64,000 nt of DNA from IMG/VR virus record IMGVR_UViG_3300013104_000001, positions 1 to 64,000 of that record; one strand, written 5' to 3'. The notes beneath the pieces were generated by a model, which searched no databases, had not been told where the DNA came from, and was given only the letters and a program-made list of their open reading frames with translations. The position numbers and the translations under genes are program-made. Position 1 is the stretch's first letter, and the number at the start of each line of letters is the position of its first letter. Positions 1 through 64,000 of the stretch are shown in pieces.

Positions 1-4
1 CGGG

Positions 5-1120
5 ATGCAACGTTTTGATACATTGCAACAGATAGCAGAAACTGCATCACGAACGCATCCATCCGGTCTGCAGATTTTGATAAACGAGCCGCGCTTGACC
101 GACGAATACTCAACTGAACTCTATCGTGAGTTTGATGAGATCATCGGTGTGCTGGAAAAGATCAATGCTAACCCTAAATATGCTGACGATGGCAGCAAGG
201 GTTATCAACTGCATTACCGCTACTGGCATGGTACACGCGGCGGCGCCTACGATGAGATGGTCACTGAGCTACGTAAGCAGCTTGATGGACCTGACCGTCG
301 CACTGATGCTGATGACCTTGATGATGGATATAACTATCGCGATACCACGCCTGAAAAACGACTGGTGTCTGAGCTGACTTCAAAATGGACTATGCCATCT
401 GTATTGAAGGCAGTCATCTCGGCGTCAGTAACGCGTAACCCTGGTCTGATTGGTCGTAACTATATCCGTGGTCCAGGTATTGCGGTAATACGTTCAGGCT
501 ACTTCCTTGATCTGGATAAAAGCGCTGTCAACCGTCTCTTCAATGAAGGTCTTGATGAGAAAACACTCAAGACTGTGTTGGACGATGCACAGTACTATGT
601 GTCCGTTGTTCCTTCTGCCAAGATGAATAATGATGAACAGGGATTGACTGGCGGCCTACCAATTAACTCAGTGCGTCAGGCATATCTCTTCGACTCAGGC
701 AATCAGCTAAGTGAAGCCGCGGTATCCTGGATACCTATCAGTGCCTACATGGATCAGATTGTTGATTTCGATCAGGCAGCTAAAAATGAAGGTAATCTCA
801 AAGTGGAGCCAATCGATGGTTTCCGTGGTTACTATAAGTTGCTGAAAGACATTGTCTTTGTCGACCGTTACGGGCACCTCCCGTTCGAAGGCGCTGCCGA
901 GAGCGCATCCTATCCAGCCAAACCGGCTGGCTGGCGCCGTACACTAACCCGTATCAAAGGTGTCCCGCTGCGTAAAGTGTGGGAGCTCCCATTAATCGTT
1001 AATCCGTTCCGTACCGTTGAAGAGATCTTCGCTGATCTTGGATACGAAATTCATGAGGTTATTGAACCAAATGCAAAAGCAGAAGCTCCTGTACGAAAAC
1101 CTGGTAGCAAGCGTAAATGA
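5..1120 (+). CDS. hypothetical protein (371 aa)
   Basis: Long open frame with phage-like codon usage; no family recognised with confidence. Confidence 0.75.
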   Translation: MQRFDTLQQIAETASRTHPSGLQILINEPRLTDEYSTELYREFDEIIGVLEKINANPKYADDGSKGYQLHYRYWHGTRGGAYDEMVTELRKQLDGPDRRTDADDLDDGYNYRDTTPEKRLVSELTSKWTMPSVLKAVISASVTRNPGLIGRNYIRGPGIAVIRSGYFLDLDKSAVNRLFNEGLDEKTLKTVLDDAQYYVSVVPSAKMNNDEQGLTGGLPINSVRQAYLFDSGNQLSEAAVSWIPISAYMDQIVDFDQAAKNEGNLKVEPIDGFRGYYKLLKDIVFVDRYGHLPFEGAAESASYPAKPAGWRRTLTRIKGVPLRKVWELPLIVNPFRTVEEIFADLGYEIHEVIEPNAKAEAPVRKPGSKRK

Positions 1121-1472
1121 TTTTACGCAGCAACTGGGTCAGGTAGCTGAACTGACTGAAGGCTTTGATGGGGGCGCTAAACGCCCCTACTTCGCTTTTG
1201 CCCTGCACATGCTTCTGTCTTCAGAAGCCTCTGTGCGGCTGGGTGCCGGCTGGTACCTATTAGTCATTCAGTGTATCACTAACGAATTGAACAAAGACTT
1301 TGCGGACACTGATGAGTTTGAAGACTTCGTCGATGACTTCTTCGATTTGTTTGATCAACACAACATCATCCTGCCCGATGTTGTTACCAATAACCTTGAA
1401 GCAGCATTCGGTCTTTATGCTGACTCTTTAGATCTTCCCGATCTTTCGTCGTCCAATGACATTCACGACTAA
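1017..1472 (+). CDS. hypothetical acidic protein; start uncertain (ATG at 1053 or 1071 also possible)
   Basis: ORF fills the gap before 1506; D/E-rich helical C-terminus; overlaps the end of the upstream ORF. Confidence 0.55.
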   Translation: MKRSSLILDTKFMRLLNQMQKQKLLYENLVASVNDFTQQLGQVAELTEGFDGGAKRPYFAFALHMLLSSEASVRLGAGWYLLVIQCITNELNKDFADTDEFEDFVDDFFDLFDQHNIILPDVVTNNLEAAFGLYADSLDLPDLSSSNDIHD

Positions 1473-1505
1473 AACCAGCAACCTAATTTAACCAACGAGT
1501 GAACC

Positions 1506-1718
1506 ATGAACAAATATCTTCTGCTGTGTGTTATTGCCGTCTCTACCATTTCTCCAGTGCGGGCGTCTATGGATTCCCCATTGGATCCGTACTCCATTCA
1601 GTGCCTGTCTGAGACAGAGTGCTTTTATGCTAATGGTCGCAAGGTGACTGAGAAAGAACTCGAGAAGCTTGCGGCCTTGATTAAACAAGAGGAAAGTAAT
1701 GAGCCCCAAGAACAATAA
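1506..1718 (+). CDS. small exported protein with signal peptide
   Basis: MNKYLLLCVIAVSTISPVRA: basic n-region, hydrophobic h-region, VRA cleavage-like site. Confidence 0.65.
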   Translation: MNKYLLLCVIAVSTISPVRASMDSPLDPYSIQCLSETECFYANGRKVTEKELEKLAALIKQEESNEPQEQ

Positions 1719-2469
1719 GTTTACCATCCGTGATCCATTCCTGGGTGATCGTGCAATCTGGTCTACCGCTGAAGGTCCAGACGGTTCAGGTAAGTCTACC
1801 TTCGTTAAGAACTTAACGGCGTGGATGCAGGAACAAGCGGGTATCAACAATGTTGTCGCGACACATGAGATCGGTGGCTCTGCTGTTGGTCAAAATGTTC
1901 GTCAGTTGATCCTTCATCCGAAGGAAGGTCAGGAACTGCACAATAAGTCTAAGACACTGCTGTGCTGGGTTGACCGTGTTGAGCACCAACGCAAAGTGCG
2001 TGATTTATTAAAGAGCGGTGTCGCTGTGGTACAAGACCGTACCTATCTGTCGACCTACGCTTACCAAGGCATGCTCTACGGTGATTCGCCGTTAGTGGGT
2101 GCTGTGCATACTCAGTTGAACATCAAGAACCCAGACATCCTCTTTATTCTTGATGTTGATCCTGAGACGATCATCGAACGTGTGGGTAATCGCCATGCGT
2201 CGAATGCCGTTGATCCTGTCGGTAATGATGACATGGACAACATGAACGATCGTCAACTGAAAGACCTGTGCTACTACTACCGTGGTATCGAACATGTCTT
2301 ACCGGCGACAACCCGTCTGAAGGCTGATACCTATGTTGTGCATCTCGATGGTCGTAAACCTCAAGATGTATTGCTGGCTGAAGCCATTGAACATATCGAG
2401 AAGTTCCTGGCCAAACCAGAACTCTGGGTAAACACGCTTCTGCATCCTGATGATAAGGATAACAACTAA
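1699..2469 (+). CDS. tmk: thymidylate (dTMP) kinase
   Basis: P-loop EGPDGSGKST, THEIGG, and DRTYLSTYAYQG motifs typical of dTMP kinases. Confidence 0.92.
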   Translation: MSPKNNKFTIRDPFLGDRAIWSTAEGPDGSGKSTFVKNLTAWMQEQAGINNVVATHEIGGSAVGQNVRQLILHPKEGQELHNKSKTLLCWVDRVEHQRKVRDLLKSGVAVVQDRTYLSTYAYQGMLYGDSPLVGAVHTQLNIKNPDILFILDVDPETIIERVGNRHASNAVDPVGNDDMDNMNDRQLKDLCYYYRGIEHVLPATTRLKADTYVVHLDGRKPQDVLLAEAIEHIEKFLAKPELWVNTLLHPDDKDNN

Positions 2470-2774
2470 TGACTACGGTTGTTATGTTCAGTAACATCAA
2501 CGAGCCTTTGCTCACGGTGTTAAAAGAAAAGTATCCTGCCATTGACCTTACCTGGTTGATGAAACAAGGTAGTTCGGTTAGCGAAGTGCAGAAGAACATT
2601 GTCCGTGCAGATTGTAATGATCAGTCGGGTGTGCATCTGATGACCTTCCCGCAGGGGTATTATGTCAATCCTGATCACAATGACCCACGTTGGTCGGCTT
2701 GGTCAAAAGAGACAGGTATTAAACCTCCTCGTGAAAGTTATGCACACGGCGGTGTTAGTTTGCACGTCTACTAA
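2469..2774 (+). CDS. hypothetical protein
   Basis: Start overlaps the tmk stop; followed by an intergenic hairpin. Confidence 0.7.
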   Translation: MTTVVMFSNINEPLLTVLKEKYPAIDLTWLMKQGSSVSEVQKNIVRADCNDQSGVHLMTFPQGYYVNPDHNDPRWSAWSKETGIKPPRESYAHGGVSLHVY

Positions 2775-2813
2775 ATAAGAAAGGGAGAGAGGTGACTTTC
2801 TCCCACTTATGCC
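2775..2813 (+). terminator. hairpin + TTATGCC element
   Basis: GGGAGAGAG-GTGA-CTTTCTCCC followed by CTTATGCC. Confidence 0.6.
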
Positions 2814-2841
2814 AATTAAATTTAACTCAGGAAAAGTAACC

Positions 2842-3252
2842 ATGAAGACCGGCTATTATTACGCTTTAGTCAAGAATCATTTCTCAGGGAAAAGAGAGAT
2901 CTTAAAGATTCAACGTGAAACCATCGCAGAACCGTTTGTAACGTGTTATACGCGCATGCACAAGGATATTGAGGAAAACCACAGCGGTAAGTACGAAACC
3001 TCGGCTCTGGCCTTTGGAGTGCTTAAAATCGAGTACTATACCAAAGACAAGATCGGCTCTGTCTGGATTGGGCACACAAAGGTGGGATTATTGACTACTG
3101 TACCGACATTGATCTCGGTAGGTGTTGATAGCCCCATTGAAACTTTCTTCTTATCGCCGCCTGCTAATATGCAGATGGGGGATCCTGAACTCATCGAGCT
3201 GCGTGATGCGGTATCCCTTCATATCGGCGATGCAACATGGGTAATGAAATGA
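2842..3252 (+). CDS. hypothetical protein (ORF track starts at 2809; ATG 2842 preferred)
   Basis: AGGAAA upstream of ATG 2842; the 2809 ATG lies inside the TTATGCC repeat motif. Confidence 0.65.
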   Translation: MKTGYYYALVKNHFSGKREILKIQRETIAEPFVTCYTRMHKDIEENHSGKYETSALAFGVLKIEYYTKDKIGSVWIGHTKVGLLTTVPTLISVGVDSPIETFFLSPPANMQMGDPELIELRDAVSLHIGDATWVMK

Positions 3253-3722
3253 GACGATTCTACGCACAGCCTGATGGCTTGTTTAATGTGTTTAAAGAAA
3301 GAGCGACCGTTACCATCAAAGATCGCTTAGATGACATCGATGAAGACATTCGTCGTGTTGTTATCGAACTTAATGAACTTAGTGGTGTGGCGCCGGTATG
3401 GAGTTGTGCTTCTCACCCAGAAACCAGAAAAGTATCTGATCGTAAGATGCATGTGATCTGTGCGGTAAATCAGGAAGGTGCCGAACAACTTGATCAGGTT
3501 TATCAGGAGTGGTCCACCCTGCTTGTTGATTACGGTATGTTCCATGTACCTAATCTAACTATCGCAAGACTGGTACACCCCGACTTTCCTTTCAATGAAT
3601 CGCTTACGACTAATGATCTGTATTACGCGGTTGAACTTAAGGTAAGTAACATTACTACCAAACGGTTCAAGCAAGCAATGTTGCTATCTTTAGAAGAAGC
3701 TATCCGTAACGTCTCATTTTAA
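3249..3722 (+). CDS. TYW3/Taw3-like motif protein, paralog 1
   Basis: IDEDIRRVVIELNELSGVAPVWSCASHP resembles the D-x2-I-x6-N-x8-SC-G/S-H/R N-terminal motif of TYW3-like proteins; ATGA overlap with upstream stop. Confidence 0.6.
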   Translation: MRRFYAQPDGLFNVFKERATVTIKDRLDDIDEDIRRVVIELNELSGVAPVWSCASHPETRKVSDRKMHVICAVNQEGAEQLDQVYQEWSTLLVDYGMFHVPNLTIARLVHPDFPFNESLTTNDLYYAVELKVSNITTKRFKQAMLLSLEEAIRNVSF

Positions 3723-3730
3723 GGTGATGT

Positions 3731-4249
3731 ATGTTTGATGTCGCAATTGAATCAGAAGAGACCCTGGGTTTCTTTAAACAACGCGCCGAGAAGACTTTGG
3801 CTAATGATCGAGAGTCAATAGATCAGGCTATTCTTCCGATAGTCGACTTATTGCAAACGTTCCCTGGGATAGCACCTGCCTGGAGCTGCGAGTCACATCC
3901 AGAAAAAGAACATCCCACTGATATCTACGTCACATGTGTTATAAATGAAACTGGTGCTGATCATATCCAAGCAATTTATAAAGCATGGTTATCAATCCTT
4001 GATAAACAACATCGATCCTACCCACAGCCAATTAAGGGATCGCCTGGCGAATATAAGTCACAACCCAATCCGTACTACGTCAATCCCTGGCAAGTGTTTA
4101 TTCGTATCAACCGTTTAACATGGCCACGTGATTTTAGTCGTAAGTACATGGTCGTCAAGATTGGTTATCACTGGACTACCTTAGTAAAGAAAGAACACGC
4201 GTTGAAAACATTTACTGACGCAATCAAAATCGTTAAAGAAAGTATTTAA
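3731..4249 (+). CDS. TYW3/Taw3-like motif protein, paralog 2
   Basis: IDQAILPIVDLLQTFPGIAPAWSCESHP; aligns with the upstream ORF along its length. Confidence 0.6.
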   Translation: MFDVAIESEETLGFFKQRAEKTLANDRESIDQAILPIVDLLQTFPGIAPAWSCESHPEKEHPTDIYVTCVINETGADHIQAIYKAWLSILDKQHRSYPQPIKGSPGEYKSQPNPYYVNPWQVFIRINRLTWPRDFSRKYMVVKIGYHWTTLVKKEHALKTFTDAIKIVKESI

Positions 4250-4250
4250 T

Positions 4251-4317
4251 CGGCATAACCCCCTGAGAGAGAAGCTTCGCGCTTCTCTCTCAGGGGTGCC
4301 GTGAATCTTTTTTTTTT
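4251..4317 (+). terminator. intrinsic terminator with CGGCA/TGCCG flanks
   Basis: 16-bp stem CCCCTGAGAGAGAAGC/GCTTCTCTCTCAGGGG, then T10 at 4308-4317. Confidence 0.85.
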
Positions 4318-4415
4318 GGTTTCATTTATCAAATTTAGAGTGAGTAACGAATAAAAGTTATATGGCCGGATGAGGGCTTGGGGATATAGTTTCAATTCTC
4401 AGGCTCGTGGCCTAC

Positions 4416-4455
4416 AAAAAAAAAAGGAGGAAGTAGCTTATCCAGTCACTTCCTC
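4416..4455 (-). terminator. intrinsic terminator for the helicase gene
   Basis: GAGGAAGT...ACTTCCTC stem; A10 at 4416-4425 is a U-tract on the minus strand. Confidence 0.75.
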
Positions 4456-4503
4456 AAAACGTTATTACTCAGTTGCTCCATAATGGAACATACTATTACG
4501 ACA

Positions 4504-6033
4504 TTAACCAAACCATGGAGCTGCGCCACCGTCTGCAAGCGTATCACCGCCGACGTGTTTGCGTGACTTATCTTTACCTGTGATATCGTCAAGGATACCT
4601 GCTGCTTCAAACTTATAAACACAATACTTATCGCGCTCAGGTGTAACCGAGATGGTACGATGCTTACCACGTTGAATACAGAGGTAGGCTTCTTCACCGA
4701 CACGCACGATATGGATAATCATCTCAACATCGACTTCTTGGTCGATCTTGGTACAGTTATCCCAATAACCTTTGTTTGCTGTTTCGCGCGGCAAGTCTTC
4801 TTCGAGACCATTACGCACGAGCATCTTCGCAGCAGGGCTAAGCTGATGCGGAGTGATAACACAAATACCACGGGCTGAGGTAAAGTTACGGACACGACGG
4901 AAGAGATCACGGTACTCTTGACCCGCTACACCTTTCTCGCAACCTTCTTTACTGAACATCCCCAGGTAATCGATCGTAAGAAGATGGATCTCATAACCCA
5001 TGTTCTCAAAGTTTTTAATACGCTCAAACAGATTACGGTAGCCGAACTGAGATGGGTTAACACGACAGAAGTTAACTTCATACCCGTTCACCGACAATGC
5101 CTTCATAACCTCTTGTGCCGCCACCGTTTCATCGATTGTCTGATGATCATGGTTTAAGCCATCGATGTTTGCCTTGATCTTCTTCCACCACAGAACCATG
5201 TTATCGGTCATGTTGTTTTCAGAAGAGATATGCATGATCATCGGTTTCTTCTTCGGATCACGCATGTAAGGTTTGTTGAAGGTTGCGATCTGACGAGTCA
5301 GGTCCATTGTGAAGCCTGTCTTGTTGTTGTGCTGCAATGCACCAATCAAAACAAACTCACTACGCCTGAAACCACCCACCTCACCCAGCATACGGTTGAT
5401 GCCGGTTAACCCTGTACGCAGAACACCAACTGTTGAAGACTCTTCTTTTGCCTGCTTGAAGATCTTACCAACTTCATCAAGGTTACTAACTGTAACTTCG
5501 GAGATCACCGCCGGGTCAAACTGTTCGGTCACACCGATGTTAACCGTTTCGATCTCTTCCAGCAGTTTAGTTACCGCAGAGTCCATATCAACATCTTCAC
5601 CACCAAACATGATTGGCGCTGCAAAACGTTTTACAATGGCTTTTGCACGACGATGCTGATCCCATTTGCGTAACTCACGGCTAATGGCAACAGTTGACTG
5701 ACGTGCACGGTACGGATCATCCTCGGTACTATTGACACCCATATCTAGAGCTTGGTAAGTCGCCGTGTCCTGGCCACAGTCGGTTAACAAGCGTTGAAGA
5801 AGGTCAGTTTTATCCAGAGGTTGGTTTTTAGGACGGTTGATCAAGAAGCGAATGGTACGACGTAACGCTAACTGCACACTGCGAGATTGGTCGTCACCAA
5901 TGCCTTCTACCGGCGCCGGGATGTTCTCAAGCAGCTCATCAATAAACTCACTACTGTCATCACTATCGGCACCTACGATGGACTCTTGGTAAAATAACGT
6001 AATAATCTTTATGAGTAATAGATTGGTATCCAT
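4504..6033 (-). CDS. DnaB-like replicative helicase (phiKZ gp118-like)
   Basis: LRTGLTGINRMLG, variant Walker A GALQHNNKTGF, Walker B LLTIDY, TPHQLS, QRGKHR; GAGGG before ATG 6033. Confidence 0.9.
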   Translation of the reverse strand: MDTNLLLIKIITLFYQESIVGADSDDSSEFIDELLENIPAPVEGIGDDQSRSVQLALRRTIRFLINRPKNQPLDKTDLLQRLLTDCGQDTATYQALDMGVNSTEDDPYRARQSTVAISRELRKWDQHRRAKAIVKRFAAPIMFGGEDVDMDSAVTKLLEEIETVNIGVTEQFDPAVISEVTVSNLDEVGKIFKQAKEESSTVGVLRTGLTGINRMLGEVGGFRRSEFVLIGALQHNNKTGFTMDLTRQIATFNKPYMRDPKKKPMIMHISSENNMTDNMVLWWKKIKANIDGLNHDHQTIDETVAAQEVMKALSVNGYEVNFCRVNPSQFGYRNLFERIKNFENMGYEIHLLTIDYLGMFSKEGCEKGVAGQEYRDLFRRVRNFTSARGICVITPHQLSPAAKMLVRNGLEEDLPRETANKGYWDNCTKIDQEVDVEMIIHIVRVGEEAYLCIQRGKHRTISVTPERDKYCVYKFEAAGILDDITGKDKSRKHVGGDTLADGGAAPWFG

Positions 6034-6060
6034 TATGCCCTCGTTATAAGGTGATTGACC

Positions 6061-6690
6061 ATGTACAATGAAAAGTTGGTAGTTGTGCCAGCGACGATCC
6101 TTCGGGCTATTCACAACGCCAAAGAAAGTGAAGCAATTTTAACGTGTCCTGAGAGAATGCTTTCCATACTATCAAGACGCGATGTCATTTTCTACTATAC
6201 TGTGAATGTGCTGCTTTGTGACACATCATATAAAGCAGACCCGAACAACCCAGAGCCGCCGTTAGTTTCGGCCCTGCGTGATTTGCTTTCACACACCATC
6301 GGAGTAATGAATGCATTTACCTCTCCGGCGTGGGTGAAGTTCGTTGATGATAATTCCGCGGATATTCGTGCTGAGCAGTCTTTAAAAGCGCGTAGTATCT
6401 ATGAGTACCTCACAGGTGAAACTTATACCTGGAACGCTGAACCTGGTGAAGACGATCTGAGTTATATCTATGACACCGCCGCGAAAGTGGTAGGTGGCGA
6501 TACAGTTGCTGTGTTTATCACCACGACACAATCAACCGACTCTTTCAATATCATCAGTCAGCAGCGTCTTTTTGAACAAACGCTTCAGGCATTCGCTACA
6601 CTGACGGCTGATACAAAGAACTTCTCTTCTTTGTGGACTGGCTTTTGTGAATTGATTTACCAGAACTCGTTGATCCGACGTTTTGGGTAA
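6061..6690 (+). CDS. hypothetical protein between helicase and major capsid gene
   Basis: ORF divergent from the helicase; position typical of a core virion-block gene. Confidence 0.7.
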   Translation: MYNEKLVVVPATILRAIHNAKESEAILTCPERMLSILSRRDVIFYYTVNVLLCDTSYKADPNNPEPPLVSALRDLLSHTIGVMNAFTSPAWVKFVDDNSADIRAEQSLKARSIYEYLTGETYTWNAEPGEDDLSYIYDTAAKVVGGDTVAVFITTTQSTDSFNIISQQRLFEQTLQAFATLTADTKNFSSLWTGFCELIYQNSLIRRFG

Positions 6691-6766
6691 GAATCTATGT
6701 AATAGTATGTAAATTGTCAGAACTGGCAGCATATTGTTATGACCGTGTGTTAGCGCGACACAACCC

Positions 6767-6818
6767 CCTTTCTATTAATATGTTAATAGAAAGGTTATAT
6801 CGAAAACTTATATAAGTT
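6767..6818. promoter_or_regulatory. palindromes in the major capsid gene leader
   Basis: Perfect 12-bp inverted repeat CCTTTCTATTAA-TATG-TTAATAGAAAGG (6767-6794) and perfect 14-bp palindrome AACTTATATAAGTT (6805-6818). Confidence 0.55.
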
Positions 6819-6837
6819 ATTTGAAGGAAACGAGAAC

Positions 6838-9144
6838 ATGGCTTTGAAACTTCTGCATACTTCGCAAAATGCCGATATGCTGTCACGCATTCAGTCCCGC
6901 ATCAACGGTGGCCAGTTTGCCGGTAACACCGAAGTCGTTAAAGGCTTCGGTATGGAGTCAATTGACTCTGTACGCCAAGGCGCCATCGATACTGCCCTTA
7001 AGAGCGGTGTTGAACTGCTGGTAGACGTGCTGCGTGAAGGCACTGTTAACCAGGGTGCTCAGTACATCCAGGGTACTGGCGTTGAAGGTTACTCTGAAGC
7101 ACAGCTGAACGCTGCCGCTATCGCGATGACCATCGGTAACGACACCCAAGCGTACGCTTCTGCACTGAAAAGTGCTGCAGCACGCGCAGCATCAATGTCT
7201 GACCTGGCGCTGGTATCTGGTAGCCGTTACGGCTCTGCCAATATCAAACAGGGTTACGGTACCGAAGCGTTCGAACAGGCACAGTCTTTCGTGCCACAGC
7301 AGAACGCAACGATCGAATACAACCTGAAAGCGGCTAAGCAGGATGCCGTTGGTGAAGCCTTCTTCCCAACCACTACCCTGACCCCGAACGACATCGGCCT
7401 GAGCGTAACTGTTCCGGTTGACATCGTTGAACCGTTTATCAAGCACAAAGCAAATGGCGAAGTGACGGATTGGCAGCGTAAGAAGCTCATTAACGCAATG
7501 CGTGACCCGACCATCCTGCGTAACGATGCGATCAAACTGGTTCCTTACAAACCTGCTGACGGTTCTGCCAACAGCAACTTCTCTACCGTTGTCCCAGCGT
7601 TCACTGAACTGCAGGGCGGCGAGCTGGTGCCATCAGGCGCACTGAAACCAGGTCTGAAAATCGGCTTCATGGGTCTGTGCTCAACTCCTTCACTGGTTCA
7701 GGCTGGTGCACTGGAGTCTTCTGACCAGATCGATACCGGTACTCGCCTGCAGTACATCTGGATCGAAGTGGCTAACGCTTCTGGTACCAAAGAGCTGTTC
7801 CGTCTGCGCACTGACCACCTGGATCGTTCTACTTTCCAGAAATCTCAGGAAGGCGATAAGTTCGAGACGTCTCTGGACCTCTCTAACGTTACCATCGGCC
7901 TGAACGAGCTGACCAAAACTGTTGACAACACTGACTCTGCTCTGTTGGCTCCACTGGTCACTGGCGGTCAGCAAGCGATCCTGGCGCTGGATATCAAAGG
8001 TACTCTGAACCACGAGAAAGGTTCTGTTGTTGTTGGTGGTCTGACTCAGCCTACCATCACTCGTATCTACGATACCGTTGCTAAAGAAGAGATGAACGTC
8101 AAGTCTGGCGCACTGAAAGATGCGATCGACGGCCTGACCCTGACCTTCGTTGGCTACCAGCTGCGTGCTAACCTGCGTAACAGCAACTTCCGTACTCGCG
8201 AACAGCGTGTTGACCGTCAGACTTCCGTGTACAAGTACATGGTACAGCTGGGCGCGCCAATCACTGCTATCGCCCCGGCAACTGACGCGTGGGGCCCGAA
8301 AGAGTCTATCGCTGTTGAAACTCTGAGCAATGCGACCTACGCACGTAACTCCGCAATGGCTATCAGCCGTCTGCTGGACTACGTTGAAACCATCCGTGAT
8401 GCGGGTGTGACCAATAACGGCCTGTGGCAGCGTTACGATGAGAACAGCATCGAAGGCGTTGGTAAAGCAGTTGTTGATCCATGGTACGGTGAAGGTTCTT
8501 ACGACATCTCTAAAACTGTGAACGGCGTTAAGTCTTCTCAGACCCGTGATGACGTTTCTGAAAAGATCCTGAACATCCTGCGTACCTACGCGTACCGCAT
8601 GAACGCAGAGTCTGGCTACAACGTTGCGCTGCAGATGCTGTACAACGAAGTAACTCCAACTCTGGTTATCGCAACCGACAACATCATCGCTCAGTACCTG
8701 ATGGAAGTTGGTGACCTCCGCACTGCTGGTATCAGCTTCAAAGTGCACGTGGCCACTACCAACAACATCGAAATGCGCGGTAAGATTCTGATGACCCTCT
8801 CTCGCATGAAAGCGGGCGGTCTGGATCTGTTGACTTTCGGTATGCACCTGTGGGTTCCTGAGATCGTAGCAACTGTTAACGTAATGCGTAACGGTACCTA
8901 CATCGAAGAAACCATGGTACAGCCGCGTAACCTGCATGTTGTTGTTTGCCCGATCATCGCGAACATCACCATCACTGGTCTGGAAGAAGCTTACACTGGC
9001 AAGATCACTATCGCTGCAGATATCATCAGCGAGCCAGAAGCTGCAGGTACCCAAGACCTGGGCGGCCTGAACACCACTCCAGCTAACGGTACTACCGCGC
9101 CTACCGGCACTGGTACTACTGCTAACGGCGGTGCAGGTAGCTAA
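6838..9144 (+). CDS. major capsid protein precursor (phiKZ gp120-like)
   Basis: 768 aa, strongly biased codons, AFFPT, DPTILRN, HLWVPE...VQPRNLHV..CPI motifs; G-x-E sites in the N-terminal propeptide; AAGGA RBS. Confidence 0.88.
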   Translation: MALKLLHTSQNADMLSRIQSRINGGQFAGNTEVVKGFGMESIDSVRQGAIDTALKSGVELLVDVLREGTVNQGAQYIQGTGVEGYSEAQLNAAAIAMTIGNDTQAYASALKSAAARAASMSDLALVSGSRYGSANIKQGYGTEAFEQAQSFVPQQNATIEYNLKAAKQDAVGEAFFPTTTLTPNDIGLSVTVPVDIVEPFIKHKANGEVTDWQRKKLINAMRDPTILRNDAIKLVPYKPADGSANSNFSTVVPAFTELQGGELVPSGALKPGLKIGFMGLCSTPSLVQAGALESSDQIDTGTRLQYIWIEVANASGTKELFRLRTDHLDRSTFQKSQEGDKFETSLDLSNVTIGLNELTKTVDNTDSALLAPLVTGGQQAILALDIKGTLNHEKGSVVVGGLTQPTITRIYDTVAKEEMNVKSGALKDAIDGLTLTFVGYQLRANLRNSNFRTREQRVDRQTSVYKYMVQLGAPITAIAPATDAWGPKESIAVETLSNATYARNSAMAISRLLDYVETIRDAGVTNNGLWQRYDENSIEGVGKAVVDPWYGEGSYDISKTVNGVKSSQTRDDVSEKILNILRTYAYRMNAESGYNVALQMLYNEVTPTLVIATDNIIAQYLMEVGDLRTAGISFKVHVATTNNIEMRGKILMTLSRMKAGGLDLLTFGMHLWVPEIVATVNVMRNGTYIEETMVQPRNLHVVVCPIIANITITGLEEAYTGKITIAADIISEPEAAGTQDLGGLNTTPANGTTAPTGTGTTANGGAGS

Positions 9145-9179
9145 TCCGCAAGGATAACTACCTAGTTAGTATTTACTAA

Positions 9180-9220
9180 CATAAATGAGGAGGGGCGAAA
9201 GCTCCTCCTCTTATGCCGTC
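9180..9220 (+). terminator. hairpin + TTATGCCG element
   Basis: GAGGAGGGGC-GAAA-GCTCCTCCTC-TTATGCCGTC directly after the capsid gene. Confidence 0.8.
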
Positions 9221-9234
9221 TAAATTTTTATAAA

Positions 9235-9244
9235 CCTACATTAC
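9235..9244 (+). promoter_or_regulatory. candidate phage promoter CCTACATTAC
   Basis: Identical 10-mer also at 41900 and 50378, each after a T-rich tract and upstream of a gene; resembles the phiKZ early TATATTAC box. Confidence 0.55.
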
Positions 9245-9308
9245 TAAGGTGATGCAATAGTAACGCTAATGTTTAGTTGGAGCATTGTATCATGACGGGG
9301 TTAGGTTT

Positions 9309-10307
9309 ATGTCTCATGACCATCAATTCAACGAGGTGTCAAGCCAAGCGCACTTCAACTATGATTCAGATTGTAAGATAAGTTATTTCATTAAGTCAGA
9401 ATTGAGATCACCCTTGGTAGTCCGTCATCGAAGTGGCATGGATAACGTAATCCCTGGTAAGATGTTTGGCGGGGGTGTCTCTAATCGTGTAGAAATCATG
9501 CTCGAGTTTCAAGTTAAAGAGCAAGTATTTCTCGACATTAATAGTAAATCAATTGAGGAGCTGCCGCCTGAATACGCCGTGATAGCAAAATCTATCGGGG
9601 CTATCAGAGAACGTCGTGTGAGGGAAATGGGTAATTACTTCGTTGGTAGAGTGATGTACACATTCACGCAAGATTACTTTGATCGCTTTGATGGGACGTT
9701 CTATTTCTCTGTATTGGATATGGTGTTGTCAACCAATCAGATCGAAGAAACAGAACTGCATCCTTACTCTGTACATGCAAAGCAACAATCCATGGCAGAG
9801 AAAATAAAGGACGATTATGCTGGCTTAGTGACTTATGCAGTAAAGCTGGTAGATTCGCAGATGCAATTAGGCCCAAAATACATAAACATCGGAGGTGATG
9901 TTTTTGAGCTTATACCCACCGAAGGAACCGGGACCGAATCAGCTGACGGTCTCTACTTCATCGGTGACAGTCCAGTGACACGGCCTAACCGTAATAGACG
10001 GGATAGTCGTACTCGATTCATTCCCATGGATAAAATTGTAGCGAACCCTGATCAGTATGGATTGTATCCGACTATTGGTGAGGCGCGACATCGTGGGGAT
10101 AAACAATTGGATGCGGCTTATAATGCATTGGATGTTGCAAAAGGGAAGGAAAGGAAGGCGCAGGAGAAGATAGCTCAACTGGAAACTCAGATTGAGGGAT
10201 TCAAGGCAAAAGAGAAACAGGACAACAGTATGGTTCTCAACAAAGGGATAACGGAGCTCATCAAACTCGTAACCGCTACGATCGGTATTGTTAAACTCTT
10301 GAGGTAA
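9309..10307 (+). CDS. conserved hypothetical protein preceding the RNAP subunit (start 9285 or 9309)
   Basis: Long ORF with C-terminal coiled coil and hydrophobic end; matches the gene slot between capsid and RNAP genes in phiKZ-like phages. Confidence 0.75.
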   Translation: MSHDHQFNEVSSQAHFNYDSDCKISYFIKSELRSPLVVRHRSGMDNVIPGKMFGGGVSNRVEIMLEFQVKEQVFLDINSKSIEELPPEYAVIAKSIGAIRERRVREMGNYFVGRVMYTFTQDYFDRFDGTFYFSVLDMVLSTNQIEETELHPYSVHAKQQSMAEKIKDDYAGLVTYAVKLVDSQMQLGPKYINIGGDVFELIPTEGTGTESADGLYFIGDSPVTRPNRNRRDSRTRFIPMDKIVANPDQYGLYPTIGEARHRGDKQLDAAYNALDVAKGKERKAQEKIAQLETQIEGFKAKEKQDNSMVLNKGITELIKLVTATIGIVKLLR

Positions 10308-10311
10308 CTCA

Positions 10312-12000
10312 ATGGACCCGTTGCTCGAAACCGCCATAAAGAACATTGTGCCATGGATGAATCCAGACATTAGTAATGGATTCGTAAAACGTGAGTTGGA
10401 TAAAGCGTTGGAATTTCTCAACAACGTCTTCCATAGCGCGTTTGGCAGTCTGGGGTCAAATATAAAGTACGTAGGGTACAGTCGTTGTCGGCCTGATGAA
10501 GAGTATCGCTTTAGCCTGAAAAGGAATGGCGGGACTACAGCTTCAAAGGCGCGTTATGAATTAGCCAGATCTGATGTGTTCCTGGTGAAGTTCAATTTCA
10601 CGATCGATAATAAACCAACCAAACCACTGCTGCTCTATATACCGTATTGTGATGATACGGGGCTGATGCATTTGCGCGGGACAGCGCACACCATCACGCC
10701 GGTGTTGGAAGACCCGGGAATCTCGGTGACTCGAGATGGTTGTTTCTTCCGCGTGACTTGTGACAAGATCGTTGTGAAGCGAACTGGTCACACCATCTGT
10801 CGTGATGTGGTTGATATCACACAGAAACGTACACGCATCCAGAAACATATCAACATCCCGTGGAGTAAGATCTATCGTCCTAAGCAACAGAAGGCAAACT
10901 CTGCAAAGACAGCGCCGGTGACATCCCTCCCTCACTATCTGTTTGCAAAGTACGGTGTGACGTATACCTTTAAGAAGTATGCGGGTGTGGACATCGTGTA
11001 TGGTTCTGAGCTGGATATCACAGCAGAGAACTATCCTGATAAAGAGTGGACACGTTTCTACTCGGCTAAACAAACTCACCCAAACAACAAGCGTCCTTCT
11101 CAGGAATGGGTACCAACGTCTGCTGCGTTAGCGGTCAGAACAAACAACCCCACTCCGATTATTGACATCCTTGTTGCAGGCTACTTCTATGTCGCCGACT
11201 GTTACACCCATGAATTCAATCCGATGCACTCTGATGAACCAGATCACTGGCGTCTGATGATGGGTAAGATGGTCTTCAACAAAACGGTTAAGTATGTACA
11301 GATGACGGAGTATCTCTCTCCACACTTTGCATCGCTTGATACGTATTTGGACGACATCGCAAAAGAGAACCTGGCTAACGAAGGCGTGTTATGTGAAGAC
11401 ATCTATGAACTGATGTCCTATCTCATTTCCAACCTGGATTATCTGATCAATACCGTTAACCTGGCAAGCATGTATAATAAAAAGTTAGTTGTACTGCCAT
11501 ACGTGCTGTCACCGATCATCCACGGTATCTTCTATACCAAGTTCAATCTGATGCAACAATGCAAGAAACGGGCTATTGACACGACCACCGGGGAAGAAGT
11601 AATGGTGTTCAGTGAGGATACGTTGTTTGACGTCCTAGGCCGTAACTTGAAGCCAGAAGCGATTAACAAAGTGAAAGGGCCAGACCATGGCATGATTAGC
11701 TCTGTAGCCGCACCTGGTGACAATAAGATGTTTAAGATAAATAATAAGATCACACTACAGCAGAACGCAACACAATCAGGTGGACGACGCAACGAGTCTC
11801 CAATGACCGATGAGTCGAAAGGATTGGATGTGAGTATCGCTGACTGCGGTTCTTATCTCCACGTAACCAAACCGGATCCAACTGGTCGATCGCTAATTAA
11901 CCCTTTTAAAATGCTGGTCAATGATAAGTTCCTGCCGTCGAAGGTTCACGAAGAACTCTTCAATAACGTGCAGAGCATTATTACACGCCGCAATATTTAA
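10312..12000 (+). CDS. non-virion RNA polymerase beta-type subunit, N-terminal part (phiKZ gp123-like)
   Basis: TPVLEDPGISVT, HYLFAKYG, PDPTGRSLINP motifs; 562 aa; position downstream of the capsid gene. Confidence 0.8.
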   Translation: MDPLLETAIKNIVPWMNPDISNGFVKRELDKALEFLNNVFHSAFGSLGSNIKYVGYSRCRPDEEYRFSLKRNGGTTASKARYELARSDVFLVKFNFTIDNKPTKPLLLYIPYCDDTGLMHLRGTAHTITPVLEDPGISVTRDGCFFRVTCDKIVVKRTGHTICRDVVDITQKRTRIQKHINIPWSKIYRPKQQKANSAKTAPVTSLPHYLFAKYGVTYTFKKYAGVDIVYGSELDITAENYPDKEWTRFYSAKQTHPNNKRPSQEWVPTSAALAVRTNNPTPIIDILVAGYFYVADCYTHEFNPMHSDEPDHWRLMMGKMVFNKTVKYVQMTEYLSPHFASLDTYLDDIAKENLANEGVLCEDIYELMSYLISNLDYLINTVNLASMYNKKLVVLPYVLSPIIHGIFYTKFNLMQQCKKRAIDTTTGEEVMVFSEDTLFDVLGRNLKPEAINKVKGPDHGMISSVAAPGDNKMFKINNKITLQQNATQSGGRRNESPMTDESKGLDVSIADCGSYLHVTKPDPTGRSLINPFKMLVNDKFLPSKVHEELFNNVQSIITRRNI

Positions 12001-12149
12001 TGAGCCTACATCATGAAATTGTCAACAGACTTGTTTGTACCGATTCATGATCCAACGTCGACAAAGCCCGTGCAGCCGCGCTTGTAAGTTAAGTCGAATA
12101 ATTACCACTTTGTAGAACAGATCGTTTTGATCTGTAAAAGGAAACCGTT

Positions 12150-14675
12150 ATGAGCAACATGTATCCGCAGATGATGGGTCAAGGAGTGCAGATGTATCCT
12201 CAGCAGCAAATGTATCCTCAACAGATGATGCCGCCGCAGATGATGCAACAGCAGCAAACTCCTCAAATCGATAAGCAAGCGTTGGCACAAGCCTTTGCAA
12301 AGTTTATCAATCAGGCCACCCAGTCTCAACAAAACCAGCTTACCTCTTATATCTACAACCGCTACACCCAGAATAACTATCAAAACCCTGAGTTCCAGTC
12401 CGCTGTGAACACGGTGCTTGCGATGTATATGCTGGGTATGCAAACTGCACCGGGTCAACATCCGCAGCAGCTGCAAGCGGCAGCGGTAACGGATGCGTAT
12501 GAGATTACTGCAATTCAGGAATTAATGAAGCAGCCGCAGATGGCACAGATGTTGCCTCCGCAGACTGTCTCAGCCCTGGTGCAGAACATTCCGCGTTTAC
12601 AACAGGCAATGAACCAGAGTTTCTCTCAGTTACAATTGCCAATCGTTCAACTGCAAGTTCCAGGTTATCAGTTGCAGAACCAAATGATGCCGCAATTCGG
12701 AATGGCACCAGGCTATAATGCGCAGATGATGCCACAGCCTGGTTACGTTCCGCAGCAGCAGCCGATGAGCAACTATAACGTTCTGCAAGCACCACAGCAG
12801 TTCAATACCTACAATCAACATGCAAACGACAATTACGGTATGAGCGATGCTCGTGCTCAGTTGCCGCCAAAGCCTGCTGACGGTAAGTATTATGGTCCAG
12901 CTGCAATTGAAACTTCATCTGCAAGCAAACCGTCGGGTATTCAACCGGTAACTATCCCGCCTGTTGGAACCAGTGAAGCACGGCTCACCCTACCGCCGCT
13001 GGTAACTACTCAGCAGCAACAGCAGCCGCAGGTGCCATTGCATCAGCAAGGTGTGTTACAGGAGTTCTCCACACCTAATCTGTTAAACGACATGAATGCG
13101 CAAGCTGCCATGATCCCACCAAGCGATATCAACTTTGATCAGGTGATGTCAATGCAGGCTGAAGACGAAGAAGAAGCAATGTTCAACGTCCCAATGCCTG
13201 ATCAGGAAGAAATGCTGGCGATTAATGCGGGTAATGCTACTGATGATCATCAGAGCCCTTATCCAAGTTTCTCCAGCATCTTTGGTGCGGCAAGTCAAGG
13301 CGCTAATCTGAGCAGTGCTGCTGAACAAGCGATGGTTCCGCCTCCAATGGAAGCTATTCAGCAACAAGTACAGGTTCCGGCTGAGCAGTTACCAGAAGTC
13401 GTCGTACAGCAGGAAACCCAGTTGTCCAAAGATGGTTTACCGGACGGCTGGATGTATACCGAAGATCTGGAAGTCGGTGAGTTCCTGAAGCTGATGGTAG
13501 AAGCTAAACGTAATCGTAAGCATCCGGTTCCGATGCATTATGACCGTACTTACATGACCCGTCTGTATCGCTACGGCGAGAAAGGCGAAATTGAACAGAA
13601 AATCGTAGGAGTAACCATGGACAGACTTCGTCATGACATTAGCTCACTGGACGACAACAGTGCACTGGAAGGTGCGCGTGAGCAAGTGGCGCTGTTCACC
13701 CCATTAGTTGCAACGATGGTTGATGCGGCTAATAAAGTGGTGAAAGAAAACGATAAGGATCCGGTAAAAGTCACAGAAGCACTTAAAGAGAAGGATATCT
13801 TTATTGTGGCTAAAGCGGTAACTGTTTCTTGTCGTCAAGAAGCAGCTATTCTGATCGCGGGTCGTGCGGGTGAGCTGCAGAAGCTTAATGGCAACAAACA
13901 CGGTTATGAGTATTACTACCGTGAAGCGATGGTGCTGCAAACAGCGAAGAACGTCAACGATGTTGTATTGTCGGATGATGTTAAGCCGTTAACTCAGCGC
14001 AGTCGTATTAACAACCTGATGGAACTCTCTCAGGCGATTCGTGCTGCACGTGAAGGCGGTTCGCTGTCTCCACAGGCACTGGGTAAATTGACCACGCACA
14101 TCACTGAAGTACTCAATGACGTGTTAACGCACGAATATGCGTATTCCGGTCAGTTGTTGCTGACAGGTCTGGATGAAGACGGTCTTCCGATGAACCTCGA
14201 AGATGAGCTGGTGCAGTTTGTTCTGTACATGGATCAATCTGACGATAATCGTGAAGTTCTGGAATTGATCCATAAACGTTGGGTGCCGCTGCGTGAGCGT
14301 CTGTGCATTATCTTAACTGATGATTCACTGAAAGCCTCACAGAACATCCTGGCGCGTCGTTACGCTACCGGTGATGATCTGGAAGGCCTGCTCGAAGCAA
14401 CCAGTAACATGATGATCGCATTGTCTGTGGTGAGTGTTACCCAGCTCAATCGTTCTAGCCGTGATCTGAAGATTGATAACAAAGATCGTATCTTTGCAGT
14501 CAACCAGTCAGACTCGCCGTATCTGTACAGCGTACTGCAGGGTATCCATGAACGTACCGGTAAACATGATGTGCGTTACACTAAGCATCGTGTGGTAACT
14601 ACCGATGGTCGTTTCATGAACTTTACCCGTGGTGGCTTCGGTGATGGCTCTGTGTTCATTGTGAACTTCGAGTAA
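12150..14675 (+). CDS. large protein with Q/P/M-rich low-complexity N-terminal half
   Basis: MYPQQ-type repeats and poly-Q over about the first 400 aa; globular C-terminal half; GGAAA RBS. Confidence 0.85.
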   Translation: MSNMYPQMMGQGVQMYPQQQMYPQQMMPPQMMQQQQTPQIDKQALAQAFAKFINQATQSQQNQLTSYIYNRYTQNNYQNPEFQSAVNTVLAMYMLGMQTAPGQHPQQLQAAAVTDAYEITAIQELMKQPQMAQMLPPQTVSALVQNIPRLQQAMNQSFSQLQLPIVQLQVPGYQLQNQMMPQFGMAPGYNAQMMPQPGYVPQQQPMSNYNVLQAPQQFNTYNQHANDNYGMSDARAQLPPKPADGKYYGPAAIETSSASKPSGIQPVTIPPVGTSEARLTLPPLVTTQQQQQPQVPLHQQGVLQEFSTPNLLNDMNAQAAMIPPSDINFDQVMSMQAEDEEEAMFNVPMPDQEEMLAINAGNATDDHQSPYPSFSSIFGAASQGANLSSAAEQAMVPPPMEAIQQQVQVPAEQLPEVVVQQETQLSKDGLPDGWMYTEDLEVGEFLKLMVEAKRNRKHPVPMHYDRTYMTRLYRYGEKGEIEQKIVGVTMDRLRHDISSLDDNSALEGAREQVALFTPLVATMVDAANKVVKENDKDPVKVTEALKEKDIFIVAKAVTVSCRQEAAILIAGRAGELQKLNGNKHGYEYYYREAMVLQTAKNVNDVVLSDDVKPLTQRSRINNLMELSQAIRAAREGGSLSPQALGKLTTHITEVLNDVLTHEYAYSGQLLLTGLDEDGLPMNLEDELVQFVLYMDQSDDNREVLELIHKRWVPLRERLCIILTDDSLKASQNILARRYATGDDLEGLLEATSNMMIALSVVSVTQLNRSSRDLKIDNKDRIFAVNQSDSPYLYSVLQGIHERTGKHDVRYTKHRVVTTDGRFMNFTRGGFGDGSVFIVNFE

Positions 14676-14710
14676 CATAAGGAGGAGGGCTTCGGTCCTC
14701 CTTTATGCCG
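14676..14710 (+). terminator. hairpin + TTATGCCG element
   Basis: CATAA-GGAGGAGGGC-TTCG-GTCCTCCT-TTATGCCG. Confidence 0.75.
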
Positions 14711-14716
14711 CCTATC

Positions 14717-15019
14717 ATGCAACTACTGCACAGTAACGTAAGAGAGCGCTTCAGCGCGTGTATAACCGCTTCTTCAGCAAAAGCATACAAAGACATCATT
14801 GCTGACGTTTGGCACGCGTTAGATGCCACACGTTTGCTCAAACCCTATCGTATGATCTTGATATTAAAAGGTGATATCATTCACGTGGTTTACGATACCA
14901 CTCTAGGGCATGAGTACACATTTGATATTCCACCCTTTGCCGATATTAAGGAAAGCTTCGAACGTAGCAACATAACAACGCAAACTTTCTTTAACGCAGC
15001 AACTAACTCTAAACAGTGA
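14717..15019 (+). CDS. hypothetical protein
   Basis: ORF track 14705 start lies in the repeat motif; next in-frame ATG at 14717. Confidence 0.55.
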   Translation: MQLLHSNVRERFSACITASSAKAYKDIIADVWHALDATRLLKPYRMILILKGDIIHVVYDTTLGHEYTFDIPPFADIKESFERSNITTQTFFNAATNSKQ

Positions 15020-15025
15020 GGTACT

Positions 15026-15199
15026 ATGACAAGAAGTATAGCAACCGGTCCTAAACGTGTTATGCGATCTGTAGGAAATGTAAGACCTGAAACTGTGCAC
15101 ATTCGTGCAAGTCTTAAGCTGGTTAGCGGATCATGGGTAGTTATCCCACCGACACCAAAGCTCATTGAACAAGACTATGGCATCCCACGCATACATTAA
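15026..15199 (+). CDS. small hypothetical protein (57 aa), not in the ORF track
   Basis: GAGGT RBS 5 nt before ATG 15026; MTRSIATGPKRVMRSVG...YGIPRIH; stops just before a terminator. Confidence 0.6.
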   Translation: MTRSIATGPKRVMRSVGNVRPETVHIRASLKLVSGSWVVIPPTPKLIEQDYGIPRIH

Positions 15200-15200
15200 C

Positions 15201-15261
15201 CGGCATAAGAGGAGATCTCCCATGACGGGAGATCTCCTCTGCTATGCTTCTTTTTTTTTTT
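15201..15261. terminator. bidirectional terminator between convergent genes
   Basis: CGGCATA-AGAGGAGATCTCCC-ATGAC-GGGAGATCTCCTCT-GCTATGC then T11. Confidence 0.85.
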
Positions 15262-15264
15262 GGT

Positions 15265-18156
15265 TTAGAACGAGAACTTAGGACCACTATCGTCGTCGTT
15301 AAAATCGTCATCGGTTGGATCAGGTAGCTTAGGTGTACCATCCGCATTCAAATCAGAGTTTTCGTCATCCTCGTTATTGTTTTCGTTGCCGTTCTCATCA
15401 CCGTTTTCATCCTCAGGCTTTGGCTCGGTGAACGATGGTTCACTTGGTGCCGCCTCAGGAGTGATTGGGTTGCCCTCATCATCAAACTCCTGTTCTGGCT
15501 CTGCCATTGGATTAGCTGACTGATCGCCTAACTGATCGTTACCTTTCAGTTTGTCGTATTTCGCCTGCAGTTTATCCTCAACCTTCTTCTTATCTTTCAG
15601 ATAGATCAAGATCCCTTCCCACACGCCTTCGTTGTAGTTGATGATCTCAGCTAACAATGCAGCGGTCTGGTTAGTATCCTCACCCAAATCATTCAGAATA
15701 GCAAAGCGTTCGGCATTACCAGAATCATCCATCCATTTACGCATGTACATGGCGATGAGTTCTTGACGCCAGGTTTCCAGATCATCATCACTGCCTTCCA
15801 AGAACTTGGTCAGCGTGGTGTTCGGGAAGCGGTCATTGATAGCAGCTTCGGTGAACTCACGTTGTGTCTGGTAAGCACGAGTCAGATCTTCCATGTCTGT
15901 CGTTTCAGGTTCAGGCAGCGTACAGATGATCGAGTTGATGAAGTTTGTCAGAAGACGGTTAGCAATCGCTTCGTCATTCTTCGCCACGTCAGGATTCTGT
16001 TCTTTGAAATCTTCCATCATCTTCTTGCCTTTAGCAGAAGACGGTGCCCAGAGTTTCTTGTTCTCCATGATAATTTCATAAAGGTCGTTCATGAGGTTAC
16101 CCGATTTAAAGGTAAGCTTACGAACCAGATCAGAAGCATGACCACAAACCACACGCTGGTTCTCAACGATCTCCTGGCAGAACAATGCATCGTTGTTGAT
16201 GTGCTCAATCGCAAACTTGATATCGTTTTGTGACGAGATCAGTTCAGGACGTACACCCCACATCTGCGAGAGGAACTCCATCAAGCGATCGTTCCATTCT
16301 ACATCCGGTGGCGTGATATCACGTTTAGAGTGAGTCATGTCCACGTTAATAGAAGGATAGTGATCGTTACCACCGGTCTTAACGATTACGCTTGCCGCGT
16401 CCATGATGTTACACACGTCACGTGGGTTCTTCGCACCGATAATAGAAGAGAGACCGAGTGTTGAGTTCAGATGCGTCGAGATAACATCTTCGATCGTGCT
16501 CTCAGGCTCAGTGTCTTCTTCATCCAGCGGAATATCCAGCGTGGTGATGTTCACAGAGTTAGCGATGTTCGCCATGGTGGTTGCAATGATGTTCGACATT
16601 GCCATTGATGCATACAGACGTGATTTGTCCAGCAGAGAACGACCAATACCAAAGCGGTTGTAATCAAACGCAAAGTAAGTCATCGACTCTTCAGGAATGT
16701 ACAGCACTTTGGTCTGCAGGTTCTGCAACGTACGCGCAAACATGATACGCATGACTTCGTTAGTTAACCCAACCGTCATGGTCTGGCCGTATGTTCCGTT
16801 AGCCAGGCGTTGTACCAGATCTTTCTCAACTTCTTCAACATACTTCGCGTAGAACGCGCTAGTATCGACATTGCAGTTACCACCAGTTTTCATCTGGTTG
16901 GCCATCTCGATAATGCCTTTGGTGCTATCGATGCCGTTATTGGTATCCTGCTTGTTTTTGAAGAGATCTTGATAGTACGCGTCATTCTGTGCTGTACGCA
17001 GTGGGTTACCGCTCTCATCAAGCAAGACGAAGTAACCGACACGGTGTTTGAAGTCACCAGGCACGTGAACAGGAATCACACATTCAGATGGCAGATGCAT
17101 CAACAATGGCTGTCCCACGTTCTCACGGCTAAGCTCATCATCACGACTTACTGACACGATACCTGTCGCAACATAATCGCGTTGTTTAAACAGATCGTTA
17201 TAAATGTCAGCATACTGCTCATCAGTCAGTACGTTAGACTGATTGACTTTTGAGCCAGACTTGTCTTTCGACTTACCCTTACCTTTATCATCATACGCTT
17301 CGATACCGGCACGACGAATACCTGCAGGGATACGTTGACGCTTCGCCATGTTATTACGAGCCAGGGCTAACTTAAAGCGTGGCATGGCAAGTACAGCATC
17401 ATTGTCAGTCACTGTGATACCGAGCTTGTTGTCTTTGTCAATGCCGTTTGCCGTCTGGATATGGTCAACGGTCATAAATGGCGTATTGCCACTCATCAAG
17501 CTTTCCAATGAGGCGGTCATAAGCATGTTGCTGTTGCCAGGGTTACCGAGATAGCCTTTGGATTTAAAGCGACCAGCCTCAGCATCGTAATCGTCAGCAA
17601 TGGCTTCCATACCGGAACCGCGTGTATGACCATTGATCACGTTATCGAGTGAGGACTGTGACAGCACTGCCCACGCAGAAGAACCGGTGTTAAAAAGCAT
17701 GTCAGGAACGATCTCTGACAACTTCTTAGTAATTTTATAGTTCTTTTCTATGTAGTCGCGTACTTCGCCGATCAACATCAGGTTAAGCTCAGTATTCTTC
17801 CCTTCGTAAGACTCGGTGGTATACGCCAGTGAAACGGTGCGTAAGTTACGAGGAGAAAGAATAGACGCTGTAAGGATTTTACATGCCTTGATTGCGCCCG
17901 GTACACTTTCCATCAGTTCAGTGTTTGAATCGATGCTTGTGCTGGTGATCTTTGAGATCTGTTGCAACATCCCAGGGTTAGGGCCATTGCCGTTATTACG
18001 ACGACCACCGCCCGACGTCCGATTTTTATCTTTTGGTTTGTTGTCTTTAGGAACCAACAGCTCAATGATCGTCTTCGTCGCAGGATCTTTATTGAGTAAA
18101 TTTATTTTTGGTGTAGCAGCTCTTTTACTGCCCGCCAAGCGATTCGATTCGGCCAT
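15265..18156 (-). CDS. portal protein (phiKZ gp129-like)
   Basis: About 960 aa, minus strand, divergent from a large virion gene; YFAFDYNRFGIGRSL motif; acidic C-terminal tail; AAGGAG RBS before ATG 18156. Confidence 0.72.
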   Translation of the reverse strand: MAESNRLAGSKRAATPKINLLNKDPATKTIIELLVPKDNKPKDKNRTSGGGRRNNGNGPNPGMLQQISKITSTSIDSNTELMESVPGAIKACKILTASILSPRNLRTVSLAYTTESYEGKNTELNLMLIGEVRDYIEKNYKITKKLSEIVPDMLFNTGSSAWAVLSQSSLDNVINGHTRGSGMEAIADDYDAEAGRFKSKGYLGNPGNSNMLMTASLESLMSGNTPFMTVDHIQTANGIDKDNKLGITVTDNDAVLAMPRFKLALARNNMAKRQRIPAGIRRAGIEAYDDKGKGKSKDKSGSKVNQSNVLTDEQYADIYNDLFKQRDYVATGIVSVSRDDELSRENVGQPLLMHLPSECVIPVHVPGDFKHRVGYFVLLDESGNPLRTAQNDAYYQDLFKNKQDTNNGIDSTKGIIEMANQMKTGGNCNVDTSAFYAKYVEEVEKDLVQRLANGTYGQTMTVGLTNEVMRIMFARTLQNLQTKVLYIPEESMTYFAFDYNRFGIGRSLLDKSRLYASMAMSNIIATTMANIANSVNITTLDIPLDEEDTEPESTIEDVISTHLNSTLGLSSIIGAKNPRDVCNIMDAASVIVKTGGNDHYPSINVDMTHSKRDITPPDVEWNDRLMEFLSQMWGVRPELISSQNDIKFAIEHINNDALFCQEIVENQRVVCGHASDLVRKLTFKSGNLMNDLYEIIMENKKLWAPSSAKGKKMMEDFKEQNPDVAKNDEAIANRLLTNFINSIICTLPEPETTDMEDLTRAYQTQREFTEAAINDRFPNTTLTKFLEGSDDDLETWRQELIAMYMRKWMDDSGNAERFAILNDLGEDTNQTAALLAEIINYNEGVWEGILIYLKDKKKVEDKLQAKYDKLKGNDQLGDQSANPMAEPEQEFDDEGNPITPEAAPSEPSFTEPKPEDENGDENGNENNNEDDENSDLNADGTPKLPDPTDDDFNDDDSGPKFSF

Positions 18157-18188
18157 TTTAAAGAGGCTCCTTGCAGTGGGAGAATAGC

Positions 18189-20567
18189 ATGAATTTAAAT
18201 GTGGACTATACAATTTACGTAAATGATACCAAGAAGCTCGTACGCACAATGGTCATTAATTCATTGCAATCAGCTAATATAATTAATGGTCGTATGGACG
18301 GACTCGGGTATGGCCGTGACATATACGATAAGACGACATGGAAGTACTACATGAACATGGCAGGGGTCTACCATGCATCCAATGATGCAATGCAGGTCAA
18401 ATCCCTTGATAACGGACAGCTTATCGATTTCACGCGTGAGAACATGGAAATTCATGTTAGCACTAAACGCTCTTATCAATACGGCACTGACTACTATAAA
18501 GCATTAGTTGCTCAGTACCCTTATCAGATCGCATTGATTAAAGGTATCCTTAATCCCATTGATATTAATGTTGCGATCGAAGCTGATGACTGGCAGATTC
18601 TGTATTACGATCCTTCATTAGTTGAAGAAGGGGAAGATAACCTGATTCCGCGTATTCAGGAATGGATCAACACGTTCACCACTCAATGGCTGTTGCCAGA
18701 CTTCGTCTACTTGACCGAAGACCTGATGCACCAGTTCTATCTGTCATCTATTTATACGTTTGCCCCAGGGATCGCATTAGGCGTGCGTCTGGAGAACATC
18801 AAGACCAATAAAGCACACAGCTTCCATATCTGGTCACATATTCTCTCACACGCTGACCTGGAGCAGTACAAGCCTTATCTGAGTCGGTATCAGATTCTCT
18901 ATCTTTATCGGAACATTGTTTGGCATACCCGTAACCCAGGTGCACAGTATTCCTTCCAGAAGATGATTACTGCGTTCTTGACTGAGCGACGTATTCCATT
19001 GCAGTCTTACGATGCGCGACATAACACATCTAATATCTTAACCGATATCAAACCGCAAGTTGAGTTCAAGCGTGAACTCCTCAACATGCAAGATGCGATC
19101 GCCAACGTGAACTACGTGCGTACAACGCGGGACATCATTGAAGATGAGATTCCGTTAGCGAAGAACAACGTTGATGTCTACGAAGATAAGATTGCGGAAG
19201 TCACTCAAGACATCGCGACACACCGCGCCAGTCTGCTGCCAACCAAAGTCCTTGAATCCAATATGCGCGATCTGTCAGACTCTTTGACATTCCCGCATGC
19301 GCTTACCTTGGTCAATGAATGGGCACGTCTGGCATCCACTGGTATGTACAGTGCTGTCATCAGTACCGTTAACCCTAACACCGGGTTGACGATGACGATG
19401 TCGGTAAAAGATGCGTTTGCACTTTACCTGTACGGCGTATGGATGGGCCACGGCGTACAGTTGGAGACTATCCCGTACTTTGAAGCCAGTATGGTCATGA
19501 AGATCCCCCGTCCTCAGTTTGCTTATCTTAAAGCACAGTACGGTTCGGAGTTCGTTACCGATGATTTCATTAAGTACGCACTGCGCCTGTGCCCAGATAT
19601 CCCAAGCATCATCTCAACCGAAACCTTCTATGCGAAAACGCTAGAGATCAATGAAGCGACACAGTTGCATCGTGATCTGTGGTCTTATCGTAACCACCAC
19701 TACGGTCGGGCAGAAGTTGAAGCGTTAGGGTTTGCTTTCTATCAAGACGTGATGTGTGATTTCAATAGCGGGATGAAATACACAGACTTCTTCGAACAGA
19801 AAGGCTGGGACTTACGTGACTTGCCAAAAGAGGAGTGGGTAACCTTTGCCACGAAGATCTCCTCCATTGCTACCGGTCTTGATACAGCCAGTCAGTTGAA
19901 GCTTGCCGATATTCAAGAAGCCATGCTTGGTATCACCATGCAGTTGTCCAGCTACACCATCCAAGTGATCCGTAAGATCAACGAGGAAGCGGTGATTATG
20001 TTGGATTGGCCGACCCTACGTGGCGGTGACATGAACATGAAGGTGAGTCAGTACTGGCAGTTGCTTGATAACCCAGTGCGACCAATCGATGCCCACATGC
20101 GTGAAGCAAAACGCTATGACCTGGTTAATGAAGTTCCACAAGGTCATAACTCCGTTGAGCGCACTTGGACCTTTACGATTGATGATGGCAACTCATTGAG
20201 CGTCGGTGGTCTTACTCGCAACTACTATCTTGGCGGTGCGCGTATGCGCCTCTGGTCTGATGAAGATGCGGTAAGCGACAATGAGTTTGACATGTCACTT
20301 AAGCAACACGATCTGAACGGTCTTTGGGTTGACCCGATTGGAACCTATCGTCCACCTGTTGACTTTGATGTGATGGACTTGCATGGTTTGTGGACAGACC
20401 CCTTACCGGGTATTGCTCCAATCAAACAGGATCTCAATGGATTGTGGGTAGAGGATTCTTTAAAGAGTACTTTACTTGCTGACCAAGAGATCAGCAGTCT
20501 GTTGGCCGACAATAAAGAGAGTGATCCTAACGGCGTATTGAAAGGATTACGCAGTACCAATTCTTGA
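18189..20567 (+). CDS. virion structural protein, probably baseplate (phiKZ gp128-like)
   Basis: WKYYMNMAGVYH, KAHSFHIWSH, ILYLYRNI motifs; GGAG before ATG 18189. Confidence 0.72.
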   Translation: MNLNVDYTIYVNDTKKLVRTMVINSLQSANIINGRMDGLGYGRDIYDKTTWKYYMNMAGVYHASNDAMQVKSLDNGQLIDFTRENMEIHVSTKRSYQYGTDYYKALVAQYPYQIALIKGILNPIDINVAIEADDWQILYYDPSLVEEGEDNLIPRIQEWINTFTTQWLLPDFVYLTEDLMHQFYLSSIYTFAPGIALGVRLENIKTNKAHSFHIWSHILSHADLEQYKPYLSRYQILYLYRNIVWHTRNPGAQYSFQKMITAFLTERRIPLQSYDARHNTSNILTDIKPQVEFKRELLNMQDAIANVNYVRTTRDIIEDEIPLAKNNVDVYEDKIAEVTQDIATHRASLLPTKVLESNMRDLSDSLTFPHALTLVNEWARLASTGMYSAVISTVNPNTGLTMTMSVKDAFALYLYGVWMGHGVQLETIPYFEASMVMKIPRPQFAYLKAQYGSEFVTDDFIKYALRLCPDIPSIISTETFYAKTLEINEATQLHRDLWSYRNHHYGRAEVEALGFAFYQDVMCDFNSGMKYTDFFEQKGWDLRDLPKEEWVTFATKISSIATGLDTASQLKLADIQEAMLGITMQLSSYTIQVIRKINEEAVIMLDWPTLRGGDMNMKVSQYWQLLDNPVRPIDAHMREAKRYDLVNEVPQGHNSVERTWTFTIDDGNSLSVGGLTRNYYLGGARMRLWSDEDAVSDNEFDMSLKQHDLNGLWVDPIGTYRPPVDFDVMDLHGLWTDPLPGIAPIKQDLNGLWVEDSLKSTLLADQEISSLLADNKESDPNGVLKGLRSTNS

Positions 20568-20575
20568 TCGATCAT

Positions 20576-20597
20576 GAGGGGGCTTGCCTAGCCCCTC
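20576..20597 (+). terminator. intergenic hairpin
   Basis: GAGGGGGC...GCCCCTC stem after the stop at 20567. Confidence 0.45.
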
Positions 20598-20603
20598 AAA
20601 AGT

Positions 20604-20612
20604 AATCCTATG
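20604..20612 (+). promoter_or_regulatory. candidate late promoter AATCCTATG
   Basis: TATG is the phiKZ late-promoter core; related motifs at 6692, 27400, 50264, 58464. Confidence 0.4.
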
Positions 20613-20644
20613 TTTACACCGCCTCTACGCCTAAGGAGAAACAC

Positions 20645-21520
20645 GTGCCTGCACAACAGCCGATTCATGGTGAGGGTGACTATGTTGTAGACGTCTCATT
20701 GAGTTCCCAGCAGTTAGTCTATGGTCTTATCAACCATGATAACGAAACTGACTACACCTCATTGACGTTACGGTTAGGAACCCCGACTGTAAATAACAAT
20801 ATCCAGCATCCTCGTAATACTCGTATCTTTGCCGAGACACGCCCAGGTGCACCAAAGCAAGGTTCGACCTTTTTCTATTATGACCGCATTTCGCTGGCTT
20901 ACTACCTGCAGAACTACCCAGATCTGACTGTTGATTTAACCGACGACATGAAGACCATGCAGGATCTCGTTCCCTGGTTTAATGATAAGTTCGGTTTAGG
21001 GCTGGTCGCCTCTGACGTACGGCCTGATTTAATCAGTCGTGTCCCGAATGCACAGAACCGCTTTGCTATCTCAGCAGGTTCACTGGCTTGGCAAGATTCC
21101 GTTGCCTTCAGAATTGTGCTGGAGCCGGTTGATATCGCAACACTGACTGGTAGCAATGAACTGGATGTTATTAATGTGGTTCAAGAGCATCCGCGCACTT
21201 ATGGTCAGCTCTATGGTTATGCAACACCGACTGCCGATATGAACGCCGTGCTGAAGACATTGCCGTTAGGTGAACTGTCACAGACTAGCGGTTCTAATCT
21301 GGCGTCTGCGTTAAGCACAGCCACTGAAGACTACTGGGCGTTTAATACTGCAGCTTCGATTCGTAACCTGATGGAAGCCGCTGTACGTTTTAATGGTCGT
21401 CCGGCTGATCAGACAGATTACCCAGTGCGCGAAGGTTTCAACCGTATGGTCATCATTGATACGGCTGTGAGCAAATGCCTGGAATTCGAAGGTCCATTAG
21501 TTCTTTACTACGTCGCTTAA
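20645..21520 (+). CDS. virion (baseplate/tail) paralog family protein 1
   Basis: FFYYDRISL motif and C-terminal NL..A.V.FNG...G.L.LYY shared with 21536 and 23274; AAGGAG RBS, GTG start. Confidence 0.75.
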   Translation: MPAQQPIHGEGDYVVDVSLSSQQLVYGLINHDNETDYTSLTLRLGTPTVNNNIQHPRNTRIFAETRPGAPKQGSTFFYYDRISLAYYLQNYPDLTVDLTDDMKTMQDLVPWFNDKFGLGLVASDVRPDLISRVPNAQNRFAISAGSLAWQDSVAFRIVLEPVDIATLTGSNELDVINVVQEHPRTYGQLYGYATPTADMNAVLKTLPLGELSQTSGSNLASALSTATEDYWAFNTAASIRNLMEAAVRFNGRPADQTDYPVREGFNRMVIIDTAVSKCLEFEGPLVLYYVA

Positions 21521-21535
21521 CCGAGGGAGCTCAAT

Positions 21536-22363
21536 ATGCAACTTCAGTATATTTTGCAGAAGACGGTTAACGAAGTTATTGTTAAGCCGTTCAATGCTGC
21601 ATTTGGTACGAATCTTACCGCTGATGATTTTGAGTTAGTTGATGTGGCGCCGGTTGGTTCATCCCTGGACACCGACACACAGGCAACGCTTAAAGTCGTC
21701 AACACTGATTCGGGCTATAAAGGTCAACGCCCTATTCTTTATGACCGCCTGGATGCCACTGAACTATTCTACGGTGTACCCAAGTTCTTCCCGGTTGGGA
21801 GTGCTGAACTTGATCCGTATACGGTAGTTGGTTTGATGGCACAGCGTTACGGGCTGAAGCTTGATATCAACCACATTGCCAAGGTTGAAGTAAAAACAGG
21901 CAAAGCCGTTGTTACGTTCTCTGACAACTCACCGATGATTAAAGGGTCTGTGCAGTTCGACTTCTATGACGAAGCCATTGACTTGGAAGAACTCATCGCT
22001 GATCCTGAGATCGGTGTGCTCGATATGCCTGAGCGTACTGAGAAACCAAACGTGACTTATTACAGCTTCCGTTACGACATGACGTATGTAAAATCGTTCG
22101 TGCCGCAAATGGCAGTTGGTTCACTGGCTACACAAGAACTCGCGGATGCAGTAGCAAACATCACAGGCGACCCTTGGGTGTTGGACACTGCGAGCTCCAC
22201 GGAATTCAACTTAGGCAATGCCGAGCTGGTCTTTAACGGAAGTACTACTGCGGCTAACGCGCAGGGCTACCCAGTTAATAACGACTACGCCATGGTTGCT
22301 TTGTTTAAATTAACAGATTTGTGTAATAACTTTAGTGGTCTGCTAATGGTTAACATGAATTGA
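21536..22363 (+). CDS. virion paralog family protein 2
   Basis: ILYDRLDA, RYGLKL, FNLGNAELVFNG motifs shared with neighbours. Confidence 0.75.
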   Translation: MQLQYILQKTVNEVIVKPFNAAFGTNLTADDFELVDVAPVGSSLDTDTQATLKVVNTDSGYKGQRPILYDRLDATELFYGVPKFFPVGSAELDPYTVVGLMAQRYGLKLDINHIAKVEVKTGKAVVTFSDNSPMIKGSVQFDFYDEAIDLEELIADPEIGVLDMPERTEKPNVTYYSFRYDMTYVKSFVPQMAVGSLATQELADAVANITGDPWVLDTASSTEFNLGNAELVFNGSTTAANAQGYPVNNDYAMVALFKLTDLCNNFSGLLMVNMN

Positions 22364-22385
22364 TCTGTTTGTAAAGGAACGATGA

Positions 22386-23261
22386 ATGAAACGTAATGTC
22401 AGATCACACGCGGGCAACATGCTGCAGGTAGCCCAGATGTTGGGTATTCCACACGTCATCCAGGAACACACGACGCTGAATGAAAAGCTGAGTATCCTGC
22501 CTGATCAGATTCCGCAAACAGGTCGTCCTAACTTACAGTACTTCTGTATTGGTTACGGCGGTCACAAAGGCTTCATGGGTAAGAACAACACTTACCTTTC
22601 TACTTCTATCGATCATTATCCAGACCATGCTGCACTGTACAAGATGTTACCCTTTGTACTGCGTGAGCTCGGTAATGACTTGACTGTTGCACAACGTGAT
22701 AAATATCGCTTACGTGCAATTATCACGCTGGATGATGGTAGCAGATATATTGCTTACTATCTGAAGAAGATCGATCTCACTAATGTTACTGTGCGCTCAC
22801 AGAAGAACGTGCGTGACCCGAACGGTCTGATCACCACCACGGACTATGTACCCGATGCATCGGTACTGAACCCACAGCAACCTGATATCAATACCAACAA
22901 CATCGACCAGGTAGTGACGTCAACGACGTTCCTGTCAGCGAATGCCGAACTGGATATCTCGCTGAACGAACTGGATTGCGCTGAGCTGCTCGATGTCGCA
23001 CGTATCCTGTTCAAAGATGAAGCCTATGCGCTGGTCTCTGAATACGGTCTGGTATCGGGTATTGATGTGCCTGCACAAGGTTCAACCGGCCAAGGCGGCA
23101 CCATTCAGTATACTGAAGTGATTGCAGCTCAGATCGTGGACTTCATGACCAACCGTGGCTCAGGTGCAGACGATGACGATAAAGGCATCACCTGCCTGGT
23201 TAACTACGGCGCGACTGAACCGTTGCTGGCTGACAGCGGTGCGAATGCCACCACTGTTTAA
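22386..23261 (+). CDS. virion structural protein (phiKZ gp139-like)
   Basis: YFCIGYGGH, AALYKMLPFVLR, IAYYLKKID motifs. Confidence 0.7.
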   Translation: MKRNVRSHAGNMLQVAQMLGIPHVIQEHTTLNEKLSILPDQIPQTGRPNLQYFCIGYGGHKGFMGKNNTYLSTSIDHYPDHAALYKMLPFVLRELGNDLTVAQRDKYRLRAIITLDDGSRYIAYYLKKIDLTNVTVRSQKNVRDPNGLITTTDYVPDASVLNPQQPDINTNNIDQVVTSTTFLSANAELDISLNELDCAELLDVARILFKDEAYALVSEYGLVSGIDVPAQGSTGQGGTIQYTEVIAAQIVDFMTNRGSGADDDDKGITCLVNYGATEPLLADSGANATTV

Positions 23262-23273
23262 TAAGAGGGCGAC

Positions 23274-24140
23274 ATGAACATTCTTGGTAAAGACGCACAA
23301 ACCTTGATCAAGGAGTTAGCCGCAGGACACAACAACATCACGTTGGTTCCTGATGCCTCTAAGGTCACCAATTTCCAGAATATCGCCGGTGACGGGGACT
23401 TTGATGCGCAAGCAGATATTGTCCCAGCTAATCCTGATGTTTATTATCGTAAGAAGACCGTCAAGTTTGGTAAGATCGACTTATCTCAGCATTGGCTCAA
23501 TCAACACCTGACCATTCCTTTGCAGTCGAGCTCAACCAGTCACAGCATCCTGCCAGCGCTGATCTCACGCTACGGTTTGCAGTTGACGACTGATGATCTT
23601 TATCTGACAACGGTAGATACCACGGATCCGATCTGGAAATTACAGATCCGGGTTAAGCCAACTTCCTGGACGTATAAAAACACCCTGGATAACATCTACG
23701 TCTATGCAGAAGATCCAACCACTGATTTGGCGTACGTGATTAAACGTACTTCACTGACCGGGTTGAACTATCCGTCTGCAGATACCACGAAGATGCAAGG
23801 CCCGTTATTGAGTTACGGTACTAACTATTCCGTATTCAGTGGGAGCAATGAAGCGCTGCGTAATGAGAAGGTTGGCTACAAGATGGCAATCCCATCTCAA
23901 GACGACTGGTCCATTGCGGATCTGATTTCAGAGTACACTGATATCGAGTGGGGGTTCCGTCAGACAGGTGCTAGCCTTTATAATGCCGAAGTTGTATACA
24001 ACGGCGTGAAGACAAACGTACCGAGTGCGTACAGTCACATTAAAGGCGATGCAACAAACTATCTGATTCTCAAGTTAAGCGGCGTTGGTGATGTCGGTGG
24101 TTACCTGGCAATTGGCTACACGGTTGAAATTGATCCATAG
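23274..24140 (+). CDS. virion paralog family protein 3
   Basis: RYGLQL, LYNAEVVYNG, GGYLAIGY motifs shared with 20645 and 21536. Confidence 0.75.
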   Translation: MNILGKDAQTLIKELAAGHNNITLVPDASKVTNFQNIAGDGDFDAQADIVPANPDVYYRKKTVKFGKIDLSQHWLNQHLTIPLQSSSTSHSILPALISRYGLQLTTDDLYLTTVDTTDPIWKLQIRVKPTSWTYKNTLDNIYVYAEDPTTDLAYVIKRTSLTGLNYPSADTTKMQGPLLSYGTNYSVFSGSNEALRNEKVGYKMAIPSQDDWSIADLISEYTDIEWGFRQTGASLYNAEVVYNGVKTNVPSAYSHIKGDATNYLILKLSGVGDVGGYLAIGYTVEIDP

Positions 24141-24148
24141 TAGTTAAT

Positions 24149-24172
24149 GAGGGGGTCCGCAAGGGCTCCCTT
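24149..24172 (+). terminator. intergenic hairpin
   Basis: GAGGGGGTCC-GCAA-GGGCTCCCTT. Confidence 0.5.
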
Positions 24173-24183
24173 TAGGGAGTTGT

Positions 24184-24789
24184 ATGATGGTGTTTCAAGA
24201 TGGTCGTGACCCCAGTGATTTGTTGTTAGTATCGATCGACCCAGGTACGGACACCATGGGGGTAAGTTTGCTGGGACTGAATCCCCTTACCCTGGAGATG
24301 AACTGGAAAGAATCCTTTACGTTATATGGTTCGTTATTGAACTATCGTTCGGGATATCAGTACGAAGAAGACCGTCAACGTGAAGCACGCATTATGGGGC
24401 TCTCAGAAGCGCTCCTGCGCTACTTTGGAACAGTGCACCCACATGTCGTAGTTTACGAAGATAACTTCCTCAGACACTCTCCACAGGCCTTTAAAGCCCT
24501 CATCCAGGCAGTAGAGGCTATCAAGCGTGCAACGTGGATGTATAATCCTTACATGCCGTTTTATGAAATCTCTCCAATGCAAGCAAAGGGTGCGGTTAAT
24601 GCCATTGCTCCACGTGGACAGAAGCATGATAAGGAGTTAGTGCGTCAGGGACTTATGAAGTCTGAAAAACTAAAGGTTCCGCCGCAAAGTCTTGCCGAAA
24701 TGAGTGAGCATGCTGTCGACTCTGTAGCTATTGGCATTTATGCATTAGACCAGATCTCAGATGCCATTCGTGCAGGCACTTGGAGATAA
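24184..24789 (+). CDS. RuvC-like Holliday junction resolvase
   Basis: SIDPG (catalytic D), VVYED (E), SPMQAKGAV, HAVDSVAIG (D). Confidence 0.85.
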   Translation: MMVFQDGRDPSDLLLVSIDPGTDTMGVSLLGLNPLTLEMNWKESFTLYGSLLNYRSGYQYEEDRQREARIMGLSEALLRYFGTVHPHVVVYEDNFLRHSPQAFKALIQAVEAIKRATWMYNPYMPFYEISPMQAKGAVNAIAPRGQKHDKELVRQGLMKSEKLKVPPQSLAEMSEHAVDSVAIGIYALDQISDAIRAGTWR

Positions 24790-24790
24790 A

Positions 24791-25294
24791 ATGACTACAC
24801 AGAAAAATGATGACGCAATTACGCCAGACATCGATCCATCTGATGTGATCGCGCCAGTTATTCAAACGGTGCACCCGCCAGTTGTAAGGGCGATGATCTT
24901 CTCAGGTGTACTCGCTGTTATTACAACCTGTTTGTGTGCTGCTGCTTTCTTCGCTAACATGACCATTCATGTTTGGCGTAATGGGTCGTGGCCACCGAAC
25001 GTCGGTATTGGTGTTGTGATGATGGTGCTGATTGGTCCGGTGCTGACCGCCTGGCAGTTCATGGGTGTGCGCAAAATCCTAACCTCACTCCTTTCTAATG
25101 AGAATGGATTGGGTTTAGGCGGAATTGCAAAAGAGGTCATTGCTAAACGTTTAGGGTTTGATTATAACCCAACACCACAGCAGCAACCTGTTGCACCTAT
25201 GCCACCGGCACAGCAACCGATTAGCTACCCGGACCCACCGCCAGGCTTTGCTCAGAATGTTCCACCTGTTCCTCCTGGTGAAGACGCACGATGA
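24791..25294 (+). CDS. two-TM membrane protein with Pro/Gln-rich tail; holin candidate
   Basis: Two hydrophobic segments; GGAG RBS; adjacent to the spanin pair. Confidence 0.6.
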   Translation: MTTQKNDDAITPDIDPSDVIAPVIQTVHPPVVRAMIFSGVLAVITTCLCAAAFFANMTIHVWRNGSWPPNVGIGVVMMVLIGPVLTAWQFMGVRKILTSLLSNENGLGLGGIAKEVIAKRLGFDYNPTPQQQPVAPMPPAQQPISYPDPPPGFAQNVPPVPPGEDAR

Positions 25295-25300
25295 TTTAAT

Positions 25301-25354
25301 CGGCATAAAGACAGAGAGCTTCCTTGCGGAGGCCCTCTGTCTTGTTTTATGCCG
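25301..25354. terminator. bidirectional CGGCATAA...TTATGCCG element
   Basis: Long imperfect stem closed by CGGCATAA/TTATGCCG between convergent genes. Confidence 0.8.
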
Positions 25355-25362
25355 TCGGTTAG

Positions 25363-25857
25363 CTATTTCGGTACCCCTGGAGCTGGATTGACTTTCAGAT
25401 CATTTAACCGCTTAATTGCGGCAAGTAACCCATTGACGTAATCCTGCAGACTATTTAGACGACGAGCAGTGTCATCCGATTCTGCACCTAGGTTAAGAAG
25501 AAATCGACTATCTTCGGGTGGGAAATACAAGTAGTCATCATCTTGCGAGAGGATACTTGTTACGTTGGTATTGACTTCTGGTAAAGGTGCACTAACTGCA
25601 GTGGTTACTGAAGCTGCGCCAGCAGGAACACTGGTTGGTGCAACAGCAGGAATATCACCTGAACCAAATCGGTCAATGATACGCTTTTGAACTGTCGGAG
25701 CCGCTGGTCGCATCAGGGGAGCTGGCGGCTCCTGGACTTGCAGTACCGTTTGACCCAGCAACTGGACGGTAGGGGACGACACTGGCGCTTGGCTTTTTGA
25801 CTCGCAACCTGAAAGTACCGTCGCTAACAGCGCCAAGAGCATTGCTGGTATATGCAT
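25363..25857 (-). CDS. outer-membrane lipoprotein spanin (o-spanin, Rz1-like)
   Basis: Lipobox LATVLSG-C after a short signal; Pro-rich mature region; overlaps the upstream gene in another frame. Confidence 0.75.
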   Translation of the reverse strand: MHIPAMLLALLATVLSGCESKSQAPVSSPTVQLLGQTVLQVQEPPAPLMRPAAPTVQKRIIDRFGSGDIPAVAPTSVPAGAASVTTAVSAPLPEVNTNVTSILSQDDDYLYFPPEDSRFLLNLGAESDDTARRLNSLQDYVNGLLAAIKRLNDLKVNPAPGVPK

Positions 25858-26134
25858 CCGCAGCTTGAGTGTCTTTGTCATACGAATCTCCTATCCGCTT
25901 AGTTAGCGCCATCTGTTCTCGCTGGATGTCCCTCGTCTGCTCCCCGAGGACCTTTAGTTCATTCATTTGCGTACCGAGTTGCTTCACGTCTTGTGACAAT
26001 TTCTTTTGCTCTTCGCCCAATACCGCAACCGTAGTTGCTGTAGACCAAAGAAAGTAAATTGCAACGCCGAGCGCTAAGGCAACCACAATGGGCATGAAGT
26101 TTTTTATTAATAACTCTTTCAGCAGTGTAAACAT
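25673..26134 (-). CDS. inner-membrane spanin (i-spanin, Rz-like)
   Basis: N-terminal TM, coiled-coil periplasmic region, G..RLRV motif; overlaps the lipoprotein gene. Confidence 0.75.
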   Translation of the reverse strand: MFTLLKELLIKNFMPIVVALALGVAIYFLWSTATTVAVLGEEQKKLSQDVKQLGTQMNELKVLGEQTRDIQREQMALTKRIGDSYDKDTQAADAYTSNALGAVSDGTFRLRVKKPSASVVPYRPVAGSNGTASPGAASSPDATSGSDSSKAYH

Positions 26135-26143
26135 AACACGATC

Positions 26144-27373
26144 CTAGTAGGTAGATATTTTCAACCACCAAGCTTTGGCATACCGCCAAGGTTTAGGCAT
26201 CAGTGCATAGTCCGTTACAATAACCTCGTTCTTATATTGAACGGAGGTATTGAGTGCTGACCGCCTGCGATGGTGCAAAGTATATAACCGTGAGCGACTC
26301 TCGCCAGGACGTAGCAAAGGCTCCGCCATCACCCCGTTGTTCAACTGAATAGGGATGCGAGTGTTATCGGGCACTGTAAACATACCAGGCCATCTGTGTG
26401 CTTCTAAGGGGATCTGTTCCACTTCTAACAGCGGATTATCAAAGACCACCCAGAAACTGGTAGATAAAAGTAACCAGGCTTTATAGAAGTCATCCTTCTG
26501 GTAATCACCTTTGCTAATCACCCGAGGCGAGTCAGGGTTGATATTAGCCGGAATCGTGGATAGGTCTATGAATTCGCGGTCATAGAAATAGCGGTCGATC
26601 CAGTCAATATGTACCGTAGACAGGCTGACGAGTTTTTCACCGAGAACCGAGATGACATTATCCTGCAGATACAGAATACCCCCGATCACAATCCCTACTT
26701 GTTTGCCCTTGGTATTAAACGGCGGGGCAAGCATAATCGTTTCACGATAAGGGTTGAATTCATCGGATGGTTGTAACTGATCAGCAGTAATACCATAACA
26801 GTTTAGTGTGCTGACATTATGGAACGTCATTACACCGGTTTTCACATCATTACTGACCTTGGCGTTCTTACACGCATCAATCAAGTAAATACCGTCATCA
26901 GATAACGAACTGCGATGAAGATATCCATTGACTGTAAAGAGAGCGCAATTAAACAACTTCGGATAATCCACGCCGTCTTTCATCAAGATCACATCATCGG
27001 AGTCAGCATAAGAAAACTCACGCTTCAATGATGAATCGATGTTAGTTGGTTTCTGAGTAAACCAATACTCATTAACGTTATTGAACAATGCGAACTTCTT
27101 GGTGAGGTTCGGCAGTGTCTCGCTGGTCGTCAGGGCGCGGTTACCAATTGAGGCTAACCATTGCACAATCGTTCCATTGAATGCACTGACTTCATTGTAG
27201 TAATCCTGCAATACCAGGCAGACATTCTTCTTTAAGAAGGGTGATGATAATATGACCCGGTTTTGGCTATAGGTCTGCAATACCGTTTTCAGCAGCATCG
27301 ACGAGATATCGTCATCAACTAATTTCGGGCGCTTGCCCACGGTTTGAGAAATACAGGCAACGTAGTTGTACAT
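26144..27373 (-). CDS. putative virion structural protein
   Basis: 409 aa; CALFTVNGYLH and IVIGGILY motifs of a type seen in phiKZ-like virion blocks. Confidence 0.65.
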   Translation of the reverse strand: MYNYVACISQTVGKRPKLVDDDISSMLLKTVLQTYSQNRVILSSPFLKKNVCLVLQDYYNEVSAFNGTIVQWLASIGNRALTTSETLPNLTKKFALFNNVNEYWFTQKPTNIDSSLKREFSYADSDDVILMKDGVDYPKLFNCALFTVNGYLHRSSLSDDGIYLIDACKNAKVSNDVKTGVMTFHNVSTLNCYGITADQLQPSDEFNPYRETIMLAPPFNTKGKQVGIVIGGILYLQDNVISVLGEKLVSLSTVHIDWIDRYFYDREFIDLSTIPANINPDSPRVISKGDYQKDDFYKAWLLLSTSFWVVFDNPLLEVEQIPLEAHRWPGMFTVPDNTRIPIQLNNGVMAEPLLRPGESRSRLYTLHHRRRSALNTSVQYKNEVIVTDYALMPKPWRYAKAWWLKISTY

Positions 27374-27457
27374 GCGCTCCGCCCTTAGTTTGAAAAATCA
27401 ATCATATGTGTTCATTACTTAATTACACCTAAGCTATAAAATTACTTGGAGACCGAC

Positions 27458-28432
27458 ATGGCTCAACAGATTTCCGTGGCAGACGTTGTCTACCCGTACA
27501 ACCCCCTGAATAACGTTGCCGGGGCACAAGGCATTGTAGAGAACCATACGTTGACTCCTGCGAACGGTGTGAACTATGTAACGATCATTCCACGTGCTGC
27601 ACCTTTCTTCCGCCGCACGGTAAAGATTATCAACGTTGCAACCGGCCAGCCTTTGGTGATGGATCAGAACTTTACCTTGGGTTACTTCTTTGCACCGTTC
27701 ACTGCACTGACTTATAAAGGTCTGTACGGTGGTATTACTTTCAACGAACTCGACGCCCCGATCGAAGTACAGATCACGTACGACACACTGGGTGGTGACT
27801 TTGTTCTGAACTCAACGAAGTATGCTGAACTTGCAGCGAACATCGTTAACAACCCGCGTGAGCTCGACTGGTCACAGATCGCTGATACACCGGCGACGTA
27901 TCCACCTATTGATCATCAGCACTCGGCTGACCAAACACTGAACTACATGGATTATGTTGAGCAGCTGGATGGTTTGAAAAGTGTAATTACTGCTGCGATC
28001 AATGGTTACGTTGGCGCACTTAATACACATATTGATACCGAAGGCAATGCGCACCAGATGACCAAGTTGCAGTTCGGTATTGGTAACGTACCTAACTGGG
28101 CGCCAGCAACAGTAGATGACCTGCCTTCACAAGGGTCTGATCTTGTGATGTCACTTGACATGGTAAAACGTGCTTTCAACTACATGTACACCGGTGCAAC
28201 AGTTACTGCGCTGAAGTCAGCCGTTGTTTCTGATGTGGTCTCGTCAGCGAGCATTGTCCAGCAGTTGGCTATCTTAAATGATGCGGGTCTGCTTACAACT
28301 GATGAAGTTGCTAACTTCACGCAATGGAAGACCTATCGGGCGCAGATGTTGATTAAGGCATCAACAGGGGCAGCTAACACGCTTACTCCGCCTGCAACCA
28401 ACACAGCCTTTGCCCGCCTGTTAGGAGGTTGA
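27458..28432 (+). CDS. tail/baseplate fibre-family protein 1
   Basis: ENHTL, APFF, TYDTLGG, YPPIDH, NAH..TK.Q.GIGNV.N motifs shared with the next three genes; GGAG RBS. Confidence 0.7.
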   Translation: MAQQISVADVVYPYNPLNNVAGAQGIVENHTLTPANGVNYVTIIPRAAPFFRRTVKIINVATGQPLVMDQNFTLGYFFAPFTALTYKGLYGGITFNELDAPIEVQITYDTLGGDFVLNSTKYAELAANIVNNPRELDWSQIADTPATYPPIDHQHSADQTLNYMDYVEQLDGLKSVITAAINGYVGALNTHIDTEGNAHQMTKLQFGIGNVPNWAPATVDDLPSQGSDLVMSLDMVKRAFNYMYTGATVTALKSAVVSDVVSSASIVQQLAILNDAGLLTTDEVANFTQWKTYRAQMLIKASTGAANTLTPPATNTAFARLLGG

Positions 28433-28433
28433 T

Positions 28434-29696
28434 ATGACAGGGACTCTGTTTCCCGATGTGGTGCGACTTGAATTCGACATCACAGGTGTCAGCGCCGATA
28501 ACCGCATTATTGACGATGTCATTGAGATTCCTGATGAGTTGACTAACCGTGCGATTGTATTGAAACACGGTGCGTTCTATTCCAACTCATTAGTGTTAAC
28601 CGATGACAGCGGTAATATGCTGACCAAATGGGTCGACTATAAACCTGTCTACCCTTATAACCGTCCTGAGCTTAACCTGGATGAAATGACAGGTAAGTCT
28701 ACTGCTGCGTTTATCATGATCACCAACGATAATCTCAAAGGACGGGTAACCGCGACTTACCAAGCAGTTGGCTTACCATCGGGGATCTCTAACCGTGATC
28801 TTACGGATATCTTAAATGCGATTGCAAATGATAACCGTAAGTACTACTGGGATGATATCTTTAATAAGCCGGATAAGTTTCCCCCTTCACCACACACGTT
28901 GGATATAAAGGACACTTATAACTGGGCGCCGATGACAGAAGCCATGGCACGGTTCCATACCTGTTTACAGAACGTCAGTCATCTGCCTTCAATACAAGGG
29001 TATATCGATTCGCTGGACAGTTCCTTTGCGGCGACAGCTGTGCGCCTGCTTGCTATCTATAACACGTTCATTGCTCACCGCCGTAATTATAGTAACCCAC
29101 ATGTTGATACTAAGAGCACGTTGGTTGGTCTTAATAACGTCGATGACTTTGACATGGCGTCTTTAGCTGAAGCGATTGCCGGTACTGCGTCAAACAAGTT
29201 CTTATCGCCACAGACAGCGTCGGGTGCCGCGTATGACACCTTGCTTAAGAACGATAAGTCGATCGTCCACGTAGGTTGGGTTCCGATGCTGCAGTTCGGT
29301 GATCTGAGTTCAACACCTATTCCGTTTACGATCAACGGGTTTGTCCTGAACATTACGGCAGCGGTACCTGCAATCATGGCATCACGGGAATGGACACTAC
29401 CAGTTAGCAGCATTAAGTTAACTGATTTTGTACCATCGCCTGCCAATAAAACCCTCTTCCTTTATGTGCGTGTCCGTAATGGGAAAGCCTCGTACGAGGT
29501 CGCAGAAGCGGCATCACCTGAGACCACGACTTATGTGAACGTAGGTCGTATCGTCTGTGGAGCGAGTGCAATCACCTCAGCTGTACTGACAAAGGTTTCA
29601 GGGCTGGGTACTGCGCGTGTATCTGAAACGAAGATTGGTTCTGCCATTGCTGCAACTGCGGGACTGCCATCACAGTCTGCGAATTTGAACTGGTAA
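28434..29696 (+). CDS. tail/baseplate fibre-family protein 2
   Basis: FDITG N-terminus, WDDIFNKP..FPP..H, NPH motif, shared C-terminal domain ending GLP....NW. Confidence 0.72.
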   Translation: MTGTLFPDVVRLEFDITGVSADNRIIDDVIEIPDELTNRAIVLKHGAFYSNSLVLTDDSGNMLTKWVDYKPVYPYNRPELNLDEMTGKSTAAFIMITNDNLKGRVTATYQAVGLPSGISNRDLTDILNAIANDNRKYYWDDIFNKPDKFPPSPHTLDIKDTYNWAPMTEAMARFHTCLQNVSHLPSIQGYIDSLDSSFAATAVRLLAIYNTFIAHRRNYSNPHVDTKSTLVGLNNVDDFDMASLAEAIAGTASNKFLSPQTASGAAYDTLLKNDKSIVHVGWVPMLQFGDLSSTPIPFTINGFVLNITAAVPAIMASREWTLPVSSIKLTDFVPSPANKTLFLYVRVRNGKASYEVAEAASPETTTYVNVGRIVCGASAITSAVLTKVSGLGTARVSETKIGSAIAATAGLPSQSANLNW

Positions 29697-29748
29697 GGGT
29701 GAGTGGGTGATCCCCTCACCCACTTTCCGATATCCCAGGAGATATCCA

Positions 29749-32700
29749 ATGAATACCCCGATTCTTACGAAATATAAATTTGATGTTACGGGTAAAGATC
29801 CACAGAATTTGATTGGGGGTGAGCGCCACACACTTAACCCTGGTCCGAAGAACAAGATCATCGCCTCACTGGAAGGTCCGTTCTTTTCTGATACAGTAAA
29901 AGTTCGTTTACCCAACGGGAGTTATCTCGAACCTTGGGTCGACTTCCAGCCCGTGCATCATTTCCCAGAAGCCTCTAAGAAGACTGGGCGTTCATGTACT
30001 TGCTTTGTTAAGATCCTTAATGAAACGGTTGTGGGTGATATCTTTGTTGAGTATCAAGTGGTCGGTGGTTTGTTTAACTACAATTCCGTTACGCTTGAGA
30101 ATCTGCTGTGGGCGATCATCAATGATGAACGTGACGTACTGTGGGATAACATCAACAACCGTCCAGCGACATACCCGCCTTCGTATCACACCCATGACAT
30201 CTTCATGGATACGTACGGTTGGGAAGATCGCATCGCATTCAGTAACTGGGTTGCTGACGGTCTTATCCTGCGCGGTGAAACTCTGAACTATGAAGGGTTT
30301 ACCAATAAGGTGGCCGTTGTTCTCAATCAGATCAAACAACTGCAGTCGGATATCAACGGTGAGATCTTAGCGCACTCTGCTGAGAACGGTAACCCGCATG
30401 CGGATACCAGCAAAACGTTTGGTATCACTAAACTGCAGAACCTGGCTACCGCTGACAGCGTTCAGGCTGTTGAAGGTTTACGTCCTGATTTGCGTCTGAC
30501 AGTAAAAGGTGCGCAGGATATTCTGTCGAATGCATTAGCCGGATATTCTGCAAACTTAGTACATCAGGGTAACTTACCGGTTACACGCTTTGGTAACCTT
30601 AACTTCTTACAGCCAGGTATCATTGGTTCGTTTGAAGGTGCTTCGATGGTTGATGCACACGACCACTTTGCACAGGTGGTTGAGAACGACGGTACGTACA
30701 TTCGTCTTCGTCCAGGTACCAATGGTGAATCGATTGCGTTGTATTACGACTATGTAACCAACATCCATCGTAACATCAATACGTTTACCGTCATCAACAC
30801 CAACAACAAATATACACCATCTGGTTTGGATCAGGCGTATATTCCGGCCCGTCTGTTTGACTGCCAAGGTGATGTCATCGCGGGTATCATGTACAACAAA
30901 GCTGCCTTGCCTGCAACCAGTGATTACAAATATTGGATTGCGCTGACGAACGGTACGCTGGATAGCACCAAGCATAACTGCGCGCAGATCAGCAATGCGT
31001 TCTTTACCATGGATGATGGTTCGACGCAAGAGTTCAGTCCGTCATGGACACAGCTTTGCATGATCGGTTCTCGTATCTACGTGATCCATCAAAACCCGAA
31101 TGTCGCAACCACTATGCTGGCAGGCGGTACAATCCTCGACAATGCTATTCCGCAGATCTATCTGGGGTATATCAACGTTGCAGACATCATCGCTGGCGGT
31201 CCAGTTACCTTTACCCAAATCACTGGCTGGACGACAACCTTCTTAGGTCAGGTGCGTGCACCTGCACGCAGTATGCAGATCTGTGACCAGGTAGTTGGTC
31301 GCTCTAATCAGCATGTGTTAGTACGTTACGATGGTGGTCAGTATGTCAGGGCCCAGTATCGTTCTTGGCCGGGTAGCTACGGTAAAATGGCAGCGAACAG
31401 TGATGGCACGTTAACGATGTTGATTGATTTTACTATTAACGTCGATGGTCGTAACAACTCTAATATCTCGGTGTATCCAATTCGTTTTATTATTGATGTT
31501 AACGCCAGAACTGCTCGGGCTGCTGATACCATGAATCCGTTTACTGCGGCTGATGATACAAGCAGTACATTGAAGTTATCTGTGTTCACCAATGGATCTA
31601 ACCTTAACTTCTTTAAACTGCGTGGGGTTAATGACGGTAGTGCTGCCCTGAGTGGGGATTACCACGGCAGTCGCCTGATCACCAAGAAAGGGTATTCAGT
31701 TTATACCGGTCGTGCACAAGCAGCGAACGTGGGAATGCGCATCGATATCCAACAGATTCCTAACTTTGTGGATGCGGATACTTACTGGCGAAACCCAGCG
31801 GCATATACCAACGTGTTGTTGCGTTCTGTCACCGATGGCACGTCCTATGGATCAGAGGCTAAAGGTAACTTACGTTGCCCAATTCTCTTTCCAAATAACC
31901 GACTGGGCTACTGGGCATTTGATGGCAGCAATACGTACTTTGCTTCTCAACCACTTGTGGGTAACGGCGACTTCCCATACAAGCTGATTGGACTGGGCAA
32001 TGTTCAAGGTTTCCAACCGTCTAACGATCGGGTCAGAGCCGCAACATACCCTAGCCGGGAAATCATCACCGAGATCAATGGCGGATCAGTGGTTACCCAT
32101 TGTCGCTCAATCTCCGATGATGCACCGAGTGGTGCCGCTAACATCGATACCGCATTGAATACTTCAGGTGCGATCAGTACCGATGTGAATTATCTGCGTG
32201 CTCAAGGTCAGCGAGTACTTAACCAGTTAGGAATCACTGCCACTAAGTATCGGTGTATACTGTTCGTCCCAACGGATGGCGGAATGTCTCTGATGCTTAA
32301 GGTTGTCGGTTTCACACCTGCGCAGGCTAACGGTATCACTGACACTATCACAGCGATCGCTACGGTGTCCTATGGCGGTGCACGTGACGGCGTATTAAAT
32401 GGTTGGACTGCCAACCTCGATGACATCATCAGTAAACCGCAATCAGTGGGTACTTCGGATATCTCTCGTATCCAAACCACCTTCGGTATGCTGACGTATA
32501 AAGTCGGCGGTGAGTACATTATTGCAATGGGCGGGTTCTATTGCCCATACACCGTTGGTCCTGCTAACAACTTACCGTTAGTGTACCTGAAGATGACCAA
32601 TGGTCGTATTTCCGGTAACCAGGCAAACCTGTACTTTGTTTCACCGTATGTCGATCTGTTGTCGAACACGCCTTTTGCACTTCCGGGTAAAGGTTTCTTT

Positions 32701-33237
32701 GTTACCTATTCTGACGGTAACTATCCGATACCGGTTACACCAAGCATGCAATCAGCCGTGGGTCCATGTGCAATTGTATTAGCCGCACAAGGTGAGAACT
32801 TTGACACGATTCGTCAATGGACCATTCCAGGTAATGGCACCTCGGTGTTACTGTCACAAACGGTAGAGCAAGGTTGGATTCTGTATTTTGCAGAACCTAT
32901 CCCAATCATCCTGGGTGGTCGTGAATACACCATTCCAATTACCAGTATTGACCTGCGCACGATAAAGGCCAATCCGGCAAGTACGACCTACTATGTTTAC
33001 ATTGAGGTTGTCAATGCAACGACGGCGAAGTACACCATCTCAGCCACAGAGTTAACTGCTGAAACCACCCGTATGTTTATCGGGACAGTTGCTACGAACA
33101 CTTCACAGATCAATGCGATCAATATTACGAAGCGTTCAGGGATTCATAAGTACCAGATCTCTGCAACTAAAATGGGTTCATCTATTCCTGTGTCGACTGG
33201 TCTGCCGCAACAAACGGGTAACTGGAGTCAGGCGTAA
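29749..33237 (+). CDS. large tail fibre/receptor-binding-like protein 3
   Basis: Same N-module as 28434, beta-rich central region, shared C-terminal domain; AGGAG RBS before ATG 29749. Confidence 0.75.
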   Translation: MNTPILTKYKFDVTGKDPQNLIGGERHTLNPGPKNKIIASLEGPFFSDTVKVRLPNGSYLEPWVDFQPVHHFPEASKKTGRSCTCFVKILNETVVGDIFVEYQVVGGLFNYNSVTLENLLWAIINDERDVLWDNINNRPATYPPSYHTHDIFMDTYGWEDRIAFSNWVADGLILRGETLNYEGFTNKVAVVLNQIKQLQSDINGEILAHSAENGNPHADTSKTFGITKLQNLATADSVQAVEGLRPDLRLTVKGAQDILSNALAGYSANLVHQGNLPVTRFGNLNFLQPGIIGSFEGASMVDAHDHFAQVVENDGTYIRLRPGTNGESIALYYDYVTNIHRNINTFTVINTNNKYTPSGLDQAYIPARLFDCQGDVIAGIMYNKAALPATSDYKYWIALTNGTLDSTKHNCAQISNAFFTMDDGSTQEFSPSWTQLCMIGSRIYVIHQNPNVATTMLAGGTILDNAIPQIYLGYINVADIIAGGPVTFTQITGWTTTFLGQVRAPARSMQICDQVVGRSNQHVLVRYDGGQYVRAQYRSWPGSYGKMAANSDGTLTMLIDFTINVDGRNNSNISVYPIRFIIDVNARTARAADTMNPFTAADDTSSTLKLSVFTNGSNLNFFKLRGVNDGSAALSGDYHGSRLITKKGYSVYTGRAQAANVGMRIDIQQIPNFVDADTYWRNPAAYTNVLLRSVTDGTSYGSEAKGNLRCPILFPNNRLGYWAFDGSNTYFASQPLVGNGDFPYKLIGLGNVQGFQPSNDRVRAATYPSREIITEINGGSVVTHCRSISDDAPSGAANIDTALNTSGAISTDVNYLRAQGQRVLNQLGITATKYRCILFVPTDGGMSLMLKVVGFTPAQANGITDTITAIATVSYGGARDGVLNGWTANLDDIISKPQSVGTSDISRIQTTFGMLTYKVGGEYIIAMGGFYCPYTVGPANNLPLVYLKMTNGRISGNQANLYFVSPYVDLLSNTPFALPGKGFFVTYSDGNYPIPVTPSMQSAVGPCAIVLAAQGENFDTIRQWTIPGNGTSVLLSQTVEQGWILYFAEPIPIILGGREYTIPITSIDLRTIKANPASTTYYVYIEVVNATTAKYTISATELTAETTRMFIGTVATNTSQINAINITKRSGIHKYQISATKMGSSIPVSTGLPQQTGNWSQA

Positions 33238-33241
33238 TGTC

Positions 33242-33269
33242 GGGAGGGGGAAACCCCTCCTTTTATTTT
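33242..33269 (+). terminator. hairpin with U-rich tail
   Basis: GGAGGGG-GAAA-CCCCTCC-TTTTATTTT. Confidence 0.7.
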
Positions 33270-33282
33270 GAAAGGAGTTGTC

Positions 33283-36200
33283 ATGAGCGACAACCTGACG
33301 GTTGATCCGGGTAGTTGGGGTGTGTTCTATGCCTCGATTGAAGCATTGACCTGGAAATTACAAAACGCACGTTATTCACAATACGACCTGGCAACAGGTG
33401 TCATGACCAACTTCACCAATACGGTTGAGGCGTTGGTTGCGGAAGCACAATCCAATTTCAACGCTCATGCGAGCAACCGTACCAATATCCATAAAGTCAA
33501 CGCTATGCAGATTGGCTTTGGGTTGGTTGATAACTTCAAAACGGCAACCGTGGCACAGGCAGGCGAAGGCGGTTATGATAATCTCTTCATTACGCCACAG
33601 GGTTATAACGCATTAGCCGCGAAAGTGTTTGGTGACTTTGGTTCATCTTTGCATCACCAGGGAATCAACCCTATCTCTACTTTCGGATCACTCTCCTTCT
33701 TACCACCGGATATCTCAGGTTCGTTTGAAGGCTCGGGACAGTTGTCAGGTAACTCCTGTGGACCAATGATCATTGAAGACGATGGTACGTTGGTTGGTTT
33801 GCGTTACGGTGCAACAGGTACATCAGAAGGACTGTACTATTTCTACCTGCCTTCTGCTGAAGACCGTATTGACAATGTCAGCCCGATTCGCACGAACTAT
33901 AAGTACGTGCCGTCCAACCTGCCGAGTGGAACGTATTGTTCTGATATCTACAACAATGACTCTGAAGTATTACTGGGTGCGATTAAAGGGTCTAGTTCAG
34001 TTGATCGGTTTATCTCACTGACCAACGGCACCTTTGATGTGAGCAAGCATTACACCGCTTACTATAAAGTGGCAGGTATGGTTGATGCTAATTACCATAT
34101 CCGGTTTATGACCGCAGCCATCGTCGGCAACTATGTTTATATTTTTGGTGGCTACGAAGATGCTGTGAATTGTGTTGCGGATGCTAACGGTAACACAGAG
34201 CTGACGGGTGCGGTTAGACTTGTCACCTGGCGTGTAGCGATCTCAGCGATTCAGGCAGGCGGTACTGTAACACTGGAAACGGTTACGGCATGGGCATGTA
34301 AAGATGTCTATGGTCGTAATGTATCGAGCACTGACGTTCTCATTGCCCAGCAGTGGGTAAGCGGTAATGCTGATAACAAGCCGTATGTTTATGTTACTAA
34401 TAAACAGCTGTTTTCCGTCAGCGTGCAGAATGCCCAACGTCGCTTGCAATCCGTAGTGAACCCAGCTAATCCGAACCAGGTGCGTGTGAATTACCATCAC
34501 ACTGTCTATGCTCAGGCGAAAGCCAGCGGTAGCGGTCTGGCGCCTATTGCGCTGTCTATCTTAATTGACACAGCAGCCAAGACAGCGGTAGTGGAAGATA
34601 ACCCCGGTCCAATCACCATTTCCGGTAACCAGTACAATGCCCCGATAAGCACGCCTTTACAGACGGGCTCAACAACGGCGACCGGCATGGATGTACAGGG
34701 TGGCAATCGGCATCAAAATACGATTGTTACTAACCGTGGTTATTTGTTAACGCGCATGTCGGGTAATCAGCCGGATGAGAATCCTTTATACGGTAAAGCT
34801 CAAATCCTTAACTTCGTCTCTCGTTTTGATGCGATGCGTGAGCGTAGCCGTGTCACTCGGTTAATCACTCAGGTGAGTGATCCATTGGTAACAGGCACGG
34901 CGCTGACCAACGGTTTCATGAAACCTCAGCTGCTCCGAGGATTTGGTTTGCTGTTAACCAGCAGCAGGTATAAGGAATCTAACTACTACAATTACGGAAC
35001 CACAAAACGTGTTGTAGTTACCGGTAATGCTAACTTCCCGTATAAACTACTGGATGGTCGCACTATCACGGGTTTCGCGCCTAATGGTAATCGTTCTGAA
35101 ATCCCAGCTGATCGAACTTCGATTGACCGCTATCGGTTTGTCCATGTTATCACTCAAGTGGACAGCGCGGGTAACATCACTTCGTCACCTTCTGTAATCT
35201 GGGAAGATAACGATAAGTCAAGCAGTTGGGTTGGTTGTACAGACATCGACGCTAACCTGAACATGACCGGTTCATTTAGTTTCAGTAAAGCTGAGATGAA
35301 TGCGTTGGCTAAAGCTGCCATTACACAAGTACTGGGTAAAGCACCAACTCTCAGTATGGGATTGATTTATGTACCGCAAGATACTGCGGTGCCATTGATC
35401 ATGGTGTGTAACGGAGAAGTCCTGCGTGATGACGGTACGGCTTACCGAGCGGCATTTGCGTTAGTTGAGCTTAACTACACGGGATCGCGTTCAGGTAATG
35501 TAACTGGCTACACCATCAAACGCATTATCGACCGGCGTATTGAAGAACAGCAGCCATCTGGTGTTATCATGGACTTTGCTGGACAAGGTGGTCTGAATAT
35601 CTACAAGACTGCTGCGGGTGATTATCTCTTAGGGATTGGTTGTCCACCTAACCATCAGACATATGGCGGTATTTACAGCTATGTGTGGTATGCAGCAATT
35701 CGTGCAGGTACCGGGACCATTGAAGACAGCACCATTAAGTTGTTTGGACACGGCTATTACCCAACCGCCTCTAACCCAACGCCATTAGCTGTACCGGGTT
35801 CAGGTCTGTGTGTAATGGACTCTACATCACAAGTCAACAATGCCACGGCGGTATTGGTGATGGATTCGATGGCGACGACGTATCAGGAGTTCTTAACCTG
35901 GCAGTCACGTGGGAAGTTTATCCTGGCGGCACAACAGGTTGAACAGGGTTATCTCGTTTACTTCACAGCACCTACCCAGGTGTTCTTAGCAGGTAACGAA
36001 TACACTCTTCCAGCCGGCAGCATCGATCTGCGTAGCATCAAGGCGAATCCAGCCAGCACAACGTTTTATCTGTACGTGCAGTTGGTTGATGAAGCAGTGT
36101 CGTATCTGATTACCACAGCGGCACAAGCTCCATCGATATCACTGATGTATATCGGCACCATTGTTACTAACACTACCCAGATCCAATCGATCAGCGTCAG

Positions 36201-36312
36201 CAAGAAAGTGCGTGTAGAGACTTTTGAGTTGTCAGCTAACCGTATTGGTTCGGCTATCCCAATCTCCACTGGGGTGCCATCTGGCGCAGGTAACTTTGCG
36301 TGGCGTAACTAA
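33283..36312 (+). CDS. large tail fibre/receptor-binding-like protein 4
   Basis: Paralog of 29749 (FG.L.FL.P.I.GSFEG, LTNGT.D.SKH, shared C-terminal domain); AAGGAG RBS before ATG 33283. Confidence 0.75.
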   Translation: MSDNLTVDPGSWGVFYASIEALTWKLQNARYSQYDLATGVMTNFTNTVEALVAEAQSNFNAHASNRTNIHKVNAMQIGFGLVDNFKTATVAQAGEGGYDNLFITPQGYNALAAKVFGDFGSSLHHQGINPISTFGSLSFLPPDISGSFEGSGQLSGNSCGPMIIEDDGTLVGLRYGATGTSEGLYYFYLPSAEDRIDNVSPIRTNYKYVPSNLPSGTYCSDIYNNDSEVLLGAIKGSSSVDRFISLTNGTFDVSKHYTAYYKVAGMVDANYHIRFMTAAIVGNYVYIFGGYEDAVNCVADANGNTELTGAVRLVTWRVAISAIQAGGTVTLETVTAWACKDVYGRNVSSTDVLIAQQWVSGNADNKPYVYVTNKQLFSVSVQNAQRRLQSVVNPANPNQVRVNYHHTVYAQAKASGSGLAPIALSILIDTAAKTAVVEDNPGPITISGNQYNAPISTPLQTGSTTATGMDVQGGNRHQNTIVTNRGYLLTRMSGNQPDENPLYGKAQILNFVSRFDAMRERSRVTRLITQVSDPLVTGTALTNGFMKPQLLRGFGLLLTSSRYKESNYYNYGTTKRVVVTGNANFPYKLLDGRTITGFAPNGNRSEIPADRTSIDRYRFVHVITQVDSAGNITSSPSVIWEDNDKSSSWVGCTDIDANLNMTGSFSFSKAEMNALAKAAITQVLGKAPTLSMGLIYVPQDTAVPLIMVCNGEVLRDDGTAYRAAFALVELNYTGSRSGNVTGYTIKRIIDRRIEEQQPSGVIMDFAGQGGLNIYKTAAGDYLLGIGCPPNHQTYGGIYSYVWYAAIRAGTGTIEDSTIKLFGHGYYPTASNPTPLAVPGSGLCVMDSTSQVNNATAVLVMDSMATTYQEFLTWQSRGKFILAAQQVEQGYLVYFTAPTQVFLAGNEYTLPAGSIDLRSIKANPASTTFYLYVQLVDEAVSYLITTAAQAPSISLMYIGTIVTNTTQIQSISVSKKVRVETFELSANRIGSAIPISTGVPSGAGNFAWRN

Positions 36313-36315
36313 GGT

Positions 36316-36360
36316 CAGCATAAGGAGAGGGCGATTGCCCTCTCCTCTATGCCGTCTTTT
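36316..36360. terminator. bidirectional GCATA...TATGCCG element
   Basis: CAGCATAAGGAGAGGGC-GATT-GCCCTCTCCTC-TATGCCGTCTTTT between convergent genes. Confidence 0.8.
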
Positions 36361-37297
36361 ATATTGGACCTGATGTTTGTGAACCACCGCTCTGCACACC
36401 ACCGTGTTTGTGACTCTTCAGTGATATCCCGCCGGCATTAACGTCAGCCGGTGTGGTTAATCCGCCCGAAGTATCAATCTTACCAATGTGATGGATATCC
36501 CCGTTGATAGTAACACCACCTGGTGAATCGATGGAAGTGGTATTGGTCTTCAACTGGAACGTATCATTGGCTTGGATCTGCATGGTTTGACAAAGCATCT
36601 TGATCAGCTTCTGTGCAGTCAGGCTAAAGTTCTCCTGTGCAATGATCTCGATGTTCTTCTTACTCATGGTGATCAGACACTTATCGGTATTGGTGATCTG
36701 CCATAAGGCATTCAGTGAGTCCAGTACCAGGTTGTTATCCAAATCATCGGCAAGGGAGAATAGGCCTTCACCGTAGTCAGCTTTAATGACATACTGGACT
36801 TGTTCTCCGTTGGCTTTTGAGTTGGACATCATAAAGTGTTTCTTATGAGATGACCATTCAATGAAGTACCAATCACCTTCACCAATGTCTTTATCTTCAG
36901 TGGTAGCGGGCGAGCCACTGATAGCAATAACGACTGTCTCTAAACGGCGTAGGTTGTCATCAAGACCGGACTCGGTCCAGTAGTACTTATCTTCATCACC
37001 TACTTGCCAGATAACAACACGCTCGCCTTTAACAACATCGGGAGCGGTAACGCGGTTAGACCTGAACGGGAACCATATTGCTGACATTGATGAGTTAGTC
37101 ACAACCTTGTCTTCAATCGCATTCCCATTTGAATCCTTTCCTTTATACGTCATGACCTGTGGATTCACATCCGCAGTACCTGACATCATCGGTTGGGTTT
37201 CACGCGGAATAACCTGGATCTCTTTGCTGTTCGTGTCCTTGGGGGCGGCAACGACACCCATTGAATAAAACTTCAAGACAGAAATGTTACTGGCCAT
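36359..37297 (-). CDS. baseplate central spike (phiKZ gp164 / P2 gpV-like)
   Basis: N-terminal OB-like region, beta-helix-like repeats, C-terminal SLKSHKHGGVQSG HxH iron-binding tip. Confidence 0.85.
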   Translation of the reverse strand: MASNISVLKFYSMGVVAAPKDTNSKEIQVIPRETQPMMSGTADVNPQVMTYKGKDSNGNAIEDKVVTNSSMSAIWFPFRSNRVTAPDVVKGERVVIWQVGDEDKYYWTESGLDDNLRRLETVVIAISGSPATTEDKDIGEGDWYFIEWSSHKKHFMMSNSKANGEQVQYVIKADYGEGLFSLADDLDNNLVLDSLNALWQITNTDKCLITMSKKNIEIIAQENFSLTAQKLIKMLCQTMQIQANDTFQLKTNTTSIDSPGGVTINGDIHHIGKIDTSGGLTTPADVNAGGISLKSHKHGGVQSGGSQTSGPI

Positions 37298-37372
37298 AGC
37301 AAACCCTAATGTTATTTTTTACGTAATTCGATCATGGTATAACGTAAGACCGAATCTAAACAGGAAACGATC

Positions 37373-37567
37373 ATGAAAGACGTATTCTTTATTAAAGGCG
37401 AACCACAACAGATCCCTGAGTGGTTGTCTCAAGCAATTCTGGAAGGTACGGTTATTGTCCGTGGTGACTCCGGTACCGACGTTCAACATTTCATTGTTAA
37501 TGGCGAAATAGCGTCAGTGGGTAATCAACTAATCTTTGACGGAACCAATATCACCATCAACTCATAA
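37373..37567 (+). CDS. small hypothetical protein
   Basis: AGGAAA RBS; fills the gap before the SbcC-like gene. Confidence 0.65.
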   Translation: MKDVFFIKGEPQQIPEWLSQAILEGTVIVRGDSGTDVQHFIVNGEIASVGNQLIFDGTNITINS

Positions 37568-37581
37568 GCGGCCGAGCCATC

Positions 37582-40086
37582 ATGCTGATAAAATTTATCG
37601 AACTATACAATTACCAGCGGTTGAAGAACAAAGGGATCAACCGCGTCAGCATCCGGTTCACTGAAGTCGTGCAGGTAATTCTGGGTAAGAATGGTAGTGG
37701 TAAATCTTCTTTAGTACGGGAACTTTCACCTCTACCTCCTGCTAACGACGAATATGACAAGGGTGGTTATAAACACATTGTCATTGAGCATAAAGGCGCT
37801 GAGTACGAACTGTATTCAACACCAGGTTCTCCTTCTCGTCACAGTTTCAAAATTAAACGTGATGGAGTTGAAACCGAACTGAACGAATCCATGACCATGA
37901 ACGCACAGAGCATTCTGGTTAAGGAGCATTTCGGGTACACCAAAGAGATTCACGAGTTATTACTTGGCATGGTCAACGGTGTTGCCTTTACAAGTATGAC
38001 ACCGCAGAAGCGGCGTGAATGGTTTACCATGCTGCACCCGACAGACATGTCGTTTGTCACTGAGCTGCATCAGCTATTGAAGACAGTCCTGCGCGATACC
38101 AAAGGCGGGATTAAAACTGGTAACAGTCACCTGACTGATCTTTACGGTCAACGTAAAGACGGAATGGATATTGACGGTCAACAACGTCAGCTTGATCAAA
38201 TTCAATCGCGGCGTGATCGTATTGCTCAATTTGTTAGTAATGAGATTTCCGGTAATAACTATCAGCAGCATATCGATGATGATGTGGTGGTATTACGTCA
38301 GATGGGCGACCAGTATCAACGTTCACCGTTATCGCTTTCTCAACAGTACACTTCACGTGGCGAGATCCTCAGTAAGCTTGAGTATTGCCAGAGTGAACTC
38401 AGTAAGCTGCAGTATGCACAAAAGACCCATTCAAACGAACTCTCTGAGCTTGCAAAGAATGAAGCCTTTAGCAGCGGGAATGTTGAGAAAGATAAAGCGG
38501 AGTTAGAAGCATCGAAGTTACAGGTTGCTGAACTGATCGAACAGAGCCGACTTATTCATGAAGACGCACTCAATCGGTTAGGTGATGATCCGTTATGGCA
38601 GAAGATGTATCAAATGCCGTATGATTCGGTCCGTGTGCTGTTATCGCAATTAGAACATCTCATTGACTACCTGTTACGTATGGTGGTCTTAGATGACCGC
38701 ACAGTGACGATTACGCAATATGACAAAGTTCGTCGTTTGCAGTATGACCTCACATCGGCAATTGAAGTGTTAGAGCAGGATGATGCGAAATACACGCACA
38801 AGCTCAATCACTTTAACAATGCAGATAAAACAGAGTGTCCGGCATGTCATCATCGTTGGGTGCCTGGCGTAACTGAACATCAGGTTGAGGATATTCGTAC
38901 CAAACACACCACGCTTGTTGTTGAACTTGCAGCACGTCGTGATCGTTTGAAGAAATGTAACGAATATCTGGAAAGTAACGAGACCTGGTATCAGGCGGCA
39001 ATGCGTTATTTGCGCTACACCGAATCAATGCCTGAATGTCGTGAGATATTCGAATGGTTAATGGCAAACGATGTGCTGTATGAAGGTAACCGTCGTTATG
39101 CTACTATCCTGCCCGCGATTAAACATGGTATCCAAGCACGTGAGAACTACCTGTCCGATACGCAACGTTTAGTGCAGATTGAGAACAAACTCAAGCTGTT
39201 CACTGATGATGCGATTGAATGGTGGAAACGTCGTCATAACGAGCATGAAGAAGCCTTGTCCAGAACCATCACTGAGATGCGGGTTGTACAGGCTGAGATT
39301 GCACGGTTAGGGGCAGACTTACGTAAAGCAGATGATGCCGTGATTGCCTCAGAGGTCTTGCAGGCTACCATGGCACGGATTCGTGAGAACACCGGCTTGT
39401 TAGCCCGTCAAGCTATTAATGATGCAGCGAACAATGAATACCGTGAATTAGGTGAGCAACATAAGGCCATCAATGCAGGCCTCTATAACGCCCGCTCGCT
39501 TGAAGGAACCATCAGTAGCACTGAGTCTCACCTTACATCATTGAACGCCTCAGAGAAGGCCCTGCAGCTTCTGGTAAAGGCAACTTCGCCAACCGAAGGG
39601 ATTGTCGCAGAAGAACTCTCTGAATTTATTGGTACGTTCGTTGATGAGATGAATCAGATCATTGAAGAGATCTGGGGAGATACATTACGTATTCTTCCTT
39701 GTAACATGGAGAACGGGGATTTATCCTTTAAGTTTCCATTGATCTCTGGTGAGTTTGACGGTGGGGCAAAAGACATCTCTGATAGTTCGACAGGTGAGGC
39801 ACAGATCATCAACTATGTGTTCCGTTTGGTGGTTATGTCATACCTGGGCTTTGAGCAGTATCCGTTGCACATGGATGAGGCGGGTGCTAACTTTGATGTG
39901 GCACATCGTCCAGCGTTGATGAACTATATCAAACGTGCAGCTGATTCTGGTACCTATTCACAGATCTTCTTGATATCGCACTACATCACGAACCACGGCG
40001 TAATGACACATGCCGAAACCTGTGCTCTGACTGTCGACGGGGTAACCTTACCTGAACACTACAACGAGCATGTTGAGATAGAATAA
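37582..40086 (+). CDS. SbcC/Rad50-like SMC-family ATPase
   Basis: Walker A GKNGSGKSS, coiled coils with CPAC zinc hook, DSSTGE signature, Walker B LHMDE, D-loop, ISH. Confidence 0.92.
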   Translation: MLIKFIELYNYQRLKNKGINRVSIRFTEVVQVILGKNGSGKSSLVRELSPLPPANDEYDKGGYKHIVIEHKGAEYELYSTPGSPSRHSFKIKRDGVETELNESMTMNAQSILVKEHFGYTKEIHELLLGMVNGVAFTSMTPQKRREWFTMLHPTDMSFVTELHQLLKTVLRDTKGGIKTGNSHLTDLYGQRKDGMDIDGQQRQLDQIQSRRDRIAQFVSNEISGNNYQQHIDDDVVVLRQMGDQYQRSPLSLSQQYTSRGEILSKLEYCQSELSKLQYAQKTHSNELSELAKNEAFSSGNVEKDKAELEASKLQVAELIEQSRLIHEDALNRLGDDPLWQKMYQMPYDSVRVLLSQLEHLIDYLLRMVVLDDRTVTITQYDKVRRLQYDLTSAIEVLEQDDAKYTHKLNHFNNADKTECPACHHRWVPGVTEHQVEDIRTKHTTLVVELAARRDRLKKCNEYLESNETWYQAAMRYLRYTESMPECREIFEWLMANDVLYEGNRRYATILPAIKHGIQARENYLSDTQRLVQIENKLKLFTDDAIEWWKRRHNEHEEALSRTITEMRVVQAEIARLGADLRKADDAVIASEVLQATMARIRENTGLLARQAINDAANNEYRELGEQHKAINAGLYNARSLEGTISSTESHLTSLNASEKALQLLVKATSPTEGIVAEELSEFIGTFVDEMNQIIEEIWGDTLRILPCNMENGDLSFKFPLISGEFDGGAKDISDSSTGEAQIINYVFRLVVMSYLGFEQYPLHMDEAGANFDVAHRPALMNYIKRAADSGTYSQIFLISHYITNHGVMTHAETCALTVDGVTLPEHYNEHVEIE

Positions 40087-40090
40087 TCAT

Positions 40091-40114
40091 GGGGAGGGCA
40101 ACCTCCCCTTTATG
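40091..40114 (+). terminator. hairpin + TTTATG element
   Basis: GGGGAGG-GCAA-CCTCCCC-TTTATG. Confidence 0.65.
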
Positions 40115-40125
40115 AGGGCTTTGCT

Positions 40126-40446
40126 ATGTTGACCCCTGATCAGCAGCGTTTTTTCTTTCAAGCCGTTGTAGGTAAGTTAGAACAGTGTTTTGAAGATTAC
40201 TTTGAACAATCCATGAGTTTGAGCATTGAGTCGATGGCGGTCATGGCGCAGGTTCGTTATAACGAATGTATCCGAGAGTTGATCGCCGCCTTCCCTATTA
40301 AAGAAGTGCGCCAATACGTAGACCAGCTCTATGTGAAGTGTGAAGTTGACAACGGCACGGTTAAAGTCATCTACTCAGAGCAGCTGAGCCTGATGGGTAC
40401 CGGTGAAGCAACACTTGGAGTGGCTCATGTCAAACATCCCCGCTAA
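40126..40446 (+). CDS. hypothetical protein
   Basis: GAGGG RBS; 106 aa ORF. Confidence 0.65.
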   Translation: MLTPDQQRFFFQAVVGKLEQCFEDYFEQSMSLSIESMAVMAQVRYNECIRELIAAFPIKEVRQYVDQLYVKCEVDNGTVKVIYSEQLSLMGTGEATLGVAHVKHPR

Positions 40447-41881
40447 TCTCTACTTTGGACCTGAGCTTCCACTCGATGCTATTCCAGGTGCTATCTTTAA
40501 TGACGGCGTGTGCTTGTATCGTGGTGGCGAATATGGCTGGATGTACATGTGCCATGTTTCAACGGTACAAAAAACAGAGAACTCACCTCTGGCGGATTAT
40601 GCCGTTGCGATCCCTGAAGGTACTCTCGCTACTTTAAATGAACCAATGGCGTATTATCGCAGCAATACCTGGCTGTCGCTTTCTAATAAGGTAGAGGGCC
40701 CGAAGGTACTCGGTATATTACATGAAAAGTATGTCCATAGCGAACTGGGTGTTAAACTCGAGCTTATCCCTGATGACTCTGTTTATGTTTATATTCAGCC
40801 AGCAGGAGAGCGTGAATGGGCGGCTGACTTTAATGCACTGAAGTTGTTTTACCGACACAACGGCGAAGATTATTTGCTCGACTCAGAACTGTACGTCCCT
40901 GTTAATATGGTTAGTGAGTGTGTTAATAGATGGTTGGCCGAGGAGAAACCATATATGCCATATTTAGATTTGGACATATCGGCACGTTTTGCGGTAAACA
41001 CCGATAAACCGCCATCACCAGGTGATAACTGGATTGACAGCGAGTTCAACGAGTTTGTATTTGATGCTGACCGGATGTGGATACCTATCGGTAAGATTGC
41101 ATTTAATTATCGAGGCAGCATGTTATCTGGTATTGATGTCCTGCGTTTGCGCGGACCTCATAAAACGGGTGATGCATATCTCGTCGATAACTTCATGTAT
41201 ATCTACAACGACATTGTTAATCGTTTTGTGGTAATCCAATGTGCGCCAGGCAGCGATGACGTACCTTTCAACTTCTATCCACCGGAGGCATTAGAACCTA
41301 TTCCGATGCAGGGGATCTATCGTCGTGATTTCGATACACTTCCTTGCGAGCCAAATGGTTGTGGATGGATCATTGTAGAACTGGACGGAAAACACTCTTT
41401 ATATAACCAGTATGGTCTTCTGGTTGAAGTTGACTTACCGAAATGTTCTATATTCCCGGAAGGTAAACGTGCCCCTATGGTTGTCATGGGTCCGTTGCAT
41501 TATCGTGATGCGTGCTACCAATGGGATGGTTTTGACCCGGAAGATGGTGATGTTTGGTTAAATGAAAAACAACTGTACACTTATCATGAAGGTACATGGC
41601 GTGTTCTGCCAGCAGGCGTTCCTTATACGCGCCGTCATAACTCACTGGCAATGAAGGTAGAAGAACTCAAAGAGCGAATTAAGCTTGGTCACGACATGAA
41701 CAACCCGTTGTTGTCGCAGCAGGCTAAAGATCAGCTCTTTGAAGAACAGCATCGTCAGTATGAAGTAGAAGCTGCGTTGAAACAAGAAAGGCTTACTGAG
41801 CAGGAAAGACAGAAGCAGTTTGAACGAGCCCATCCATTCAGAACCTGGATTCGTCGACTGCGCTCATCTAAACCACGGTAA
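40427..41881 (+). CDS. hypothetical protein with GD-W/Y-aromatic repeats and C-terminal coiled coil
   Basis: GGAG before ATG 40427; PGDNW, TGDAY..YIY, DGDVW...LYTY...W modules. Confidence 0.75.
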   Translation: MSNIPANLYFGPELPLDAIPGAIFNDGVCLYRGGEYGWMYMCHVSTVQKTENSPLADYAVAIPEGTLATLNEPMAYYRSNTWLSLSNKVEGPKVLGILHEKYVHSELGVKLELIPDDSVYVYIQPAGEREWAADFNALKLFYRHNGEDYLLDSELYVPVNMVSECVNRWLAEEKPYMPYLDLDISARFAVNTDKPPSPGDNWIDSEFNEFVFDADRMWIPIGKIAFNYRGSMLSGIDVLRLRGPHKTGDAYLVDNFMYIYNDIVNRFVVIQCAPGSDDVPFNFYPPEALEPIPMQGIYRRDFDTLPCEPNGCGWIIVELDGKHSLYNQYGLLVEVDLPKCSIFPEGKRAPMVVMGPLHYRDACYQWDGFDPEDGDVWLNEKQLYTYHEGTWRVLPAGVPYTRRHNSLAMKVEELKERIKLGHDMNNPLLSQQAKDQLFEEQHRQYEVEAALKQERLTEQERQKQFERAHPFRTWIRRLRSSKPR

Positions 41882-41899
41882 GTTGCAAATCATTTTATT

Positions 41900-41909
41900 C
41901 CTACATTAC
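41900..41909 (+). promoter_or_regulatory. candidate phage promoter CCTACATTAC
   Basis: Second copy; 27 nt upstream of ATG 41937. Confidence 0.55.
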
Positions 41910-41936
41910 AAATGTGGTGTAGTTAGCGAGGTTATC

Positions 41937-42281
41937 ATGCTGGTTACTTTATCTGTTGGTCATCTGACACACAGGGCGCATAACGCCTTGCAGAATACCG
42001 ACTATGCGTTCACACCTGCAGAAATCTTGAATGCAGCAGTGCACTGTATTAATGGTGACATTGATTGCGCGATGGATAATTTGTTTGGTGAGATCAATAA
42101 GTTAGATGATAGCTTCGCTGACCTACCTTACGACACAGCATCTGATCGAGTTCTAATGGACGTGATCAAGCGAACCAGTCGTGAGATTAACACTACACTG
42201 TATCGGCTATGTAATGGGGTTATGCTCCCGCGTTTTGTAAATGCGGGACAGCATCACCTCACCTTAACCCTTGAAGAGTAG
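41937..42281 (+). CDS. hypothetical protein
   Basis: GAGGT RBS before ATG 41937 (ORF track start 41820 overlaps the previous gene and the promoter motif). Confidence 0.7.
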   Translation: MLVTLSVGHLTHRAHNALQNTDYAFTPAEILNAAVHCINGDIDCAMDNLFGEINKLDDSFADLPYDTASDRVLMDVIKRTSREINTTLYRLCNGVMLPRFVNAGQHHLTLTLEE

Positions 42282-42293
42282 GAAATAAAAACT

Positions 42294-42797
42294 ATGAGTA
42301 ATGTACAGGAGCTCGGGAAGCGCGTAAGCGTCGGGATGGATTTCTCCACCGACATCGTAAAAGCAAAAGAGAGCAGCACAGAAATTGCACGGAGAATGGC
42401 CATGTCGTTGCAACATCAGCAGGAATTCCAAAAACTTTTCAAAGCGCGTGCCAAAGAGTGCACGGATGGTTTTGACAAGTGGCGGTTACAACAAACTGAG
42501 AACCCGTTCTTCCAGCAAACTGCACGTCAGAAGCTGGTAGGGATTGCCATCGATATCTATCAGAAACTTTCCAAAGAAGAAGTGGGTCCTGAGACGCGCT
42601 CTGAATTGATTAAGTGGGCGGAAGATAACGAAGTAATCATGATCAACCACGTAGTCGGATTGCAACTGTACAAGCGTATAGTCGGCGAACTTAGTGCAGA
42701 TACCCAATTGATGATCACGACCAGTCATCACCACGGTATCGACGATGTCGCTTTCTCCTTTAAGCTGCCAGGGGCAAAACGGTCTTATCTTATATAA
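42294..42797 (+). CDS. hypothetical protein
   Basis: AGGAAA RBS; helical 167 aa ORF. Confidence 0.7.
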   Translation: MSNVQELGKRVSVGMDFSTDIVKAKESSTEIARRMAMSLQHQQEFQKLFKARAKECTDGFDKWRLQQTENPFFQQTARQKLVGIAIDIYQKLSKEEVGPETRSELIKWAEDNEVIMINHVVGLQLYKRIVGELSADTQLMITTSHHHGIDDVAFSFKLPGAKRSYLI

Positions 42798-42803
42798 GGT
42801 GTC

Positions 42804-43136
42804 GTGATGAAGCTGCAATATCACGCAGTCATCCCAGTGCCCTCTATGCGCGTTGTTGCGCGAGACCTTGAAATCTCTACCGATCATTTGATGCGTGTAG
42901 CGATTGAATGGATAGAGGGTAATGACTACCAAGTGATGCGTCGAATCCAGGAACTCCCTTGCAATACCGACTCGGACATGACCCAGGCTATATTAGCTTC
43001 GGTCATGCGAGTGGCGGAGGAATTCCTCTCGTTTATGCCTGAAATTAGTTTAGGTCAACATATGCGAGATATCTATTTGATAACAGCTCACACTCAAACA
43101 GCTTATGTCGGATTCGCAATCTGCGATGATGAGTGA
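42804..43136 (+). CDS. hypothetical protein
   Basis: AAGGT RBS; contiguous operon. Confidence 0.65.
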   Translation: MMKLQYHAVIPVPSMRVVARDLEISTDHLMRVAIEWIEGNDYQVMRRIQELPCNTDSDMTQAILASVMRVAEEFLSFMPEISLGQHMRDIYLITAHTQTAYVGFAICDDE

Positions 43137-43142
43137 AACCCC

Positions 43143-43577
43143 ATGATCGAAACTAACAATTACCACAACATCATTTGCATCGTCCAATCGGATGAAGCAA
43201 GTAAAGCATGGGCGGAGTTCTCTCAGCTTGTGATGGAAAACCCTGAGCTTCAGATCAAGCGAGACGTGTTTGAATTCGTCTTGAACAAAATCCTGGCAAC
43301 CCGTACCTTCGAAGTCGATGCCATGGACGAAGCAGTTAATGCGATCCAAAAAGCAGCGAGCAGTCCACTAACTGAAGAAGCAGTCAGTTGGTTTATTGAC
43401 TCGGTGGATCAAATTGCTGTGGCCTTGAAACGTGCCATACCGACACTCGCCCCAGGTATAAAAGGCCATGTGGTGAAATGTGTCCTTATGGATCACAACA
43501 AACGTAACTTCACTCTGAACGTTACTATCCTCGAACCATCAACCAATAAGGAACCATTTACAGTTATTCACTTCTGA
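43143..43577 (+). CDS. hypothetical protein
   Basis: Contiguous operon. Confidence 0.65.
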   Translation: MIETNNYHNIICIVQSDEASKAWAEFSQLVMENPELQIKRDVFEFVLNKILATRTFEVDAMDEAVNAIQKAASSPLTEEAVSWFIDSVDQIAVALKRAIPTLAPGIKGHVVKCVLMDHNKRNFTLNVTILEPSTNKEPFTVIHF

Positions 43578-43651
43578 CTTAAGCGAAGTGACCAAGGCCG
43601 TGGGGGTATAAGCCTCCACTTAAAGAACCACGACTTCGGTAAAAACCAAAA

Positions 43652-44419
43652 ATGAAGAAAATCACCACTCTCTTTACTTCTCTGGCACTGATGATGTGCC
43701 TCTTCGTTACTTACACGCAACACGCTCATGCGAGCAGCTCTGCGAAACCTACCGTAGAGTTTAACCAAACCGGTTGGGACAACAACAAAGCAGCAATGGC
43801 TAAAGCCGCAGTTGCTTCAGGTGTGCCACTGGGCGAACTTGTTTCATTCTTCTCTATTGAGTCGGGTATGAAAGCCGGCGTTAAGAACACCGGTGGATAC
43901 TCAAGTGCAGCGGGACTTGGTGGGATGACAAAATCCACCTTTAAATCGTTAATGCGCGATCACCGCCAGAAGTACGGGTTAAGCAAAAACGTGTCTCGTT
44001 TTAATGCCTATGCTAATGCCGCTATGACGGCCGAGTACATTAAGCAGAACAGGAGCCTTCTACAGCAGGCACTAAAACGTGATATCACCACATCCGAAGT
44101 CTATATGGCACACTTCGTTGGACCGGGTACTGCAATCAAAGTACTCAAAGCCAGGGGTAACAGGCCGATCACCTCTGTAGTCAGTGTCTCCCGTGGGAAT
44201 GCACGATTGTTCTACAATAAAGGTCGACCATTAACTGTTGCCCAGTTCAGAGCCAGTATGGATCGTAAAGTGGCTAACCATAGTCGTGTGTATAAACCCA
44301 CGGCCGTAAAGTACGCCGCTCGCTACGAGCAAAATAAACGACTCGACGATCTTGTCGCCAAGCTCGATGATAAGCCAGCGAATATAGGGTTTAGTACGGC
44401 TTACGTAAGAAATATGTAA
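43652..44419 (+). CDS. lytic transglycosylase (SLT-like) with Sec signal peptide; endolysin candidate
   Basis: Signal peptide ending AHA; catalytic IESG, SSAAGL, YMAHFVGPG as in the phiKZ gp144 catalytic domain. Confidence 0.85.
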   Translation: MKKITTLFTSLALMMCLFVTYTQHAHASSSAKPTVEFNQTGWDNNKAAMAKAAVASGVPLGELVSFFSIESGMKAGVKNTGGYSSAAGLGGMTKSTFKSLMRDHRQKYGLSKNVSRFNAYANAAMTAEYIKQNRSLLQQALKRDITTSEVYMAHFVGPGTAIKVLKARGNRPITSVVSVSRGNARLFYNKGRPLTVAQFRASMDRKVANHSRVYKPTAVKYAARYEQNKRLDDLVAKLDDKPANIGFSTAYVRNM

Positions 44420-44450
44420 TTTCGTACATAGATCACTGATAATATAGTTT

Positions 44451-44489
44451 AGGAGAAGCGCAGGCTTCTCCTGCTATGCCGTCTTTTTT
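44451..44489 (+). terminator. hairpin + TATGCCG element
   Basis: AGGAGAAGC-GCAG-GCTTCTCCT-GC-TATGCCGTCTTTTTT. Confidence 0.8.
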
Positions 44490-44503
44490 ATAAAGGGATA
44501 AAT

Positions 44504-45403
44504 ATGGCGCGGTCGTTGATTGCTTTTACAGGTGGGTTGGACTCAACCTATGTGTTAGAAGAAGAACTAAAGAAGGGTCATGAAGTAGAAGTGATGTATG
44601 GCGCAGTGAGTCAGTGTGAGCAGGCAATCATTGCAGAGATAACCTGCCGGCGGCGTATATTGGAACACTTCTACAAGAAATACCCTAATCAGATTAAAGA
44701 TGAATGGGTGAATATCAACATCCCGGTTCATATCTCGCAGATACCAATCGAAGAGAAACGTCCGCAGATTGTTCAGCAGTCAAACACTATGATGGCGTTA
44801 CTTCAGGTCATACTGAGCTCAGAGGTGTCGTGGTATCGACCAATGGTGGGTTGGCACTATCAAGACGTGTTAGAGGGCGATCCTAATCAAGGTACGAGTG
44901 AGGAATCACTCTTTATGCTGAAGGATAGTTTGTTACCGTTGCTGCGTCTAATGGATCCAAGACGACGGGGGTCCATAAGTAAATTAATGACACCTGCCTG
45001 GAGCATTGAAAAGATCGATATGTGGAACTCGCTGGATGAGTGGACACAAAAGAATATCTGTCTTGACTACTGGTATAGTTATCATGATCGAGGAGATGGT
45101 AATCTTTTAATGTCAGCGGGTAATTTTCTCGGGGGCGGGTCACCAAAGTTCGCAGAGTATGCCAAGATGGGTATTAATGTCGTTAAAGGTGTTTCAGCAA
45201 GCTATGGGTTATTAACTGACTTAGATCGTTTCTTCATTGCTAAGAAATGTGCTAGCGATTGCCGCGATCTGTCGTTAGTTAAACAATGTGTTAAACGTAC
45301 CGCGCCTGTATTAGATGTATTTACATTGGGCTATGCAGTTAACCCAGTGCATCTTAATAACATGGTGAACTACAGACTTCAACTAAGTAAAGGAACAAGT
45401 TAA
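44504..45403 (+). CDS. QueC-like PP-loop (adenine nucleotide alpha-hydrolase) protein
   Basis: N-terminal IAFTGGLDST PP-loop, GHEV, TPAW..EK.DMW; no clear C-terminal CxxCxxC zinc site. Confidence 0.7.
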   Translation: MARSLIAFTGGLDSTYVLEEELKKGHEVEVMYGAVSQCEQAIIAEITCRRRILEHFYKKYPNQIKDEWVNINIPVHISQIPIEEKRPQIVQQSNTMMALLQVILSSEVSWYRPMVGWHYQDVLEGDPNQGTSEESLFMLKDSLLPLLRLMDPRRRGSISKLMTPAWSIEKIDMWNSLDEWTQKNICLDYWYSYHDRGDGNLLMSAGNFLGGGSPKFAEYAKMGINVVKGVSASYGLLTDLDRFFIAKKCASDCRDLSLVKQCVKRTAPVLDVFTLGYAVNPVHLNNMVNYRLQLSKGTS

Positions 45404-45404
45404 C

Positions 45405-45839
45405 ATGGCTATGTTAATTGAATTGCACAAAGTTGCGGGATTAACCGTAACCGATGGCACGGAACCTAACCGGCGAGACATTCTGATTAATGAAACAGGG
45501 CAGTGGTTTCAAGTAACGCTGTCAGAAGGAATTGTCAACCTACTGAGGGATATGGTCCCGGATAGCACTCACTGGCTTTTATACGGTCAGGGTAAAGCTG
45601 CTATGGTGCGAGTAGAATGCCCAACGATTGATTTCATTCCAGCGACCCGTGAAGTCATTAAATTAATTAACAAACATGACAGCGATAATCCGATCGCGCT
45701 GATTCCGCTTTCAGTCATTGAAGTCAATCAAGACAAAACAGTGGCCAAGGTATTTGCGCCGTTCAAATCAGAGACATGGGAGCTCCAGTCATACCCCAAT
45801 GAAAACTGGCGTTTGAATCTCAACGTTCTGAAAGATTGA
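45405..45839 (+). CDS. hypothetical protein
   Basis: AAGGA RBS; contiguous with the upstream gene. Confidence 0.7.
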   Translation: MAMLIELHKVAGLTVTDGTEPNRRDILINETGQWFQVTLSEGIVNLLRDMVPDSTHWLLYGQGKAAMVRVECPTIDFIPATREVIKLINKHDSDNPIALIPLSVIEVNQDKTVAKVFAPFKSETWELQSYPNENWRLNLNVLKD

Positions 45840-45897
45840 TTATTTGTATTCATTAACATTTCGTAAGTATTATCTGTAAATTACCCTGGAGTGAATT

Positions 45898-46356
45898 ATG
45901 TTTAACACATCGTTGAATCAGTCTGGTTCCGTTATTAACCCACCGGTGTTCCGTGACGTGGTCATTATGACGCCTGAACAACTGAGTGAGTATTCGATCA
46001 ACGTCTACGATATCATGGCAGCTAACAACACCATTTTCAAAGGTGAGTTTGGTAGTGCCTCTATTCCGCCAAAAGATGATTTCATGCGCGCTTATCTCCG
46101 TCCGTGGGATGCAACGGATGAAATCAATAAGTACCTGCAGGTAAATGAAAGCAACCTGGGCTGCATGGTTGACCAAGTTCAATTAGACAGCGAAGGTCGT
46201 CTGGTTGGTCGTCTGATTCCGTTTGGTATCCATGCCAACAAATTGATTAAAGCCTTTAACGCCAGTACCGAACGCAAGACCAAGTACAAAGTGTACCCGC
46301 GTCTTAAATGGGACAATGGCTGGAAGTTTACTACCTTTGATGTCGGGTATGCGTAA
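45898..46356 (+). CDS. hypothetical protein; possible degenerate T4 gp21-type prohead-protease fold
   Basis: GEFG..., V.ESN...VDQV.LD, GRL.PFG..A..L pattern; catalytic His/Ser positions not retained. Confidence 0.45.
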   Translation: MFNTSLNQSGSVINPPVFRDVVIMTPEQLSEYSINVYDIMAANNTIFKGEFGSASIPPKDDFMRAYLRPWDATDEINKYLQVNESNLGCMVDQVQLDSEGRLVGRLIPFGIHANKLIKAFNASTERKTKYKVYPRLKWDNGWKFTTFDVGYA

Positions 46357-46697
46357 TGGTTACCCATTATGTTCGCAAAGACTCCGATATACCACTGACT
46401 GGCAGAGCTGTTAGATTGGTTGTAGTGCGTGTTGCCGAACAGTATCAAGATGTTGAGCTCTCTATCAATGACCCCCGGCAGCGTGTGAGTATTATTCATC
46501 GCCAACCAAAGGATGTTGATCGACCTCCTTTTATTGCAACCAAGTGGTATGAACTTCGTCGTGTTGAGCAGACAAGCAATGGTTGGACTTATCCCATTGT
46601 TGGTCTTTTCATGTACCCAGGTGATTTAACTGCGTACGTCGACACCCTTATTGAACGTTATGGCTTAGATCAGGAAAAACCTCATGAGCGAGTTTAA
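46356..46697 (+). CDS. hypothetical protein sharing a C-terminal module with 46684
   Basis: IPLTGR...RRVE...VGLF...D...L..RYGL. Confidence 0.65.
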   Translation: MVTHYVRKDSDIPLTGRAVRLVVVRVAEQYQDVELSINDPRQRVSIIHRQPKDVDRPPFIATKWYELRRVEQTSNGWTYPIVGLFMYPGDLTAYVDTLIERYGLDQEKPHERV

Positions 46698-47148
46698 AGA
46701 AACACACGAAATTATCGTCCGCGTAGCTGGCCCTAATAAAGCGGGTAAGACAGCGATCGCATCTGTGGTCGATAACGCCCTGCGTGCTAACGGGATTGTA
46801 TCAAAGGTTGAAAGTGATTCTTCTCTTTCTTACCTGAATGAATCCAAGAACCATGTGCCAGCCAACATCACCGTGCGTCTGATCGATGGTGACGGCGGCG
46901 TTGAGCGTGGCGCGGGTAACTTTGATGCACTGATCCCGATCAAAGGGCGCATCGAAGAAATCGTCATCAAAGCTGATGATCTCGGTCGCTTCCCACTGTA
47001 CCGCATTGAGTACATTGCCGGCGTTGATGTTACGACCTGGGTTGGTGATTTCATTGATATCGCTGATGCTGAAGAAGCTGCTATTGCGCTGGCCGTCAAA
47101 TACGGCGTTAACTGGATTGGTGTTAATTCTTTAACTGAGGAAGAGTAA
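46684..47148 (+). CDS. two-module protein: P-loop-like N-module plus module shared with 46356
   Basis: VAGPNKAGKT; IPIKGR...RIE...VGDF...D...L..KYGV. Confidence 0.65.
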   Translation: MSEFKETHEIIVRVAGPNKAGKTAIASVVDNALRANGIVSKVESDSSLSYLNESKNHVPANITVRLIDGDGGVERGAGNFDALIPIKGRIEEIVIKADDLGRFPLYRIEYIAGVDVTTWVGDFIDIADAEEAAIALAVKYGVNWIGVNSLTEEE

Positions 47149-47150
47149 TC

Positions 47151-47426
47151 GTGGATAAGAAGCAACTTACGCCTGAACTGATCTCCGTGCTGGACACTCT
47201 GGATCGTGAACTCAAACACATCCGTCTGACCCAACCAGATCGCATCAACACCTTGTTGAAAAACAAGTGTTTCAGCTTAGCACGTAAAGTGAAGTCACCT
47301 CACGTGAAACGCATTCTGCAATCTATTAGCGGAGTGCCATTGTCGGTGGCTAAGTTTGAAGAGATCCAGGATCTTCGTCGCGAAGTGGAACGCGATGAAG
47401 TGGAACTCTCCGCGACCACGATATGA
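47151..47426 (+). CDS. hypothetical protein
   Basis: GTG start after GAAGAG; helical. Confidence 0.65.
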   Translation: MDKKQLTPELISVLDTLDRELKHIRLTQPDRINTLLKNKCFSLARKVKSPHVKRILQSISGVPLSVAKFEEIQDLRREVERDEVELSATTI

Positions 47427-47899
47427 AGGGAATTGATTGGCGTTGGCTCAGTAACTTAAACGAAGCTGATCACAACGCCATGACAGCCCTTGCTGTTAAA
47501 CAGTACTACGCTCAGGCAACCTACTGGGAAGAGCTGGGCGTAGACTGGAATTCTCCACAGCCAAAAACGATCCACTCGTACATGGCAAACTATGTGAAGA
47601 ACGCAGCGATCAAACTGATCATCCGTGACAAAACGAAAAAGATGATTGGTTTTGGCTTGCTGAGTGTTGAACGTACTGATAAAGGGATGATCTGTCATAT
47701 TGACGAGATCTTCATTGATGAGCCCTATCGTGGAAAGGGTATCGGTACAGCAACCTTGATTCGAATTAAACGTCATGCCGAGAAACAAAAGATAGTTGCG
47801 CTAACGTTAAATGTGAGCTCAGCGAATCCAGTGCGCAGGCTTTATGAGCGCATGGGCTTCCAGTCTGTGCAGGTTAAATACCAAATGAGGTTAATATAG
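47423..47899 (+). CDS. GNAT family N-acetyltransferase
   Basis: IDEIFIDEPYRGKGIG acetyl-CoA motif; LNV...NP.RRLYERMGF. Confidence 0.9.
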   Translation: MKGIDWRWLSNLNEADHNAMTALAVKQYYAQATYWEELGVDWNSPQPKTIHSYMANYVKNAAIKLIIRDKTKKMIGFGLLSVERTDKGMICHIDEIFIDEPYRGKGIGTATLIRIKRHAEKQKIVALTLNVSSANPVRRLYERMGFQSVQVKYQMRLI

Positions 47900-48603
47900 T
47901 GGAACTCATAAAGTCCTGGCATTACAGTCGCTTCAAACGACTGCAGTCTGTGCGTGTCGAATCCCATTTTGGGTGGAAAGCAAATACACTGGGCTTCAGT
48001 CTGTCATGCAGTCGTAGCACCGAAGATACTTTCCAATTTGTGTTAGGTATCCCTCTGCTGTTCCTGCTCTACCTGACTGTCGATTTCAGTCCGTGGAAGT
48101 GGTGGCGTCGTATGTTAGGCAAAGCACCGATGCGGGAGGTGATTCACATCCATCTGTGTAACCAGTATCTCAATCTGGCATTATGGCACGATATCTTTGA
48201 TCACACAAAAGGTGAACTCAATGGCTTTAGTTATATCAAGTCATGGAAAGATCTTCTGTGTGGTGATTTCGCGCTTGTTGATGAGGATGAGGTCTGGAAC
48301 ATCATGGATTATCCTGCGGTACCGCACCTGCACGAACCTAACGGGATCCAATATGCTAAGTGGCGTATTACGCGTACCCGTATTCGTGTGGTATGGGAGC
48401 GCTGGTATATGCGTCTGTGGTCGAGGGTCAAGCCAACCCGGTATACCACCTATCGTGTCGAACCTTTCTTTACTGCTGGATTTCCGGGTAAGAATGGCGC
48501 CGATGACCATCTGGTCTATCTGAACGTCACAACCGTTGACACACCGGAAGCTGCAATTGATCACTTCAACGAACGTCTGACTGAATTACAGACACGTTAT
48601 TGA
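47899..48603 (+). CDS. hypothetical Trp/Arg-rich protein
   Basis: GAGGT RBS, GTG start overlapping the upstream stop. Confidence 0.7.
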   Translation: MELIKSWHYSRFKRLQSVRVESHFGWKANTLGFSLSCSRSTEDTFQFVLGIPLLFLLYLTVDFSPWKWWRRMLGKAPMREVIHIHLCNQYLNLALWHDIFDHTKGELNGFSYIKSWKDLLCGDFALVDEDEVWNIMDYPAVPHLHEPNGIQYAKWRITRTRIRVVWERWYMRLWSRVKPTRYTTYRVEPFFTAGFPGKNGADDHLVYLNVTTVDTPEAAIDHFNERLTELQTRY

Positions 48604-48636
48604 TTTACTTTACACCAGGGAATTGATACCCCGTAT

Positions 48637-48660
48637 GCGCTGGTTCTGCCAGCGCTTTTT
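48637..48660 (+). terminator. canonical intrinsic terminator
   Basis: GCGCTGG-TTCTG-CCAGCGC-TTTTT. Confidence 0.75.
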
Positions 48661-48684
48661 AATTAAATAATAAGTGAGTCAAAT

Positions 48685-49200
48685 ATGGATATCGGACAGT
48701 ATCAGCCTTCCCCTAAGACATTAGTGCTTTCGAATATGTTTTGTAACTTCTTCGGAAAGCAACCGCTTTATTATAGTTTCGACCTGGGTAACCGGGTTAT
48801 CCCTGTTACAGGACCACTGCAGGTCCATTACCCAATTAGTGTTGCTGAGATTCCGTGTTATAAGCGTGTTGTTGAACACATGGTGACATCGCATAATGTG
48901 ACACAGTTAGTGGGGGTTGTAGAAGAAGCCTTGCGCTGCTTCCCTGATATACCTTATAACTCAGAAGAGTGCAGTGGTTTAATTGCTGGGTTATGTGGTG
49001 GTCGCGCTATGACCGTGATGATAAACCAAGTGGTGTATCGTGCGATCGTGTTGATTGCAGGTGTGGTCTGGCTGGATAAACTCCCTCAGGTCTGCCTTGA
49101 GCCCGATGGTCAGGTCTGGGATACATTGGCGAAGTGTATTGAAATTAAGCGCAGTCAAATCTTACGTGAACGTGCCTTGTTGAAAAACCTGTTTCGCTAA
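48685..49200 (+). CDS. hypothetical protein
   Basis: 171 aa ORF. Confidence 0.7.
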   Translation: MDIGQYQPSPKTLVLSNMFCNFFGKQPLYYSFDLGNRVIPVTGPLQVHYPISVAEIPCYKRVVEHMVTSHNVTQLVGVVEEALRCFPDIPYNSEECSGLIAGLCGGRAMTVMINQVVYRAIVLIAGVVWLDKLPQVCLEPDGQVWDTLAKCIEIKRSQILRERALLKNLFR

Positions 49201-49206
49201 AAGAGG

Positions 49207-49791
49207 ATGGCTATGAACTACATATATCGCTCTGACGGTCATACGTTTTTGGTTGCATTCAGAACAGAGGGGATCGATAAAGACCCCAATGAGATGACGC
49301 ACCTTGAACGGGTGGCGTCTTACTACTGTTTGCCCGTGGCCTTGGGTGATTTCGGTACGTGCATCGCATTCTTCCCTCCCCATCTTCAGGAATCAGAAGA
49401 GCTCTTCAATGAAGCTGGGGAGTTTCATGATCACATCTATCTGCTTTGTGGTAATCAGTTATGTATCACACAGAACGATGATGTACTGCTGCTCGAACAA
49501 CTGCCTGACGTATGGCACAATGTTCCTCGTGAGTCGTACAACAAGATCATGGAAATGTATATCGCTCCCTTTGAGTTCATCAACGAGCTTAATTCAAAAC
49601 TTATCCGTTCCAATAAGTCTGCTGACTTAATCGCCGATAAGTTCCTTAAGCTGATGGACAAATTCTCAGAAGCCATCTTTTGTTTTTACGTCAATGAACG
49701 TAATGGCAAAGTTGGTAATGTCGAAAAACAGATTTCCTTTATACCCCGTAAACGTGGGGCTGTAATCAACGACCCCATCGTAATCCATTAA
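49207..49791 (+). CDS. hypothetical protein
   Basis: GAGG RBS (start 49207 or 49213). Confidence 0.7.
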   Translation: MAMNYIYRSDGHTFLVAFRTEGIDKDPNEMTHLERVASYYCLPVALGDFGTCIAFFPPHLQESEELFNEAGEFHDHIYLLCGNQLCITQNDDVLLLEQLPDVWHNVPRESYNKIMEMYIAPFEFINELNSKLIRSNKSADLIADKFLKLMDKFSEAIFCFYVNERNGKVGNVEKQISFIPRKRGAVINDPIVIH

Positions 49792-49802
49792 TGGAGTAAG
49801 TC

Positions 49803-50264
49803 ATGTCACAAGAACCAAAAATAACTATCCCGTATCTGCACTTTTCACTCACCGCCTTTCGTGACTTTATTATCGCGAACGATATGACACCGTATATCGT
49901 GGTAAAACCGATTCCTGGTGCCGATGAAGTTCTTGACCAATATGTCAAAGAAGGCACTGTAACGCTGAACCTGAGCCCTACAGCGTGTCGCTCGTATCAG
50001 ATCAGTGAAGAAGGCTACATGATCGTTGAACAGCGCTTCAACGGTAAGCCACATCGCGCTTACATCCCTGTGGGTTGGGTGCTGGCTATGTTTGCCCGTG
50101 AGAATCCACAGATCGGCATGGGGTTCGATGGTGATATCTTTGGCACCCCAATCAACGATGGTAAAACAACACCTTCTGTATTTGACACACCTGTTGTAGA
50201 AACTGCTGAAGAGACGAGCAACGTCACACCACTTCGGAAAAGTGGACTGAGCGTCGTCAAGTAA
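49803..50264 (+). CDS. sspB: stringent starvation protein B (ClpXP adaptor) homolog
   Basis: TPYIVV, VKEGTVTLNLSP.A, RFNG, IP...VLA.FARE; C-terminal LSVVK like the LRVVK ClpX-binding tail. Confidence 0.88.
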   Translation: MSQEPKITIPYLHFSLTAFRDFIIANDMTPYIVVKPIPGADEVLDQYVKEGTVTLNLSPTACRSYQISEEGYMIVEQRFNGKPHRAYIPVGWVLAMFARENPQIGMGFDGDIFGTPINDGKTTPSVFDTPVVETAEETSNVTPLRKSGLSVVK

Positions 50265-50377
50265 ATCCTATGGTTGCAGCTCATCCCTCTGTAGCCGTAG
50301 TGTAACTTCAGCAGTTCGGGGGACATTTGTCCCCCTTCTACACGCAGCCCTTTATTTTTTGTCGAGAATTCTTCAAG

Positions 50378-50387
50378 CCTACATTAC
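50378..50387 (+). promoter_or_regulatory. candidate phage promoter CCTACATTAC
   Basis: Third copy; 39 nt upstream of ATG 50427. Confidence 0.55.
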
Positions 50388-50426
50388 AGATAGGTAATAA
50401 GAAAGCCTTAATAAGGTTGGGTAAAT

Positions 50427-50714
50427 ATGTATCACTATCTTGACCATCTGGTAGCCACATTGGTTGTCTTCGTTATGTTGGTATTACTGGAACGCGTCAT
50501 CCACCGGGAAGAACCGGAAAACACTACGGTCGAGTTGCTTCTTGTAGCTGCAGGTACCACGATCAGTATTCCTTTAACCGTAGCGGCCACTATCATCACA
50601 TACATGATATTGGTTTTACTCAAACAGCCCAATGCCCTCACTCGAGCAAGTTATTGGCCTGCCGAAGTAATACGTTTAATTACCAGGCACAAATCGTACA
50701 AACAACATTTATAA
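50427..50714 (+). CDS. small membrane protein (2-3 TM)
   Basis: Long hydrophobic segments; AAGGT RBS. Confidence 0.65.
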   Translation: MYHYLDHLVATLVVFVMLVLLERVIHREEPENTTVELLLVAAGTTISIPLTVAATIITYMILVLLKQPNALTRASYWPAEVIRLITRHKSYKQHL

Positions 50715-50755
50715 TAGAGAGTCCTTCGGGGCTCTCTTATGCCGTCTTGTTTTTA
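50711..50755 (+). terminator. hairpin + TTATGCCG element
   Basis: AGAGAGTCC-TTCG-GGGCTCTCT-TATGCCGTCTTGTTTTT. Confidence 0.8.
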
Positions 50756-50808
50756 CGAACTAAATCGCGTCATCTTTTAGCAGATTCATTTATCAAAGGA
50801 AATTAATC

Positions 50809-51360
50809 ATGTCAGTTGTCGATAAGTTTAAGAATTGGAAACTCTCCAAACGTGTAGCCCTTCTGGAAGAACTCCTGGAGGTTCATTACTCGATTGGTGA
50901 TGTGGTCCCTTATCCAGATCAGCCTGCTTTTGAAGTATGCTGGCACGACACACCTGAAAGCATTCACCAGGCGCACTGGGCACCGATGGCTGAATCATCC
51001 GGTATGACGTATGACGAACTGATGTCACAATCACGTCAAGGCGTATTAGCTGATGGTTCTCCTGTTGAGATGACCCGTGAGCAAGAACTTAAGGATATGC
51101 GCACCCAGCAGTGCTGGGGCTTTGCTGACTGGATTAACAACCGTCTGCACTTCTGGATAGGTGATCTCCCGCATGCCGAAGCACGTACCGAAGAGCTCCT
51201 GCACACCATGATCGCCTCCGAGCTGGCACACCTGGCACCGCATCGCCATAACAACGAACAGTTAGAGATGTATCGTGCTCTGCAGTTCGCTTCTGTTTCA
51301 CGTGCGGCAAAAGCAGTGTTAACCGATGCGCTGGGTAAACTTAAAGGGAAACAAGTATAA
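50809..51360 (+). CDS. hypothetical protein with degenerate zincin-like motif
   Basis: WGFAD...LHFWI...LLHTMIASELAH (HExxH with first His replaced by Ser). Confidence 0.6.
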   Translation: MSVVDKFKNWKLSKRVALLEELLEVHYSIGDVVPYPDQPAFEVCWHDTPESIHQAHWAPMAESSGMTYDELMSQSRQGVLADGSPVEMTREQELKDMRTQQCWGFADWINNRLHFWIGDLPHAEARTEELLHTMIASELAHLAPHRHNNEQLEMYRALQFASVSRAAKAVLTDALGKLKGKQV

Positions 51361-51557
51361 TGGATCCTGAACTGCACGATGTGCTCTGGGATGGTCTGGT
51401 CGATAATGGGATTGATCCCAACGAGCAGGTCATGAAGGAGTGGGAAGCAAAGATCCCAAGTGATATCCGCGCCATGGCTAATATGTGGGCATGGGGCGAT
51501 ACTGAAGTGCGCGAGCACCTCTATGTCTTTATCGGAAAGGAGGTAGCCAAATCATGA
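51360..51557 (+). CDS. small hypothetical protein
   Basis: Coupled start/stop; WAWGDTEVRE motif. Confidence 0.7.
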   Translation: MDPELHDVLWDGLVDNGIDPNEQVMKEWEAKIPSDIRAMANMWAWGDTEVREHLYVFIGKEVAKS

Positions 51558-51862
51558 AATTCGAACTCATGACTGTGGTGTCTATCCAGGGTGTACCTAA
51601 AACACCCATCACGGTATTAGTCAATCATAAAGAGATTGATATTGATCACCGGGTCAATCTGATCGTTGACTGCTACAAACGTGCTCACAAGTTTGATACG
51701 GAAATCACCAAAGAGCAGAAAGCTGCGGTGCTACATCTGCTTGAGGTAATGCGTGCGGCTATCCATGGCGGGGCGAGAGTAGTGCCTCCTACGTTTATCA
51801 GTGAGAACGACGTCGCGCTGGAGTACCGTATTTATCAAAGCCTGATTAAAGATGAGGATTGA
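51554..51862 (+). CDS. hypothetical protein
   Basis: AGGAGG RBS; ATGA overlap. Confidence 0.75.
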   Translation: MKFELMTVVSIQGVPKTPITVLVNHKEIDIDHRVNLIVDCYKRAHKFDTEITKEQKAAVLHLLEVMRAAIHGGARVVPPTFISENDVALEYRIYQSLIKDED

Positions 51863-52902
51863 TGATGACCGACAAAGTTGAACTCATCACGACCTTTAAA
51901 ATTGATCGTGATGACCTTCCTTCGGTTAGTGTGGTACTCGAACGTTTTAGTCTCGCATTTGCTGCGCGAGGCATGTCAACTAAATCCTGGCAGGAATACG
52001 CGGCGTATAACAGCGGATGGCATTGGCCATCTATGAAACTCCTGCTCGATGAATTGAGCGGCGTAGACGTTCTGTATCTTGAAAACAACGAGTCCAGAAG
52101 CTTTGCCACTCGTCACGATAACAAACGTTATATTTTAACAGTTAAGCTGCTTGATTATACAGCGGAAGAACCAAATAAAAGAGGTGGTATCATGGGTTGG
52201 ATTAAAGATATGTTGTTTGGCAAAAGTATTATTCGTTCAGCGCCGACAACAATCGATAAAGATTCTGATCAATTGCCCGATGATCAGAAGGCGCATTGGG
52301 ACGAGTCTTACATTCGCTGGATGTTCACGGATATCGTAAAGAATTGGGAAAGTGTGAACAACGGTGCCGAGCCCGAAGCTGTAGAAACCAAAGTGCTGTT
52401 GATCGGCGGTGATACTTATCTCTTACGTGGGATGGCCGCTACCACACCAGATGAAGTCATCTTCGCTTTCCTGAAAAATGTATGGCGTGATGTTTTCGAC
52501 GAAAAGTACAATGCGCAACCTGGTCGTGATACGACCGCTAAATCCACACTCTATAACGGCGTGCGGCTGTGTTTGGGTGTCGATGATTACGGCATGGAAA
52601 ATGGCAGTAGAGTCATACTGGCAAAATTATCTCCACTAAACAACGAGCATACCTACACCACGACTAAAGGCGATGGTCTCGGGCGTTTTAGCTATGTTGA
52701 AAAAACCGATCGCCTGGATATTGAGTTAGGTCCGATAGTAATGCAGCGTCTGTCATTACAGTTCCCAACTGGGAGTATCATGAAAGTTGCGAGTCATGAA
52801 CCTGCTGCTGTAGTGACGCTGGGATCAATGGGTTATGTTGTTGCGGCCGGTCCTCATTCAGACGAGACCATGATCTTAACCCGTTTGAGTAAAACCAAAT
52901 GA
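51859..52902 (+). CDS. hypothetical protein (347 aa)
   Basis: GAGG RBS; overlaps both neighbours by 4 nt. Confidence 0.75.
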   Translation: MMMTDKVELITTFKIDRDDLPSVSVVLERFSLAFAARGMSTKSWQEYAAYNSGWHWPSMKLLLDELSGVDVLYLENNESRSFATRHDNKRYILTVKLLDYTAEEPNKRGGIMGWIKDMLFGKSIIRSAPTTIDKDSDQLPDDQKAHWDESYIRWMFTDIVKNWESVNNGAEPEAVETKVLLIGGDTYLLRGMAATTPDEVIFAFLKNVWRDVFDEKYNAQPGRDTTAKSTLYNGVRLCLGVDDYGMENGSRVILAKLSPLNNEHTYTTTKGDGLGRFSYVEKTDRLDIELGPIVMQRLSLQFPTGSIMKVASHEPAAVVTLGSMGYVVAAGPHSDETMILTRLSKTK

Positions 52903-53990
52903 TCTACCTGGTCTGGATCTTGATCCCGTCCTTGTTGCTGGTTCTATTATCTAAGGCGGTGTTTCCACACCACATTACGTTTCTAGAATGGGCAATGCAA
53001 GGTGGCGCAGTTGTGGTTGGGACGGCGTTGTCACTGTGTCTTCTTTATGCAACAACAGCCGGTATGAGCTTTGACCACGAAGTATGGAATGGTGCAGTCG
53101 TATCGAAAGCACCTGTTAAAGTTTCATGTACGCACGAGCATCAGTGTGGTGAGACTTGCTCTACCGATAGTAAAGGTAATAAACACTGTACGCCGATCTA
53201 CTGTCCTGATCATGCCTTTGATGTGGATTGGGATGTAAAGACTACAGTTGGGACATTTACCATTGATCGTATCGATCGTCAGGGCCTACGTGAACCTAAT
53301 CGCTTTACTGCGGTAAAACTGGGTGAGCCGGCTGCTAGTGCACACATGACGCGAAACTACCTCTTACTCGACCCTGAGCGGTTTAAAGCCACAGAGGGCG
53401 TTATGGCGCGTTATAAAGGTCGTATACCTGACTACCCGTCAACGTACGACTATTACCGATTCAACCGGGTGGTTAATACTACCAAGGATGATTTCAATTA
53501 CATCAACGATTACCTTAATAAGGAACTGATTACACTCGGCGCACAAAAACAACTCAACATCGTTGTGGTCATTACTGACTACAGCAAGGACTTCTATGAA
53601 GCTCTCCGTGAATCCTGGGACGGTGCTCGTAAGAACGATGTGATACTCGTCTACGGCATTGACAAGGAACATCATGTGAACTGGTTTAAAGCAGATGCGT
53701 TTGCAGACGGGCAGTCGAACATGTCGATGATCAAAACACTGAACTCGACAGCACTCGATCGCACGCTTGATGCGGATCTGGTACACGAACAACTTCACGT
53801 GATTCAGGAACGTTTTAATAGACTTCCGAATAAAACCTTTGAATACCTGAATGAAGATTTCACACCACCAATGTGGGTGATCGTCATGACGGTCTTGATT
53901 AACCTGTTATTAAACATTGGGGTTTGCTTCTATCTCGTAAAGAACGACATGGGCGAATTCCAATTCATGAATAAACGTAAGGGATATTAG
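52899..53990 (+). CDS. membrane protein with Cys-rich segment and TPM-like periplasmic domain
   Basis: Two N-terminal TMs, C-x5-C-x3-C..C..C cluster, QLNIVVVIT...W.G.RKNDVILV (TPM-like), C-terminal TM. Confidence 0.65.
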   Translation: MIYLVWILIPSLLLVLLSKAVFPHHITFLEWAMQGGAVVVGTALSLCLLYATTAGMSFDHEVWNGAVVSKAPVKVSCTHEHQCGETCSTDSKGNKHCTPIYCPDHAFDVDWDVKTTVGTFTIDRIDRQGLREPNRFTAVKLGEPAASAHMTRNYLLLDPERFKATEGVMARYKGRIPDYPSTYDYYRFNRVVNTTKDDFNYINDYLNKELITLGAQKQLNIVVVITDYSKDFYEALRESWDGARKNDVILVYGIDKEHHVNWFKADAFADGQSNMSMIKTLNSTALDRTLDADLVHEQLHVIQERFNRLPNKTFEYLNEDFTPPMWVIVMTVLINLLLNIGVCFYLVKNDMGEFQFMNKRKGY

Positions 53991-53991
53991 A

Positions 53992-54588
53992 ATGCAAGAT
54001 GGTAACAAGAAAGGTTTGTCTACTGGTGCTATTGTGGGTTTCGTCCTTGCTGGTTTCCTGGTACTGGTCGTGGCCGTAGGCATCAGCCTGTTCATGGGTT
54101 ATGTCTCTGCCTCTAATGGCGGTGTACAAGCTGAGTCTCGTATTGAGCAGCTGAACAAAGACTCCGAGAACGTGCTGTCGACCTCCACGATCAAAATCAA
54201 GAACATGGCACAGATCCCTGGGATGTATGTCAAAGACTTGAAAGAGATCATCCGCGATACCTTTGAAGGTCGTTATGGCAAAGACGGGTCGAAAGCGGTG
54301 GTGCAGTTCATTCAAGAACAGAACCATCAGGTTGACTCGAAACTCTACCTAAACATTCAAAATGAAATGGCTGCCGGACAAGATGAGTTCCGTATTGCAC
54401 AAAGCAATAAGCTCACTGCATGTCGCAACTATGAAAACAGTCTGGGTTATTTCTGGCAGGGTATGTTCTTGAAATGGGCGGGCTATCCGAAGAAAGATCT
54501 GGCGAAACTTTGCCAGGTAGTATCTGACGACCAGACGCAGGAAGCGTTTAAAACGGGTAAGCAGAAAACCATCGAGCTGGGTAACTAA
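53992..54588 (+). CDS. LemA-like single-TM helical protein
   Basis: N-terminal TM then YVSASN, helical bundle, YEN.L..F..G.FL..AGYP pattern. Confidence 0.55.
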   Translation: MQDGNKKGLSTGAIVGFVLAGFLVLVVAVGISLFMGYVSASNGGVQAESRIEQLNKDSENVLSTSTIKIKNMAQIPGMYVKDLKEIIRDTFEGRYGKDGSKAVVQFIQEQNHQVDSKLYLNIQNEMAAGQDEFRIAQSNKLTACRNYENSLGYFWQGMFLKWAGYPKKDLAKLCQVVSDDQTQEAFKTGKQKTIELGN

Positions 54589-54615
54589 CCGACACCGGAC
54601 AGGGATGTCCTTTTA

Positions 54616-54975
54616 ATGAAGGAAGGTATTATGCCATTCGTTCGATTCAAAGTAAAAGAAGTCAAACTCACGCCGGATTCAATAACCAGTCTGAAGCGGT
54701 TCTTCGGTTTGATTGACAAAAACATTGACGCCGTTAAGATCGTTCAGGCGTTCCAAACAACCGATACTGATAATGAACCTCTGTTAGAAAACAGTCTCGT
54801 TATTATAACCCGATTCCCAGATGGGTCAAAACGTTACACGCATATCTGGAACTCGAAATTCAAAGAAGAACTTGCTGCATTTAAACCTGAACTCGTTGGG
54901 GAGACCCAGTCGTTCAGACTTGACTATCAGTTATACATGAACGGCGATGAGGACAATCCCCTTAAGCGGTTCTAA
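54616..54975 (+). CDS. hypothetical protein
   Basis: 119 aa ORF (start 54616 or 54631). Confidence 0.65.
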   Translation: MKEGIMPFVRFKVKEVKLTPDSITSLKRFFGLIDKNIDAVKIVQAFQTTDTDNEPLLENSLVIITRFPDGSKRYTHIWNSKFKEELAAFKPELVGETQSFRLDYQLYMNGDEDNPLKRF

Positions 54976-54985
54976 GGAATCTAAA

Positions 54986-55514
54986 ATGAAAGGTACGTTG
55001 GTTGAACATCTTGCCAGTCGTGGCTATGATGTTGCGCGTTATAAGACGCAGTGGTTGACAGACACAGAGTTGACTGTTCCGTTGTTCGACTTCGATCACA
55101 AGCTTAAAGGATATCAGGTCTATACACCTGATGCACCTAAGCATGCTGTTAACCCAAAAGAAGCGCGTTACTTTACGCGTGGTCTAGGGAAGCAATTAGT
55201 TTTCGGTCTGGAGTTGGAAATTAGTATCAACAACCAACAGATTACCAACCGTATTCTTAACTGAATCGGTTTTCAAGGCTTGTGCGTTACATCGCTTAGG
55301 ATTGAACGCCTGGTCTGTTTTAGGTTCTACTGTATCAGATCCCCTCTATTGTCAGTTGCGTTTATTACCGGTTGATTTGGTGTGCTGTGGTGATGATGAT
55401 AAAGCAGGGTTAGCGTTCTCGCAAACTTTTGGTCGTGGTTTTGTATCGCATGATCTGGATGAGTTATCTCCAGAGGAACTTCTGCATCTAACCAGACCGT
55501 TTACTGATTATTGA
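54986..55514 (+). pseudogene. Toprim-domain primase-like gene split by a +1 frameshift near 55235
   Basis: First frame: EHL.SR..., GYQVY.P, RYFTR, VFGLE; second frame: VFLTESVFKA (Toprim Glu) and CCGDDDKAG (DxD); reading frames joined by removing one base. Confidence 0.7.
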
Positions 55515-55528
55515 AAGAGATAATTAAA

Positions 55529-56854
55529 ATGAGTGAAGCAAAAGCCGTTGTAGAAAGCTTTCGCCAAATGGCACGTGTAGTGGCTATCGATGATGTTATC
55601 CCACATCCCAATGCTGATCGATTGGCATTAGCTATTATTGGTGGCTGGCAGGTCTGTATCAAACTGGGTGAATTCAGCAAAGGTGATCTGGCGCTGTATT
55701 GCGAGATCGATTCTTTGGTCCCAACCAGTATCCCTGAGTTCGCGTTCTTAGAAGAACGCAATGAAGGGTTGAAGTCCTTTGGTGACCAGACGTATGCGCG
55801 TATCAAAACCATCAAACTGCGTAAAGAACTGTCACAGGGGCTGTTGGGACCAATCCCTAAACAGATCACCACTGCGGTAAAAGATGGTGATGATTTGACT
55901 CAAGCGTTGGGTGTATTGAAGTATGAGAAATCTGCTTCCAAGAACACCACTGCTGTTGAACAGACGTATAGCTGGTATCATCGACTGGCACTGCGTATCC
56001 GTGGTCCTGAAATCAACCCGCTGCCATTCCCGGCGTTTCTGCGTAAGTCTGAAGAGAATCGCGTGCAGAACTCCTCGTCTCAGTATCAACGTGCTGTAGA
56101 GTCTGGCGAAGAGTTCGAAGTCACTGTGAAGCTCGATGGTGAATCAATGACCGTGTACTCATTCATTGATGATGGCGAAGTGATTACCGGCGTGTGCTCA
56201 CGTAACTGTGAAATCCGTCAAGACGATATTGTCTTTACTCCGTTGCAGACCCTGCGTCGTTGGGTAGGTGGCTTGATGCTGCGTAACCGTCGTGCATTTA
56301 GCTGGCGTCGTATTACCTGGCCTGAATACACCTCAGCTCCAATCCCGTGGTTGCGTGACTTCTTTGCTAGCAATGAACTGCGTGACGTTATCAATGTCGG
56401 CCTGCCTCGCGTAGAACGTGTTATCCAAGCAACGGATGATAACTTCTTCCGTTATGTCCATGAAAATGGCATTCTGAATAAACTCGGTGCGCTGTCAGTA
56501 ATGGATCGTCGCGAGTACACTGTTCAAGGTGAACTCTTTGGACCGGGTATCCAGGGTAACTACGAAGGCGTGGATAAACTATCCTTCAATGTCTATCGTG
56601 TATATGTCAACGGCACCACGGCACTGACGCCCGAACAGGCACGTAATGTCTGTATGCGCTTGGGGCTGAAGTACGTTCCTGTTCTGGAAGAAGTGGCCAC
56701 ACTGCCGGCTACCATTAAAGACGCATTGGCCAAGGCAGATGGTAAACGCTTCTATTCCGGTAAGCCCAATCGTGAAGGCGTGGTTTATAAATCGTTGACA
56801 CGTGACTTCTCATTCAAAGTCATCTCCAATAAATACTTACTCAGCGAAGACTAA
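55529..56854 (+). CDS. ATP-dependent RNA ligase, DRB0094/Rnl5-like
   Basis: N-terminal HPNADRL...GGWQV OB module, YCEIDS, motif I KLDGES, SRN, GELFG, FNVY, EGVV, FKVISNKYLL. Confidence 0.9.
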   Translation: MSEAKAVVESFRQMARVVAIDDVIPHPNADRLALAIIGGWQVCIKLGEFSKGDLALYCEIDSLVPTSIPEFAFLEERNEGLKSFGDQTYARIKTIKLRKELSQGLLGPIPKQITTAVKDGDDLTQALGVLKYEKSASKNTTAVEQTYSWYHRLALRIRGPEINPLPFPAFLRKSEENRVQNSSSQYQRAVESGEEFEVTVKLDGESMTVYSFIDDGEVITGVCSRNCEIRQDDIVFTPLQTLRRWVGGLMLRNRRAFSWRRITWPEYTSAPIPWLRDFFASNELRDVINVGLPRVERVIQATDDNFFRYVHENGILNKLGALSVMDRREYTVQGELFGPGIQGNYEGVDKLSFNVYRVYVNGTTALTPEQARNVCMRLGLKYVPVLEEVATLPATIKDALAKADGKRFYSGKPNREGVVYKSLTRDFSFKVISNKYLLSED

Positions 56855-56863
56855 GGTTACACT

Positions 56864-58102
56864 ATGTCAAATATTATCGAACTCGCAGGACAGCAAGTTC
56901 CTATCAAGATGTGGACGAAGTTTGTTCCTGTCGAAGAACGGGCTGAGCAACAATTAAAGAACCTGGCAACCCTGCCTTTCATTTATAAGCACCTGGCCGT
57001 CATGCCAGACGTTCATTGGGGTATGGGTGCTACCATTGGTTCGGTTATTGCGACCAAGGGCGCTATTATCCCTGCGGCGGTTGGTGTCGATATCGGCTGT
57101 GGTATGATCGCTCAGCAAACCTCATTGGTCGCTGCTGATCTACCTGATGACCTCGGCCCACTGCGTTCTCGCATTGAAGCGGGTATCCCACATGGTCGTA
57201 CTGACAATGGCGGTGATAACGACCGGGGGGCTTGGGGTAATGAGTTTGGGATGAATCTCGATCAGGCTCATAAGGACGCATTAATCGCGCTTCGCGACCG
57301 TCTGAAGTCAATCACCGATAAGCACCCTAAGTTACTGAAGGCAGGTTCACGCTTTGCTCGTCATGCAGGCACCCTGGGTAGCGGTAACCACTTCGTTGAG
57401 ATCTGTCTTGATGAAAACCAACAAGTCTGGGTAATGCTGCACTCTGGCTCACGTGGTATCGGTAACAGTATCGGTAAGTACTTTATTGAGAAAGCCAAAG
57501 AAGAGATGGCGCGGTTCTTCATTCACTTAGTGGATCAGGATCTGGCTTACTTACCTGAAGGCTCTCAGTATTACCACGATTACCTGGAAGCTGTTTCCTG
57601 GGCACAGGACTTTGCCGCGGTTAACCGTGCGATCATGTTGAGCGCCACATTGAAAGCATTGCACACAACGATTGCTAAGCCATTTACTGAAAGCACCGTT
57701 GCTGTGAACTGTCACCACAACTATGTGGCGATGGAGAACCACTTCAATGCAAACGTATTGGTAACCCGTAAAGGCGCGGTACGTGCCCGTGTAGGCGATC
57801 TGGCAATCATTCCTGGTAGCATGGGTGCGAAGTCCTTTATTGTCGAAGGCCTGGGCAATGAAGAAAGCTTCTGCTCGTGCTCGCATGGCGCTGGTCGTCT
57901 GATGTCACGTGCTGCGGCAAACAACAAGTTCAGTGTCGAAGATCATATTCGTGATACTGCAGGCGTTGAGTGTCGTAAAGATGCCGGTGTGATCGATGAA
58001 ACACCAAAGGCGTATAAGTCGATCGATGACGTGATGCGCTCCCAGGATGACTTGGTGAAAATCAAGTATGTGTTAAAACAGATTCTTTGCGTGAAGGGGT
58101 AA
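56864..58102 (+). CDS. rtcB: RNA-splicing/repair ligase RtcB
   Basis: MPDVH, VGVDIGCG, GTLGSGNHF, HSGSRG, CHHNY, PGSMG, SCSHGAGR, DETPKAYK. Confidence 0.96.
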   Translation: MSNIIELAGQQVPIKMWTKFVPVEERAEQQLKNLATLPFIYKHLAVMPDVHWGMGATIGSVIATKGAIIPAAVGVDIGCGMIAQQTSLVAADLPDDLGPLRSRIEAGIPHGRTDNGGDNDRGAWGNEFGMNLDQAHKDALIALRDRLKSITDKHPKLLKAGSRFARHAGTLGSGNHFVEICLDENQQVWVMLHSGSRGIGNSIGKYFIEKAKEEMARFFIHLVDQDLAYLPEGSQYYHDYLEAVSWAQDFAAVNRAIMLSATLKALHTTIAKPFTESTVAVNCHHNYVAMENHFNANVLVTRKGAVRARVGDLAIIPGSMGAKSFIVEGLGNEESFCSCSHGAGRLMSRAAANNKFSVEDHIRDTAGVECRKDAGVIDETPKAYKSIDDVMRSQDDLVKIKYVLKQILCVKG

Positions 58103-58104
58103 TC

Positions 58105-58425
58105 ATGTCGGATAAAAAACAAGTAACCATCTTTGTTGCCGGTGAACATAACTCGGCTAAGACCACAGTCATTGCGGTAATCGAGAAAGCATTGAAAGAA
58201 GCGGGTATCGAACCTAAGCTGCTTTCTAACGCTGCCTATGAGGCAGAAAACTTCGTAGGTGTTGATATCGTATCACAAATCGCTGATAAGGTTGAAATCT
58301 CTATCGAAGAGCTCACTATGCCAGCACCTGTTCTTGACAATGGCACTGCACCGAAAGGTTATGTGGCTATCCGTCACGCTGGCGGTATGAAAGTTATCCC
58401 ACGCGGCAATTCACTTGCTGAGTAA
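58105..58425 (+). CDS. small P-loop-like protein, paralog of the 46684 N-module
   Basis: VTIFVAGEHNSAKTTVIAVIEKALKEAGI. Confidence 0.65.
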   Translation: MSDKKQVTIFVAGEHNSAKTTVIAVIEKALKEAGIEPKLLSNAAYEAENFVGVDIVSQIADKVEISIEELTMPAPVLDNGTAPKGYVAIRHAGGMKVIPRGNSLAE

Positions 58426-58430
58426 ACTAT

Positions 58431-58459
58431 AGGAGGACTTCGGTCCTCCTTTTATGTCG
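58431..58459 (+). terminator. hairpin + TTATGTCG element
   Basis: AGGAGGAC-TTCG-GTCCTCCT-TTTATGTCG. Confidence 0.75.
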
Positions 58460-58551
58460 ACCAAATCCTATATAACACGACAGGACATCTGCACCCGCAA
58501 TCGCCATCAATTTGGTTCCTGTTTTGGACAATACGATTATTGGGAGACAGT

Positions 58552-59499
58552 ATGTTTGAATTACTCATGTTAAAAAAGAATGTGGTGACTGGCGGCGCTA
58601 TTTCAGAAGACATTAAAACGGATGTGTCAGGACTCATTACTAAATACCAGGGAGCGGGATCAGTACAGGCGATAAATGTATCACTGGGTCAGTCTGGATG
58701 TATGGCTATTTATAACAACCAGTTGATCACGATTGTCAACACCGCCATTAAGTATTACGATATCAACAATTCTTTTGCATTGGCAAGATCGGTAACTGCG
58801 GCCGTCAATGCGAACATTGCGCTAAACAATGCGCAACACCAATCAGGAAGTCGATTCTGGGTGGGTCAGGATCGCAGCAACACAGTCATCTATTGTGTTG
58901 ATTTAATTGCAGGTAGTATTAAAGCTTATCCATCATCACCCGTTAAGAAAGGAATGTTCTTTGCTAGTAAAGGAAAACTGTGGCTAGTTGGTGGTTGGGG
59001 ACTGACTGATAACGTTTCCAATAAAACCACGGTTTACAGCATCGATATCAATAACCCAACGGCGTGGGTCGCGCAGTCGTCTAGAAACGCATTGCCTTTT
59101 CAAATCCATGGCGCGGTCAGTTATGTTACGGACAATGGACTTATTGCATTTACTGGCGGGGGTATGGCTAGTTCATCAACTGAGACAGATGGCGGAAGCT
59201 ACACAAGTTTAATATTTTTAGATCCTGATTCGCTAACTTATACCCAGCAATCATTACCCAGTGCAATCGCGGGACCGTACCATAATCCTAACTTTATTTA
59301 TGGTAAAACGGCGTATCAGTTCAAATATACAAATGCTGGTCATCGTTGGCCTATTGGGAGTGAGGGTAGCGAGGCTAACCTGTCACCTGCCCCGATCATT
59401 GCTAGTTTTCATAACCCCTACACACTCGCAGGTCGAGTTGCTTTTTATGGTAGCGGTTATAACACAGCCCCGATCTATCTCTACGTACTACCTATTTAA
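58552..59499 (+). CDS. Kelch-like beta-propeller protein, possibly virion-associated
   Basis: GKLWLVGGWG, HGA....GLIAFTGG Kelch-like blades; MFELLML N-terminus; GGGAG RBS. Confidence 0.65.
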   Translation: MFELLMLKKNVVTGGAISEDIKTDVSGLITKYQGAGSVQAINVSLGQSGCMAIYNNQLITIVNTAIKYYDINNSFALARSVTAAVNANIALNNAQHQSGSRFWVGQDRSNTVIYCVDLIAGSIKAYPSSPVKKGMFFASKGKLWLVGGWGLTDNVSNKTTVYSIDINNPTAWVAQSSRNALPFQIHGAVSYVTDNGLIAFTGGGMASSSTETDGGSYTSLIFLDPDSLTYTQQSLPSAIAGPYHNPNFIYGKTAYQFKYTNAGHRWPIGSEGSEANLSPAPIIASFHNPYTLAGRVAFYGSGYNTAPIYLYVLPI

Positions 59500-59503
59500 C
59501 CTG

Positions 59504-59529
59504 GGCAGGGGAAACCCTGCCTTTATGCC
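59504..59529 (+). terminator. hairpin + TTATGCC element
   Basis: GGCAGGG-GAAA-CCCTGCC-TTTATGCC. Confidence 0.75.
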
Positions 59530-59548
59530 ATCCAAGAGGAAATTAACC

Positions 59549-59962
59549 ATGCGTTCACTCGTTGTTGTATTATCAGAACCTTCTGCACAGAAATCCATTG
59601 CTCTGGTCATCAAAGATCCTTACCACGAAGTTGATTTCGAGCGTGTCGAAACTTGGCTACATTCGGCTACTCATCGTGATGTATTTCGTGACAGTAATGA
59701 CACATTGTGTAACCGTCACAAAGTAGAAACTTTAATTGATGTTATCGATGACGGCGATACCCCTACGGTACACTTCATTTATAGCGATACTGAATGGGAA
59801 GATTTTATTCCAAAGCTCGCCAAGGCATTTGTTGACGACGAGCCCCATTTCCGTAACTCCTGCACTGTACGCGCAGCTGCAGCTTTACTTACCCGCGCAA
59901 ACCCAACCTTAAGCATCTATAACGGTTCAATGCGCGGCATCGCTTATGTAGAGGAAGAATAA
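59549..59962 (+). CDS. hypothetical protein
   Basis: GAGGA RBS before ATG 59549; the ORF-track extension to 59261 overlaps the Kelch gene. Confidence 0.7.
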   Translation: MRSLVVVLSEPSAQKSIALVIKDPYHEVDFERVETWLHSATHRDVFRDSNDTLCNRHKVETLIDVIDDGDTPTVHFIYSDTEWEDFIPKLAKAFVDDEPHFRNSCTVRAAAALLTRANPTLSIYNGSMRGIAYVEEE

Positions 59963-60382
59963 ATGAACAATGTAATTAAGCTGGCCATCATCAGCGATAC
60001 GTCGTACAACACGCGTTATGTGTTCCTGGAAGTGAGCAAAGAAATCACTAACTCAGATATCGATGCGCATATTCGCAAAGCCATTGATGTTGCAAAACCA
60101 AACTTCGGTGGCGGTGATCCAAAAGCGACTATCGCTAAGACTGGCATGGGCGTTATTCCGGGTTCTAACGTGGTCAGTATGGAATACGACATTGATGCTA
60201 ACTTCTCAGGCGGTGCAATGCGCGTCGTCGATGCGATCGTCGAGTCATCACTGTTCCTGCGTACACAGGTTGCTGACACCAACCAGATTGCGCTGGCCAT
60301 GCTGCGCGACGTAAACTGGAAAGAGCTGCAGGAAATCGATCTGATGGAACGCACACCTTTCCTGACCATTACTCCAGTCTAA
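59963..60382 (+). CDS. hypothetical protein
   Basis: GAGGA RBS; strongly biased codons. Confidence 0.75.
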   Translation: MNNVIKLAIISDTSYNTRYVFLEVSKEITNSDIDAHIRKAIDVAKPNFGGGDPKATIAKTGMGVIPGSNVVSMEYDIDANFSGGAMRVVDAIVESSLFLRTQVADTNQIALAMLRDVNWKELQEIDLMERTPFLTITPV

Positions 60383-60398
60383 GCGGGGCTGATCTTTC

Positions 60399-61400
60399 AT
60401 GGCACAAGTTGTCGAATTAAAAGATGGGATGAATCACCATCCCGCTCATCCAGGTATCTGGGTTCCGTACACTGGTTGGCGTCTCAAAGACCGTTATGAT
60501 ATCAAGCTGAAGACTGGTGAGGTCTGGCGGTATTACTATCCTAACGGGGGATCGTTTGCTAAATGGACATCTGATCATGAAGGTCCCGATCGGGTTGAAG
60601 ATGATGAGATTGCTGAAATCCGTCAGATGCTCGATGAAGAAATCACTGAAGAGTATTACTTCAAAGGCAAGGACCGTCTAGACCGTAATGTGAAAATGTT
60701 TGGTGATGTGCTACCAACAGTTAACATTGCTGAAGATGGTACGGTAACCTTCACACCGATCAAGCGTCGTATCTTTGATGACTGGGTATTGAGCACCTGG
60801 AGCGGCGAAGAAGCGATGTGGTTGCATGTGAATGAACTCTCTGTTGAGGAACTCAAAACACAACTGAGCGAACGTCACAACGACATCGAACCAAATACTG
60901 ATCTGGGTGATAGCCTGCGGTCTTACCTCAATGTACTGTGCAAGAAGGCTAACCACACCGATGCGCATGTGCAGGTTGCCTGGAAGACCAGTACGCTGCC
61001 ATTTAACCTGGAGTCGCCAACGGATTATCAGCCGGCGGTATGTCTGTGTGCAGTTAAGACACTGGAAGAGATGGCTGCAATCCAGATTGAGAAAGATCGT
61101 GTTGAGCAGGTTGAAGCCAATCGTATTGCTAGCTTAGGTTTCACACCTACTGGTAAGGCGATGCGCCGTCGTGTTGCAGTATCTGCACTTGCAGCACACA
61201 TGACCACCCCGCACCTGCATCGTGCGATTGATCGTAAGGTGTCAGGCGGTGGCAAGAACGAGAAGGATGGTCGTTTTGTCACCAAGTCCGAAATGCGTTC
61301 AGTGGACGGTAAGAAACTGACCGGTAAACAGCTGCGTAAGATGCAAAAGAAAATGCGTCAAGCAGAACGTGATAAGGTGGTGGTCGATGGAACTGAATAA
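60399..61400 (+). CDS. hypothetical protein with basic C-terminal tail
   Basis: 333 aa; K/R-rich last 70 aa. Confidence 0.75.
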   Translation: MAQVVELKDGMNHHPAHPGIWVPYTGWRLKDRYDIKLKTGEVWRYYYPNGGSFAKWTSDHEGPDRVEDDEIAEIRQMLDEEITEEYYFKGKDRLDRNVKMFGDVLPTVNIAEDGTVTFTPIKRRIFDDWVLSTWSGEEAMWLHVNELSVEELKTQLSERHNDIEPNTDLGDSLRSYLNVLCKKANHTDAHVQVAWKTSTLPFNLESPTDYQPAVCLCAVKTLEEMAAIQIEKDRVEQVEANRIASLGFTPTGKAMRRRVAVSALAAHMTTPHLHRAIDRKVSGGGKNEKDGRFVTKSEMRSVDGKKLTGKQLRKMQKKMRQAERDKVVVDGTE

Positions 61401-61812
61401 GCTCTACGCACTCTCCCCGGAAACGATGATGGCATTGGAAGATCCTCGTCATGAGTTAGTGGCTGGTATTACGGGTGAACTTATCTTTACTCTGTCACGG
61501 ACTGTAGGGCCTGGGTTACATCCTAAGTTCGGCTTACATGCCTATGTCATGCCAAGTGGCTATGGTGTGTTTGATGAGCAGTTCACTTGCCGTGCTGTAA
61601 TGAACCTTGATGATCTGCGCAGCATCGACACTAGAGACGAAGTCTCCATGGTGTTCCAGGGATGGAAGTCTGGCGATATGGTTAAAGTCACAGGTCCGAT
61701 CGGTTGGTCAGTGAAATCATTAGAAGCTGTTAAACTCGTCGAAACCTTCAGTATCGAACTCTTCCTACGGGATACGGTAGAAGGAATCGTGACCAAAGTA
61801 GATGTGCAGTAA
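61387..61812 (+). CDS. hypothetical protein
   Basis: GGTGG before ATG 61387; overlaps the upstream stop. Confidence 0.65.
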   Translation: MELNKLYALSPETMMALEDPRHELVAGITGELIFTLSRTVGPGLHPKFGLHAYVMPSGYGVFDEQFTCRAVMNLDDLRSIDTRDEVSMVFQGWKSGDMVKVTGPIGWSVKSLEAVKLVETFSIELFLRDTVEGIVTKVDVQ

Positions 61813-61814
61813 TT

Positions 61815-62048
61815 ATGGATACCAGTAACATCTATAAAGTCTACGAAAAAGATCCACTGCCACACGTGGATCGTATAGCAATTGTTATAGCCAAGTCAGC
61901 CCAGGAAGCCATTGATCTCTTTGTAAAGGATGTTAATGATAATCTGCCATTAAACCGTGGCGCTGAATTGACAGCAGTTTGCTATATCGGACATGAAGTT
62001 CCTTCTCGTGTTCTATCCTGGTATATTTGTGGTTATGGAGATCATTAA
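61815..62048 (+). CDS. small hypothetical protein
   Basis: IYKVY...IVIAKSAQEAIDL motif. Confidence 0.65.
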   Translation: MDTSNIYKVYEKDPLPHVDRIAIVIAKSAQEAIDLFVKDVNDNLPLNRGAELTAVCYIGHEVPSRVLSWYICGYGDH

Positions 62049-62371
62049 TGCCCAGCAATGTAATCGAACCTTTTCATGTAAATGAAGAACGTGCTGTCGC
62101 GTGGTATATCGCAAATGATGCCGATCATGCTCGCGAACAGTATTTGCACTTCGTTGAAGATTTCAGCCATCGTGGTGTTTCTGAAGGCGAAGACCAGTGG
62201 GATACCGTGCACGAAGAAGCAGAACTGGCTGATCAAGAATACCCGTTGATCATTGCGTTCTATCTTAACTTTGATCACGCTGATCGGCATGAAGCATTGG
62301 TCGCTCCGCTTGGTGCGGCTATCGGCATCACCCCTCCTGAGCTTGTCGCTCATTATCAATTAACCAAGTAA
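62048..62371 (+). CDS. hypothetical acidic protein
   Basis: GGAG RBS; coupled to the upstream stop. Confidence 0.65.
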   Translation: MPSNVIEPFHVNEERAVAWYIANDADHAREQYLHFVEDFSHRGVSEGEDQWDTVHEEAELADQEYPLIIAFYLNFDHADRHEALVAPLGAAIGITPPELVAHYQLTK

Positions 62372-62381
62372 GGATAATATC

Positions 62382-62672
62382 ATGGCCTTTGCCCTTGATG
62401 CAAAACTCGTTCCATTCCTGTTCAAAACAAAAGATGGTCGTCTGTACGCTAATGTGTCTGGCGGTAACAAAACCAAACTGGTCATCTCAATGGACCAGGG
62501 CCTGACTCAAGAGTTAGGTGCGCCTGCACAGGACGTTCCACTCGAAGCGCGTGTCAATGGCACGAAGCTGTACTTCAGTCCACAAGGCGAAGTGACAGGC
62601 TGGGATATCCCTGAGAAGAAAGTAGCTGACGCAGCTACTGCCGGTTCGATGAACATGCGTCGTCCAGGCTAA
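62382..62672 (+). CDS. hypothetical protein
   Basis: AAGGA RBS. Confidence 0.7.
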   Translation: MAFALDAKLVPFLFKTKDGRLYANVSGGNKTKLVISMDQGLTQELGAPAQDVPLEARVNGTKLYFSPQGEVTGWDIPEKKVADAATAGSMNMRRPG

Positions 62673-62680
62673 TCCATGCG

Positions 62681-62706
62681 GGGAGGGGAAACCCTCCCTT
62701 ATGCCG
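62681..62706 (+). terminator. hairpin + TTATGCCG element
   Basis: GGGAGGG-GAAA-CCCTCCC-TTATGCCG. Confidence 0.8.
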
Positions 62707-62718
62707 TTTGGGGGTTAT

Positions 62719-63246
62719 ATGAGTTTAGTGATTTACAAAGACGGGTTATTAGTCGGGGACAGACATGGCTCACGTTATGTTGCCTCTTTTGACATGGTGC
62801 GTGATGTCGTGAAGCTCTATAAGTCTAAGTGTGGCAGGATAGCACTAGCGGTTACCGGGCAAGTGTTGACTGATGAAGATCTACAAAAAGCATTTGATTT
62901 CTTCATTAACTCGGTTACTGACTATCATTACCGTCATCTGGATTTGGACTACAGCAACAGATACGCCGAGGAAGATGCACTACGTATGGGGATGACGGGT
63001 CGTCACTTCATGATCATGACCCGCTCGCATATCTTCGCAGTTGAAGCAGGTATGTTGATCGATCTCAGTAATGAACCTTGGTACGCGACGGGTAGCGGGC
63101 AAGTAATGGCAGATATTTTCTTAACTGCGGGTTACTCGCCACAAAAGACCGTTGAGAATGTATCTAAAATTAACCAAGAAGTCAGCAAGCGTTTTACCCT
63201 TATCAATCAGGCTACGTTGAAGCCGCTTATTAAAGAGGTGGTATAA
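62719..63246 (+). CDS. Ntn-hydrolase (HslV/proteasome beta-like) protein
   Basis: M-SLVIYKDGLLVGD N-terminus, IALAVTG, YATGSG, C-terminal V....KI helix; GGGGG RBS before ATG 62719. Confidence 0.65.
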   Translation: MSLVIYKDGLLVGDRHGSRYVASFDMVRDVVKLYKSKCGRIALAVTGQVLTDEDLQKAFDFFINSVTDYHYRHLDLDYSNRYAEEDALRMGMTGRHFMIMTRSHIFAVEAGMLIDLSNEPWYATGSGQVMADIFLTAGYSPQKTVENVSKINQEVSKRFTLINQATLKPLIKEVV

Positions 63247-63762
63247 ATGAGTAGTATCTTTGCCATCTCAGGCGATAACGTGGTTTACGCGCATCAACTG
63301 CTTAAGCTGAATGGCTTGCCGTTCACACCGGGTGAAGGTTCGTTATGGACACCGTGCGGTCGGTTCTTTCCTGTTTCACATCAGGGGCTGGCCTTGCTCG
63401 AGTATTTCCTTGAGCCGGGCAAACTGTCAGTTGATAGCTCCTACAACAACTACGTTTTAGGTATTCTGGCAACACCACATGGATTGTTGTACGAATACAC
63501 GTTGGTTGACAGTTGTGTTACTCGTCGTATTATCCCTCGTGGGAAAGGACTGCGCTACTGTCGTTCTAACGACCCTCAACTTGAGGAGTGCATGCAAGCC
63601 GCAATGGAAATCCATACCGAGCTTGTTGATGCCATGGACCTGGTTGCTAAATCTCGCAAGATCTTATTGAATGCGTACAAGTATACACTGTTGACTAATG
63701 TATATGCTGAAATGGCCGAGCGAAAGATCATCGGGAAACCGCCTTCGCTTATGCAAGCGTAA
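63247..63762 (+). CDS. hypothetical protein; possible degenerate Ntn-fold paralog
   Basis: M-SSIFAISGDNVVYA start and C-terminal ..AAMEI...V.AMDLVAK helices echo the upstream gene; GAGGT RBS. Confidence 0.5.
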   Translation: MSSIFAISGDNVVYAHQLLKLNGLPFTPGEGSLWTPCGRFFPVSHQGLALLEYFLEPGKLSVDSSYNNYVLGILATPHGLLYEYTLVDSCVTRRIIPRGKGLRYCRSNDPQLEECMQAAMEIHTELVDAMDLVAKSRKILLNAYKYTLLTNVYAEMAERKIIGKPPSLMQA

Positions 63763-63801
63763 AGAACCAATCTAACTTAACTTGTCCATAAAAGGAAATT
63801 T

Positions 63802-64000
63802 ATGAACACACGTATTGATGATGCACTAGATGTAATCGAGCTTGATGCTCAAAACGAACGTACTATGCTGTGCAGAAAGCAAGAAGCGACTCTGCCTGGT
63901 TATACAAGCAAAATGGCGGCTAAGCTTCAAAAGGTAATTGGGAAGGTTATTTGTAAGGCGAACAAATACAATGAAACTGTTGTTAGCAATACTCACTGTA
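63802..64000 (+). CDS. hypothetical protein, truncated by window end
   Basis: AAGGA RBS, ATG 63802, open to position 64000. Confidence 0.6.
   Translation, partial: MNTRIDDALDVIELDAQNERTMLCRKQEATLPGYTSKMAAKLQKVIGKVICKANKYNETVVSNTHC

What the first reader, a model, noticed from the sequence alone, without database searches (positions are those of the whole stretch)
2775..62706. Dispersed hairpin + (T)TATGCCG element whose polarity follows transcription
Seen: a purine-arm/pyrimidine-arm hairpin, often with a GNRA or UUCG loop, is followed by TATGCC(G) at 2808, 9212, 14704, 25348, 36348, 44475, 50738, 59524 and 62700, with variants at 15243, 40111 and 58453. The hairpin sequences differ but the tail is conserved, and several copies lack a proper U-tract. 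The reverse complement (C/G)GCATA appears on the 5' side at all four convergent gene junctions (4251, 15201, 25301, 36316), and ATTTAATCGGCATAA is identical at 4244 and 25294; co-directional copies carry at most a CATAA remnant. Inference: this is a strand-specific sequence signal for termination or 3'-end processing by the phage's own multisubunit RNA polymerases, conceptually like the sequence-specific class II terminator of T7 RNAP. TATG is also the phiKZ late-promoter core, so terminator-promoter fusion is an alternative, but at convergent junctions that would produce antisense RNA.
Basis: partly seen in the sequence, partly recalled or inferred. Interest (0 to 1): 0.8.

Follow-up and report, generated by a model that had tools for sequence, protein, structure and literature searches.

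The report
phiKZ-type hairpin-plus-TTATGCCG transcription terminators
The dispersed hairpin followed by TTATGCCG is real and strongly non-random, but it is the conserved transcription-terminator motif already mapped in the giant phages phiKZ and 201phi2-1, found here in an uncultivated Erwinia-phage-like relative.

Summary
The window is the first 64 kb of a 287-kb IMG/VR jumbo-phage contig. It is about 75% identical in DNA to the Erwinia Agricanvirus phages, which are phiKZ-like. It carries 12 TATGCCG; 10 lie 0-4 nt after a stable intergenic hairpin, always downstream of a gene read in that direction. All four convergent junctions carry the motif, three of them on both strands.

In the relative Deimos-Minion, TATGCCG is about 24 times denser in intergenic than in coding DNA. 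It is the commonest 7-mer after strong hairpins, and 17 of 18 annotated convergent junctions carry it.

Across eight capsid-gene orthologues the hairpin sequence changes completely while T(T)TATGCCG does not change.

The tail matches the published phiKZ terminator consensus (stem-loop + YTTATKYYGT). All eight published 201phi2-1 termination sites that I placed on that genome fall 8 nt after the stem, 1-2 nt after TATG. So the tail occupies the place of the U-tract.

Promoter-only, start-codon and stem-extension readings fail at convergent junctions.

Verdict: new member of a known kind. The analogy to the T7 class II terminator and the specificity for the phage's own RNA polymerases are not. 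Why the tail shares TATG with the late-promoter core remains open.

The parts
2783..2814 (+). Terminator: hairpin 2783-2804, spacer ACT, tail TATGCCA 2808-2814. It follows the + gene ending at 2774.
   Evidence: -16.5 kcal/mol, z -3.9
4251..4317 (.). Bidirectional terminator at a convergent junction: hairpin 4260-4296. On the minus strand the tail is TATGCCG (4257 to 4251). On the plus strand the tail is a TGCCGT variant followed by a run of 10 T.
   Evidence: -41.2 kcal/mol, z -8.8
9187..9221 (+). Terminator after the major head gene (6838-9144): hairpin 9187-9210, T, tail TATGCCG 9212-9218, then TCT.
   Evidence: Orthologues in eight loci keep the tail. A contig from a run the tool guesses to be RNA (X25, from a relative) ends at 9218.
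14680..14710 (+). Terminator: hairpin 14680-14703, tail TATGCCG 14704-14710. A mirror CATAA lies upstream.
15201..15260 (.). Bidirectional terminator at a convergent junction: hairpin 15208-15240. Minus-strand tail TATGCCG (15207 to 15201). Plus-strand tail TATGCTT 15243-15249, then a T-run.
   Evidence: -32.3 kcal/mol
25301..25354 (.). Bidirectional terminator at a convergent junction: hairpin 25308-25343. Minus-strand tail TATGCCG (25307 to 25301). Plus-strand tail TATGCCG 25348-25354.
   Evidence: -33.3 kcal/mol, z -7.9
33242..33270 (+). Terminator with a degenerate tail: hairpin 33242-33261 followed by TTTATTTTG. This fits TTATKYYG with K and Y = T.
   Evidence: consensus from PMC10914365
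36316..36354 (.). Bidirectional terminator at a convergent junction: hairpin 36323-36346. Minus-strand tail TATGCTG (36322 to 36316). Plus-strand tail TATGCCG 36348-36354.
   Evidence: -26.3 kcal/mol
40091..40117 (+). Terminator variant: hairpin 40091-40108, TT, tail TATGAGG 40111-40117.
44450..44481 (+). Terminator: hairpin 44450-44473, C, tail TATGCCG 44475-44481, then TCTTTTTT.
50716..50744 (+). Terminator: hairpin 50716-50737, tail TATGCCG 50738-50744.
58431..58459 (+). Terminator variant: hairpin 58431-58450, TT, tail TATGTCG 58453-58459. TATGTCG is the commonest phiKZ/Psa21 form.
59503..59530 (+). Terminator: hairpin 59503-59522, T, tail TATGCCA 59524-59530. The real start of the next gene is at 59549.
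62680..62706 (+). Terminator: hairpin 62680-62699, tail TATGCCG 62700-62706.
10312..12000 (+). Context gene: a member of the phiKZ gp123 family. This is the beta-like subunit of the non-virion RNA polymerase (nvRNAP) that reads TATG at late promoters in phiKZ.
   Evidence: 26% identity over the full length to the syntenic PA7 protein, E 4e-50; phrog_2943 'polymerase', E 8e-191; the syntenic 201phi2-1 gp203 is annotated 'similar to phiKZ gp123'; PMC12809450

Best explanation
These are the standard transcription terminators of a phiKZ-like (chimallivirus) jumbo phage.

Proposed mechanism:
1. A GC-rich RNA hairpin forms.
2. It is followed at 0-4 nt by the tail (Y)TTATGCC|G(T). The tail occupies the place of the U-tract of a bacterial intrinsic terminator.
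3. By homology with mapped sites in 201phi2-1, the transcript ends about 8 nt after the stem, at the C(C) just before the conserved G.
4. Inferred: the proximal UUAU supplies the weak RNA:DNA pairs next to the hairpin.
5. Inferred: a pyrimidine 3' end followed by an incoming G resembles the consensus pause of multisubunit RNA polymerases. This would hold the polymerase at the right distance for the hairpin to release the RNA.
6. At convergent junctions one hairpin carries a tail on each strand and stops transcription from both sides.

Shown here: the anatomy, the enrichment, the orientation, the conservation and the homology to the mapped motif.

Inferred: the exact 3' end in this phage, and the roles of UUAU and of the pyrimidine/G step.
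For: 1. Anatomy and enrichment in the window.

2. Genome-wide in Deimos-Minion:
- TATGCCG density is 2.37 per kb in intergenic DNA against 0.097 per kb in coding DNA.
- It is the top 7-mer after strong hairpins.
- 31 of 97 hairpins at gene 3' ends carry the tail, against 4 of 281 inside genes (P 2e-16).

3. Orientation:
- Of the 72 hairpin+TATGC elements that lie outside genes, 62 lie downstream of a gene on the same strand.
- 17 of 18 annotated convergent junctions carry it, 11 on both strands, against about 12% of co-directional junctions.

4. The tail profile is the same at co-directional (n=37) and convergent (n=36) sites: T before TATG in 92% and 81%, C at position 6 in 89% and 64%, G at position 7 in 68% and 81%. 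Single-mismatch variants cluster at positions 6-7, not in TATGC.

5. In eight capsid-gene orthologues (64-100% protein identity) the hairpins are entirely different but T(T)TATGCCG is invariant.

6. Literature:
- phiKZ has 61 terminators with the consensus stem-loop + YTTATKYYGT (PMC10914365).
- 201phi2-1 motif A has n=59 (PMC11512511).

7. All eight published strong termination sites of 201phi2-1 fall 8 nt after the stem, 1-2 nt after TAT(G/A).

8. A 3.2-kb contig of depth 18 from X25, a run the tool guesses to be RNA and that comes from a relative, spans 5995-9218. It ends at the last base of the capsid terminator's TATGCCG. The next contig has depth 5.

9. Divergent junctions carry no hairpin+TATGCCG.
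Against: - No 3'-end mapping exists for this phage. The X25 run is only guessed to be RNA, its contigs carry no direction, and contig ends are imprecise; the other end of the same contig, at 5995, matches no obvious start site.
- ONT-cappable-seq and reporter assays cannot separate termination from 3' processing.
- A GCC-containing tail makes a stronger RNA:DNA hybrid than a U-tract, so the release mechanism is not explained by the canonical model.
- The stem-arm polarity is the reverse of the phiKZ consensus.
- The near-invariance of TATG, which is identical to the late-promoter core, is more than a degenerate U-tract would need.
Confidence: 0.8

Rival explanations
1. Terminator-promoter fusion. 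The hairpin terminates the upstream unit, and the TATG directly after it is a late promoter of the non-virion RNA polymerase with G as +1. Each element would both end one transcript and start the next.
For: - TATG with G as +1 is the essential core of phiKZ late promoters (PMC4666361). It is bound by the gp123 subunit (PMC12809450), and this phage encodes a homologue of that subunit.
- At co-directional sites, start codons with ribosome-binding sites lie 15-90 nt downstream.
- TATGC is the most constrained part of the tail.
Against: - The tail is as frequent and as well conserved at convergent junctions, where it would drive antisense RNA into the facing gene. 17 of 18 convergent junctions carry it in Deimos-Minion.
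- Divergent junctions lack it.
- The validated promoter P119L has no hairpin and no CCG.
- The conserved TATGs upstream of the capsid gene have a different context, AATAGTATGT(A/T)A, and no hairpin.
- The phiKZ tail tolerates T in place of G (consensus K), a change that inactivates the promoter.
- Contig depth drops from 18 to 5 across 9218.
Confidence: 0.12
2. RNA 3'-processing or stability element. Transcripts read through and are then cut at the tail by a host or phage ribonuclease. The hairpin protects the new 3' end.
For: - Mapped 3' ends cannot distinguish termination from processing (PMC10914365).
- The tail is sequence-conserved beyond what a weak hybrid requires.
- Relatives encode a ribonuclease (Deimos-Minion gp152).
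Against: - The constant 8-nt distance from the stem in eight of eight sites is the classic termination geometry.
- The homologous elements block downstream reporter expression in uninfected cells.
- No cleavage consensus that I know of matches UUAUGCCG.
Confidence: 0.05
3. A DNA-level palindromic site, for a binding protein, for recombination, or as a dispersed repeat, that merely sits between genes.
For: - CGGCATA...TATGCCG is an inverted repeat at convergent junctions.
- Some copies are near-identical at different loci in Deimos-Minion, for example 96812 and 172677.
Against: - At most co-directional sites only the downstream half is present. A clear upstream CATA(A) appears in about 2 of 9 copies in the window and about 4-7 of 31 in Deimos-Minion.
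- Orientation follows the upstream gene.
- The distance between the two halves varies from 18 to 37 nt with the hairpin.
- Rfam and the repeat search give nothing else.
Confidence: 0.03

Closest known systems
Conserved phiKZ / 201phi2-1 terminator motif (stem-loop + 5'-YTTATKYYGT-3'; Putzeys et al. 2024, PMC10914365; motif A of PMC11512511)
   Same: - A GC-rich hairpin is followed immediately by TTATG(C/T)(C/T)G(T).
- The elements are dispersed through the genome at the ends of transcription units, and some are bidirectional at convergent genes.
- The host genome is a phiKZ-like phage with its own multisubunit RNA polymerases.
- I saw the same tail in PA7, 201phi2-1, Psa21, RP12 and pEa_SNUABM_48.
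   Different: - The 5' arm here is purine-rich (79%) and the 3' arm pyrimidine-rich. This is the reverse of the phiKZ consensus CCYCCCC...GGGRRGG.
- K is fixed as G and YY is mostly CC.
- Downstream, TCT is often followed by a T-run.
- There is no RNA-end mapping for this phage.
Canonical bacterial intrinsic (Rho-independent) terminator
   Same: - Hairpin-dependent.
- The 3' end lies about 8 nt after the stem in the mapped relatives.
- It can be bidirectional.
- The homologous 201phi2-1 elements work with host RNA polymerase in reporters.
   Different: - There is no U-tract: only 3 of the 8 tail bases are T and the distal half is GCCG.
- A hairpin-plus-T-run scan does not detect these elements.
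- Only 2 of 26 hairpins at gene 3' ends in the window have a T-rich tail.
phiKZ late promoter (5'-TATG-3', G = +1; Yakunina et al. 2015, PMC4666361)
   Same: The same four bases, read on the same (non-template) strand and in the same orientation relative to downstream genes.
   Different: - The promoter P119L has an AT-rich upstream region, no hairpin and no CCG.
- The tail occurs at convergent junctions and is absent from divergent ones.
T7 RNA polymerase class II (sequence-specific) terminator and the consensus elemental pause (pyrimidine at -1, G at +1) of multisubunit RNA polymerases. Both are recalled from my own knowledge and were not retrieved here.
   Same: - A short conserved sequence contributes to where the polymerase stops.
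- The mapped 3' end (a pyrimidine) followed by a conserved G fits a -1 pyrimidine / +1 G pause.
   Different: - Class II termination needs no hairpin and belongs to a single-subunit polymerase.
- Here the hairpin is essentially always present and the polymerases are multisubunit.

Membership tests
phiKZ-type conserved terminator (Putzeys 2024) | Stable GC-rich stem-loop | tested here: met
   -14 to -41 kcal/mol, z -1.7 to -8.8..
phiKZ-type conserved terminator (Putzeys 2024) | Tail YTTATKYYGT directly 3' of the stem | tested here: met
   the consensus is YTTATGCCG(N)YT, with a spacer of 0-4 nt. The same tail is seen in the phiKZ-like phage PA7.
phiKZ-type conserved terminator (Putzeys 2024) | Lies at gene or operon 3' ends in the direction of transcription; bidirectional copies occur between convergent genes | tested here: met
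   Four of four convergent junctions in the window and 17 of 18 in Deimos-Minion carry it.
phiKZ-type conserved terminator (Putzeys 2024) | RNA 3' ends map at the motif | tested here: inconclusive
   No stranded reads exist for this phage. A contig from a relative ends at 9218. In 201phi2-1, eight of eight published termination sites lie 8 nt after the stem.
phiKZ-type conserved terminator (Putzeys 2024) | C-rich 5' arm and G-rich 3' arm (CCYCCCC...GGGRRGG) | tested here: not met
   the 5' arm is 79% purine. Arm polarity differs between lineages, so I treat it as a lineage trait and not as a requirement.
phiKZ-type conserved terminator (Putzeys 2024) | The genome encodes phiKZ-like multisubunit RNA polymerases | tested here: met
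   (gp123-family subunit at 10312-12000). The relative's annotation lists several RNA polymerase beta-subunit genes.
Canonical intrinsic terminator | U-tract (at least 5-6 U within about 8 nt after the stem) | tested here: not met
   none of the motif-bearing terminators between 1 and 20000 is detected in the sense direction; 2 of 26.
T7 class II terminator | Works without a hairpin; conserved ATCTGTT-type sequence; single-subunit polymerase | tested here: not met
   10 of the 12 TATGCCG copies follow a hairpin; the two in coding DNA, without one, look like chance. The polymerases are multisubunit.
phiKZ late promoter | TATG with G = +1, located upstream of late genes, and primary 5' ends at G | tested here: inconclusive
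   TATG is present. The context differs from P119L and from the capsid-upstream TATGs. Its presence at convergent junctions argues against a promoter. 5' ends cannot be tested here.

The most novel reading that the evidence does not exclude
The tail is more than a substitute for a U-tract. The non-virion RNA polymerase would read the non-template TATG during elongation with the same beta-lobe pocket that reads it at late promoters. The same four bases would then trigger pausing or termination after a hairpin, or let the polymerase restart without leaving the DNA. This would explain why hairpin+TATG is kept across chimalliviruses of Pseudomonas, Ralstonia, Erwinia and Serratia. It would also bear on the open question of what, besides TATG, defines a late promoter.
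Probability: 0.15. Interest if true: 0.75.

Novelty: new member of a known kind. Interest (0 to 1): 0.35.

Why it matters
- For annotation: hairpin+TTATGCCG can be used to delimit transcription units in Agricanvirus-like jumbo phages. Standard terminator finders miss these elements.
- For mechanism: a terminator tail without a U-tract is conserved across phages that use their own very divergent multisubunit RNA polymerases. Its core is the same four bases as the late promoter. Neither of the two papers that describe the motif, in the parts I read, comments on this coincidence.
- The coincidence is cheap to test in vitro with the purified phiKZ enzymes.
- The element itself has already been described, so the finding extends known biology; it does not open new ground.

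Tried and rejected
1. Start-codon artefact. The ATG of TATG is the mechanical ORF start at 2808, 14704 and 62700. Rejected: at 2808 and 62700 a start with a ribosome-binding site lies downstream, and copies at convergent junctions face no gene.

2. Stem extension, with the tail pairing to an upstream CATAA. RNAfold does pair them in about half of the folded examples. However, most co-directional copies lack the complement, so pairing is not the function.

3. Tail TATG held in the gp123 pocket at the moment of release. The mapped 3' end is 2 nt past the G, so TATG would sit about 4 nt upstream of its promoter register. The geometry does not fit, but the idea is not excluded.

4. Weak hybrid from the pyrimidine-rich 3' arm as a general rule. 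Rejected because phiKZ has the opposite arm polarity and other relatives have mixed arms.

5. RNA evidence.
- Both run searches gave only Logan contigs from relatives, or unrelated runs with the same species label.
- The single read-laying run gave contig ends only.

6. Papers and databases.
- Supplementary tables of both ONT-cappable-seq papers are not held.
- Ceyssens 2014 is not held.
- Rfam gave no match in the window.

7. My own tools.
- My first hairpin detectors were too permissive and were replaced by energy-filtered ones.
- My ORF caller over-calls minus-strand ORFs in Deimos-Minion: 34 convergent junctions against 18 annotated. I therefore took the junction count from the RefSeq annotation.

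8. Breadth. The sampling is only about 42 kb per genome (22-35 kb for two of them), so absences in SPN3US and Vibrio phage Yong XC31 are provisional.

Full report
**What the window is**

The window equals bases 1-64000 of IMG/VR contig IMGVR_UViG_3300013104_000001, which is 287,406 nt long. A rhizosphere metagenome run holds it completely.

Megablast finds only Erwinia Agricanvirus jumbo phages (Deimos-Minion, RAY, Ea35-70 and others), at about 75% DNA identity. The major head protein (6838-9144) is 84-86% identical to theirs and 25-31% identical to those of Goslar, phiKZ-like phages, 201phi2-1, RP12 and SPN3US.

The ORF at 10312-12000 is a full-length, syntenic homologue of the phiKZ gp123-family subunit of the non-virion RNA polymerase, or nvRNAP. 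So this is an uncultivated phiKZ-like (chimallivirus) phage that presumably transcribes its genome with its own multisubunit RNA polymerases.

**Checking the observation**

- TATGCCG occurs 12 times against 6.3 expected. TATGCC alone is at expectation.
- The signal is positional. Ten of the twelve follow an intergenic hairpin at 0-4 nt. The other two (31799 minus, 40598 plus) lie in coding DNA with no hairpin.
- Starting from hairpins and not from the motif: among the 88 hairpins of -11 kcal/mol or better on both strands, TATG, ATGC and TTAT are the commonest 4-mers in the 0-4 nt after the stem, and TATGCCG is the commonest 7-mer. The chance of 8 of 12 motif copies landing there is about 1e-17.
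- Hairpins just downstream of a same-strand stop codon carry the TATG tail in 10 of 24 cases. Hairpins inside genes carry it in 2 of 54.
- The folds are stable and mostly far better than shuffles.
- A conventional scan for a hairpin plus a T-run finds none of the motif-bearing terminators between 1 and 20000 in the sense direction. Overall it returns no more hits than shuffled sequence. This confirms that the elements lack a proper U-tract.

- A purine-rich 5' arm with a pyrimidine-rich 3' arm reads the same on both strands. Only the tail is strand-specific.
- The ATG inside TATG is not the real start codon. At 2808 and 62700 the mechanical ORF starts there, but a start with a ribosome-binding site lies about 20-30 nt downstream.

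**Genome-wide test in a relative**

I fetched the whole Deimos-Minion genome, 273.5 kb.

- TATGCCG is 2.37 per kb in intergenic DNA and 0.097 per kb in coding DNA. The window gives nearly the same figures, 2.37 and 0.082.
- It is again the top 7-mer after strong hairpins.
- 31 of 97 hairpins at gene 3' ends carry the tail, against 4 of 281 inside genes (P 2e-16).
- Of the 72 hairpin+TATGC elements outside genes, 62 lie downstream of a gene on the same strand. Several of the rest follow short annotated genes that my ORF caller missed.
- Using the RefSeq annotation, 17 of 18 convergent junctions carry the element, 11 of them on both strands. Only about 12% of co-directional junctions carry it.
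- In the window, all four convergent junctions carry it and no divergent junction does.

**Anatomy of the tail**

The tail profile is the same at co-directional (n=37) and convergent (n=36) sites:

| Position | Co-directional | Convergent |
|---|---|---|
| T before TATG | 92% | 81% |
| C at position 6 of TATGCCG | 89% | 64% |
| G at position 7 | 68% | 81% |

The next base is variable, and a pyrimidine-T follows. Single-mismatch variants fall almost only at positions 6 and 7. Stem-to-TATG spacing is 0-4 nt, mostly 0 or 1.

**Conservation across relatives**

Downstream of the capsid gene, eight IMG/VR relatives span 64-100% capsid identity. They have three completely different hairpins, and not all have the purine-then-pyrimidine arm order. 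Yet every one continues with T(T)TATGCCG. Ten orthologous junctions between the window and Deimos-Minion behave the same way.

**What is already known**

ONT-cappable-seq of phiKZ found a conserved motif in 61 terminators: a stem-loop followed by a TTAT region, with consensus BCCYCCCCHWWDGGGRRGGBYTTATKYYGT (PMC10914365). Motif A of 201phi2-1 (n=59) is said to resemble it strongly (PMC11512511).

The 201phi2-1 paper prints the genome coordinates of eight strong termination sites. I placed all eight on EU197055.1. Each lies exactly 8 nt after the end of the stem and 1-2 nt after TAT(G/A):

- TTTATGT[T]GT
- TTTATGA[C]GT
- TTTATGC[T]GT
- TTTATGC[C]GT
- TTTATAC[C]GC
- TTTATGC[C]GC
- TTATATG[C]CG
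- AATATGT[T]GT

The bracketed base is the published termination site. So the tail is the last stretch of RNA made. It stands where a U-tract would stand, and the conserved G(T) lies just past the release point.

The same paper reports that these terminators work in reporter constructs in uninfected P. chlororaphis. The signal is therefore not exclusive to the phage polymerases.

**RNA evidence for this lineage**

The evidence is thin. The two run searches gave no stranded reads.

One run that the tool guesses to be RNA (X25) comes from a relative about 90% identical to the window. It holds a 3,219-nt contig of depth 18 that spans 5995-9218. That contig ends on the last base of the capsid terminator's TATGCCG, which is 8 nt after the stem. 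The neighbouring contigs have depth about 5.

This agrees with termination there, but contig ends are imprecise. The other end of the same contig matches no obvious start site.

**Promoter alternative**

TATG with G as +1 is the essential core of phiKZ late promoters (PMC4666361). It is bound by gp123 (PMC12809450). The arguments against a promoter reading are:

- The validated promoter P119L has no upstream hairpin and continues TAGACAG, not CCG.
- In this clade the conserved TATGs upstream of the capsid gene sit in AATAGTATGT(A/T)A and ACTGTTATGACC contexts, without hairpins.
- The tail is most frequent exactly where a promoter would be harmful, at convergent junctions. It is absent where only promoters are expected, at divergent junctions.
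- The phiKZ tail tolerates T in place of G, a change that abolishes promoter activity.

I therefore give a dual terminator-promoter role low but non-zero weight.

**Breadth**

I sampled about 42 kb around the capsid gene of ten other genera (22-35 kb for two of them).

| Phage | Hairpins at gene 3' ends with the given tail |
|---|---|
| PA7 | TAT[GT]YYG in 2 of 13 |
| 201phi2-1 | TAT[GT]YYG in 2 of 14 |
| Psa21 | TAT[GT]YYG in 5 of 16 |
| RP12 | TAT[GT]YYG in 2 of 21 |
| pEa_SNUABM_48 | TAT[GT]YYG in 2 of 9 |
| Moabite | TATG in 4 of 10, with no TAT[GT]YYG tail |
| PCH45 | TATG in 2 of 16, with no TAT[GT]YYG tail |
| Goslar | TATG in 1 of 9, with no TAT[GT]YYG tail |
| SPN3US | none (0 of 12); T-rich tails in 3 of 12 |
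| Vibrio phage Yong XC31 | none (0 of 10); T-rich tails in 3 of 10 |

The samples are small.

**Mechanism and verdict**

The best-supported reading is a hairpin-dependent terminator of the known phiKZ type. Its 8-nt tail replaces the U-tract.

I infer, but have not shown, two things:

- UUAU provides the weak pairs next to the hairpin.
- A pyrimidine 3' end before an incoming G acts as a pause. This rests on the consensus pause of multisubunit polymerases, recalled from my own knowledge.

Why the tail keeps exactly TATG is unexplained. It is the one point with some novelty potential.

It is a new member of a known kind, not a new kind of element.

Noticed in passing
window 9235-9244, 41900-41909, 50378-50387; also L022, L025, L027, L028 downstream of the capsid terminator: CCTACATTAC occurs three times exactly in the window. 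It is also conserved about 20-60 nt downstream of the capsid-gene terminator in relatives. It looks like a promoter element for the next gene and ends in TTAC, like the phiKZ middle-promoter motif.
   Followed up: partly
window 6701-6710 and 6735-6746; minus strand 4497-4488: AATAGTATGT and ACTGTTATGACC upstream of the major head gene are conserved in all eight capsid loci; AATAGTATGT is also present in Moabite. They are late-promoter-type TATGs without a hairpin.
   Followed up: partly
window 6805-6818: A perfect palindrome, AACTTATATAAGTT, lies in the 5' leader of the major head gene. It is unique in the window, conserved in seven of the eight capsid loci (one change in L027), and nearly conserved in Goslar. 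It may be a translational or regulatory operator.
   Followed up: no
window 4250-4503: This is a 254-nt gap without a convincing ORF. On one side is the hairpin+TATGCCG terminator; on the other is a canonical hairpin + T10 terminator (4427-4455, minus strand). A promoter-like AATAGTATGT lies on the minus strand at its start. A 234-nt contig from run X25 covers about 4267-4493. This may be a small non-coding transcription unit.
   Followed up: no
L001 (Deimos-Minion) 11346-11352, minus strand; window orthologue 20568-20644: One hairpin+TATGCCG in Deimos-Minion points against both flanking genes (the gp7/gp8 junction). The window's orthologous junction has the hairpin but not that tail.
   Followed up: no
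window 1-20000: Sigma-70-type promoter matches are fewer than in shuffles (21 against 31.4). This is consistent with a phage that does not use the host polymerase.
   Followed up: no
L002 46772-46812 and L004 22637-22677 (Deimos-Minion 96772-96812 and 172637-172677): Two terminators at distant loci are identical over at least 40 nt, including the flank upstream of the hairpin. Several others share the stem AGGAGAGGGC...GCCCTCTCCT. This suggests copying or gene conversion of terminator cassettes.
   Followed up: no
window 4321-4333 and 50785-50797: TTCATTTATCAAA recurs about 25-50 nt downstream of two terminators (repeat family D18).
   Followed up: no

What the first reader, a model, noticed from the sequence alone, without database searches (positions are those of the whole stretch)
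62719..63762. Tandem proteasome/HslV-like pair: one Ser-nucleophile subunit and one degenerate partner
Seen: the first protein begins M-S-L-V-I-Y-K-D-G-L-L-V-G-D (canonical M-T-T-I...AD) and keeps TGSG. The abutting second protein begins M-S-S-I-F-A-I-S-G-D and ends in similar helices but lacks GSG. Established: Ntn proteases use the N-terminal Thr (or Ser/Cys), and 20S proteasomes pair active beta with inactive alpha subunits. Inference: a phage hetero-oligomeric mini-proteasome or amidase, potentially removing ubiquitin-like or other defence conjugates.
Basis: partly seen in the sequence, partly recalled or inferred. Interest (0 to 1): 0.6.

Follow-up and report, generated by a model that had tools for sequence, protein, structure and literature searches.

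The report
Jumbo-phage HslV-like protease with dead partner
A giant nucleus-forming phage carries two back-to-back genes of the proteasome/HslV fold, one with an intact serine active site and one that has lost it. The pair always travels together in many uncultured giant phages, which points to a two-subunit phage protease that nobody has yet studied.

Summary
Window 62719-63246 (A, 175 aa) and 63247-63762 (B, 171 aa) are real, abutting genes.

**A** is an HslV-like N-terminal-nucleophile peptidase homologue.
- It matches PHROG 'peptidase HslV family' at 1.8e-10.
- Its AF2 model matches E. coli HslV at Z 14.9, with Ser2 lying on Thr1.
- The Ser/Thr1, Asp, Lys, Gly and G-x-G positions are conserved.

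**B** has no sequence similarity to A or to any named family.
- Its confident model (pLDDT 91.9) returns only Ntn hydrolases in an unbiased fold search, with proteasome-family chains on top (Z 7-8).
- The position that lies on the nucleophile is mostly Asn across 96 relatives, so B is a dead Ntn-fold protein.

**The pairing is obligate.**
- In 11 of 11 sampled metagenomic loci and three cultured jumbo-phage genera, an A-like gene sits directly upstream of B, usually overlapping it by 4 nt.
- A small, about 96-aa gene upstream is also conserved.

**Not shown:** physical association (the complex prediction gave no verdict), peptidase activity, and substrates. Nothing supports a role in removing ubiquitin-like conjugates.

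**Context:** the phage encodes chimallin and an HslU-like ATPase, but other carriers of the pair lack the ATPase.

**Verdict:** a new variant of a known kind, of moderate interest.

The parts
62382..62672 (+). Small upstream gene U (96 aa, phrog_11059), a conserved third member of the module. It has a structured N-terminal part and a basic, probably disordered C-terminal tail with a G-S-x3-R motif. Function unknown.
   Evidence: ORF. phrog_11059 at 1.2e-32. Homologous to the 93-111 aa gene directly upstream of the A-like gene in about 12 of 14 loci (alignment A7). No Pfam, NCBIfam, PDB or Atlas lead.
62678..62699 (+). Conserved G+C-rich hairpin (GGGGAGGG-GAAA-CCCTCCC) between U and A. It is probably a terminator or attenuator, or another RNA element that sets the expression of A/B relative to U.
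   Evidence: Sequence. Fold -21.1 kcal/mol, but z is only -1.64. Conserved in L005, AH06 and RAY with shifted but complementary arms, although the flanking proteins are only about 50% identical (A8). Moabite's annotators marked a terminator at the same place. The generic terminator scan did not call it, because there is no T run.
62710..62714 (+). Shine-Dalgarno (GGGGG here; GGAGG in AH06 and RAY), 4 nt before the ATG at 62719.
62719..63246 (+). Gene A: HslV-like N-terminal Ser peptidase homologue (175 aa). Proposed catalytic residues are Ser2 (mature Ser1), Asp14, Lys32, Gly47 and Gly125-Ser126-Gly127.
   Evidence: phrog_1040 'peptidase HslV family' at 1.8e-10. AF2 pLDDT 88.2. Foldseek hit to HslV 1m4y, E 1.5e-8. 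VIA hit to E. coli HslV: Z 14.9, rmsd 3.2, 149 aa, with residue 2 on Thr1. The profile against PDB sequences hits HslV/CodW at E 1.8e-4, with Asp, Lys, Gly and GSG aligned. Conservation table.
63247..63762 (+). Gene B: catalytically degenerate Ntn-fold (proteasome-like) partner (171 aa), a member of a wide, unnamed phage family.
   Evidence: phrog_8172 at 5.1e-44. No Pfam or NCBIfam match. 95 relatives found. AF2 pLDDT 91.9, pTM 0.88. In the unbiased VIA search, ranks 1-48 of the 50 rows listed are Ntn hydrolases, with the proteasome family at ranks 1-15 (Z 6.4-7.8), and residue 3 lies on the nucleophile. Second look: Anbu Z 8.4. Column 3 across 96 sequences is Asn 36, Ser 13, Met 10, Thr 8, Gly 7.

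Best explanation
U-A-B is a conserved accessory module of chimallin-encoding jumbo phages and their uncultured relatives.

**Shown**
- A is a homologue of the bacterial HslV peptidase. All residues needed for N-terminal-nucleophile catalysis are conserved: Ser or Thr right after the initiator Met, plus Asp, Lys, the oxyanion Gly and G-x-G.
- B has the same Ntn alpha-beta-beta-alpha fold but no conserved nucleophile.
- The two genes are always adjacent, in the same order, and usually overlap by 4 nt.

**Inferred**
- Methionine aminopeptidase exposes Ser1 of A.
- A and B are made in matched amounts by translational coupling.
- They assemble into a proteasome-family ring particle in which A supplies the active sites.
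- B is a structural or regulatory pseudo-subunit. It could shape or gate the chamber, dock an unfoldase or substrates, or limit A's activity, much as inactive alpha subunits or inactive beta subunits do in 20S proteasomes.
- The particle degrades host or phage proteins or peptides during infection.
- It is fed either by the host's HslU or, in this clade, by the phage's own HslU-like ATPase.

The substrates and the benefit to the phage are unknown.
For: **A is HslV-like**
- phrog_1040 at 1.8e-10.
- That profile hits only this gene in the 287-kb genome, and it also hits HslV or proteasome genes in control genomes.
- Foldseek best hit is HslV, E 1.5e-8.
- Z 14.9 to E. coli HslV, with Ser2 on Thr1.
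- The HMM alignment to HslV/CodW puts Asp14, Lys32, Gly47 and G-S-G on the catalytic positions.
- Across 16 diverse homologues the N-terminus is M-Ser (9) or M-Thr (7). Asp is 16/16, Lys 15/16 and Gly47 16/16.
- Ser in the Thr1/Ser1 position is accepted for proteasome-like homologues (PMC8665760). An essential Ser2 is reported for B. subtilis CodW (PMC7468587, citing Kang 2001).

**B is Ntn-fold but dead**
-.

**The pairing is obligate**
- Agricanvirus, Moabitevirus and Iapetusvirus records.
- 11 of 11 metagenomic loci picked from diverse B relatives.
- The overlap is 4 nt in 10 of 16 loci.

**Context**
- The genome has chimallin (79% identical to RAY's).
- It has an HslU-like ATPase (TIGR00390 at 8.9e-77).
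- It has an SspB homologue.
- A and B are only 48-58% identical to their Agricanvirus homologues, which fits fast-evolving accessory genes.
Against: - No direct evidence that A and B touch. The complex prediction scored 0.55, but a control with an unrelated protein in place of A scored 0.50, so there is no verdict.
- No fused A-B protein appeared among the 95 B relatives.
- B's fold match is middling (Z 7-8.4) and it has no sequence-level link to the proteasome family. The call rests on a predicted model.
- A does not reach Pfam PF00227 or any NCBIfam model.
- Activity is untested, and Ser nucleophiles are poorer than Thr in proteasomes (my own recollection of published beta5-T1S mutant work; not checked here).
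- Moabite, 2050HW and PhiEaH1 carry A/B but no HslU-like gene, so the phage ATPase cannot be a general partner.
- RAY's HslU-like gp116 is reported inside the phage nucleus (bioRxiv 10.1101/2023.02.24.529968). The location of A/B is unknown.
Confidence: 0.55

Rival explanations
1. A works on its own as a homo-oligomeric HslV-like protease, activated by host HslU. B is a separate factor that merely reuses the Ntn fold. It could be a decoy or inhibitor that binds the host's HslU or HslV, or that keeps A inactive until needed.
For: HslV and BPH are homo-oligomers (PMC8665760). B has its own conserved surface motifs unrelated to catalysis: K/R20-x-N22, T35-P-x-G38-x3-P42, R94-R95, R106-S107 and E113. 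In the complex job, B scored almost as high with an unrelated protein, so that job provides no specific support for A-B binding.
Against: Strict adjacency, fixed order and start/stop overlap across roughly 20-30% identity divergence are more typical of subunits of one complex. An inhibitor of a host protein would not need to stay linked to A in every lineage.
Confidence: 0.25
2. The module is not a protein-degrading machine. A, with B, is a specific amidase, a processing peptidase, or a connectase-like ligase or transpeptidase. It would act on one defined target, possibly the co-encoded small protein U with its conserved tail.
For: The proteasome-like family includes the ligase connectase, and connectase is among B's best fold matches (Z 8.0). 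U is conserved next to A/B and has a conserved tail motif. No unfoldase is conserved with the pair.
Against: A is closest to HslV, not connectase, and keeps the compact HslV architecture. Nothing links U to A/B beyond synteny, and a hairpin separates U from A.
Confidence: 0.12
3. One reading: the pair removes ubiquitin-like or other defence conjugates (Bil, CBASS Cap2-type) as a counter-defence.
For: Only general grounds. The genes are fast-evolving accessory genes in a phage. There is also a faint E2-like sequence motif in B (E 1.1).
Against: No JAB/MPN, cysteine-protease, E1/E2 or Ubl domain is in or beside the module. The E2-like motif is not an E2 fold. Known deconjugases of these systems belong to other folds (from general knowledge; not tested here).
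Confidence: 0.05

Closest known systems
Bacterial HslV (ClpQ) / B. subtilis CodW, peptidase of the HslUV protease (MEROPS T1B)
   Same: A shares the compact fold (Z 14.9, 149 of 175 residues), with the nucleophile directly after the initiator Met and Asp/Lys/Gly/G-S-G in register. An essential Ser2 is reported for CodW (PMC7468587). This phage also has an HslU-like ATPase.
   Different: A is below the Pfam and NCBIfam thresholds. It is about 12-16% identical to HslV in the structural alignments. The hairpin before the catalytic Asp is about 3-4 residues shorter, as judged by eye from the numbering (Asp14 against Asp17). A is always paired with a dead Ntn-fold partner, which HslV does not have. 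HslU is not adjacent, and other carriers of the pair lack it.
20S proteasome alpha/beta architecture, including inactive eukaryotic beta subunits
   Same: One active and one inactive subunit of the same fold are encoded together. B's best matches include 20S alpha and beta chains.
   Different: B lacks the N-terminal helix extension that PMC8665760 describes for alpha subunits, because its fold begins at residue 3. B shows no sequence kinship to alpha or beta subunits. Co-assembly and ring number are unknown.
Phage-borne proteasome homologues PPH, AAH and CPH (Fuchs, Alva & Lupas 2021, PMC8665760)
   Same: These are uncharacterised proteasome-like proteins carried by tailed phages, placed in 'group I' near HslV and BPH. 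PPH lacks helix H2, as the B model does.
   Different: That survey describes single genes with the catalytic triad. It does not mention operons or hetero-oligomers, and 'inactive' occurs there only for alpha subunits and unassembled subunits. PPH is about 140 aa, whereas A is 175 aa with an H2-like helix. I could not test membership of A or B in those clusters, because no reference sequences were on hand.
Anbu, BPH and connectase (bacterial and archaeal proteasome-like proteins)
   Same: They are among the top structural matches of B: Anbu Z 8.4, connectase Z 8.0, BPH Foldseek probability 0.97.
   Different: Those proteins keep Thr1. B does not, and B is shorter and lacks their insertions.

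Membership tests
Proteasome/HslV family (Ntn hydrolase, Pfam PF00227, MEROPS T1): protein A | Ntn alpha-beta-beta-alpha sandwich fold | tested here: met
   AF2 pLDDT 88.2. HslV Z 14.9, rmsd 3.2, 149 aa. Foldseek E 1.5e-8.
Proteasome/HslV family: protein A | Thr/Ser nucleophile that becomes residue 1 of the mature chain | tested here: met
   Ser2 follows the initiator Met and lies on Thr1 of HslV. Ser (9) or Thr (7) in 16 homologues. Removal of the Met is inferred, not shown.
Proteasome/HslV family: protein A | Asp17, Lys33, Gly47 and the G-S-G loop | tested here: met
   The HMM alignment to HslV/CodW puts Asp14, Lys32, Gly47 and G125-S-G127 on these positions. They are conserved in 15-16 of 16 sequences.
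Proteasome/HslV family: protein A | Score over the curated Pfam or NCBIfam threshold | tested here: not met
   No Pfam or NCBIfam hit. PF00227 finds nothing in the genome. Only PHROG phrog_1040 (1.8e-10) and the profile-to-PDB hit at 1.8e-4 link A by sequence.
Proteasome/HslV family: protein A | Peptidase activity; double-ring oligomer; activation by HslU | not testable with these tools
   Needs biochemistry and structure work. An HslU-like gene exists in this genome but not in all carriers of the pair.
Proteasome/HslV family: protein B | Ntn alpha-beta-beta-alpha fold | tested here: met
   AF2 pLDDT 91.9. In the unbiased search of 48,161 chains, ranks 1-48 of the 50 rows listed are Ntn hydrolases, with the proteasome family at ranks 1-15 and a best Z of 7.8. 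The Z is middling, so the call rests on the uniformity of the list and the consistent register.
Proteasome/HslV family: protein B | Conserved N-terminal Thr/Ser/Cys nucleophile | tested here: not met
   The residue on the nucleophile position (residue 3) is Asn 36, Ser 13, Met 10, Thr 8, Gly 7 across 96 sequences. It is preceded by two residues, not only Met.
Proteasome/HslV family: protein B | Asp17/Lys33/G-S-G equivalents | tested here: inconclusive
   No GSG motif. The stretch before helix 110-122 is R106-S107-x-D. No conserved Asp follows strand 2. The residue-level structural mapping could not be inspected.
Alpha/beta-type hetero-oligomeric proteasome particle | Active and inactive subunits assemble in one particle | tested here: inconclusive
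   Complex prediction gave no verdict (0.55 against a control of 0.50). The only evidence is strict synteny with start/stop overlap.
PPH / AAH / CPH phage proteasome homologues (PMC8665760) | Sequence clustering with the published representatives | not tested
   No such Pfam domain in A, B or the neighbouring genes. B's weak Ubc6 hit (E 1.1) is contradicted by its Ntn fold.

The most novel reading that the evidence does not exclude
Nucleus-forming jumbo phages and their uncultured relatives build their own two-subunit proteasome-family particle: an active Ser/Thr-1 HslV-like subunit plus a dedicated inactive Ntn-fold subunit. This would be an independent invention of the active/inactive division of labour seen in 20S proteasomes. 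The phage would use it, with host HslU or a phage HslU-like ATPase, to reshape the proteome of the infected cell, for example by removing host defence or stress proteins.
Probability: 0.3. Interest if true: 0.75.

Novelty: new variant of a known kind. Interest (0 to 1): 0.55.

Why it matters
Phage-borne proteasome homologues are catalogued but none has a known function. The survey that listed them (PMC8665760) describes single genes only.

A dead Ntn-fold partner that is always coupled to the active gene would be the first heteromeric HslV-type system. It would give a concrete, testable handle on what giant phages do with their own proteolysis genes, because culturable models exist: Erwinia phage RAY gp56/gp57, Serratia phage Moabite and Erwinia phage PhiEaH1.

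It also gives a fold and a likely role to a family of at least 95 sequence clusters that carries no annotation today.

Tried and rejected
- **Complex prediction of A with B: no verdict.** Scores were 0.54-0.55, but a control with A replaced by an unrelated protein scored 0.50. It is not evidence either way.
- **E2/UEV idea for B.** It came from a weak profile hit to Ubc6 (E 1.1). The Ntn fold rejects it.
- **Direct sequence kinship of A and B.**
  - BLASTP found nothing.
  - Shallow hhalign gave probability 0.1%.
  - Deep hhalign gave only 10% probability over the C-terminal helices.
- **B's profile against PDB sequences:** nothing meaningful.
- **Searches for more relatives.**
  - The word-index searches gave only close relatives.
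  - The search for related loci with broad alignments failed for lack of conserved stretches.
- **Downstream genes** are not conserved beyond close relatives.
- **The small protein U:** no lead from NCBIfam, the Atlas, PDB or Pfam.
- **Phage HslU-like ATPase as a general partner:** rejected, because Moabite, 2050HW and PhiEaH1 lack it.
- **A quick pattern count for a 'hairpin + TTATG' signal** used a pattern that does not even match the site itself, so it says nothing.
- **Literature:** no paper found on RAY gp56/gp57 or on a phage HslV-like pair.

Full report
**1. The observation**

- The + strand has two abutting ORFs.
- A, read from ATG 62719, gives 175 aa starting MSLVIYKDGLLVGD and containing YATGSGQ.
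- B (63247-63762, 171 aa) starts MSSIFAISGD one base after A's TAA and has no GSG.
- An upstream in-frame ATG at 62701 would add MPFGGY.
  - Aligned with the same region of three related phages, this stretch is a nearly invariant nucleotide block. It holds GGAGG/GGGGG 4-7 nt before the second ATG and lies right behind a conserved hairpin.
  - Distant homologues begin directly with M-S or M-T. One of them does so only after correcting a mis-called start to a GTG.

**2. Where the window comes from**

- The window is the first 64 kb of a 287,406-bp virus record with terminal repeats.
- A and B are 48-58% identical to adjacent genes of Agricanvirus phages of Erwinia (Ea35-70, RAY gp56/gp57, AH06 gp60/gp61).
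- AH06's annotators already called the A homologue a 'proteasome-like hydrolase'.
- The genome encodes a chimallin 79% identical to RAY's nuclear shell protein, so it is a nucleus-forming jumbo phage of that lineage.
- A and B are much less conserved than chimallin, as expected for accessory genes.

**3. Protein A**

- Pfam and NCBIfam find nothing.
- PHROGs gives phrog_1040 'peptidase HslV family' at 1.8e-10. That profile hits only this gene in the genome, and it also hits HslV or proteasome genes in control genomes.
- An AF2 model built on 16 diverse homologues (pLDDT 88.2) matches HslV best.
  - Foldseek: T. maritima HslV, E 1.5e-8.
  - VIA: E. coli HslV, Z 14.9, rmsd 3.2 over 149 residues, with model residue 2 on Thr1.
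- A profile of the family hits HslV/CodW sequences in the PDB at E 1.8e-4. That alignment puts Asp14, Lys32, Gly47 and G125-S-G127 on Asp17, Lys33, the oxyanion Gly and the G-S-G loop.
- Across 16 homologues the second residue is Ser (9) or Thr (7). Asp and Gly47 are invariant and Lys is present in 15.
- Ser in the Thr1/Ser1 position is accepted for proteasome-like homologues (PMC8665760). An essential Ser2 is reported for B. subtilis CodW (PMC7468587).
- A is therefore a divergent but catalytically equipped HslV-like protein. Activity itself is inferred.

**4. Protein B**

- B has no Pfam, NCBIfam or PDB sequence match. It shows no detectable similarity to A beyond a 10%-probability alignment of the C-terminal helices.
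- A profile search of 1.84 billion cluster representatives found 95 relatives, nearly all 157-227 aa and matched end to end. None has a recurrent Pfam domain.
- With this alignment AF2 gives a confident model (pLDDT 91.9, pTM 0.88).
- Foldseek's best matches are all proteasome-family chains, but weak (BPH E 6.5e-3).
- On a second look they reach Z 7-8.4: Anbu 8.4, connectase 8.0, HslV 7-7.8, 20S beta about 7.2.
- The search that does not depend on Foldseek is the most telling. Of 48,161 representative chains, ranks 1-48 of the 50 rows listed are Ntn hydrolases, and ranks 1-15 are proteasome-family. B's residue 3 repeatedly lies on the nucleophile residue 1.
- The Z values are middling, so this is a fold assignment from a predicted model, not proof of homology.
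- Column statistics over 96 sequences show no conserved nucleophile there: Asn 36, Ser 13, Met 10, Thr 8, Gly 7.
- They do show other conserved positions: K/R20-x-N22, T35-P-x-G38-x3-P42, R94-R95, R106-S107 and E113.
- B is best described as a pseudo-enzyme of the Ntn fold.
- An early E2-like hint is refuted by the fold.

**5. The pairing**

- In Agricanvirus, Moabitevirus and Iapetusvirus records, the B homologue lies directly downstream of a gene annotated, or alignable, as an HslV-family peptidase.
- I looked up the contigs of 11 B relatives, picked by eye from across the hit list. All 11 have a 172-223 aa gene immediately upstream.
- The ten with DNA available align as A-like proteins.
- A's stop and B's start overlap by 4 nt in 10 of 16 loci, and by 0-26 nt overall.
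- No A-B fusion was seen.
- A third gene, U (window 62382-62672, 96 aa, phrog_11059), is homologous in about 12 of 14 loci.
- U is separated from A by the conserved hairpin.
- Genes downstream of B are not conserved.

**6. Possible partners**

- The genome has an HslU-like AAA+ protein of 577 aa at 103566-105299, outside the window (TIGR00390 at 8.9e-77, below the equivalog cut-off).
- By annotation and gene order this is presumably the homologue of RAY gp116, which Prichard et al. located in the phage nucleus (10.1101/2023.02.24.529968).
- AH06 and RAY have it. Moabite, 2050HW and PhiEaH1 do not, yet they keep A/B. The phage ATPase therefore cannot be an obligate partner.
- The host's HslU remains possible, because Enterobacterales generally carry hslVU (general knowledge; not tested here).
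- An SspB homologue lies at window ~49866-50135. SspB genes also sit near the module in two metagenomic loci.

**7. Mechanism and rivals**

- The best-supported reading is a translationally coupled two-subunit proteasome-family peptidase, with A active and B an inert structural or regulatory subunit.
- Shown: fold, residues and synteny.
- Inferred: assembly, activity and substrates.
- The single complex prediction gave no verdict.
- Rivals:
  - A acts alone, and B is an independent decoy or regulator.
  - The pair is a specific processing enzyme or ligase, perhaps acting on U.

**8. Novelty**

- Phage proteasome homologues are known as sequence families (PPH, AAH, CPH; PMC8665760).
- HslV-like genes are already annotated in related jumbo phages (PMC7823757).
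- I found no report of the dead Ntn-fold partner, of the obligate pair, or of RAY gp56/gp57.
- The literature search covers open-access papers and preprints only.
- I rate it a new variant of a known kind.

**9. Limits**

- No expression data were obtained.
- Model coordinates could not be inspected residue by residue.
- Membership of A or B in the published PPH, AAH or CPH clusters was not tested.

Noticed in passing
window 62382-62672 (+): A 96-aa protein (phrog_11059) with a conserved basic C-terminal tail (G-S-x3-R) is homologous to the small gene directly upstream of the HslV-like gene in about 12 of 14 loci. It is probably a third member of the module, with unknown function.
   Followed up: partly
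window 62678-62718 (+): A G+C-rich hairpin, then an invariant TTATGCCGT, then a Shine-Dalgarno. The block is conserved at the nucleotide level in L005, AH06 and RAY, with shifted but complementary arms, although the flanking proteins are only about 50% identical. It may be a terminator or attenuator, or another regulatory RNA signal. The ATG at 62701 inside it is probably not a start codon.
   Followed up: partly
own genome G000 103566-105299 (outside the window; L023:1351-3084): An HslU-like AAA+ ATPase of 577 aa (TIGR00390 at 8.9e-77, below the equivalog cut-off) with a long insertion, presumably the homologue of nuclear-localised RAY gp116. It is present in AH06 and RAY and absent from Moabite, 2050HW and PhiEaH1.
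   Followed up: partly
window ~49866-50135 (+); also L015:1370-1777: An SspB (ClpXP adaptor) homologue lies about 12.6 kb upstream. SspB genes also lie within 1-2 kb of the module in two metagenomic loci, which hints at a loose cluster of proteolysis-related genes.
   Followed up: no
own genome G000 205887-208046: A chimallin homologue 79% identical to RAY gp222, so the phage belongs to the nucleus-forming lineage. A and B (48-58% identical to their Agricanvirus homologues) evolve much faster than this core gene.
   Followed up: yes
L018:2405-3004: The HslV-like gene on this 228-kb metagenomic contig was called from an internal ATG. A GTG 11 codons upstream restores the family's MTTIAY N-terminus.
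   Followed up: yes
window 63265-63390 (B residues 19-64): The motif LPxTP...TPxGRFxP resembles the E2 (Ubc6) YPxxPP...TPNGRF region (E 1.1). The predicted fold shows it is not a UBC domain, but the T-P-x-G-x3-P core is the most conserved part of family B (Gly 90/96, Pro 88/96) and is a candidate interface.
   Followed up: partly
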